Positions 1 through 64,000 of a DNA stretch of 64,000 nucleotides are shown piece by piece. Positions within the stretch are counted from its first letter, which is position 1; each line of letters starts with the position of its first letter. The position numbers were made by a program, and so were the translations under genes. The notes beneath the pieces are model-generated. The model searched no databases. It had not been told where the DNA came from and saw only the letters and a program-made list of their open reading frames with translations. The DNA is taken from contig NC_092670.1 in the NCBI RefSeq assembly GCF_964355755.1, positions 31,856,388 through 31,920,387 of the forward strand, given 5' to 3'. The stretch is from Antedon mediterranea. Lineage: Eukaryota; Animalia; Echinodermata.

Positions 1-2302
1 TGTATTTGATTTAACCATTTGTTCCTTGCCATCTTCCTTAAAGCTTGGTTCCCACTAGCGACGCAACGTAAGAAAATGCCAATAATTGTGTTTGACCCCG
101 CCTGCGTGATATCAAACCTGCGATGTTTTCAGCACTGGTGCATCGTCGGTTCCCACTTGCGCAATAACAATTACGTTGTAGGATGAATTATTTATTTCTA
201 AATAGTTCCTCCTCCTACTAATATTAATGAAGAGAAACAACTTATTTGTTACAAAAAGTTCAATAGGCCTACCGATATAAATCGTCTTGTAATTCGAGGA
301 AGAAATATTATTTGTTGTTATTATTAGATAATACAGCATCTATTCTACTGTGTGCATGTGTTTTATTTATATGACGTAAACGTTTATGTTCTTAAAAATC
401 GTCAGCGTGTATAAAAAACGTAGTATCTCCTTTAGGGACTATTACATTTAATAAATATATAAATATTGACTTAAATAAGTGACATTTTGCTCTTCCCTCG
501 TGTTACCAAAAATACTGCACCAAGTGCGGGCACGTGAGGAACACGCCCAGTATTTCAGAATTGTTTAATTATCGTCTTGTAATTTGAAAACAAGGAAACA
601 TTTAATTGTAATTATAATTAGAAAATTTACGCCCACTATTTCGCAATTTGTTTTTGTGGTTTGAATTTCAAGGAAGTAATTTATGGAAAATATTGAAAAA
701 CGAAACAATTTATTAACTAAAATTAGTAACAATAGATATTGTAATTCGAGAAAATGGAATAGCTTGATCGATTATGAGTATTAAACCATTTTCTAATTCG
801 TATTACTTATAACAATTATGATTAGAAAAAAATAATAAAACACATTTTTGCAGAATATTTTTATTAACTTCCTTTTTTAGAAAAAAGCAAGTTTCCATAA
901 ACAACGATGAATAAGAAGAATATTTTTTACAAGGACGTGTCAGTTTGATCTCCTTTGCGCGTGCGTATAATCCAGACCATAATGGTTCCTTCGAGGAAGA
1001 GGCGCAATCCAATCGAGCCAATAGAGAATTAAAATTAACCTGTGAGTTTTTTTTATAGTTAGCTATTTAGTCGAAAAAATACATTTTACGGAATTGTTAT
1101 ATTATATACAATTTTATATTATATAGAATTAGGATATTTTAAAACATGTATTATATTTAAAGAATTTAACTAGCGCTGGTTTAGTTTATTAATTATGTAC
1201 ATTTAATTTTATAGCCATATTATAGAAGTAATGTCAGAAGAAGTACCAATATGATAATATGAAAACATGAATCTGGTTTTTCTTAAAAATTATAGGCTAG
1301 GCCTATACTTTGGTACTTGTTATTAACATGAGCAAAATTCCAATATTTGTACATTGTTTTCCTTAAGTTCTTTTTAAAAATGTAGTTATTTTCAATCTTA
1401 ATAAGCATTTAACTTAGCATATTTCAAACCAGCTATTGTTGTTAATAATAATAACAAGAATAACAATGGATGGTCTAACAAAGCTTTTCAGAAACGATTG
1501 ATTGATTTCAGTAAATAATCATTGATGCTAAATGTAGGTCAATAAACAAAAGTGGACAAATAATAATCTATAATAAACGTATTAACATTAATTTGTTTAT
1601 GTTTCTTAATTGTAATATATTATAATACTTAGACATACTTTACTTCATTTTAATGAAAAATTAAATTAAGTTACTTTATAAAATTATTTTTATTTATTTT
1701 TATTTATTTTTATTTTATTTAATTTTCAGGCAAACATACATGACAACACAGCGGTGCAGCACCCTGAGGATTGCCATGAGTGCAAAGCACTATCGAGATG
1801 GCTCTCCATATACTGCACTAGAACATATAAGACAAACATATACACAAGATGCTCTACATAGACAAAGACTTATTATTAAGCATGGAGAAAAATAGAAATT
1901 GTATATGCCTAGGCGTTAAGATAAAAAAATATTTTCAAATAGGCATAGGCCTATTGTATTAAAGATGTATTTTCCCCCAACATATTAGGCCTACACATGA
2001 CAAAATAAAGATGAATAACTTTGAATAGACCATTTCGTAGTTTTAGAAAAAAAAAGGTGCCAAAACAAGACAAAGTAAATATTTAAGAAAAAGTAAATAT
2101 TTTACGACGCTAATACTAATAGTATGTTACATTAAAATAACCTATTCAACGTTCAACAATATTTTAAAATTGTAAAATACATTCTGTACGGCAGCTTTAA
2201 AATACTTACATTATTTCAAAATATTACTTGCGAAACTCTCTATTATTAGTATGTGTACAGTTGCAATATCTGTTGCTTTTGTTTATTTTATCTATCGTTG
2301 TC

Positions 2303-3994
2303 TTATTCTATAATTTCTAAGTATTCGACATTACTGTCATTGTTATCGGTACTGGTGATTGTTGTGCTGTATACATGGGTTGTTTTCGCGGGCTGTAAGT
2401 GGTTTTGTACCGCGTGTCCATCCAGTGGTTTGAAGGTTGTCGGAGATTCACTGTTGACATTCAATCTATAGCAATAACCTTTATTTGTAAACAACTGTTC
2501 GGTTTTACTTGTGCTGTTTAAAGTTTGTGAGGGTGGCATATTTGCGTTTTCAGCTCTCACTATCTGCCCGCTTGTTGAAGGTATGTTTTCATCTGCAGGT
2601 TGTTTAGCTTTTGTATTTCTCTTTTTAGGTATTGGCGGTTTATTTTTTACTTTTGTAGCTTTCGCTGTAAGTTTCGCTTCTCGAGCTCTTGAATGTTTCT
2701 CATTGTTTCCTATGTCATGATAGACGTTTTCTTCTGGTCGTTCTACTGCAATCTGTACAAGTTTAGCTTCATTGTCGTGTTCGTTTGTTTGATCTTGCTG
2801 GCTTCTTGAGGTTTCAACATTACTGTCTTGCCTGCTACTTCGAACTTGTACTACATTGTTAGACTGTTTACCGTGTTTTCTTATAAGTAAGTGAATCAAT
2901 ACAAGTACAATGATTAACAATATTCCAGATGTAGATACAAAAATTATAATGATTAAATCTTTTTTCGTTATATATTTATTGTACTTCCCTTCGTTAGTAG
3001 TTTCAGAAGTACAGATTGTGCAAAGAGATGCTTGTGTGGGTGCTTCTTCAATTTCTCCGTTGACATATATTTCATCAAAGCTGCGTTGACCAACAGAACT
3101 CACCAGGCATTTGATGGTGTAATTACAGGCTGCTATATTGGAGAAACATATTTCATTGTCATCATTGTAACTCTTTATCTCAGTCATGTCATGACTATCT
3201 ACTGTCCAGTTATATAACTTATCACTTATAACTCCACCAGTAGCTACACATTTAAAGCAATGCTCACCAAAACGATGCTGCATTGTCTTGATTCTCACTG
3301 TTAATCGTGGATGAACATTTAGTATTTTTGTATAGCACCAATTCATAATACCGGCTTTCTGATCTTCTCTTGAAAGACAATAAAAGAATAGACCTTCTCC
3401 CCATTGGTAACCGTTGAAAATTTGATTAAAACGCACAGTCTCTCCGTTAGCATCTAAATCGTAAGTCTGTGTAGTACTATTTTTTCCTTGGATCCATCCA
3501 GTTTTTATTTTCGAAATTTGTGTTTTTGATAATAAACGTTTCACTGTGCATGTAATGGTTACTTCTTCCCCTTCTATGATATAATTTACTAAATCTTCAC
3601 ACGCAATTCTCCAACCGAAATATATTATATCATTCTGCTTAACGCTGCCTGAAGGAATCACAAAGTATTGATTGTTGATGTCTTGGCAGGTGTATATTCC
3701 ATCTTCTTCTTCTTCTTGAGTAAGCCTATCGTAAGAAATGAATAGTTCACATTTGACTTTTATCAGATTTGGTGCAGAATGTTTTGCAAAATCAGTACAG
3801 TTATGAGTAAATGTATAATCAGATTTATATGAAACTGTATACTCCTTACTTAACGGTACAATGTTAAGAGGTTGTGACCAGCTTTTCATTGAATAATAAT
3901 ACACTTCAAAATCAACATTGTTTTCTTCAGCCCGACAATCTTTGACAATCATTAAGAAAAATATTACGATGAGATACAACATTATTTTCGTCAT
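2303..3994 (-). CDS. Single-exon type I membrane receptor with Ig-like modules and tyrosine-motif tail, copy 1 (563 aa, intact)
   Basis: Uninterrupted ORF. Signal peptide MTKIMLYLIVIFFLMIVKDCRA; ectodomain motifs GIYTC, EGEEVTITC...GW...FYC, FKCVA..YNW..NYTIKC; TM LIIIIFVSTSGILLIIVLVLIHLLI followed by RKH; tail with ENVYHDI and terminal VEYLEIIE. Paralogous to four other loci in the window. Confidence 0.85.
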   Translation of the reverse strand: MTKIMLYLIVIFFLMIVKDCRAEENNVDFEVYYYSMKSWSQPLNIVPLSKEYTVSYKSDYTFTHNCTDFAKHSAPNLIKVKCELFISYDRLTQEEEEDGIYTCQDINNQYFVIPSGSVKQNDIIYFGWRIACEDLVNYIIEGEEVTITCTVKRLLSKTQISKIKTGWIQGKNSTTQTYDLDANGETVRFNQIFNGYQWGEGLFFYCLSREDQKAGIMNWCYTKILNVHPRLTVRIKTMQHRFGEHCFKCVATGGVISDKLYNWTVDSHDMTEIKSYNDDNEICFSNIAACNYTIKCLVSSVGQRSFDEIYVNGEIEEAPTQASLCTICTSETTNEGKYNKYITKKDLIIIIFVSTSGILLIIVLVLIHLLIRKHGKQSNNVVQVRSSRQDSNVETSRSQQDQTNEHDNEAKLVQIAVERPEENVYHDIGNNEKHSRAREAKLTAKATKVKNKPPIPKKRNTKAKQPADENIPSTSGQIVRAENANMPPSQTLNSTSKTEQLFTNKGYCYRLNVNSESPTTFKPLDGHAVQNHLQPAKTTHVYSTTITSTDNNDSNVEYLEIIE

Positions 3995-6534
3995 AGTTCT
4001 TCATAAGATAAAGTAATTCTTCAAATGTTTTATTGAGAGAATTAAAAACGTGTTGCTGCTAAGAATGATTGAATAACATTAACGGTTAGATCGAGAAGAA
4101 GGAAGTAAAAACAAAATCCATTTTTTAGATAACATTCTGATTTCAAATTATGTTCTGTAGGCCAATCTCATTAAGGAAAAAATCCAGTGACAAATTTCCT
4201 GGATTTTCTCTCGAATAGGCGTTTCCGATCGAATAAATCTGATATTTACCATAGGCTACGTGGTATTTCCTAATAATGATTTTCATTTGTGTTTTCTTTT
4301 GTTGATACGGATATTGTACGTTTATAATAAAATAAGTTTATTTTCCATATGGACTGCGAAATGCTACTTAGAAAACTTATAATTCCTTTATGGGCGTTAT
4401 TAATGTTTTCCAATTTTAAAAAGTTAAGTTGGTTTCTTCATCATTATTATCTTTCTCTTCTTTCTATTTTTTCATTCAATTGATCAATAATTGTCTTTTT
4501 TTTTTATAGCGCTTAACCAAAATAAATTTTCTCTAAATCGCTACGACCACAAGGCTCGAAACAAGGTGGAAATTACGTCATTTCATATGCTATGCGAAAG
4601 AGATGGGTTTTCAGCCAATTGTTTGAAGATGTCAATAGAATTGGCATTCTTGATTGATTGTGGAAGAGTATTCTATAGGATGGAGCTACGCAAGAGAATG
4701 ACTGGTCAGCAAAAGTATATCTGCGTGTTCTTGGTTGAAATAGTCGAGGCGAAGTGGTGGATGAATGACGAATATAAGTTTTCCTCAACAAAAGTAAATA
4801 AGACATTAACAATTAAGTAAAAAATATACAGTAAATATGTTTAATTTAAATTCATGTAAAAACTACAAATATATAAATATATATTTATATAAAAAGGTAA
4901 AACAGCAAAATTCATGAAATATAGATCAGTAATCATTAAAAAATATAATTTACAAAGATAGTTTCAAAAATACGCTGCATTAGATCGATTATTGTTAACA
5001 TATATCATTATACTCGAAAATGCATTGTGAGACAAATGATAATTGGTATCGTGTAGTTCTTATTCTAAGTCTACATCCAGTTCGATTAATAAGCATGAAA
5101 GACAAAGTCGAAAATTAGTTCTTTAGTTTTCGTAAAGTTGAATTCTAAAAGATTAACTCTACACCATTTTGCAAACCGGTTAACTTCATCAACTTTTGGC
5201 TCTTCACATAAATAGTCACTGGTATAGAGTGTGAATAAAAGTCGTTAAAGTACACAGTCTATTCCCACCCATCTCACTAAATTAATATCAGTATTCATTT
5301 TCCATTAAAATTCGGCTTATTGATATTAATTAATTAATAACAACAACAAATTAATGTTGTTTTTATCGGTGTTTTGTAGTATTGTGTAGTGGTTAAGGGG
5401 GATACATCAATTACCTAGTAAAATCTCTTATCATAATTTACCGGTATAACAAATGTTAAAATAAAGAAGGATTACAAAAAAATTTCGGTTTCAGTTTCGT
5501 AGTCTACACAATCTAAACTGATACAATCAATCAAATTCGACAAAAAGTATTTTAAATGACTGTACTGTTATAAAAATTATTACCATATAAGTACAAAAAA
5601 TATTCTTAATTTTTAGTTATTTTTCCTAGAAAGGATATTATTTTACAAACTTCCTTATGTAACAAGTATTAAGTCTAATGCTTTGTCGGGGTGTGGTTGA
5701 CTATTTGTTTTCCATACTATTCAGTTTTTCATCGTCTATATCCCATTCGGCGACGAAGTTTTCAGTGTTTCGAAATTCGTATTTCAACGAATATATATTT
5801 TGTTTGTGAAAAAAACAATTTCACAACCAATATAAAATGTATCCCACATTCGTAATCAACCATGCGAAATAAAATAAAAAGCTCAGCTTTTATTCTTGTA
5901 ATGGACAATGATACAAAGATAACGAATATTTATGTTGGGTTCGCACAGCAGACATTAAATTGTTCTTATGGAAAACAATTGCTTTAATAAAAATTGTGCT
6001 TCACCTCAATTATCACTTTAAAAACAATGTACTTCATTATCATTTTGTAGATTTATACTTTTTAAACCTTAGACTGCCCAACTTAACATTTGTCGGACGT
6101 AACAATTTTTTTATAATCTATAAGTAGACTTAAAAATCTGTTGTGGTTAACCATCGCCTTTTTTCACTCAATATTTCATAAATAATAATTGCAGAATGTA
6201 TGTACATACCGTATCCTACCCTTTTCGTTGATTTATGCTTTTTATCCTCTTTATAATATTATTTATAGTTTTAACTGTATAAATAGTATTATACTTGGAC
6301 TATAAATATCATCTACCCATTACTAATATACATATTTTGTTAAATCGTATTCATATAATTATATTGTTTTGTGTTTAGCATAAGCAGTATAACATACATT
6401 CTGTTAATTCAATTATTACAAAACTTGTTTTACTTTCCATTTTTTTTGTTAAACCATCTATTTACTAAACATGATTTAAACTTATTGTTATAAAATGCAT
6501 AATATATTTATAAATTATTTTTCTTAGCACTGAA

Positions 6535-6660
6535 GAAAAAGTGTGATGTTCCAAAATATGGTAGTGATATGCCCAAATATGGTAGTGATATGACATTATC
6601 GTGTCTATATATGGGCACATCACATTTTTTCACATAACGTTTGATAGGTAGACAAAGCTT
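6535..6660 (-). mobile_element. Partial MITE (AGCTyTGTCTAC..TATCAAAC end family)
   Basis: Reverse complement matches the element at 49491-49583 (shared gtgcccatatat / gatgtcatatcactac / gggcacatcaca blocks). Confidence 0.55.
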
Positions 6661-6667
6661 AACTGTA

Positions 6668-8000
6668 CTATGTCTCCAACACAAAATAATGAGGTGCTTC
6701 AGTGTCATTGCTGTCACCTTCTAATCTATTCGCATTAATTATTGGATTTGTTCTTAACTTGTTATCATCCGTATTGTCTGTTTTAACATAGACATTCTCA
6801 TCATTCCTATCTGTATTGCCAATTGTATAGTAAGCATCTTCTTCAGCAGCGGTCTGTGGAACATTAGACACATTCATATGGGTGTTTCTCTGATTACTTG
6901 CAGTAGGCCTTGGATTCTTGCCGGACTTTCTCTTAAGTAGATATAAGAAAATAAAAACCACTATCAACATACAGAATGTTGATGCTGCCAGTAACTCTTT
7001 GTAATGATCTTCTTCAGTTGGACATTTATACATATCGGTACTTGCTTGTGTTGGCACAGTATATGTACACCCATCGTTGCTATCTACAACATCAACCTTA
7101 GTTGGTTTATCATCATTGACGATGAACTCTATTTCATCAGAGCTATATTGATAATAAGCACTCACCAGACATTTGACGACGTAATTACCAGCTGTTAAAT
7201 TGTTGAAACACATTGTGTTACCATGATCACTATCATTCTCGGTCACTTCCTGACTATTTAATGTCCAATTATAAATGTTTTCTTTACCAACTCCAGATGT
7301 AGCCACACATCTAAAACAGTGATCACCAATATTTAGATGCATTGTTTTGACTGCCACCATTAATTGAGGGTGAACCTTAAGAATTAACATATAACAGCCT
7401 GTGGTACTGTATGTAATGCAATAGAAAAAAATGCCTTCCCCAGAGCTGTAACCTTTAAATGTTTGGTTGAAACTTACTACCTCTGTGTCAGAATTCAAAT
7501 CATATGATTGCGTAATGTTATATTTTCTTTGTATCCATCCTACCGTTATTTTATAATTGATGTTCTGTGTTTGATATACGTTTCACCTTGCACGCAATCG
7601 TTACTTCTTCTCCTTCAATGATGTAATCCACCATATCTTCACATGCAATTTGGTAAATGAATTCTTCTACCGTATCCCGATAGACTCTATCCGAAGGAAT
7701 CGAGAAGTATTTACTATCATCATATTGGCATGTGTATATTCCTATTTGTTGTTGTGTATTAAAAGATATGAAAAGTTTGCATTTTACTATTAACGTCTGT
7801 GATACAGTATATCCTACTTTGTTGCCTATCTCAAGCTTAATATACTCCTTACTTGACGGTATGATATCAATAGGTTGTGACCAATGTCTACTAGTGGAAT
7901 AGTAATAGTGAAAACTGACAACCTTTTCTTCTGCCCCACCATCTCTGAAAATCATCAATAAACTGATCAAAAGAAGACAATTATTAAGAAACGGTATCAT
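6668..8000 (-). pseudogene. Receptor copy 2, frameshifted (or encoding a 149-aa secreted form)
   Basis: ATG at 8000 (MIPFLNNCLLL...). At 7559/7560 it reads cat-c-aat-tat where copy 5 reads cat-tac-cgc-aat-tat (5 nt missing), giving TAA at 7551-7553. The shifted frame continues NYKITVGWIQ... into ORF 6668..7498 with TM and a shorter tail. Confidence 0.8.
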
Positions 8001-9660
8001 TTTCCTTAATTGAATCAGTAATGCTCCAAATAATAAGCGAATTTGTATAAGTGTTGTTAAAATAAAGATGAATGTTTTATTATTCGCTACACGGAAGTAA
8101 AACAATTATTTGCGTTTTAAATTTAAACAACAACAAAAGTATTGTTTCCAACCTGTTACGTGACATAGTCACGTGCTTAGGACCTTATCGTCTGTTTAAA
8201 AACAGTTCATTTTCTGTCGAATGAAGTATATGATAGCGTTTGTTATCTTAGTAAGTTCTATAAAGTGTTCTAGATACTAAACAATAAGTAATTTTCCTTG
8301 CTAAGTAGTAGAGAACATTTTTAAGATAGACTTTTTACAAACCTCTCTCAACCTTCCAAAGCTTTATATGATTATAATTAATTATAATTGTTATTAGTTA
8401 ATTTGCAAGCCAAGATAATGATGTAAACTTTTAGGCTGTAAACAGAATTCTCGTTTTGAGTTTTCCATAGATTGTGAAAGTCATTATAAAATAACTTTTC
8501 ATCTGATGATATCAAACCAAAGCCCCTGGGAATCAAATTTGTTTTAGTTTAGTGAAGTATTCTCAAACGTAATGAAGCAAAACAACCAATTGCATTGTCG
8601 TTCGTTAGCTTTTGATTTATGACAACATTAGGCAACTAATTGTTTCCCATTGTTTTGAGTAAGCTTATAATTAAACAATATGCTTTGTTGTTAAGAATGA
8701 GAACAGGAACTACAGTAAATAACTAAATATTAACGTATTAATTTGTTGAAATCTTTTTAACTTGTTCGTGGTGATTCTATTCATTAGAATATTATTAATG
8801 TAAGTTATTACCTTCCACAGAAAATGAATTCTTTGTTTTTGTTTTTAGCACGTTCAAATACAGTATCACACAAATCTCTAAAATGATCAGTTACATCTTG
8901 ATATTACAGACGATTGTTATAAACAGCAGTAAATTAAACTGTGTTTATATTTGTTCATCATATCTAAGAAAAAAGATTTTTTTAATTCGAAAATCAATTT
9001 AGTAATAGTCGTACAATCAAAACTGATAGACTTATTATTAGGCCTATCAACAACATACAAGCTTCTAAAAGAAAACTGTTAAAATAACTATCAATACTAT
9101 TAACTTAACTATTCACAAATATTCTTTATTTTTTCTAAGTTTGGTTCTTTTTCCTAGAAAATATTATTTGATAAGTTTCCTTATACTCGTTAAAACAATA
9201 AAGAAACAATTATTATGTGGTTTTGTCAGGGTGTGGTTGCGGAATCAAGGAAATAAAACAAGTTATTAACGTTTTAAGATGAAATAGCAACAACATTGAT
9301 TTCCAGACTGTTCTGTGTCATAGTTGTGTGCTTATGACATCATTTTCTATTTAGAAAAAAATAACAATTTACAATTCATAATATTATAATAAAAAAACAC
9401 ATTTATTTTTATACGAACCTTATTTCTAAACTTGGTCTGTTGATTTTATCTTCTTATTACAAAGTGTAGTGTGACATGAAATGGTTATGATGAAAACAAT
9501 GGTAGGCCTACAGTTTATCGGAACCCTAACAAAATAAACTATTTCATAGAATAGTATTTGTGTTTTTACTTTCAGCAAGACAGTAGGATATGTAAAGACA
9601 AACTTTACAAAATGTCGCGAATCGATTTTGAACAGGATCAGTGTCGTTCTGTTTAAACTT

Positions 9661-10557
9661 AAACAAGGCCATATACATGGCTGCAGTCGCGTGGTCAAGT
9701 TAGTGTTTACCGACCGACCAACCAACCAACCGACCGACCGACCTACCGACAAAAATCTGCTGAACATGTTTAAGATTGTTGAAAATGTTTAAAAACATTT
9801 ATATTTGTTAATTTACACGTGCATAGCCTGTCACTTTTGACGTGCTCGTATAACGTAATTTCGAGTTGGAAAGTGAATCAAATATGATGACATTATTAAA
9901 GAAAGGTTTTAAAACAGAAATCCTGTAAAAAGAGTGCGTATTAATGTTTAACGTGCAGTGCGCGTGCAAAAATTTGCGCACTCATTGCAATTTCTAAACG
10001 CTTACAAATGCCTGAAACGTACTCTAATTTCATCGAAATTAAATTTGACAATTTTGAAAATTTTAAGCGCGCGTACGCATGCGTTATATGCGCTACGCAC
10101 GTTATTGTATTGCCATAAGATGAAATATTACCTGAAATTTATGAGTACCAAATTTTATTTAATTGTGATTCATGCTTGTGAAAATATGATTACAAACGTG
10201 ATTTCGTTAAATGGTGCGTAGACCGCGTCATTTTTGATTGCGCACCGTGAAAAACATCGAGTCCTGGCCATAAGGAATATACTCTGAAAAATTGAATTAG
10301 CTAGATGAAACTGATATCAAGACAATGCCATATACATATATATGACTTATACTACATATAAAATTAACTTTTTGTGTGTGTTTTTGTAAATTGTATTTTA
10401 TATTTTTGTATTTTGCCAGTTTTCAAATCACATTTCTGTTTTTTAAATGGACAATAAAGTATATAATATGACTATGACTATGACTATGACTATAAGTTAG
10501 TGTTTACCGACCGACCGACATAGTGAGCTGTAGAGTCGCGTTGCACGCGATTAAAAA
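9661..10557 (-). mobile_element. HINE/DINE-1-like non-autonomous Helentron-type repeat, copy A
   Basis: On the minus strand: TTTT-start with TCGCGTG..CGCGACT hairpin, (GTCG/GTTG)n microsatellite, conserved ~550-bp core, 3' CACGCGACT...GGCCTTGTT; homologous to copies at 13.5, 34.3, 40.2 and 52.9 kb. Confidence 0.7.
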
Positions 10558-10919
10558 TCTAGTATATTTAGTTATGGTATACACACGTATTTATTTCAAT
10601 TTGATGCTTAGTGAAATAGTTATAATAATAATGTTTAATAATTACATACACAATTAAAAGGTAAAAGTAAATATGACAAAAAAAATCGCACACTTATATA
10701 ATATTACTTTAAACAATAGACAGTAGTATGCAGCAATGTACATAAAGTTATAATAAATCAGTTGTTTAGCTATTCAAATTTATGTGTTTATTTTATTCAA
10801 TTGTTTATAATTATTCAGCATATTTTTACAGCGTCAGATCTTTTAAAGCAGTTGGATCTTTGTCCTTTACATTATATATTCAAATATGTATGGCTGTGTT
10901 TAAAATGAATAAGAATCTC

Positions 10920-11193
10920 TTATTCTATTATTTCTAAGTATTTTTGAACATTTCTCGTCATTTTGGATATCATAATACAGTTTTTCTTCTGGTCTTTCTA
11001 CTTTCATATCTTTGATCGGTGAATTGTGTAAACCCTCTTTGATGGTGTCTTCAGTTTCTGTTTGTTGGCTTCTTGAGGTTTTAACAATACTATCATTTCT
11101 GCTGCTTTGGGCTTGTTTTACATTGTTTGGCTGTTTCTCGTGTTTTCGTATGTAAAGCAATACAAGTACAACAATTATTAATATTCCAGATGA
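10920..11193 (-). pseudogene. Receptor copy 3, doubly deleted relic (TM plus part of tail)
   Basis: SGILIIVVLVLLYIRKHEKQPNN...RPEEKLYYDI matches the copy 5 TM/tail. The terminal YLEIIE* codons (10920-10940) are present but out of frame after an internal deletion; the ectodomain is missing. Confidence 0.85.
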
Positions 11194-11451
11194 TTTCAAA
11201 CCCTATGTGACTCCAACCCTGAGAATTGTTATTTTAAATTTCAAATTTGTTTAGAAGTTTAATGTAGCTCAAGTTTGGCAAATATTCTCAAACGTGATGA
11301 ATCAAAAAACAACCAATCGTCTTTCGTTTGTACATTTTAATTAGCGATGAGCTAAGACCTATAGTTACGTCCTGTAAATTCATTGTGCGCATGCGGAGAT
11401 ATCGGGATTGCGCGTCCTCACTCTCGATTCATAGAAAGAGTTGTGGTGATC

Positions 11452-13367
11452 TGTTGAACCCACAAATGTGAAAACGCCCACAAATGTGAAAACAACCACA
11501 AATGTGAAAACGCATCACCCACAAATGTGAAAACAACCACAAATGTGAAAACGCATCACCCACAAATGTGAAAACAACCACAAATGTGAAAACGCATCAA
11601 CCACAAATGTGAAAACAGCGCCCACAAATGTGAAAACGATCATCGCCCACAAATGTGATAACGCCCACAAATGTAAAGAAAAGAGAGACTTTTTCGCCCA
11701 CAAATGTAAAAAAAATCAGATCAAATTTAATGCTAGATTCAGACAAACATTATATCATGATTGTATTGAGTTGTTTGTTCACGATACGTCTGTAAGGGTC
11801 GTCGTTAACACGTTGGATTATTATCATTTGCTGCTCATGCGCGCGATATTTGCACGTTAACTCGTTTGTTTAATGAACGTAATAGTTCAAGAAAATATTT
11901 GTTATTTGCTGCGCGCGTGCACCATACTTCAAGGTCAAGGCCATGTTATATCATTGTTGCTTCTAGTGTGTGGTTGTTGGCTTACTATTATGTACGTATA
12001 GTTATAAGTCGATGTTCGTTATTTTTTTTGCGCGCTCACACGATACAACAAGGTCAAGGTTAAATTGCTACTTGTATGTAGTGTGTGGTTATTAACTCGT
12101 TGGCTTTCTGTTATGAACGTATAGTTTCAAGTCGATGCTCGATTCGATGTTTTTGGGCGCGTACACGATACCACAAGGTCAAAGTCATATATACTATTGC
12201 TACTTGTAAGTGTTAACTCGTTGGCTTATTGTTATGTACGTATAATTCCAAGTCGATGGTCGATTCGATGTTTTTTGTGCGCGTGCACGATACTACAAGG
12301 TCATATATCATTGCTGCTTGAAGTGCAGTTGGGTTTACTATATTAGTATTATGTACGTATTATAGCTCCAAGTCGATGCTCGGTGTACACGATACTACAA
12401 GATCAATGCTATACTCGTCGTTCAGTTATTGACCTTGTAGTATCGTGCAGTTATTGACCTTGTAGTATCGTGCACGCCCGCAAAACATCAAACTTCGACT
12501 TGAAACTATACGTTAACAACCACACACCACAAGTAGCAATGGTATACAAGTCATGACCTTTGTAGTATCGTGCACGCGAACAAAAAACATCGAATCGAAC
12601 ATCGACTTGGAACTACACGAACATAACAATAAGCCAACGAATTAACTCCACAAGTAGCAATAGTATATTATGAACTTGACCTTGTGGTATCGTGTACGCG
12701 CACAAAAACATCGAAGCGAGCATCGACTTGAACTATACGTACATAACAGTATTAAGCCAACGAGTTAATAACCACACACTACATACAAGTAGCAATTTAA
12801 CCTTGACCTTTTAGTATCGTGTGCACGCGCAAAAAAACATCGAACATCGACTTATAACTATACGTCCTATACGCGCGCAGCAAATAACAAATATTGTCTT
12901 GAACTATTACGTTCATTAAACAAACGAGTTAACGTGCAAATATCGCGCGCATGAGCAGCAAATTATAATAATCCAACGCGTTAACCACGACCCTAACAGA
13001 CGCATCGTGAACAAACAATTATTGAAACAACTCAATACAATCATGATATAATGTAGTACCTCGATCAAAATTGTTTGAGTCTAGCATTAAATTTGATCTG
13101 ATTTTTTTTTTACATTTGTGGCCGAAAAATTCTCATTTTTTTTACATTTGTGGGCGTTATCACATTTGTGGGCGATGATCGTTTTCACATTTGTGGGCGC
13201 TGTTTATTACATTTGTGGTTGATGCGTTTTCACATTTGTGGTTGTTTTCACATTTGTGGGTGATGCGTTTTCACATTTGTGGTTGTTTTCACATTTGTGG
13301 GTGATGCGTTTTCACATTTGTGGTTGTTTTCACATTTGTGGGCGTTTTTACATTTGTGGGTTCAACA
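11452..13367. mobile_element. Foldback (near-total palindrome) non-autonomous TIR element, Ginger-like termini
   Basis: Starts TGTTGAACCCACAAATGT and ends ACATTTGTGGGTTCAACA; TGATC on both sides (11447-11451, 13368-13372); arms ~950 bp with CACAAATGTGAAAAC minisatellite and ~120-bp subrepeats. Confidence 0.85.
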
Positions 13368-13495
13368 TGATCTCTGTGTCAAGAGAATGGCCAAAAACAC
13401 AATATGATAGTTGTTGCAAATAGAAACCTCCCTCTCAGATTAGGTTTTATTACAATTCATAATTTAACAAATTAAACTAATTATAGGCCTAGTTA

Positions 13496-13576
13496 TTTTT
13501 AGTCGCGTGGAAGCGACTCTATAGTTCACTATGTCGGTCGGTTGGTTGGTCTGTCTGTCTGTCGGTCTGTCTGTCG

Positions 13577-13611
<35 letters not shown>

Positions 13612-14322
13612 AGTCCGGTATCACTATGCGTTTTATGGCTTTATGACCTTATCTTGATATCAGTTTAATCTAGCTAAGTCAATTTTTCACAGAATATTCC
13701 TTATGGCCAGGAATCGATGTGGTTATGTTTTCACGGTGCGCAATAAAAAATTACGCGGTCTACGCACGATTTAACGAAATCACGTTTGTAATCATATCTT
13801 AACAACCATGAATCACAATTAAATAAAATTTGGTACTCATAAATTTCAGGGCATAAATCATCATATGGCAATACAATTACGTGCGTAGCGCATGTAACGC
13901 ATGCGTACGCGCGCTTAAAATTTTCAAAATTTATTTTCGATGAAATAAGAGTACGTTTCAGGCAATTTGAAGCGTTTACAAAATTGCCATAAGTGCGCAG
14001 ATTTTTGCGCGCGCACTGCGCGTTAAATGTTATTGCGCACTCTTTTTGCCCGATTTCTGTTTTCTTGACTTACTTTTCAACTCGAAATTACGTTATACGA
14101 GCACGTCAAAAGTGACAGGCTACGCACGTGTAAATTAAAAAAATATAAATGTTTTTAAACATTTCAACATTTTTAAACATGTTCAGTAATTTCGGTCAGT
14201 ATAGTTCACTATATCGGTCGGTCCGTCTGTCTGTCGGTCTGTCTGTCTGTCGGTCTGTTTGTCTGTCGGTCTGGTATCACTATGCATTGTAGCACGCGAC
14301 TTAATGGCTGTTGGCCTTGTTT
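13496..14322 (+). mobile_element. HINE/DINE-1-like repeat, copy B
   Basis: TTTTTAGTCGCGTGGAAGCGACT start, (GTCT)n tracts near both ends, shared core, CACGCGACT...GGCCTTGTT end. Confidence 0.75.
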
Positions 14323-15391
14323 ATTTTAACCTCGTTTCCAAACTACTGTATATGGTGATTTTGTCCTAAATGTCCTTTGTCCTTTTTACTATGACAAAGT
14401 ACAATGTGACATGAAATGATATGATAATGATAGTACAGCAAAAATAAACTGTTTCATTTTTGTTATCCAATTACATTAAAATAAACTGTACTTTGTTCGT
14501 CATTTCTGTTGACATTATGCAACTTTCTATATCAATACAAGGAGACAGTAGGATATTTAAAACAAACTTCACTCTTGTTTTTACGGGAGCACTGTTGTTT
14601 CTGTAACAAATCGATTGTATTTTTATTGATAATCTAATCAAAATAAAAATCTTGTTATTTTGAGTTATACTCGCATTTATTTCAACTGATTCTTAATGAA
14701 ATAGTGATGATAATAATGTTGATAAAATTATTGGTTTTTACAATAGGTGATGTAAGATACAAAATAAATATTGCACACTTAATGCATATTTCAATTTTGA
14801 TATTTATTTTAGTGTTTAGAATTTTTTGTTAATGTTTTAAAGTTTATGGAAACAAATAACAATCATAGCAGATGAGATTACACAACTTTAAAAAAGATAG
14901 TAGTAATTATATTACAAAAATTAAACAATACTAAAGTTATATATTTTGTCAGCTATTGTATTTTGAATAATGAATTGATTCAATTATTTCTTATCATTTC
15001 GACACATTTTTCCAGCGTTAGATCTTTGAGTGTAGTTTAGTCTTTCTTCAAAGTTCTTTGAGTTTAAAACGCTTAAAGATGTATTGTCTCCCTGAAAAAA
15101 TTGTTTTTGTTGTTGAATATGCCAATTTAATGTCGCCTAATACTTTGACCAAAAATTGGATAAAAAAAAATGTATTTACCTAAAAAAACTTTAATTTAAA
15201 GCAAAAATTAATCAAATTTGCTGCCAATCCACCCATTGAATTGGGTCGTTGGTTGAATTAAACCATTTATTTTTTCATTTTATAAGTGAAAACATTAATT
15301 TGTTCCGTTTTTTCAACGAAAGTGATTCACTTTATTAAAACTACAAAATGATATTTTAAAAGTCTGATTTTATTCATCTTCATTTTTCATG

Positions 15392-15484
15392 TTTTTAGTC
15401 TACAGCTCACTTATGTCGGTTGGTTGGTGGGTCGGTAAACACTAACTGCAGCACGCAACTGCAGTCATCTATATGGCCTTGTTT
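15392..15484 (+). mobile_element. HINE-like repeat, internally deleted mini-copy
   Basis: Keeps only the TTTTTAGTC start, GTCGGTTGG tract and CACGCAACT...GGCCTTGTT end. Confidence 0.6.
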
Positions 15485-15516
15485 GGGAACAACACATCTT
15501 TAAGGATGACCTTAAT

Positions 15517-17007
15517 TTACTCTATTATTTCCAAGTATTCATTATTACTGTCAATATCGATGATATCCTTACTGTGTGGATGTCTTGTGATAGGCTGTAA
15601 GTAATCTTCTACTGTACCCAATGATTTGTCATTTATTGGAGCATTGCTGACCTTAAAGCTAAATCCGTAACATTCATTTGTAAAAACCTCAACATGTTCT
15701 CTTTTATTTGCACTAGGTCTATTTACTTTATGCGATGGAAATTCCATATCTGCGTGTACCACATTCATTTGCGTACTTGTTGAAGGTTGATCATCATTGC
15801 TAATGTTATAATATATCTCTTCTTTTGTATTTTTCCTCGTAGAAGTGAACGGTTTATTGCATTTTTGCTTAACACTCACAATACTGTTCAATAACCACTT
15901 TGTTGAACTTTTCTCTTCGATTTCAAACTGCATTTTTGCTTCTGTTTTTTCTAATTTCATCATTTTGATCTGAGAAGAGTGTATAATATCTTTGACGTTA
16001 TCTGTCTCATTGGGTCCTGTTTGTCGACTTCTGGAGGTTTCAAAAGTACTATCTTGTCTGCTGCTTTCAATTGGCATTGTATTGTTTGGCTGTTTATCAT
16101 GTTTTCGTTTAATCAACAATAGTACAATAATTATTAGAATTCCGGATGTAGTTGCCAATATTATACTTACCGGTATTAGATATTTACAGTCATTCACTTG
16201 GTTTGTAATTTGAGAAGGCCTGCCATTGGCTATTGTATTTGAAATTCCTGCTTCAGTAATTGGCACAGTGTATACTGAACCATTGCCACCTTCTCCATAT
16301 TTTTCATTTGTATTATCTTTTACGATGAACTCTATCTCATCAAAGCTGTGTTGATCATTCTTACTCACCAGACACTTGGCCACGTAATTACCAGCTGTTA
16401 AATTCTTGAAACATCTTTCGTTGTCACAATCCTTATTATTTTCTATCAGTTTTTTATTATTTAGTGTCCAATTATAAAATTTGTCATCACAAAATCCACC
16501 TGTAGCTACACATTTATAACAATTTTCACCAACATCTGCGGTCATTAATTTTATCTTCACCATGAATTGAGGATGAACCTTTAAAACTAGTGTATAACAA
16601 TGATTCGTTGTAGATAAACTTTCTATTGAGATAAAATTTGTTTTTCTATAAATATTGTTCGTTTTTAACATTCGTTTCACCTTGCATGACATTATTACTT
16701 CTTCTCCTTCTATGATGTACTCTACTAAATCCTCACATGCAATTTTCCAATCAGAGTATATTATATTATTTCTACGGCTGACACGGTCCGAAAGAACTAC
16801 AAAGTATTTATTGTCGTTATTTTGACATGTGTATATCCCTTCTTCTTCTTGTGTATCAAAAGAAATGAATTGTTCGCATTTAACCGCCAATTTTGATGCA
16901 GAATATTGTTTGAAAGTGTGCTCAACAGTCAATTTACCGTACATTAACGTAAGATCATACTCTTTACTTACCGATATGATGTTTATAGACTCTGACCAAT
17001 CTCTACT
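15517..17007 (-). pseudogene. Receptor copy 4, 3' portion (gene interrupted by LTR retrotransposon)
   Basis: Open frame SRDWSESINI...NNEYLEIIE*. The first ~20 aa of the tracked ORF (to 17070) are LTR sequence. Joins in frame to 31287..31394 after removing the element and one GGAAG (532 aa). Confidence 0.9.
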
Positions 17008-17012
17008 GGAAG

Positions 17013-20000
17013 TGTGCTGCCCTCGATAACGGTCGCGTCTTCTAGACAGCCAGATAACCAAATAAGACACTAGATGTACATATAGGTAGAGTTTCGTTAC
17101 TAACGTTTATTATGCGTCGTATCGTAGTATATTATATTGGTAAAACTGTGGAGGATTACAAAGAAAAACATTATCTAGACTACATTAAAAATAGCAATAC
17201 AGCGTACAAACATTGTATTTAGCTGTTTAAGCAAAAAAGGTAACGTAAATGATAATCATATATAACTGCTATACTAACCTAAATTAATTAATATCTTTAA
17301 TTGCTATAACATTTCAACAAAGGTTTAGGCATCAATGGTAAAATTATGCCTTATATGCATTAAGACTAGGAATGAATTAACAATAAATCATCGTCCTAGA
17401 TTGTAGACTGTAATTATTAAAATAGATACTGTACATATATAGCCAGTACTATATAAAGTAGTAACTTGATTAAATAGTATATATGGACCTATATATGGCC
17501 TAATTAAAAGTTAAAATAACAATCATAAATTAACATGTACTCACACACTGTGATTCTCAAATAGAGGCACGTAAAAGGTATAAAAAGAAATGAAACTTGT
17601 AAACGAAAAGCATATAAAAGCTTGTGGACTTCTCTCGGTGAATGCTACTGTATTACTAATACTTTATACTGTACAATGTACAAATTAAGTCAATGCATTG
17701 GAATGTCCAAATCCAAACAAGTGCCTTAATGATAATACAGTGTGCGAGGAAGGAACAAGATAGAGTAAAGGCTACTGAAGTACTTAATTTTCTGAATGTA
17801 AATACGACAATATCAAAACCGATTAGACTTGGAACTAAGCGAAATGATGAGAAACCACGATTGCTTCGAATAACTGTAGATGGAGTTGAAGTCAAGAGAG
17901 AAATTCTGAAAAAAGCTAAGGGCTTAAAGCAAGCGGTAAATAAAGGCTACGATAGAATATTCCTCACACCGGATCTCACACCATCTCAAAGAGAAGAAAG
18001 TAGTAAATTGAGAGCTCAGTTAAGGCTACGTAGAGATAAAGGTGAGAACGTTATTATAAGGAAGAGGAAGATTGTATCAGTGCAATCCTTTCGTGACCAC
18101 TAAGAATATAAATGAACCTAATCGCACAGCACCTTTATTTTTACAAGAAGATTTTGACTTAGAAGAAGATATTTCGTTCAGAGACAATACTTTTGTTGAA
18201 CACGATTTTGAACTTGCAGCCCAAGAAGAATATTTAAGTTGTTTTTATACCAACGCAGAAGGGTTTTTGAACAAACGAAGCGAATTTTTTGTTTTGATAG
18301 AAGAAAGGAAACCGCACATAATTGGTATTACTGAAACATGGTTGAGCGATAATGTGCTAGACGCTGAAATAGCAATGAAAGGTTATAATTTGTTTCGCAA
18401 GGAAAGAGCGAATAAAGCGCATGGTGGATTGTTATTATATGTTAATGAGAAACTACATGTTACCATTTGTAATGAATTGTGTCAATTAAATCCTGAATCG
18501 CTATGGTGTACTGTGGAAGTTGATAAACATAATAAAGTTCTGATAGGTCTTTGCTATAGGAGTATGTACAACACACCTGATGAAAATGAGCAATTGTTTT
18601 ACCAACTACGTTTTATTGAATCGGTACAATCTGACCACGTGTTGATAATTGGAGATTTTAACCTTAAAGAAATTAATTGGAAGGATATGTTGGTTAATGC
18701 TAGCGTTACACATCCATCAAACACTTTTTTTGAAATAATCAACGATTTATACTTGGTGCAACATGTCAAGAGTAATACGCGACACAGAGATGGACAAAGA
18801 TCATCCCAATTGGACCTTATTATTACTGATGATGATTTTAAGGTATCTAACCTACTACATTTACCCCCTTTAGGGAAAAGTGACCACGATTGTTTGTTTT
18901 GGCAGTACGTCTATAAACTTGATATTCCCAGTAAGGAAACCAAGTCATTTCACAACTACAACAAAGGCGATTATATAAGCATAAAGCGTGAACTGAGTAA
19001 TATCAATTGGTCCGATGAATTTGATAATCAAACTACCGATGAAATGTACAACAGTATTAATGAAGTATTGTGTAATATGACTGAGTTATATATTCCTACA
19101 TTTGGAAGTACTCGTAGTAAAGGTCAGAATAAACCCTGGATGACATCAGCTGTTAAAAAATCAGTAAAAAAGAAATATCAACTGTACAAAAGCTTCAGAG
19201 AAACACAAAACGAGAGAGATCATATGGCTTACAAGAAACAGAACAATCGTACTAGGCAAGCTGTAAGGAACGCTCAAGCTACCTTCGAAAAAAAAATCTT
19301 GATGGAATTCAAAAACAAACCAGAGAACTTTCATAAGTATGTTAGATCGAAACAGAAAGTAAAGACTGGAATAACAAAATTAGTAAATAATGATGGGCTA
19401 ACCTTGGAAACTGACTACGAAATTAGTGAGGAACTCAACAAATGCTTCCAAACATTTTTCACCAAAGAAGATCCTGACGAAGACATAACCAATTTTAATT
19501 ATGATACTTGTGACAAATCAGTTGAAAATATTGAGTTCTCCCAAGAAGATGTTTTTAAGCAACTCCGAGGTTTGAAAATCGATAAAAGTCCTGGTCCAGA
19601 CAACATCCATCCATGTCTACTTAACAAGTGTGCTGAGGAGTTATCAGAACCCTTGTACCTTTTATTCAAGAAGTCTACAGAGGAAGGTAAACTACCAAAA
19701 ATATGGAAACGAGCTGATGTCTCTCCGATCTTTAAGAAAGGCAGCAAATCACAAGCGTCCAATTATCGACCGATAAGCCTAACATGTATTATTTGCAAGA
19801 TCTTTGAACATATTATTCGTAACAACATACTACGACATGTTAAGAACAATGCAATACTAACAACAGAGCAACATGGTTTTGTTGAGAAGAAATCATGTCT
19901 GACAAATCTTTTAGAATTTATGGAAGATGTTACTAAGGCCTTGGATGACAACAATAATGTTGATGTCATATTTTTGGACTATAGTAAAGCTTTCGACAGC

Positions 20001-21230
20001 GTTCCTCATAGGAGATTACTCATGAAATTGGAGAGCTATGGAATCAAAGGTCAATTGTTATTATGGATTAAAGATTTTCTTGATAACAGACAACAAAGAG
20101 TCAAAGTGCGTCATGCTTCTTCCAGTTGGGCTGATGTAATTAGTGGAGTTCCACAAGGCGGTGTTGGGCCCTACATTGTTTGCATTATATATAAATGACC
20201 TACCAAAGTATGTGTCTAGTCATATAAAGCTATTTGCTGATGATACAAAGATCTACTCAGTAGTTAACAACAGAAATGATGGGCAATTATTACAAGAATC
20301 TTTAAACAATGCACTGCAGTGGAGTAAAGAATGGATGTTGGGTTTTAATAAAAGCAAATGCATGGTGATGCACTTCGGGCATTCAAATGTTCATTTTAAA
20401 TACCAAATAGATGAAGTTGAACTGGAAACAGTTGAGAAAATAAAGGACCTAGGAGTACTAATTACTAATGACTGTAAACCAAGCCAACACTGCGCCAAAG
20501 TATCTCAGCGGGCCATGAACTGTTTAAGAAGCATCAGAAGGACTTTCGTATATATGGATAAGGATTGTTTTAACGTCATCTACAAGCATTATGTACGCCC
20601 ACATCTCGAATTTTGTGTTCAAGTATGGAATCCGTATCTTCAAAAGGACATAAATGTAATTGAAAGAGTACAACGTCGTGCGACTAAATTAGTTCCATGT
20701 ATCCGTTCATATTCATATGAAGATCGTTTAAAGTTTCTTGGCCTAACAACCTTGTATGACAGAAGAATTCGAGGTGACCTGATTGAAGCATATAAAATTG
20801 TTAAAGGTTTCGAGGGTGTAGCCAAGGATGACTTTTTCCAAATGAGAAGTAACATTAGCAGAATTACTCGAGGGCATCACCTGAGATTTTTCAAGCCGAC
20901 TTTCCATAAAGGATTGAACTGTAGAAGACATACCTTCTCGCAACGAGTAATTAACCATTGGAACAGTTTACCAGCCGACGTTGTCAATTCTGAGACCGCT
21001 AATACCTTCAAGAATCGCATCGACACAATGTAGTTGATATGGGGTTTAAAAAGGCACATCGCCTAAACTTTCCCATTATAACTAAACTAAACTAAACTCC
21101 AGGTCAAAACTAGGAGTAACCATGGTAACAATTAAAGTTGCAATAAATTCAATAGTGTACTGACTACATTTTATATTTAGGATAACTATACTAAATAAAT
21201 TTGTAAGGAAATTTATTTGGAGACAAAATA
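17013..21230 (-). repeat. 3' LTR of BEL element (17013-17744 plus 21096-21230), interrupted by a LINE
   Basis: Near-identical to the LTR pieces at 26771-27383, 30723-30835 and 31131-31286. Confidence 0.9.
17745..21095 (+). mobile_element. CR1-group LINE, 5'-truncated in ORF1; ORF2 (APE endonuclease plus RT) with one frameshift
   Basis: ORF1 end (RIFLTPDLT, to 18103); ORF2 18072-21033 with ITETWL, GDFN, SDHD, NYRPISLT, LDYSKAFD, YINDL, LFADD; frameshift near 20160 in the VPQGxVLGP motif; (ACTAA)3 tail; 2 bp of LTR lost and no TSD. Confidence 0.92.
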
Positions 21231-21263
21231 CTCCTCGTCTGGCATAACTCATGTCATAACTAA

Positions 21264-24200
21264 CTATTCGGATACAAGAACCACCAGATCTGAAATTGGT
21301 CTTGAATATTTTTTCATTCCATCTCCCTTCTGCGTTGTCAGTTCAACGTGCCTCACTAGGCCATCTGTACCAAGAAAAGCTTTCACCACTCTTGCAATCT
21401 GCCATTCGTTTCGATGTGCTTGCTTGTCTTTAAGCAACACAATATCCCCTTTCTTAATTGATTGCTTGGTGTCTTGCCATTTAGGTCGACGTTGCAAGTT
21501 TGAAATGTAGTCTTGCTTCCAACGTTTCCAGAAAGAATTCGCCAAACTCTGGACATGTCTCCACTGGGAAGTGTAAGATGTATTTGCGTCAAAATGTCCT
21601 AGGGGTGCACAATTTGTATTTGGTTTTTGCGTAAGCAACATAGAAGGTGTTAGGATTGTTGGTGCATCAGGATCAGTTGAAACCGGTACCAATGGTCTGG
21701 AATTAATAATGTCCACGACTTCTGCCATCAACGTTGTAAGAATGTCATGGGTCAGTCTTGCTTGTTGATGTTGATTCAACATGGAGTCGAGAATGCGGCG
21801 TGCAATTCAAATCATCCTCTCCCAGGCTCCTCCCATGTGGGACGAATGAGGTGGGTTGAAGATCCATTTGCATCCTTTAGACTGAAGAAAGTTCTTAACA
21901 TCATGCGTTCCTATCTGAAGGTTGAGTTCCCTTACCGCTCCAACAAAATTAGTTCCTCTATCGGATTGAATAATTCTTGCTGGTCCCCGAAGTGCAAAGA
22001 ATCTGCGAAGGGCGTTGATTAAGCTTGAAGCTGTCATTGTCTCTAGAACTTCAATGTGCACGGCACGAGTCGACATGCACGAGAAGATTACCGCCCATCG
22101 TTTGCTATTGGCACTTCCACCCCTGGTACGTCTAGAAGTCACATTCCAGGGTCCAAAGACGTCTATGCCCACACTGGTAAACGGAGGTGATGGTGTGATG
22201 CGGTCTAGTGGTAAGTCTGCCATCTTCTGTGTCGCAGTTTTGCCTCTTAATTTTCTGCAGGTCACACACTTGTATATCATTGTTGAAACAAGCCGTTTTC
22301 TTCCAATAACCCAATATCCACCGGATCGTATTGCTCCTTCAGTTATGTGACGACCTTGATGGGCCACTCTGCGGTGATGATACCTAGCAATCAAGGTTGC
22401 CACATGGTTATCCGCTGGTAGAATTATTGGATGTTTTTGGTTGTAATCTATCTCTAGATTTTCAGAGCGCCCTCCGATTCTAAGTAGCCCGTCGTCTCCC
22501 AAAATAGGATCTAAGTTTCGAAGAGTGCCGGTCTTTGGTAATGGACGTCTCCTTTTTAGACATGCAATTTCATCTAGGTACGTCTCTTCTTGGACCGCCT
22601 GCACCACAACGATTCTGGCTGCGCTAATCTCCTCTAGTGTTATCTGGGAAGTAAACATTCCCCCATCCGTTGTTCTTTTTCAACTTGAACGAAGCTGCCA
22701 GTTTTACCGAAGTTTGTACATAACATCTTGGTACCTTAAGATTTTCCATGTGGACTAGTGACTGTTTCCAACTGTCCCACTCTTCTTTGTATTCTGGATT
22801 AAGAGGAGCGTCCCAATCGACAGTTCCGGAGCTTAACTTTCTCACAAGGATTTTCCCTTGTAGAGTGATTAGTGATACAAGACCTAATGGGTCAAATAGG
22901 CTGTTGACCACAGACAAAACTCCCCTTCTAGTGTATTCATCATTCTTTTGTGCTGATATCTTGAAGTTGAAGCTGTCTGTTTCCAAGTCCCATGATACCC
23001 CGAGACTTCGTTGGCATGGTGGAATTTCGCTTTTCAGATTGATGTTTTGTAAGTCTTTGGCCTTGTCTGCTTCGTCCAAAGCAGCCATTACTTGTTCACT
23101 GTTGGACGCTATTTTGTGAAGGTGTAAGTTGCTTTCTGCAAGCATTGCCTTCGATTTTTGTATTAAGGCAATTGCTTCTACTGCAGTAGGTAATGATGTT
23201 AGTCCGTCATCAACGTAAAAATTACGCAAAATATATTGACTTGCTTCCGAACCATATTTTTGTTCGTATTCTTTTGCTGTTCTGCCCATACAATAGATAG
23301 ACATTGATGGTGATGGGGTGTTACCAAAAACGTGGACTTTCATTCGGTAATCAATTACTTCGTTATCCATGTTGTTGTCCTTGAACCACATGTATCTAAG
23401 ATAGTCACAATGATCTTCTCGAACATTGAAGCAGTAGAACATCTGTTCAACATCAGCTGTCACTGCAATTGGTTCTTTCCTGAATCTCAAGAGGACACCC
23501 AGAAAGGAGTTGTTGAGGTCAGGACCACTCAACAGAACTTTGTTGAGAGATACACCTTTCCACTCTGCACTTGAATCAAACACCACCCTTATTTTGCCTG
23601 GTTTCTGTGGGTGATAAACTCCAAACATGGGGAGGTACCATCGTTCTTTTCCTTCTTCCATAGGCGGTGCTGCTTCTGCATGTTTGTTTTTTACCATGTT
23701 TCCAATAAATTCAATGAATTGTTTCTTCTGTTCCGGTTTTTTATTTAAGGTTTTGCACAAACTATTGAATCTTCGTTGAGCCAGATCACGATTGTCTGGT
23801 AGAGGTTGTTTTAACGGCTTGAATGGTAGAGGAGCTACCCAACTACCCTTGTCATCCCTGAATGCATTATTGTCCATTATGTTCATGAACTGATGATCCT
23901 CAACAGACATTGCAGGCTTATCATCGTTTTCTCCAACATTAAATACTGTTCGTCCTATTTCAGGCTCGTTGTCGTTTTGCTCGATCAAGTGGATTGCATT
24001 AGGGCAGGTTGGAAACTGTGTGACGTTCGCCTTATATACATTGGTTTGCTCCAGCGGCAACTGAACTTCGTCTAAACATGTTTGGCCGACAATTACCAAA
24101 CCTAGATCGAGTCGTTGAGCGTAAGGAGCATTGTCTGGGCCATTTATCTGCTCTCTGACTTTTTGCGCTTGTACTACATCTCTGCCAATCAAGAGCAATG

Positions 24201-26745
24201 AATTGTTTCTTCTGTTCCGGTTTTTTATTTAAGGTTTTGCACAAACTATTGAATCTTCGTTGAGCCAGATCACGATTGTCTGGTAGAGGTTGTCTTAACG
24301 GCTTGAATGGTAGAGGAGCTACCCAACTACCCTTGTCATCCCTGAATGCATTATTGTCCATTATGTTCATGAACTGATGATCCTCAACAGACATTGCAGG
24401 CTTATCATCGTTTTCTCCGACATTAAATACTGTTCGTCCTATTTCAGGCTCGTTGTCGTTTTGCTCGCTCAAGTGGATTGCATTAGGGCAGGTTGGAAAC
24501 TGTGTGACGTTTGCCTTATATACATTGGTTTGCTCCAGCGGCAGCTGAACTTCGTCTAAACATGTTTCGCCGACAATTACCCAACCTAGATCGAGTCGTT
24601 GAGCGTAAGGAGCATTGTCTGGGCCATTTATCTGCTCTCTGACTTTGTGCGCTTGTACTACATCTCTGCCAATCAAGAGCAAGATTGGTATTTGGTGATC
24701 AACCTCTTCCATTTGATTTGCGATTTCGTTTAGATGAGGGTGATGAAGAGCAATATCAGGGGATGGTATTTCTTCCATGTTACCGGGAATCATTTCACAT
24801 TCTCTTATGTACGGTATCTTTATCAATGTTTTGCCGTCCATAGATCGAATACACATCTTGTTGGTTGATCTTCCCAACGTTTGAACACTTCCTGAGCAGG
24901 TACGTAAGGTAAAGGAAGTAGGTTTTGATGTGTTCCGGAAGTGGTCGAATAATTGTGGTTTTGCCAGTGTCCCATTACTCTGATCGTCAATGACTGCATA
25001 AACCACAAGCGCTTCAGCTTCACGGTTTTCTGGGAAAATCAGTAACTTGCAAATTTTGGAACACGAACGTCCGCCAGGAATGTTTTTGCACACTTGAGTG
25101 CAAAGCGGTGAGAGTGAAGGTTTGACACCATCTTCTCTCTCCTCGCCGTCTTGTTGTGAGGTTGAAGCAAGAGCATCTTGCTGTGGAGGTGATTCTTGGA
25201 CTGCAGTGTTGTTTGAAGTGGCGTCTGGATGCATGGCGGTGATATGCCTCTTGCTTTTACAAACTACACACTCAATCGCTTCTTTGCAGTCACGGGCTTG
25301 ATGTGTGTTTGATGCGCAGCATTTGTAACAAAGGTTACACTCCTTCAGCAGAGCTTTCCTCTCTTCTATTGGTTTCTGCTTGAAGGAACGGCACTTTGCC
25401 AAAGTGTGTCTAGCTTTGTGTATCGGACACCAATTATTCAGTCTCTCTGCAGTCTCTTTTTTGCCATGTGGCATTGGGCCAACATTTGTTCTATTCACGG
25501 CAAGTGATCTTGGGGGTGGTTTGTTGTTGCGTGCAGGCTTCTCTGACACAGGTGATTGGAAACTGGGGTCATTTCGCATATCCGCCTGATTGGTTACAAA
25601 ATCCACAAAAACTTTGAATGGAGGGAAGGTGACCTTCTTTTCCGTCTTATACTGTGTTCCCTTGACATCCACCTTTCTTGAAGGTTATAAGGCAATTTTG
25701 TAACTATCGGATTTACACCATGTGCTGAGTCCAGTGACAGTAATCCGGAGTACAGTCCTTCTTCTTTTGCACAGTTTACTTCAAGAAGAAGGTGTTTAAG
25801 CTCACGAAGCTTCAGGTGGTCCCTGAGTTGGAACTTTGGAAATTCTTCAAGTCGTTGAAGTAGGTCCCTTTCAATGACTTCTGGAGCACCATACGTTTTG
25901 TCCAGATTTTCCCATACCATGTGTAAACCTTTTTCGGGATTATTTACATTGATGGCTCTAAGAGGCATCACAAGTTGTAACGACTGCTCCCCTAACCACT
26001 TTGTAATTAGATCGAGTTCTTGAGACGATGACAAGCGCAGGTCATTGGTGACTCTCTTAAACGATGCCTTCCAAGGTCTATAGTTGGCTGTCTTGTCATC
26101 GAATTTAAGAAGACCTGACGCTACAAGCTCTTTCCGCATAAGATGATTTGTCAATGCATCAACTGCTGGAAAACTGGAATGGTCGACAGGTTGAGATGTT
26201 GGTAACTGCATTGATTGCCGTTGTGGTTCTTCCTGAGGGATGGGTGTGAAATGTCTGGTCACATAGTTTTCCATGCGTTGAGCTGAATTCTGAGGAGGCG
26301 GCAGGCCTAGCCGGTCAGATAAACTTGTGTTGTGGCTCGGAGGCCTAAATTCAATTTCATTATCTTCGTAGGCTGCCGCTTCTGCTGTTGCCATGGCGGC
26401 TTCTTTTTCAGCTTGAAGAAGATAGAAGTCTGCTTGTTGTTAAGCCTTTTGCCTTTCCAGTTCGGCTTCTTTGCGCATAATTTCTGCTTCTCTTCGGGCA
26501 AACTGGAGTTTGGCTTTAGTAATTTCAGCTCTTGCACGTGCTCGTGCAGAGCTGGTTGTTGATGATTGAGTATTGACATGATCATCTTCTGGAGACTGTC
26601 GTTGTGCATGTAGCAATGGATGCTGTTGGTGACTTGTCACGATAGATGCAAGCCTTGGTTCCAATGCTGATAGTCGATTTATTCTGTCCAATCGACGATC
26701 TTCTTGACTACCTAAGTTGTAGTTTCTTCCGGATCTTGTAGACAT
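21264..26745 (-). pseudogene. BEL/Pao gag-pol polyprotein, disrupted
   Basis: Consecutive ORF pieces 26745-26440, 26394-25594, 25672-24032, 24198-22624, 22658-21807 and 21782-21264, broken by stops, frameshifts, a 484-bp duplication and loss of the RNase H region. Confidence 0.9.
23712..24679. repeat. 484-bp direct tandem duplication within pol
   Basis: 23712-24195 repeated at 24196-24679, about 8 mismatches by eye, CAA microhomology at the junction. Confidence 0.9.
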
Positions 26746-27383
26746 GTTGTAGGTTGAGTAGTGTTTTTACTGTGCTGCCCTCGATAACGGTCGCGTCTTC
26801 TAGACAGCCAGATAACCAAATAAGACACTAGATGTACATATAGTTAGAGTTTCGTTACTAACGTTTATTATGCGTCGTATCGTAGTATATTATATTGGTA
26901 AAACTGTGGAGGATTACAAAGAAAAACATTATCTAGACTACATTAAAAATAGCAATACAGCGTACAAACATTGTATTTAGCTGTTTAAGCAAAAAAGGTA
27001 ACGTAAATGCTAATCATATATAACTGCTATACTAACCTAAATTAATTAATATCTTTATTTGCTATAACATTTCAACAACGGTTTAGGCATTAATGGTAAA
27101 ATTATGCCTTATATGCATTAAGACTAGGAATGAATTAACAATAAATCATCGTCCTAGATTGTAGATTGTAGACTGTAATTATTAAAATAGATACTGTACA
27201 TATATAGCCAGTACTATATAAAGTAGTAACTTGATTAAATAGTATATATGGACCTATATATGGCCTAATTAAAAGTTAAAATAACAATCATAAATTAACA
27301 TGTACTCACACACTGTGATTCTCAAATAGAGGCACGTCAAAGATATAAAAAGAAATGAAACTTGTAAACGAAAAGCATATAAA

Positions 27384-30300
27384 TAGGCATGAAGCTGAGG
27401 TGGATTTTTGTTTCATTTCGTGACCACCAGAAAGGGATTTGACCAAATTGACATGATTATTACTAAATATATATAATAAAAGTATTGTGAGTTTTCACAA
27501 ACATATTGCTTGCACATTAGTTTACAATCTCATTTTTAAAACTGATAAAATAGTTTTTTACAACCTCGTACACTACAACCAATCAGAAACATCGTATAAG
27601 CACCTGCTTGGTTACTTCTTGTATTGACCAATCAGAGATGATGTATTATCACTGTTTGGGCATAGTGCAGAGTAAAGATGGCAGCTTACATGTCAGATGG
27701 GGATCACCATTTGCGATGTTTTATGTGCATTTTTCCAAGCAAAAAGTCTTCAGTAGTAAAATTTAATGACAAGACATGGCCAACATTTTTAGAATATGTC
27801 ACCAAATGGAAAAATTTAGAAGGAAAACAAGCAGAAATTGCCAGAAATTACATCGCGAAATGTCAAGAAGGCCTGCAAGTGCCAACAACCATCATGCAAG
27901 ACGAACAAGGTTCAATCTAGGCCTAGGCTAGTACTAGTAGTAGGCCTGCTGTGTGTGGAATTTCTATATGTGCTGGCTTTCATCAAGTTTGTTATTCTAG
28001 GTTTACTGACAAGCAGAGAGTTGAGAGAGTGCAAAAGAAAGTACAATTTGAAGCTAGCATTGGTAAGTTGATAAATATAAAAATTAAAATATTAAATTAT
28101 TATTATAATATTATTATAGGCCTAGGCTAGCCTATATTAATTAATAATATAGCATGCCCTACCAGTACTAGTAGTAGTGGGCTAGTAGTAGTAGGAGTAT
28201 AGGCCTAGCCTAACTAAGCTACTATATTACTATTAAGGCCTACTAGTAGTACTACTGTCTGTAATATACCTAGCCTAGGCTAGAGAGAGGCCTAGCTTGG
28301 ATTGTTATATTTTATTACGTTTCATATTAAAAGTGCTTTCCTTTAAGTAGACCCCTGGCCAATTAAAAAAAAAAAATTGTTAGATGTTTTAGCTTGCCAA
28401 TCCACTTAAGATGATTTTAAATTAAACCGATGGTAATTGTGCAAAAATGTATACTTGCTATTTTGACTCCTGGCCATTTGTTCATAGTATATAAATATGT
28501 TTATGCTTTTGATAACTTATAATTAAATTACTGAAAATCTAAAGCATAATAAGCAGTTATTATAGTGATATCTCTATTTTTTATTGTATGCTTTAGCATC
28601 AACATCAACTAATGAATCTGCTATCAACATGGAAGAGACAGATGATGGTATTTCTCGACCACCACCAATCAAAACACGATGTCTACGTTCAAGCACAGAT
28701 TTATTCAAAAGTAAAGGCAAAGCCAGGTCGCACTGTGTATTGCCAAGCATCTGTGTTCTGTATTATTCTGTGTAAAAAAGACAAAAGCATCACTTGTCGA
28801 ATAACAAGAAAAAGTGTTCGATAATAGAAGCACGTAATCTAGTTCAGGCAGCCAAAGACAACAACAACACTGAACTACTTCTTAAAATTCAAGGTAAAGA
28901 CTGTGTTGCTATCGAAGTGCAATACCACCCTACTTGTTATAAGAACTTTACTCGGTATTTGGGTAAGCCCAATGAAGCAAGTACTTCTCTGGACACAAAA
29001 TATTCTGAAGCGTATGATGTATTTTGTACCACAGTAAAAACAAATATTATTGACAAAAAGGAATTTTACAGGCTGACAAAACTCAATCAATCAAACAGAT
29101 AAAGACTTCCTAGATAAACAATTGCTTCATGAAGAAATGTACAATATACTGTAACTGATACAGGAACAGACACAAATGTGCCCAATGTTGAAGATCATCA
29201 CAGACATAATACACCTTACACCATGAAAGAATGTAATGACAGTACCTCCAGAGACGCATCTGAAGATTCTAGAAATTTCCCAAGACATTGTTTACCCCCT
29301 ACCCCATTATTGTCAACGATTACTAATGACGAACAAGTTTATTTATAATGCACAGCATATTCAATTTTGAAAAAATGTTAAATTCAGTTTTCTTATTTAT
29401 TGTGTCTATAGGTTTAAGAAAACATTAGTTTGCATAAGATATCTTGTATTTTTGTGTTTAAAATTGAAATTTATAAGCTAATTTCGAAGAAATTGCATTT
29501 TTTATTAAAGGTCAGTGACCGTTTGACCTCTGAAGATGTCAATAAATGTTGGATTCATTTTTTAAAAGGTATATTACAATTAGGCAATCTATACACTACA
29601 TACAGAAAAATGCAAATCTGTTAAAATTGTAAGTTATTCACAAAAATGTTACCCCCTACCCCATAATTGTAAATGATTACAAATTACTAAAAACAACAAA
29701 TTTCTTCATAATACATAGCATATTCATTTTTTGTTAATCTTTAATTTCAATTTTCTTGTTTATTGGGTCTATATGTTTATGAAAACATCAGTTTCCATAT
29801 TATCTATTGTATTTTTTTTTGTTAAAGTTAGAAAAAAATTCATTTTTTTATTAAAGTTCAATGACCTTCTGACCTCTAATGTTGTCAATATTTGTTGGAT
29901 TTATTTAGAAAAATATATTAGGCTTAAGCGTTCTATACACTACATTCTGATACCAAGAAAATGTAAATCTGTTCACTCAATCCCAAGTTATTAGCAAAAA
30001 TGTTACCCCCTACCCCAAAATTTTGTGTTGCATATTTTCCGTAGGCGGTGTTATATAATCTTAAAAAATGACTATTAAGCTGTACAATTGGCATTGCTAT
30101 CATGGATTTCTGAAAAGTAGACATGCTAAGCTTTCCAAAAATGTATGATAGCGTTTGCCACCAATTTGATACTGAAAAAATGTCTGGCCCATGTCTGCTA
30201 TGTATGTATAGATATACTTACATAGACAGCTTCATTATAATATGTGTTTTTGATGGTTCATGCTGTAATTACAGGGTAATTGGTTTATTTTATAGCTTTT

Positions 30301-30722
30301 AAAGTTCATTAATTGTATTTCTGATGCAAGAAAACATATAATTAGACATCAAAATCACTGAAATCTAATAATGTTTTCTGTATATTTTGCATATGATAAA
30401 GATAAAAGTTCGTTGACCTTTGAACATTTTTGGTGATAACACCCTCATGTACGATTTGATGCATACCAAACTATATATTTTTGGATTCTTTGCATCCAGC
30501 CGAGTATTTTGATATATAATTTGCCATAAATGGACTATTTTTCATATTTGACCTTAATTGACCTTAAAATCTCGCTAACGAACAAGTTTTGAGCTTGTGA
30601 AAAATAATATGTTGTTCGTATGATCCTACTGCTCCATCATACAAAAAATTACGAAATCCCTAGGTGGTGGTCACGAAATCGAAAAACTAATTGCATATAA
30701 AATGCCTATGGCCTGCTGTCTA
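27384..30722 (+). mobile_element. Defective DNA transposon, probably Academ (TAG...CTA termini, 3-bp TSD)
   Basis: Empty site gcatat-aaa-agctt in the other LTR defines an AAA TSD; subterminal IR atttcgtgaccacc / ggtggtcacgaaat; twin CCAATCAG boxes before ATG 27678; decayed coding fragments including DCVAIEVQYHPTCY (28794-29102). Confidence 0.7.
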
Positions 30723-30835
30723 AAAAGCTTGTGGACTTCTCTCAGTGAATGCTACTGTATTACTAATACTTTATACTGTACAATGTACAAATTAAGTCAA
30801 TGCATTGGAATGTCCAAATCCAAACAAGTGCCTTA

Positions 30836-31130
30836 GGGTATGTTCAGACCTACGGATCAGCTTGGCTATACGATGAGGAGCACATGTCACGATGTGATGT
30901 GGCGAATATTGTAATTTGATTGGCTAGATATCTAACCTAGGTCATATTTATCGATGCGTGACTTTCGTATTGTAAGCGACGTCCACTAAACTCATACCTT
31001 GAGCTTTCGTAGCGTACGAAATATCAGTGTCGTACGAGGTGGCTTCCACTAATCTTTTCCTGGTTCAGACCTATGGACTTGTACGCCGCGTACAATACGA
31101 AAGCATAACTCCGTAGGTCTGAACAGGCCC
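30836..31130. mobile_element. PIF/Harbinger-type MITE (295 bp)
   Basis: TIRs gggtatgttcagacctacgga / tccgtaggtctgaacaggccc; TTA TSD; empty site gtgcc-tta-atgat in the other LTR. Confidence 0.9.
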
Positions 31131-31286
31131 TTAATGATAATACAGTGTGGTACTCCAGGTCAAAACTAGGAGTAACCATGGTAACAATTAAAGTTGCAAT
31201 AAATTCAATAGTGTACTGACTACATTTTATATTTAGGATAACTATACTAAATAAATTTGTAAGGAAATTTATTTGGAGACAAAATA

Positions 31287-31394
31287 GGAAGAATAATAGT
31301 AATGAAACTCAATTATTTTGTCTTCTGCCTCAACATTTCTGACAATCTTCAATAGACAAGAAATTACCAGAAGACACGTATTAAGAAACGACAT
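31287..31394 (-). pseudogene. Receptor copy 4, 5' portion (signal peptide)
   Basis: ATG at 31394: MSFLNTCLLVISCLLKIVRNVEAEDKIIEFHYYYSS, homologous to the copy 5 N-terminus; ends at the TSD. Confidence 0.9.
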
Positions 31395-32419
31395 CTTTCT
31401 AAAATTTCAATTAGAATTATATAGTAATATTATAGTATATAATAATATTATAATATATAATGATATTATAGGCTTAACTTTAATGTTTTGAGTAAGCGAA
31501 TTTAAAAGTACTTGTTGCTGTGAAGAGTAGTTGAATAAAACTGAATGTTTATTTTTAAAAGAAGGAAGTGTAAACTGTTTAAATTCGCAAAACTGTTTAC
31601 TGTACAACGTACTGATTTTAAACATGTTCTGTGAGAGTGAAACCTCAAGTTTAAAGAAAATTGTAGACAATTAAAGAGTGCGCGACAAAATGAAACAATG
31701 TTTAAACATTGGTTGTGTCTTTTCAACATAACTTTTTATCTGACATAATTTCAAAACCAAGGCGTTGAGAATGTAGTTTCAATTCAAATGTGTGTTAAAA
31801 GTCCAGTCCAGTTCCCTTTTTTCCGAAAATATTCGCATAATATAAACTTAATGAAGCAAAACAACCAAAATCGTTCGTTAATGAAGATTTCGACTTGTGA
31901 TGACCTAAGACCTATGAACTAGCTATGTTAATTTATTGTGCGCATGCTGAGATATCTGGACGATTGCGCTTCCTTACTCGATTCATCGACACATACGGAC
32001 GCTATGACAAGGCGATGACCAGCATCACAGTGTGCATAGCTTCCCGCTCTTAAGACCCATTTACACTAGGACGATAACAATCGACGATAAATATACACAT
32101 ATGCATTTATCATACATAAAATAAAAGAAATATAAAAACTGTTCATTCCAGAACTATAGAATAACCATATATGCTTCCTTTTATGAAAATTATATTTTCA
32201 CACGTCCAATCAAATGACGTCATGATATAATTAAGTGAGAGCAATAATATCGTGACATTTATCATCACGTCATTTGATTGGAATTTCAAAAATATTGTTT
32301 TTATCAAAGACAGCATAAATAAAGTAATTTACTAAAATGTCAGGTCAATTTTGATAAATAGCAGTTTTTAAAGTCCTCACTCGCTTTGATGTTACGCTAG
32401 GCCTAGGCAGCCAAGCACC

Positions 32420-32980
32420 AAGCAAGTCAAAAGCCTTTGACCAGTCAAGAAAAATTGCATCGATACGGGGTGGATTGCGACTATCCAAGCATTCTGCCCA
32501 ATTATGAAAAATAGAGACAAGTTGGGTAATGCAGGAAACCGTGTTGGGATTGGGGTATGATACCATGTTTATCAGTGTGAGCTAGCAGATGTTTCGCAAT
32601 AAGTCGCTCAAGCACTTTAACAACGGATGTAAGGGATATGGGTCTATAGTTGAGGATATCAGTTAGCGGGCCAGACTTATGGATAGGGATAATATGTGCA
32701 TGTTTCCAATCAGAAGGAACTTCACCCAGAGTCAAAAATATGTTAAAGATTTTGGTTAAAACAGGAATAACAGAGAAAGAAGAAAGTTTAAGCAAACGAG
32801 CAGAAATTCAATCAGGTCCAGGGGATTTAGAAGCAGCCAGAGAAGCAATTACTGATTTCACCTCATCCTCACGAACCTGTTATGTTATGTAATTGTTTCA
32901 TGATATCAACACCAGGATGACAACAGAACTCAGAAACAGGAGGAACAAAAGGTGGGTCGAGATTAGGAGAGAAAGTGCTT
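32420..32980 (-). mobile_element. CR1-group LINE RT fragment
   Basis: PSDWKHAHIIPIHKSG..NYRPISLTS, QHGF, AIFLDWSKAFD in broken frames. Confidence 0.8.
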
Positions 32981-33619
32981 TGGAGCACACATGCTAATTT
33001 TAAATTATTATAATATTGTCAATAAAATGTAATATTTGTACAAATATTTTTAAAAACCCCTAATTTTAAAAACTCATTCAGCAAAATTTGATGAAGCATT
33101 TTATAAGTATGGAGTGGAAAGTGGCTATGACTGGATAGACATAGGACCTTCAGACCCAAGCGATGAAGAACCAGATGCCTGGGTGAGACAGAGAGCTATC
33201 ACCCAAAGATTGACAGCTCAGGCTGCTATGAAATCATCGAATATTACCCCTGGTAAGTTTATTTTTATTTTTAAAAGCTGATTTGTCGTTTATGCTTTAC
33301 AAATTCTTCCCTATTAGTTGGGCCTCATGAGTACTAAAAATATTCATTCATTTTAATGTTTAGACCAACACGAGCTACTAGACGTCGACAATGATGAGGA
33401 AACAAATTGCCGACCAATAGACTGACATGACAGCTGGATGATGATCCAAATTACTTAACCGATCATGATGCTACGATAGATCAATACAATTACTGAATAC
33501 TTTAATCATATTTGATAATCATAATTTCATATTTTCTTTTTGTAACAATTCACTTTACCTGATGATGTGCTACGCCAAAAACATGTTTTAAGGCAGAGTT
33601 AAAATTTTGTTTTTGATTT

Positions 33620-34272
33620 TATCTACAGTATTCATATACTCTGCCTATGCAGCTCTTTGATTTTTAAAATGTTCAATAATTTAACTTACTTCCGAGCATT
33701 TTAGGGCAAACTTTTGTATTAGACTAAATAGAAATGTATATGTTCCAAACAATTTGACACCAAAAGTAACGCTATACGATAAATAGTTCTTGAGATACGG
33801 TAAAGATATATGAATAGGTCAATAAGAGGTCAATAACCTCACTTCCGGTCATTTTGGGATAAAATATTTCATTACACCAAATAAAAATATGCATGCTCTG
33901 AACAATTTGGGCCTAATCCCAATTTTCTATGATAAGCCATGACCGAGATATGATAAGACCAGGTCAAAGGTCAAACTGCCAGAAACTGCAGTAGCGACCA
34001 TTTTTTGACAAAATGTTCTGTTAGAGTAAATAGGAATGTATATATCGTGAACTATTTGACACGAAAATCAATACTCTACGACAAGCGGTTACAAAGTTAT
34101 AAACTAATTAAAATGGCAGCCATTTTGGACGCCATCTTGAATTTCTCGGAGAGCACAAGGAGGATTTTTCAGGACTTTTAGTATGATGTTCCTATCATAG
34201 TTCTGGACCTTTCCTGAAAAAATTAGCTTGTTACCAGAAATGTCCGGGTCAAACCCTAATGCTCTTGGACTA
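33620..34272. mobile_element. Probable DNA-transposon terminal region (ends GGACTA, Academ-like)
   Basis: Subrepeats (aacaatttg, ggtcaaaggtca, aaaatggc..gccatcttg) ending sharply at ...ttggacta where a truncated HINE resumes; other end not found. Confidence 0.4.
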
Positions 34273-34831
34273 TTATGGCCAGGAATCGATGTGGTTTTGT
34301 TTTCACGGTGCCCAATAAAGAATTACGCGGTCTACGCACAATTTAACGAAATCACGTTTGTAATCATATCTTTCTCAACCATGAATCACAATTAAATATA
34401 ATGTGGTACTCATAAATTTCAGGGCATAAATCATCATATGGCAATACAATTACGTGCGTAGCGCATGTAACGCATGAGTACGCGCGCTTAAAATTTTCAA
34501 AATTTATTTTCGATGAAATAAGAGTACGTTTCAGGCAATTTTAAGCGTTTACAAAATTGCCATGAGCGCGTTAAATGTTATTGCGCACTCTTTTTGCCCG
34601 ATTTCTGTTTTCTTGACTTATTTTCAACTCGAAATTACGTTATACGAGCACGTCAAAAGTGACAGGCTACGCACGTGTAAATTAAAAAAATATAAATGTG
34701 TTTAAAAATTTCAACATTTTTAAACATGTTCAGCAATTCGGTCAGTTGATAGGTTGGTCGGTCGGTTGGTCGGTCGGTCGGTAAACACTAATGAGCACGC
34801 GACTGCAGCCATCTATAATTATGGCCTTGTT
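34273..34831 (+). mobile_element. HINE-like repeat, copy D (5'-truncated)
   Basis: Core nearly identical to 13701-14200, with CACGCGACT...GGCCTTGTT end. Confidence 0.75.
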
Positions 34832-36035
34832 TGACACAGTTTTGCGGACGTCATGTCCACGCGATATGGTGATGATCACAATGTGAATAGCTAATTCTAG
34901 TTTATAGTCCAATAGAAATGAGAACAAAATATTCTTGTCTTAGCTTAGAATTAGATCTTTTATTATAATTATTAATATTAAAAAACTGTTATTTTTTATT
35001 CCAACCTCATTTCTAAACTGATGTGGTGATTTTATCCTAAATATTTTTCAAAAGATTCATTAAAGAAAGAAAGAAAGTAATTTCTTTTATTTATTTATTT
35101 ATAAACTTATTTTACATAGATGACATTTTCATTAAAATTTATGTTCTTACAAATGGTCCATGATTAAAGAAATGCATGCATAATAGTCTGTGAATAGTCA
35201 TAAGTTACAAACATTTTTGTTGTTGTTTTAGATTATAGAAATACATACAAGTACAATTACATTTTAAATACAGATAGAGAATTAATAATAATAATAAACA
35301 GTTAATGTGTAGTGTGAAATGAAATGGTTATGAAAATAATAGTACAGAATCGGAACCATAACAAAATAAACTATTTCATACAAAAGGTCAGAGCAATAGT
35401 ATCGGTGTGTTGTGTTATTTTCTATCCAATTAACTTTCAAATAATTTGTACTTCATTCGTCATAATGTTGTTTTACTTTTCAACTTTCTATTTAAACACA
35501 CATTTTCACTTCTATTATTACGACAGCATAATAGCGAATCGTCAGTGTCCTGTTGTAAACTTGTCGTTTATTGACAATTTAACCTACATAAAACTCAAGT
35601 TGTACTTGTCAGGTATGCATGTATACACGCGTTTTTATTTAAACTTGATGCTTAGTTGTATTTTAGTATAGTATATTTTGTGTCAAACAAAAAACAATAA
35701 TATGGAACAGTTAAGAGAAAACTACTTAACAAGAGATATACAGTAGTAATTCTTTTACAATGCAACAATTTTCATAACTTTATAAACTTATATAATTGTA
35801 GTATAAGTATGAAACGCTATATATACCAAAATATGTATGTTCTTACTAATATTCCGGTCCTGAACCTAGACTAATAAAGTTATTTTTTCAGCTATTGTAA
35901 ATAATGTAATTGCTATATTCAATTATTTCTTATTATTTCAGCATAGTCTCCCAGTGGAAGATAATTATGTAAGTGCAGTTGAATCTTTTTAGACATTTTC
36001 AATATATTCAAATATGGATAAAAATGACTTATCTC

Positions 36036-37766
36036 TTATTCTATTATTTCTAAGTATAAATTGTCACTGTCATTATTATCATCATTGATGATTTCATTGC
36101 TGTATAGATGTGTTGTTGTTATAGGCTGTAAGTAGTCTTGCAGAGTATCCAATGATTCATTAATGACATTGAAGCTACCACCATAACATTCATTTGTGAA
36201 AACCTCAATATGTTCCGTTTTGTTTTTACCAGCCCTGTTTACATTTTGGAAGGGAATTTCCATATCTTCGTGTGTATCTCTTACTACTTCTACCTGCTTA
36301 CTGGTTGAAGGTTCATCATCGTTGCTAATGCTATAATATACCTCTTCAGCTTGTTTTTTGTCTATCGTATTTTTCCTTGTAGATGTGAACGTTTTATTTT
36401 GTGTCTTCTTAGCCTTCTTTAGCAAATTTGTTGAACTTTTCTCGTCATCGTCGATGTCATAATAAAGTTTTTCTTCTTCTGGGCGTTGCTCTAGTTTAAT
36501 CGTTTTTATAATGTGTGAAGGTTGTACAATCTCTGTTATGCTATCGGTTTCTTCAGTTGTTAGGCTTCTGGAGGTTTTAACAATACTACTTCTTTGAATA
36601 TGCATTATATTGTTTGGCTGTTTCTCATGTTTTCGTATGAAAAGCAATACAAGTACAACAATAATTAGTATTCCAGATGTAGTTGCTAGTATTATAATTA
36701 CTAACTCTTTGTTGGCTATATCTTTACTGTTCTTCACTTGGTTGCTGAGTTGAGAAGTACTAGTTGTATGCAAAAATGATGTTTGTGAAGGTGTATAACC
36801 GGTTAAGGCGTTTGTACTTACAATCTCCGTTTGTTGTGATGTATCATCTTTAACTATGAAATCTGTCTCACCAAAGTTGTACTGATCATCTGTACTCACC
36901 AAACATTTGACATTGTAATTCCCAGCTGTTAAATTATTGAAACAGATTTTGTTTCCGCAATCACTATCAGTCACCTTGTCACTATTTAATCTCCAATTAA
37001 ACACTTGTTTGCCATATCCATGTAAAGCTAGACATTTAAAGCAATTTTTATCAACATTGTTGATTGCCACCATTAATTGTGGATGAATCTTAAAAGTCAA
37101 TGTGTAACACCGATGGATTAGACTATCGGGGGTTAGGAATAAGGAAAGACAATAAAAGAATAAACCTTCTCCCCTTTGAAAACCCCTGAGTGTTTGATTA
37201 AAACTTACAGTCTCAGTGTCCGTATTACATTTAAACGACTGTGTAATGCTGTTGTTCCCTTCAATCCATCCTATGGTCATTTCATAATTGCGGTAATGTT
37301 TGGTTGAGAATGATATAAGTTTGCATGCGATTGTTACTTCCTCTCCTTCTATGAGGTACTCCACTAAATCTTTACAGGAAATTCTCCAATCGAAATAGTT
37401 CTGTATGCCTGTAGTTTTTAGGCTGACGCTGTATGAAGGAATCACAAAGTATTGGTTATCATCGTCTTGACACGTGTATATCCCTTCTTCTGACTGTGTA
37501 TTATAAGAAATAAATACTTCGCATTTGACTTTTGTAAACTTTGATCCCGAACGTTTTTGTAAAACTTTGTCGTTAACAGTAAAATTACCATAATATGAAA
37601 CGCGAAAATCATATTCTTTACTTGATGATATGATGCTCAAAGATTGTGACCAGTGTCGACTTGAAGTAAAATAAAAATCAAACTCAATAATTTTTTCTTC
37701 TGCACCAATATCTTTGACAATCATGAAACTGACAACCATAAGACACGTATTTAGAAACGGCGTCAT
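36036..37766 (-). CDS. Single-exon type I membrane receptor, copy 5 (576 aa, intact)
   Basis: Signal peptide, same Cys/Trp scaffold (EGIYTC, EGEEVTIAC, GEGLFFYC, NLTAGNYNVKC), TM LVIIILATTSGILIIVVLVLLFI, tail with EKLYYDI, EEVYYSI, DYLQPI, LYLEIIE. Confidence 0.85.
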   Translation of the reverse strand: MTPFLNTCLMVVSFMIVKDIGAEEKIIEFDFYFTSSRHWSQSLSIISSSKEYDFRVSYYGNFTVNDKVLQKRSGSKFTKVKCEVFISYNTQSEEGIYTCQDDDNQYFVIPSYSVSLKTTGIQNYFDWRISCKDLVEYLIEGEEVTIACKLISFSTKHYRNYEMTIGWIEGNNSITQSFKCNTDTETVSFNQTLRGFQRGEGLFFYCLSLFLTPDSLIHRCYTLTFKIHPQLMVAINNVDKNCFKCLALHGYGKQVFNWRLNSDKVTDSDCGNKICFNNLTAGNYNVKCLVSTDDQYNFGETDFIVKDDTSQQTEIVSTNALTGYTPSQTSFLHTTSTSQLSNQVKNSKDIANKELVIIILATTSGILIIVVLVLLFIRKHEKQPNNIMHIQRSSIVKTSRSLTTEETDSITEIVQPSHIIKTIKLEQRPEEEKLYYDIDDDEKSSTNLLKKAKKTQNKTFTSTRKNTIDKKQAEEVYYSISNDDEPSTSKQVEVVRDTHEDMEIPFQNVNRAGKNKTEHIEVFTNECYGGSFNVINESLDTLQDYLQPITTTHLYSNEIINDDNNDSDNLYLEIIE

Positions 37767-37929
37767 GATTGTAATGTTTTCAGTAAGCTGATTTTTAAAT
37801 GTGCGCCTTGTTGTTAAGAATGATTAATTAAACTGAATGTTTCATTCCATAACAGGAAACTAAAACCAAAGTAAAACGCGTTCATATTTTAAACCTTTTT
37901 GTATTTTGTTCGTGGTGATTCTATTTATG

Positions 37930-39270
37930 AAATTGAAAGTTTGCATCAACATAAATGTCAACGTTGATTCAACGTAGAAATTATCAATGTTGAAACAACG
38001 TAAAAATAAGTAAAACGTTGAAATAACATCAGAAAATTGTTGAAAATGAAAGTTTGCATCAACATAAATGTCAACGTTAAATTTAACGTTGAAATTATCA
38101 ACATTGAAACTTGAAACTTATAGTGTGTGGGTACAAATTACAGGCTAATTTTCCTCTTGTGACTAACAGTCAGTTATGCTGCAAAACACAGAGTGGTACT
38201 AAGGTTCTTTTTTTAACCAATTTTCCTTCAAAAACGTTTACAGATGGTGCGTTTACTAAGTCATATGGCAATGCGTTCCAGTGATTTATTATTCTCAAGC
38301 TAAAAAAAGTGTTTTTTCAGTTCCAAACCCTTCTTCATTACAGGCTTATATAATTTTAGATTATGTCCACGGGTAATGCTATCCGTATGTAGGCCTAAGG
38401 TAAAACATATTGAAGAACTTATATCGACTTTTCCTGTAAGTATTTTGTACGTTTCAATTAGGTCTCCTCTTAACCTTCTGACTACTAGTGGGTAGATATT
38501 TAATTCTTGAAGCCTCAATTCGTATGGTAGATCTTTGATACCACGTACAAGCTTGGTGGCTCTTCGTTGTACATTTTCCAACAATTGGATATCTTTCTTT
38601 TAGTATGAGCACACAATTTTCCAAATGAGGTCTAACATAGGATCTAAATAAAATGTGAAATGATTCGCAATCAATCAATTCAAAGGTTCTTCTAATAATG
38701 CGTAGGTGAGTCATTGCTTTCATGCTGCTTTTGTACATTGGGTGGAAACTTTACCGTCGTCTGAAATCCAAACTCCAAGATATTTTTCTTCCTTTTTTCA
38801 GACCATTTATGAAATTTTTGTAAGATCATCTTGCAATTTATTAAAGATAAGGCTATTTGTATATGATTGAAAGTATAGATTAGCGTAGTGTCATCTGCAA
38901 ACAAGTGTATCAACATCATCCAGTAAATCATTGATATAGATCAGAAATAACAATGGGCCAATTACTGAGCCCTGCGGCACTCCACTCGTTACATCCAACC
39001 GCTTTGACTGACCTTCTACAACTATAACTTGTTGTTTTATACCTGTCATTGATTCAATGTTGAAATTATTACCGTTGAAACTACGTAATAATTTAGTTGA
39101 ATATGAAAGTTTGCATCAACGTAAATTTCAACGTTGAAATTATTAATGTTGTTTTAACATTAAAATTATAAACGATGAAATAACTTCATAATTTAGTTGA
39201 ATATGAAAGTTTGCATCAACGTAACTTTCAACGTTGCTTCGACATATAAATTACCAACGTTGATTTAATA
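37930..39270. repeat. Degenerate tandem repeat (gaaagtttgcatcaac...tcaacgttga) split by a LINE fragment
   Basis: Units at ~37935, 38048, 39105 and 39205 flank the RT fragment. Confidence 0.6.
38200..39045 (-). mobile_element. CR1-group LINE 3' fragment
   Basis: [59 protein letters not shown] across broken frames. Confidence 0.85.
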
Positions 39271-40169
39271 ATGTAAAAATATTATACTTAATTCAATGTT
39301 ATCCGCAAACGCAATGTATGATATTAAATTATTAATTAGATTAGCTTGTTTCTTGTGTAATTTTAATTGTACAAGTTTCTTTTTATTTTATATATCAAAC
39401 ACGAGATCGGCGAGAACGTCCAAAAAACTATTAGAATTGTTTTGCGTAATGTTTTGTAAATTTATGAATACTTGTTTTTATAGTATTTATAGAATTGCAT
39501 GGCCATTAAAAACCTGATCTAATGTTGCAAATATTTTAGAAGTAAGTTAGTTTGTGATTAATTATATCTGCTCATCATAATATCATGCAATAATAATGCC
39601 AAAAGTCTTTTTGTTTGTTTTGAAAATCACTTTCTAATCTGATAGAGACCTGCCATAATTATACAAAACCTCTACAACCCCTATTCAGGTGTTGTAACCT
39701 TTCTGTAAGGATGTTACTATAATCATTATAATGAAACTATATGAAGACAATGTTACAACAAAAGCAATTATACACAAATTACGCAGAAAAAATATCGTTT
39801 GATAATTAAGTTTACTACCATGGAGCTTTACATTTAGAAATCTAGGAGAGGACACATTGAGCTCGCCTTGCCAAAATAGGAACTCATAACAGTCCTTTGA
39901 TCTTACGCCAGGCTGCGACTAATACCAACAGTACTACTAATATATACTGTACATATTCTCCACACCGGGCGATGTCTGTTAAGGAGGTTAATATTTGTTG
40001 TTAGATTGTCTTGCTTATACACAGTAAAGAAATAATGCAGTTTTGATTTTGTCAGCGTGTTGATTTTTCTCTCAAAATATTTATTTTATCTTATATTATT
40101 TTATATTAATTGAATTTATTATCTAAGTTATAGTACTTTAAACTGATCGTAAGATGCATGTACCATTAC

Positions 40170-40874
40170 TTTACAGCTCACTGTGTTGGTCGGTTGGTTG
40201 GTTGGTCGGTAAACACTATACTTGTATATGACCTTATTTTGATATCAGTTTAATCTAGCTAAGTCAATTTTTCACAGTATATTATGGCCAGGAATCGATG
40301 TGGTTATGTTTTCACGGTGCACAATAAAAAATAAAAATGTTTAAAACGGAACGGTGCCGTCTTCCGTTGCGCGAAACGGAACAGGTGTGAATGCCCCTTT
40401 ACGCGGTCTACGCACGATTTAACGAAATCACGTTTGTATCATATCTTCACAAGCATGATTCACAATTAAATAAAATTTGGTACTCATAAATTTCAGGGCA
40501 TAAATAATCATATGGCAATACAATTACGTGCGTAGCGCATGTAATTTTGTTTCGATGAAATAACAGTACGTTTCAGGCAATTTTAAGCGTTTAAGAAATT
40601 GTCATGAGTGCCCTGATTTTTGCACGCACACTGCGCGTTAAATGTAACACGCACTCTTTTTGCCCGATTTCTGTTTTCTTGACTTACTTTTCAACTCGAA
40701 ATTACGTTATACGAGCACGTAAAAAGTGACAGGCTACGCACGTGTAAATAAAAAAAAAAATAAATGTTTTTAAACATTTTCAACATTTTTAAACATGTTC
40801 AGCAATTTCAGTCGGTTGGTCGGTCGGTAAACACTAACTTGAACACGCGAATGCAGCCATCTATATGACCTTGT
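40170..40874 (+). mobile_element. HINE-like repeat, copy E
   Basis: Same core and 3' end as copies B and D; carries a short foreign insert at ~40335-40398. Confidence 0.7.
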
Positions 40875-42919
40875 TCTTAGCACAATTCAATTTAGGTTTG
40901 TTTTTTTTTTAAACTAATTTTGGACTGCAACATTATTTAACCACTATAATTATAAGCTTTCAATAGAACTAAATTCACTTCATTTTTCAGTTACGTTATG
41001 ATATTCAACTTTAAATGTACGTAGCCTACAAGCCAAGAGACAAAAGGTTATGTAAAACAAACTTTACTTCTGTTGTTATTACGAGAGCACTAATGTTTCT
41101 TTCTGCGAATCGACTTTGGACAGGATCAATGTCATTTTGTTTAAACTTGTTAGGGTGTCATTCGTTTCTTATATATATTTATATATAAGTCAATTATTTC
41201 AACTTGTTATTATAGTATTAGTTGTTAATACAAAATTCCTAAATTAAAGGTAAAGGAAGATAAAAAGAAAGATCCCATATAGTATAGGCCCTAGTATATT
41301 TTGAAGATTAAATTTATTATATATTTTGAAGACTAACATTTTGTTGTCTGATATTAAATTATTAATTAAAATTAATTAGCTTGTTGTTTTTTTTTTTTTT
41401 TTTTTTTTTTCAATTTTGTACAAGTTACTTTTTATTTTATATCAAACACGAGATACTTTTATTTGTATTACTGTATTGCGTCGGGGAGTGTAATTGCGAG
41501 TAAATACCGTAAATCTTCTAATTGTAACCCTGGGTTATTATTCTTTGATTGTTTTTTAGGGTGGGTTACTATTAGGAGAGGGGTTACTATTAGAGTAGTG
41601 GGTTACTATTACTAATTTAGGCACCTGGAAATAGTAACCCACCCCCAACTTTTCCGGTTAGCAACTCATAGCAAAATAATAAAAGTACGAATAAACAAAT
41701 TTGTTTGAACTCTAACTATACTTTAAACACCCCTTCCCCCCACTCTCGAGATCAATATGCATTATTATTCAAAATACGGCCGCATCATAAACGATCAATA
41801 GTTTTTGTGACTGTAATAGTAATAGTCTAGTAGGAAGGAGGGGTTACCGTGCACCCCCATGATGTATTTTTTTAATGTACATTTTTGTAATCCTGAATAT
41901 ATGTAATTAACATTTTTTGATGTTCCCAAGACGAAATATTGTCCCATGGGGTTTTTTTGGGGCCATTTTGGTGGCCATCTTGGATTTATCAAAATCATAA
42001 ATATAGACGGTACTTGACAAAGACTGGTCATAGAGGTCTGATTTTGGTCTTAAATTGTTCAGAATATGCACATTTCTATGTACTATAATGAAAAGTTTTC
42101 ATTCAAAATGGCCGTAAATGCCACTTTTGACCTTTGACCTTGTTTTTACATAAGGGTCATATCTTGGTAACCCCTGGTCATAAAGATTTTATTTTTATCT
42201 TAAATTGTTCAGAATATCCATATTTATATTAGCTTTAATGGAACATATTTTTGAAATTTGACGAGAAATATCATGTTTGACCTTTGACATTATTGCATAA
42301 CGATTTTCGCAATAATTTAGACTATTCTTGTATTTGATCTATATCTTGACAACGAGTGATCGTAGAGGTTTGATTTTGGTCTTATATTGTTCAGAATATG
42401 CACTTTCCTATGTACTATAATAAAGCATTTTCATACAAAATGACCGGAAATACAACTTTTGACCTTTGACCTTGTTTTTACATAAGGGTCATATCTCGGT
42501 AACCAATGGTCATAACGATTTTATTTTTGTTTTAAATTGTTCGGAGTATCCATATTTATATTAGCTTTAATGGAACATATTTTTGGAATTTAGCGGGAAA
42601 TATCACTTTTGACTTTTGACATTATTTCAACCCGAGGGTCATATCTCGGTTACCCCTGGTCATAAAGACTTTATTTTTGTCATAAATTGTTCAGAATATC
42701 CATATTTATATAAGATTTAATGAAATACAAATTTTGACCTTATTTTCACCTGAGGGTCATATCTCGGTAACAAATTTTGTCTTAGATTGTTCAAAACATA
42801 CATATTTCTATCCACTCTAATGAATATTTATTTAAAACAATGATTTATAGATGAGGGCGTATCAATTTGATCTCTGGTGGGCGTGCGTACAACTGAGGAC
42901 TAGTTGTGTTCCAACCGTA

Positions 42920-42966
42920 CCACGCCGACGTTTCGATCAATATGCTTTGATCGTCCTCAGGAGTGA
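42920..42966 (-). ncRNA. Minimal type I hammerhead ribozyme, Penelope-type
   Basis: Minus strand: cactc-CTGAGGA-c-GATCAA-agcata-TTGATC-GAAAC-GTC-ggcgtg; complete core, 6-bp stem II, palindromic ACGT stem III, imperfect stem I. Confidence 0.65.
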
Positions 42967-43349
42967 GGACCTCAATTTTCACAGAATTCTTATATAGTAA
43001 GAATTTGTCTGTTTTCAAAATAAAACTATGTATATGTAGGTCTACATAAACTACTCATTCAAAACCCATTTATCAAGTTACTACAATAGATGTTCAGTCA
43101 TCGTCCACCTCAAATTCAATTTCTTGTTCCTCATCTTCATACTCTTTCAACTCCATGGCCGTTTTCTCAACTAGATCAATAAGATGGGCTGAAAGAATAG
43201 GACCGCATGACCAGACTATCCTGTCACCATGCCCTTGTAGTTCATTCATACTAGTGTGATCTTGTTTTAATGATTAAATGACAGTTTGGCACGCCATACA
43301 TCAGGACATTTCCAAATAAGAGGAAGTGCCTTCATCTAACCCTCTAAGG

Positions 43350-43870
43350 TCAAATGTATAGAGGACATATTCCTGGTCAACTTCATGATATACAAATTTA
43401 TGTTTCTGTCAAGCCCCGTCAGACTGAGATTCTGACCGCCGTAAAACGTTTAGAAGCATGCACTGCTGAGATTAGGACATGGATGGCCTTAAACTTCCTC
43501 AAGCTTAATGAAAAGACCGAGGCGATCGTATTTGGAGTGGAGTTGCGTGTTCAATTTAAGATACTGCTGGTGCTCCGATGCATAACTAGTTGCGCCCTCA
43601 AATACCTCTCAGAATGATCGACAATCAATAAGAGAAAGCGGGAACTAAGATCTAGTCATCAGGTGCTACTGGACATTCAGAGGCGCAAACATAGTTGGGG
43701 AGATCGGACTTTCAGTATTGCTGGACCTACAGTAGGTTCTGGAACAACCTATCTTTGAACATTAAACAAACATCATTATTGAGCACCTTTAAGGCACTAC
43801 TCAAAACTCACATTTTCTGATATTTTTGGTAGCACCATGAGCAATGACTGTTGGAATGGCGCTATATAAA
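43350..43870 (+). mobile_element. L2-clade LINE 3' fragment
   Basis: DIQIYVS..RLEACTAEIRTWMALNFLKLNEKTE and an L2-like tail gcaccatgagc...ggcgctatataaat. Confidence 0.7.
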
Positions 43871-43989
43871 TCGAGGGAGGGCCTACAAATGGGGATAGCA
43901 TAGCTGAGTGAGGTACCACTCAAAATTAATGCCAAATGAACAAGTTGTGTTCATACAATACTAAATGGGTAACGACAGACTAATTGTCT

Positions 43990-44392
43990 GCTGCACCGCA
44001 AGTGCCAGACACCCTAAAGTTCGACTAGAGACCCCCTTCCCACAACTGGCCTAGATTAGATATTGTAGATACCACCAGCAGCCAATGTTATAATTTAGCA
44101 CATTGTAAGAAATACCAAATGACCTATTACAGACTATCTGTACACTGCCTTGGCCCTGGCAGACCCCTCTAAAGTTCGACTAACGACCCCCTTCTTCCAA
44201 TTAGCCTAGCTTAGATATTGTAGATATCACCAGCAACCAATGTTATATGATTTAGCACATTGTAAGGAATACCAAATGACCTATTACAAACTATCTGTAC
44301 CCCGCCTTGGCCCTGGCAGACCCTCTAAAGTTCGACTAGAGACCCCCCTTAGTATACCATACGTAACCTTAGATATTGTAGACCACCAGCAA
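43990..44392. repeat. About three tandem ~155-bp repeats
   Basis: Recurring agaccc..ctaaagttcgacta..gaccccctt...tagatattgtaga..caccagca at ~44007, 44160 and 44318. Confidence 0.7.
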
Positions 44393-44439
44393 TCATCAAT
44401 GCCAACATTAAAAGTCTTTCGGAGCTTATGGCCTTGTGA

Positions 44440-44815
44440 AACACTCATCCACTAAATGTAAAAATTTGGGTCCGATATTGGTCTTTATGTTCTTGCTGTA
44501 CAGAGGATTGAACCAAATGATGTTTCTGTTCTGTTTCGGGTTTTCTTTTTGGTTGCTTGTTCAGGTGTAGCTCATGTTCATATCCATTATTTCTAAGTGC
44601 TTGTTGGTACTGAGGTATTGCTGCATTAAACGAATTTTCATCGGATGAGATGTTTGAGAGTCGTTTATTTATTGCTAGTGGTATATTGCGTAATTGATGG
44701 CCGATGATTACTTTCACGGTGTACATATAATGGCGTATTGTTTGGTTTGGTGTATATGGGTGGAAGGTACCTGTCCTCAGATCGAGTGTCAAGTCAAGTC
44801 AAGAATACCATCCAC
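44440..44815 (-). mobile_element. Penelope-like element RT thumb/linker fragment
   Basis: LDLTLDL..GTFHPY, NIPLAINKRLSNISSDE..YQQAL..NGY, then [17 protein letters not shown] in a shifted frame. Confidence 0.75.
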
Positions 44816-46360
44816 GTGTAAAATACAATTATCCCCTTTTCTTTCCCTAAATTTTCCATTATTTAATGAAGAATAGAATTTGATTAGAATGTATTTTTGT
44901 AGCCGTCTATCAGAACTGTTTCCAAAATAAATTAAGATTATGAAGATGTTGACATTAATTTTGTTATTGTCTCTTCCAATTGGACAATAAACACATTCTA
45001 TTGGATAAAAGTTGTTTGCAGGCCTAAAAGTAGCCACCTTTAATTATGAATAATTATGTAATGAAACGTGTTATCAGACACTTTTTTTTAATTATTTATC
45101 AGATACTTTACATTTTACCTTTTTGTTTGACTTTTTTCTAATTTGAGAATTGTTAAGAATTCTCGCATTATATGTAAATTATAATTAGATAGGGGTCAAA
45201 GGTAAAAAAGGGACATTTATTCTCAGTTTTTGAGGATAAATCATCATTAGAGTGGATAGCATGTATATTCAACAGTTTTTTATAAAGTCTGTAATTTTCC
45301 CTTTTTCTCAGCATGTTGTTATTTTATTTTAATACATCTTTTAAATTTATTTTTACTTTAAAACAGAAAAAATTCTTACTGTATGAGAATTCTGTGGAAT
45401 GTGTTAAATGTGACAATTGATACGCCCTCATCTATAAATCATTGTTTTAAATAAATATTCATTAGAGTGGATAGAAATATGTATGTTTTGAACAATCTAA
45501 GACAAAATTTGTTACCGAGATATGACCCTCAGGTGAAAATAAGGTCAAAATTTGTATTTCATTAAATGTTATATAAATATGGATATTCTGAACAATTTAT
45601 GACAAAAATAAAGTCTTTATGACCAGGGGTTACCGAGATATGACCCTCGGGTGGAAACTAGGTAAAAGGTCAAAAGTTGTATTTCCTGCCAACTTTCAAA
45701 AATATGTTTCATTAAATCTTATATAAATATGGATATTCTGAACAATTTATGACAAAAATAAAGTCTTTATGACCAGGGGTTACCGAGATATGACCCTCGG
45801 GTTGAAATAATGTCAAGGGTCAAAAGTGATATTTCCCGCTAAATTCCAAAAATATGTTCCATTAAAGCTAATATAAATATGGATACTCCGAACAATTTAA
45901 AACAAAAATAAAATCGTTATGACCATTGGTTACCGAGATATGACCCTTATGTAAAAACAAGGTCAAAGGTCAAAAGTTGTATTTCCGGTCATTTTGTATG
46001 AAAATGTTTTATTATAGTACATAGGAAAGTGCATATTCTGAACAATATAAGACCAAAATCAAACCTCTACGATCACTCGTTGTCAAAATATAGATCGAAT
46101 ACAAAAATAGTCTAAATTATTGCGAAAATCATTATGCAATAATGTCAAAGGTCAAAAATGATATTTCCCGTCAAATTTCAAAAATATGTTCCATTAAAGC
46201 TAATATAAATATGGATATTCTGACCAATTTAAGATAAAAATAAAATCTTTATGACCAGGGGTTACCAAGATATGACCCTTATGTAAAAACAAGGTCAAAG
46301 GTCAAAAGTGGCATTTACGGCCATTTTGAACGAAAACTTTTCATTATAGTACATAGAAAT

Positions 46361-47317
46361 TAGTCTGGGCTCCAGACGGAGTTTTGTCTTAATATTAGGA
46401 AAAATATAAATATTTTTGCACATATGGCGTTTCATACGTGTATTACTTGAGTTTGGATACTCCGTCTGGGGAAACACGCACAAGTCACGTGGTTTGACAC
46501 CAAGAATTCTTGGTGCATACGATTATCCGGTTGACTAGTTTCAGCTGCATGTGATTGGCTACTCACTCGTACACTGTTTTAATATTCATATTTCAGAATT
46601 TCAAAGACTCAACATCTAAGCATGCGCTATATTACGTTTAGACAATGTGCACTTTGGGTACATTGATGACAGTTTCTGAAAGCTAGAAACGATTTTATAT
46701 GCCTAGTAGTCTGGTAAACATTTGATGGGATTTTTCCCAAGAACATGAAAACTCGTCTTGATATGATAGGCTAGCTTCTCCGCAAATCAAACATTGAATG
46801 GATCATTTATTATGCGGAGATAATTTAATTTATTTCCCACCCAGCCATACCCTGTCCTGTTCTGTGTGGTGGTGTAGCCCTGTTGTGTGCCGGTCGGTGG
46901 TGGTATGTACTTTATTGGCGTTCTATTTGGCAGGTCATACGTACGAGTTGAGTATCCCTACGAAGGAGGCCTAGGCCAGGACTAAACAATTAATAAACAA
47001 AACAACTTGGCAACACGATTTTATATTTCAACAGTTGTTCAGTCTCGATCGTACATTCAGCACTGTACGTACTCTATCTTTTTCATTTTGAAACAAAATG
47101 ATCATTGGTTGATTCGAAATCCATATTTACATACCGCCCGCCCCATATAGCCAAATACGGTATGATAACCTACGTCATTCTTATCGGATGTTTGCGGTCT
47201 CCAAATCGATTTCGATACGTGTTTCACAAGTCTGTATTTTCAGAGAAAAATCGCGGTCGAAATAAAAACAAATAAATATAAAAAAAAGACAATAAATACA
47301 GACTTGGGGCAAGTCTA
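46361..47317. mobile_element. Non-autonomous DNA element, TAG...CTA termini, 9-bp TSD (possibly AcademH-related)
   Basis: CATAGAAAT at 46352-46360 and 47318-47326; the empty site is visible in the opposite TIR arm near 42070. Confidence 0.8.
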
Positions 47318-48339
47318 CATAGAAATGTGCATATTCTGAACAATTTAAGACCAAAATCAGACCTCTATGATCAGTCTTTGTCAAGTACCGTCTATATTTA
47401 TGATTTTGATAAATCCAAGATGGCCACCAAAATGGCCCCCAAAAAACCCCATGGGACAATATTTCGTCTTGGGAACATCAAAAAATGTTAATTACATATA
47501 TTCAGGATTACAAAAATGTACATTAAAAAAATACATCATGGGGGTGCACGGTAACCCCTCCTCCCTACCTTACTATAACACCTAGGTTACTATTAGAGTA
47601 GTGAGTTATTATTATAGATTGACTCATAAAAGGTGGGTTACTGTTAGAAGGGGTGGGGGGTTACTATTAGAGTGTGGGTTACTATTAGAAGATTTACGGC
47701 GGTAATACTATTGAGCATAACAGTCAAAAGGGATATAATCGTTATATTTTACAATATCTGTATATATTTTACTTTAACCGTGTAGGTCTAGTCTTTAAGC
47801 GACAGATATCAAAGTGTTAGATATTGTAAGTTAAATATTTGTGACATAGGCCTATAGGCCTAGTTTACATTAGGCCTATGCTCCAAATGAATTCTATTAT
47901 TTTATTATTTATCACTTTTATTGATGATGTTCTTGCTTTTTGTTGTTGTTATACTATGAGTAATCTTGCACTGTATCTGATCATTTGTCATTTGTCAGAG
48001 CATTGGTGATATTGAAGCTAATTTATTTGTGAAACCTATGTTCCATTATTGTAAAAAGGCTCTTCCTCTGAGAGGAGGTTCATATCTTCGTACCGTGTGT
48101 AGGTCTAAATGTCATAACAAATTATTTCTTCAGGTTGTTTGTCTTTTGTATTTTTCCTCGCAGTTGAATGACAGTTTATTGAAAGACCACTTCTTGGGCC
48201 GGTCTTTAATTAGAGTGATCCAAGGCTACTATAAAAGTGAAGTAGACCCCTGAATCCGGAAACCTTTCAAATTTACTGTGCGAGTGGAGAGATCCAACTT
48301 AATTAGCGCCCTCTATAATTGTTTATCTATTGCGCGCGG

Positions 48340-48520
48340 CGGCGGCGGGAACGTCCAAAAAATTAAGAATTGTTGAGGCTAGGCCTAAAGAGGCTATAAA
48401 AAGAAGCTTTAATAACTACCGAAATTAACTTTTGTGATTAGCTATTGCAGCAAAATTAGCATGCGTAATGTTTTTTAAATTTATAAATACTTGTATATAG
48501 TTAAACATTTATTTTTAAAG
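48340..48520 (+). promoter_or_regulatory. Probable BRCA1 5' non-coding exon and promoter
   Basis: GC-rich patch (agcgccctcta, gcgcgcggcggcggcggg) followed by a strong donor AAG|GTAAGT at 48520/48521, upstream of the acceptor at 49193. The start coordinate is a guess. Confidence 0.55.
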
Positions 48521-49215
48521 GTAAGTTTTTTTAAATAGATTTCTAGGCCCCAGCCAGCCAGACCTAACTGCTTTGCTGCTGCTGTAGCAAAGATTGTGTG
48601 TAGAGAGGACAGCGTAGTAGCGGCGGCATAACATTAATACAATCTTTGACTGTGTAGCAGCCGTTAGGTGGGAAGAGGAGGCTAGGTAGGTTTACAGTAG
48701 TATATGCAGCCACAGCGTTTTTGTAAAAGGGAGTTTCTTATTCTTTATTGATTGCCAATTATAAAACAACAAACTAATAACTACAAAACAAATAAAGTAA
48801 GTGGCAGGAAACACAAACAAAAGGGAACTAGGGAACTATAATATAGCATTGTAATAAATAATTCGGAAAATATCCACACAAAAAATATCAAAAAACTAGG
48901 CCTAGGCCTATTCATAAAAATACAAAAACAAGCAGAGAAATAAAAACACTTTTCTCCGAATAGAAATTCATTTTGAGGTTAAACAAAAATGTTGGGAAAT
49001 TATCCATTAAAAATGAGTCCTTGACTTTCTCTTGGCTTCGTTGTAAATCTACTTAAAAAATATCATTTTATGTCATAAAACCTTACAGCGTTGATTAGTA
49101 TGACCTGAGAATGACTGACGGTGATAAAAAACATGTTATTATTAGTCATATATTTCAATTAATTATTCATGTTTGTGTTTCTTTTTCTCCTAGATTTTTA
49201 ACTTCTACTGCAAAG

Positions 49216-61539
<12,324 letters not shown>

Positions 61540-63200
61540 AATATATACTGGTTATATATATATGGCTATCGGCACGGTCAAGTAATTATTAGTTATTTAA
61601 TTACTATTAGCATTGCCTAATTCTCTGTCCCGATAGACAATAGAGTAAATTCCCTTTGTCGAACTTTCCGATGAATACATACATTATATTTTAAATAGCA
61701 ATAGAATAAAAGATATAATAATTCTTGATAGTTGGTTATGGTCCTATTATTATACTATCAATCATTTTTAGATTTTATTCTGTATGTAGAAATACTAACA
61801 CATTTTAGAAGACCCATGTTGTATATATTAAAAACAATTTAGAATTGTATGCAATGTAAATATCTTTTTTAAATTGAAATTAAGGATACACTTATAGCAT
61901 TAAACTAAAAATAGATTTGATTTAAAATATTCACTGCATTTATTTTTTAACTTGGAATTCATTCTGAACACCTCAAACTAATATGTTCCCCTTAATGGAA
62001 TGGATCTGTCAATTTACTAAGAAAAAAACACTTTAAAATGATTTTAACATACCTATATACATGGGAATCAAATATATATTAGCAATAATATAAAACGGTT
62101 TGAGAACGTATTGGCGATGCTTAGTAAAGCGGAACAAAATAAGAGTTTTGGAATATGTTTTTTTTTCGACCTGGTATTTCACAACTTTTACTAAAATGTC
62201 ATTATATTTATAAAATATAATTTTTCCACCTTATTTCTTTTCATACAAGTCAACTTTTGTGACAATAATTCATAATACAATTTACTTTTTTAACAAGTCA
62301 AAGAGGTCTGGATTGAAATGACAATATTTCATTTATATAATTTCTTGTTTTATGCTAGTAATTATATTATATTCCTATGCAATATATAATTACGATTATA
62401 TATAAAAGGTGTATCAAACTTTGAGCAATAAACGAGGTGGTTTCTTAAAGTTAATCTGTTGTGTTGGTCATAATATTTTGAATATTATTATTATTATTAA
62501 TATACAGTAAGGGGTTGTTTGTACATTGTTAGAAGTAAATTAGATTAATATAGTCAATTGTCATCACTTTTTCACTACCCATCCCAGTCCCCCAAAACAG
62601 ATCGTCATATTTTATATTAATAATTATACTTAAAGCACCCTTTTCTCGTCTGTTTTTAACATCTCGATACGGCATTGGTCTTCAGTTAGTATCCGTATTT
62701 CGCTTCAAATTAAAATAAAATATTTTAATTACTTTGGTGACTTTTTTCATGAAATTTTGAATTGATCAGTCCACGCAGAGAATATTTTATAATACAGTAC
62801 TGTTGGTATTTGTCGCAGCCAGTCATAAGATCAATATCTTAAGACGAGGCTCAGTGTCCTGTTAGATTGCCTAGATTCAATCCATGCCTTTCATATACAC
62901 ACCGTATAAAGTGCAGCGTTATATATTATAACAACAAAAGAAATAAAGAAGACAACAAATTGCACATCAAATCAGTTTATTAGATGAATCAATTGCTGAT
63001 GTTAGATTTTTAGTCAGTCAACATTAAAAATTGCACATATTTTTAATTGCAAATATTCTATTTTATTACGATTTAAAGTTGAACTTAAGTGATTAATTTC
63101 AGTTGTGCCCACGCATCCATGATTTGACAAGAGAAGGTAATGGATATAAATAATTTACTATAGTTTTAAGGTTTGTGTATTCTCGTTTTGGATATTTGAT

Positions 63201-63386
63201 TTAGTGTCTAAATCTTAGTGGAACGAATGCCTCGAATGCGACATCATCAACATCAGCTGCGATCTTCTCAGAGCTTCGTCGTCCTCGATTGGTGCTGCTG
63301 CAAAGGTTTCTATTATCTTTTAGATCTTTACAAGCTGAGCTGGACTTGCCTGGCTTACATGCGAACATCTTGCATTTTACCATTAC
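63201..63386 (-). CDS. Probable terminal exon of a ZP-domain protein
   Basis: Acceptor ttgttaag|, then VMVKCKMFAC...SAC...LC...RGRR...AFEAFVPLRFRH*. The Cys spacing, furin-like site and hydrophobic patch resemble the end of a ZP-C domain. Upstream exons lie outside the window. Confidence 0.55.
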   Translation of the reverse strand, partial: VMVKCKMFACKPGKSSSACKDLKDNRNLCSSTNRGRRSSEKIAADVDDVAFEAFVPLRFRH

Positions 63387-63580
63387 CTTAACAAATATAC
63401 ATTATACTACTATATTAGACTTAGAAAGTACAGTATAACTAAACAACGTTCAAGAGAATTATTTAAACAAATATATAATTTTAGAAGGTACTCAAAATGC
63501 TTTAAAGGAGATATTCATTGTTAAACAAAGGTTTTACACTTTTATTCATTTGTACAATAGAACCCTCCTTTGGGAAATCA

Positions 63581-64000
63581 CAACGATGGGAGGCAATATA
63601 TTGAGGAGACATCCCTATTATGGGGACACGTTATGGGGTCCCAACGGTGAGAGGCAATATATTGAGGAGACATCCCTATTATGGGGACACGTTATGGGGT
63701 CCCAACGATGAGAGGCAATATATTGAGGAGACATCCCTATTATGGGGACACGTTATGGGGTCCCAACGGTGAGAGGCAATATATTGAGGAGACATCCCTA
63801 TTATGGGGACACGTTATGGGGTCCCAACGATGAGAGGCAATATATTGAGGAGACATCCCTATTATGGGGACACGTTATGGGGTCCCAACGATGAGAGGCA
63901 ATATATTGAGGAGACATCCCTATTATGGGGACACGTTATGGGGTCCCAACGATGAGAGGCAATATATTGAGGAGACATCCCTATTATGGGGACACGTTAT
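63581..64000. repeat. 61-bp minisatellite, about 7 copies, running off the window
   Basis: Unit caacg(a/g)tgagaggcaatatattgaggagacatccctattatggggacacgttatggggtcc, head to tail with no spacers. Confidence 0.95.

What the first reader, a model, noticed from the sequence alone, without database searches (positions are those of the whole stretch)
2303..37766. Tandem cluster of an unrecognised, intronless Ig-like receptor family in birth-and-death turnover
Seen: five co-oriented paralogs (2303-3994, 6668-8000, 10920-11193, 15517-17007 plus 31287-31394, 36036-37766), each signal peptide / Cys-Trp ectodomain / single TM / Tyr-rich tail, with no introns in the CDS although neighbouring BRCA1 has 14. 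The scaffold (KVKC, GIYTC, EGEEVTIxC, GW, FFYC, FKCxA, NW, GNYxxKC) is conserved while the residues between diverge strongly. Only two copies are intact; three were damaged by different routes (frameshift, deletions, retrotransposon). Established: clustered, fast-diverging Ig-fold receptors with Tyr tails and many pseudogenes typify immune and allorecognition loci (Hydractinia Alr, fish NITR, mammalian KIR/LILR), but those are multi-exon. Inference: a lineage-specific self/non-self or pathogen receptor family, perhaps founded by a retrocopy.
Basis: partly seen in the sequence, partly recalled or inferred. Interest (0 to 1): 0.88.

Follow-up and report, generated by a model that had tools for sequence, protein, structure and literature searches.

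The report
Intronless Ig-like receptor cluster, crinoid-restricted
An animal that is likely a feather star carries a tandem row of five related genes without introns in the coding sequence, two intact and three broken, for membrane proteins predicted to have three immunoglobulin-like domains; they likely act as immune-type signalling receptors, and their only named relatives are uncharacterised feather-star proteins.

Summary
Five minus-strand paralogs lie at the stated coordinates. Copies 1 and 5 are open single-exon frames. Copy 2 is frameshifted, copy 3 keeps only the membrane segment and part of the tail, and copy 4 is split by a young BEL/Pao element and lacks part of domain 2. Three further relics were missed. 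An AlphaFold model (pLDDT 76) gives three beta-sandwich domains; domains 2-3 match Ig-superfamily structures, while domain 1 is barely tested. The only relatives found are two uncharacterised Antedon mediterranea proteins and one unnamed fragment. No domain has dN/dS above 1 (paralogs 0.23-0.55; copy 5 against a related organism 0.29-0.44). Copy 5 is identical over three pieces in a second sample, which argues against Alr-type allorecognition. Shared flanks show DNA-level duplication; a retrocopy founder is untested. Best reading: an undescribed crinoid family of likely immune-type Ig receptors, with old duplications and at least one recent loss. Function and expression are untested.

The parts
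2303..3994 (-). Copy 1: intact single-exon ORF, 563 aa; signal-like N-terminus, three Ig-like domains, TM about 347-371, 192-aa tail ending VEYLEIIE (strict ITIM)
6668..8000 (-). Copy 2: whole ectodomain but frameshifted near 7575-7582 in domain 2; divergent TM and shorter 88-aa tail (19-26% identical to the other tails)
   Evidence: break not checked against runs
8651..8784 (-). Relic of a further copy: proximal upstream region like that of copy 5, no coding body
9246..9357 (-). Second upstream-region relic, 74% identical to the region upstream of copy 2
   Evidence: E 2e-12
10920..11193 (-). Copy 3: TM, proximal tail and out-of-frame C-terminal YLEIIE; ectodomain and proximal upstream region deleted; the far upstream element survives at 11280-11435
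15517..17012 (-). Copy 4, main body: domain 1, domain 2 with an in-frame deletion of about 45 residues (loses GW and FFYC), domain 3, TM, full tail
17013..31286 (-). BEL/Pao LTR retroelement inserted in copy 4 with a 5-base target duplication; LTRs differ at 8 of 854 aligned bases; a LINE sits in one LTR and two other elements in the other
31287..31394 (-). Copy 4, 5' piece: start codon, signal-like stretch and first residues of domain 1
36036..37766 (-). Copy 5: intact single-exon ORF, 576 aa; domains about 23-118, 119-228, 229-308; TM about 353-377; 199-aa tail with EKLYYDI, EEVYYSI, FTNECY, DYLQP and C-terminal YLEIIE
   Evidence: ortholog with open ectodomain in organism B
47893..48181 (-). 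Sixth coding relic: decayed tail only, stops in all three frames
   Evidence: E 3e-13 to the copy 4 tail

Best explanation
These are tandemly duplicated single-exon genes of a family so far found only in crinoids, encoding membrane proteins predicted to carry three Ig-like domains, which likely work as immune-type receptors that would bind a surface ligand outside and signal through phosphorylated tail tyrosines inside. Shown: the gene anatomy, the family's narrow range in the databases, DNA-level duplication, old divergence between copies (ectodomain dS 0.65-1.05), recent loss of copy 4, and purifying selection on copy 5. Predicted: the fold. Inferred: ligand binding clusters the receptor; a Src-type kinase phosphorylates the acid-flanked tyrosines (EExxYxxI and the C-terminal YLEII); SH2 proteins dock there, with a phosphatase on the ITIM-like end making the output inhibitory or modulating; and the conserved FTNxxY motif binds a PTB/FERM adaptor for uptake or recycling. 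Copies that are no longer needed decay by deletion, frameshift or transposon insertion.
For: Fold: model pLDDT 76, pTM 0.67, all-beta; residues 98-286 align with CD22 (Z 9.8, rmsd 5.8, 175 aligned; Z 10.1, rmsd 5.7, 169 aligned), tied within about 1 Z with Dscam and SYG-2; the family profile matches NCAM2 across three domains at E 0.0025 and FCRL5 at E 0.008; Atlas hits are Ig clusters at 0.90-0.92. Tail: FTNxxY, PSTS and the C-terminal Tyr are invariant in copies 1, 4, 5 and the Antedon protein P0001, among 23 invariant of 129 ungapped columns; NxxY is a stated SNX17 FERM sorting motif (PMC11772769 passages). Function retained: copy 5 against organism B shows 12 synonymous and 13 non-synonymous changes in 286 codons, pN/pS 0.29 (p 0.002), or 0.35-0.44 with transition weighting (p 0.009-0.046), and no indel or stop. 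Turnover: 2 intact of 5 copies plus 3 relics. Omega of 0.23-0.55 is high for a conserved adhesion gene (general knowledge). Echinoderm precedent: most sea urchin TLRs are single-exon, some lie in tandem arrays, and 67 of 253 are pseudogenes (PMC3367398 passages).
Against: No domain has omega above 1, and the ectodomain (0.35) is not faster than the tail (0.42). The distal domain is not more divergent between paralogs than the others (40-58% identity, against 41-56% and 38-56%), and its higher pN/pS against organism B (0.55 versus 0.11 for domain 2) is not significant (Fisher p 0.29). No ITAM in 6 of 6 tails and a strict ITIM in 1 of 6. No charged residue in any TM segment, so no activating partner form. 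The fold matches are to immune and neural adhesion proteins alike, and domain 3 alone fits non-IgSF sandwiches as well (Sas6 Z 9.6, rmsd 1.6, 72 aligned). Nothing here ties the genes to an immune tissue or ligand.
Confidence: 0.5

Rival explanations
1. Non-immune adhesion or cell-sorting proteins (nectin, NCAM or Dscam-like role in tissue, nerve or regeneration), whose spare copies decay neutrally.
For: Best sequence match is NCAM2; Dscam, SYG-2, IgLON and nectin-like chains tie with CD22; purifying selection throughout; the NxxY motif is also typical of adhesion receptors (general knowledge).
Against: No ortholog outside crinoids among 1.84 billion representatives, omega of 0.23-0.55, and more than half the units dead, which is unusual for developmental adhesion genes (general knowledge).
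Confidence: 0.2
2. Gamete-surface recognition proteins, for example a retrocopy-founded testis family with Ig-like domains.
For: Intronless, lineage-restricted, moderately fast-evolving Ig-like membrane proteins fit sperm-surface families (recalled, not tested here).
Against: Long tails with conserved signalling and sorting motifs; no excess of non-synonymous change between organisms A and B, where gamete recognition proteins often show one (general knowledge).
Confidence: 0.13
3. A self/non-self allorecognition locus like Hydractinia Alr, working by allele-specific homophilic binding.
For: Same architecture class (clustered, non-canonical Ig domains, Tyr motifs, pseudogenes; PMC9546547 passages); hints of haplotype differences in the family: a half-depth contig in run X3 with a domain 2 segment that matches no window copy, and tail indels in X7 not in X6.
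Against: Copy 5 is identical in three pieces from a second sample of organism A and shows 2 synonymous differences in one contig of X3; two samples of organism B differ at 6 of about 737 bases, 3 synonymous; no ITAM; no exon-per-domain structure. Contigs drop rare variants and only copy 5 was examined.
Confidence: 0.09
4. The whole array is a dying or non-functional relic, and copies 1 and 5 are simply not yet broken.
For: 6 of 8 recognisable units are damaged; X7 may carry a frame-changing deletion in the copy 5 tail (table truncated).
Against: Significant deficit of non-synonymous change in copy 5; open frames kept over dS of about 0.7 between copies 1 and 5.
Confidence: 0.05
5. The intronless founder came from a DNA virus (an Ig-domain decoy gene) and was then amplified by the host.
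For: Multi-Ig genes without introns are typical of pox- and herpesviruses (recalled); generic fold matches to herpesvirus glycoprotein C and a poxvirus IL-1 receptor-like protein.
Against: No viral relative by sequence: 0 of 8 pattern matches in viral contigs and none; the viral fold matches are no better than phage or host Ig-like chains (TMq at most 0.39); no other viral-type gene was seen next to the copies.
Confidence: 0.03

Closest known systems
Antedon mediterranea uncharacterised proteins XP_071950092.1 (P0001) and XP_071957072.1 (P0002)
   Same: True homologs: E 1e-49 and 1e-36; same Cys/Trp scaffold; P0001 has the TM and the tail motifs PSTS, VEVFTNECYG and a C-terminal Tyr.
   Different: Only 35-46% identical to the window copies in the ectodomain; they lie on two different large contigs; unnamed and without Pfam domain; their exon structure could not be read here.
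Hydractinia Alr family (PMC9546547, passages seen)
   Same: Clustered single-pass proteins with up to three non-canonical Ig domains, divergent Tyr-motif tails and many pseudogenes.
   Different: Alr domains are each encoded by one exon, have an Fn3-like spacer, and 14 proteins carry ITAMs. Here the coding sequence is one exon, no ITAM is present, no sequence similarity to Alr was found, and copy 5 is not visibly polymorphic.
Sea urchin TLR expansion (PMC3367398, passages seen)
   Same: Echinoderm, mostly single-exon, tandem arrays, many pseudogenes, species-restricted paralogs.
   Different: LRR-TIR proteins in the hundreds, with positive selection in the ectodomain and coelomocyte expression shown. 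Here the domains are Ig-like, there is no TIR, few copies are seen, and neither positive selection nor expression is shown.
Vertebrate inhibitory Ig receptors (CD22/Siglec, FCRL5, CEACAM, KIR/LILR, fish NITR)
   Same: Tandem Ig domains (best fold rows), single TM, tail Tyr motifs, clustered birth-and-death evolution (the last recalled).
   Different: About 12% identity only; multi-exon genes (recalled); repeated canonical ITIMs and paired activating forms, neither seen here except one ITIM in copy 1.

Membership tests
Ig superfamily fold | Tandem beta-sandwich domains that superpose on IgSF chains (domains 2-3) | tested here: met
   CD22 Z 9.8-10.1, rmsd 5.7-5.8, 169-175 aligned; 67 of 48,161 chains at Z 8 or more, the top 50 listed being mostly IgSF
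Ig superfamily fold | Domain 1 has an Ig (V-set-like) fold | tested here: inconclusive
   All-beta in the model but pLDDT 47-79 by block and barely spanned by fold rows; Pfam V-set E 0.016, 15.8 bits against cut-off 26; Atlas V-set rows below 0.9
Ig superfamily fold | Canonical B-strand Cys, C-strand Trp, F-strand Cys (spacing about 55-75, recalled) | tested here: inconclusive
   Domain 2 fits (C148, GW, C206); domain 3 has short spacing (C245 to C288); domain 1 has C82 and C99 only. Disulfide pairing could not be read from the model
Ig superfamily fold | Match to a curated Ig profile at its gathering score | tested here: not met
   No Ig family reaches its cut-off for any copy, domain or homolog
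Hydractinia Alr | One exon per Ig domain, spacer and TM | tested here: not met
   Copies 1 and 5 are single open frames; Alr rule from PMC9546547
Hydractinia Alr | Sequence homology to Alr proteins | tested here: not met
   No cnidarian protein among the 3 hits; no direct pairwise comparison with an Alr sequence was made
Hydractinia Alr | ITAM or ITIM in the tail | tested here: inconclusive
   ITAM in 0 of 6 tails, strict ITIM in 1 of 6, ITIM-like YLEII end in copies 1, 3, 4, 5
Hydractinia Alr | Extreme allelic polymorphism of the ectodomain | tested here: not met
   Copy 5 only, few samples, contigs only: 0 differences in three X5 pieces; 6 in about 737 bases between X6 and X7
Hydractinia Alr | Allele-specific homophilic binding | not tested
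Paired receptors (KIR/LILR/NITR type) | Activating members with a charged TM residue beside ITIM members | tested here: not met
   No charged residue in the best TM windows of copies 1, 2, 4, 5 or P0001; members outside the window not seen
Immune receptor (functional class) | Expression in immune cells, ligand binding, phosphotyrosine signalling | not testable with these tools
   No expression or binding data were reachable
Retrogene | Intron-bearing parent gene, poly-A remnant and flanking target duplication | tested here: inconclusive
   No parent among protein hits; no genome held; flanks are shared between copies, so the present copies are DNA duplicates

The most novel reading that the evidence does not exclude
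The first Ig-domain self/non-self or pathogen receptor complex of crinoids: a family with no introns in the coding sequence, spread over several loci, varying between haplotypes by presence and absence of whole receptors and not by point alleles, and signalling through an ITIM-like tail. It would be an echinoderm parallel to KIR/LILR and Alr that annotation misses because the genes are single-exon and fall below every Ig profile.
Probability: 0.2. Interest if true: 0.85.

Novelty: new variant of a known kind. Interest (0 to 1): 0.5.

Why it matters
Echinoderm immune expansions described in the papers I saw are TLRs, NLRs, scavenger receptors and SpTransformer; nine literature searches listed no crinoid Ig-receptor family. 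This family falls below every Pfam Ig cut-off and is known only as uncharacterised proteins, so it shows what domain-based surveys miss. A whole three-domain receptor in one exon can be counted and genotyped straight from genomic DNA, which makes it a tractable test of whether crinoids use variable Ig receptors with inhibitory tyrosine motifs. Until expression or a ligand is shown, it is a new family of a familiar architecture, not a new kind of system.

Tried and rejected
No whole genome is held, so genome-wide copy number and a parent gene could not be sought. A single-sequence fold failed (pLDDT 35.6) and was not used. A single-sequence PDB search gave 0 hits at E 10. A search for longer, fused forms gave 0 of 4117 candidates, which is weak evidence. 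Metagenome contigs gave 0 relatives among 67 pattern matches, and viral contigs 0 among 8. No RNA holder was listed among 9 runs; this says nothing on expression. Run X5 (RNA only by guess) covers repeats and flanks at low depth and was not used as transcript evidence. Domain 1 drew almost no fold rows, which does not show a new fold. The ectodomain tree has 0 of 3 well-supported inner branches, so no order of duplication is claimed. The codon model for the TM segment did not optimise (omega stayed at 1.000) and was dropped. Copy 4 residues aligned to copy 5 positions 150-219 were masked; they were not masked, where copy 4 domain 2 values are unreliable. A shared A(C/T)TTCC-like motif upstream of the start codons is not independent evidence, since the flanks are homologous, and my pattern count was mis-specified. 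Weak Pfam hits to Glycophorin_A, Orf78 and Y_Y_Y were rejected as below cut-off. Three look-ups of earlier findings returned nothing. Literature searches (listings only) showed no description of this family; subscription papers and supplements were not seen and could hold one.
Full report
Observation. Copies 1 (2303-3994, 563 aa) and 5 (36036-37766, 576 aa) are single open frames from start to stop, 41% identical overall. Copy 2 has a full ectodomain but changes frame near 7575-7582; this break was not checked against sequencing runs. Copy 3 keeps the TM segment, part of the tail and the C-terminus, and its far upstream element (11280-11435, 75% to the matching element of copy 4) now abuts the TM, so one deletion removed everything between. 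Copy 4 is split by a BEL/Pao element at 17013-31286 (Peptidase_A17, rve, RVT_1, DUF1759) with a 5-base target duplication, and it also lacks about 45 residues of domain 2. The two LTRs differ at 8 of 854 aligned bases, so that insertion is young. Three more relics were found: upstream regions at 8651-8784 and 9246-9357 and a decayed tail at 47893-48181. That makes 2 intact of 8 recognisable units. The neighbour is BRCA1, with 13 candidate coding exons found by eye, so the lack of introns in the cluster is not a property of the whole region.

Relatives. A word-indexed search gave 1 hit among 7450 candidates. A full phmmer over 1.84 billion representatives gave 3, and the family profile returned the same 3 among 3403 candidates. 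Two are uncharacterised Antedon mediterranea proteins on different large contigs and one is an unnamed 133-aa fragment. The window's own proteins are not in the collection. I infer that the organism is a crinoid near Antedon; no call names it. Single-exon genes are easily left unannotated, so the narrow range is an upper bound on what is known, not proof of absence elsewhere. No Pfam family reaches its cut-off.

Fold. With a nine-row alignment the copy 5 ectodomain models at pLDDT 76, pTM 0.67, all beta. Residues 98-286 superpose on tandem Ig domains: CD22 Z 9.8, rmsd 5.8, 175 aligned, with Dscam and SYG-2 within about one Z unit and NCAM and CEACAM a little lower. Domain 3 alone fits bacterial sandwiches as well (Sas6 Z 9.6, rmsd 1.6, 72 aligned). 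Independent sequence support comes from the profile match to NCAM2 over positions 50-247 (E 0.0025) and FCRL5 (E 0.008), with 7 of 8 rows at E up to 10 being Ig proteins, and from Atlas rows at 0.90-0.92. Domain 1 is only weakly assigned (V-set E 0.016; Atlas V-set rows under 0.9). Only domain 2 has canonical Cys-Trp-Cys spacing. The fold does not separate immune from adhesion function.

Tail. Tyr makes up 2.5-4.5% of the tails, less than in the ectodomains. There is no ITAM in 6 of 6 tails, a strict ITIM in 1 of 6 (copy 1, VEYLEI), and no charged TM residue. What is conserved is narrower: PSTS, FTNxxY and the C-terminal Tyr are invariant in copies 1, 4, 5 and P0001, and acid-flanked YxxI sites recur in copies 1-5. 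NxxY is a stated sorting motif for the SNX17 FERM domain (PMC11772769, passages). Reading the acid-flanked sites as Src-type substrates and SH2 docks rests on general knowledge.

Evolution. Paralogs are old: ectodomain dS is 0.65-1.05. Codon-model omega is 0.33, 0.23 and 0.55 for domains 1-3, 0.35 for the ectodomain and 0.42 for the tail (four sequences, three for the tail). Upstream and downstream flanks are homologous between copies, so the array grew by DNA duplication; whether the founder was a retrocopy is open. Nine public runs hold copy 5 DNA; I laid 5 of the 9. In organism B one contig spans the ectodomain with 26 differences (25 listed) and no indel: 12 synonymous and 13 non-synonymous, pN/pS 0.29, p 0.002, or 0.35-0.44 with transition weighting. 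By domain it is 0.55, 0.11 and 0.33, and the domain 1 versus 2 contrast is not significant (p 0.29). The second run of organism B gave 0.47 (p 0.11) over a partial cover. A second sample of organism A matches copy 5 exactly in pieces of 200, 291 and 258 bases at depth 3-5, and X6 and X7 differ at 6 of about 737 bases. Copy 5 is thus likely functional, moderately constrained and not hypervariable. Hints of structural variation remain. A half-depth X3 contig carries a domain 2 segment with 15 differences from copy 5, where copy 1 has 17, copy 2 has 23 and copy 4 lacks the segment. A 1370-base X6 contig has the same 15-base tail insertion as copy 4 yet keeps domain 2. Both suggest a copy 4-like gene without the deletion, or further paralogs; neither is proven.

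Mechanism and rivals. The best reading is an immune-type signalling receptor family (0.5): ligand binding by the Ig-like ectodomain, tyrosine phosphorylation of the tail, SH2 docking with a likely inhibitory C-terminal motif, and adaptor-driven recycling through FTNxxY. All of these steps are inferred. Rivals are non-immune adhesion (0.2), gamete recognition (0.13), Alr-type allorecognition (0.09), a dying array (0.05) and viral origin (0.03; no sequence support).

Comparison and novelty. It is built like Hydractinia Alr and vertebrate inhibitory Ig receptors but is not a member of either: Alr genes have one exon per domain and often ITAMs (PMC9546547, passages). The gene-level pattern of single exon, tandem array and pseudogenes is known from sea urchin TLRs (PMC3367398, passages), which also show positive selection and coelomocyte expression that are not shown here. 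Nine searches (listings only) showed no account of this family. Verdict: a real, undescribed, crinoid-restricted family of single-exon Ig-like membrane proteins; a new variant of a known kind; interest 0.5.

Noticed in passing
window 17013-31286: Nested elements: a LINE with endonuclease and RT (about 17744-21095) in one LTR of the BEL/Pao element; a 3.3-kb element with imperfect terminal inverted repeats (27384-30722) and a short insert (about 30836-31070) in the other LTR; a 484-base tandem duplication at 23712-24682 inside the internal region.
   Followed up: partly
window 6668-7100 (copy 2 TM and tail): Copy 2 has a nearly unrelated TM and tail (19-32% identity, synonymous sites saturated) on a normal ectodomain, and its domain 3 shows lower dS to the other copies (0.39-0.56) than domain 2 (1.0-1.7): possible tail swap or gene conversion, untested.
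   Followed up: partly
window 36248-36706, runs X6 and X7: The copy 5 ortholog in organism B has tail and stalk indels; X7 shows a 5-base deletion at 36478 not shown for X6, a possible frame-changing allele. The table was truncated (55 rows not shown), so the net frame is unknown.
   Followed up: no
window 49215-61500 (+): BRCA1 with RING and BRCT exons and one very large central exon of about 4 kb (54053-58088), recalling the large central exon of vertebrate BRCA1.
   Followed up: partly
window 11448-13372: A 1.9-kb element with long inverted arms built of 41-base and 121-base tandem units, between copies 3 and 4.
   Followed up: no
window 42013-46360 and 41819-47579: Large inverted arrangement with 150-base tandem units in both arms, inside a 264-base inverted pair of 97% identity.
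   Followed up: no
window 63578-64000: A 61-base tandem array, 6.9 copies at 98% identity, running off the end of the window.
   Followed up: no
window 9661-10332, 13642-14238, 34273-34832, 40217-40875, 52916-53427: Five copies of a 500-650-base dispersed repeat, several bordered by GTCG/GTCT microsatellites.
   Followed up: no
copy 4 and 5 TM segments (about 36640-36710): A polar ATTSG stretch (small-xxx-Gly) is kept in the TM of copies 4 and 5 and as STSG in copy 1; it could mediate dimer formation (motif recalled).
   Followed up: no
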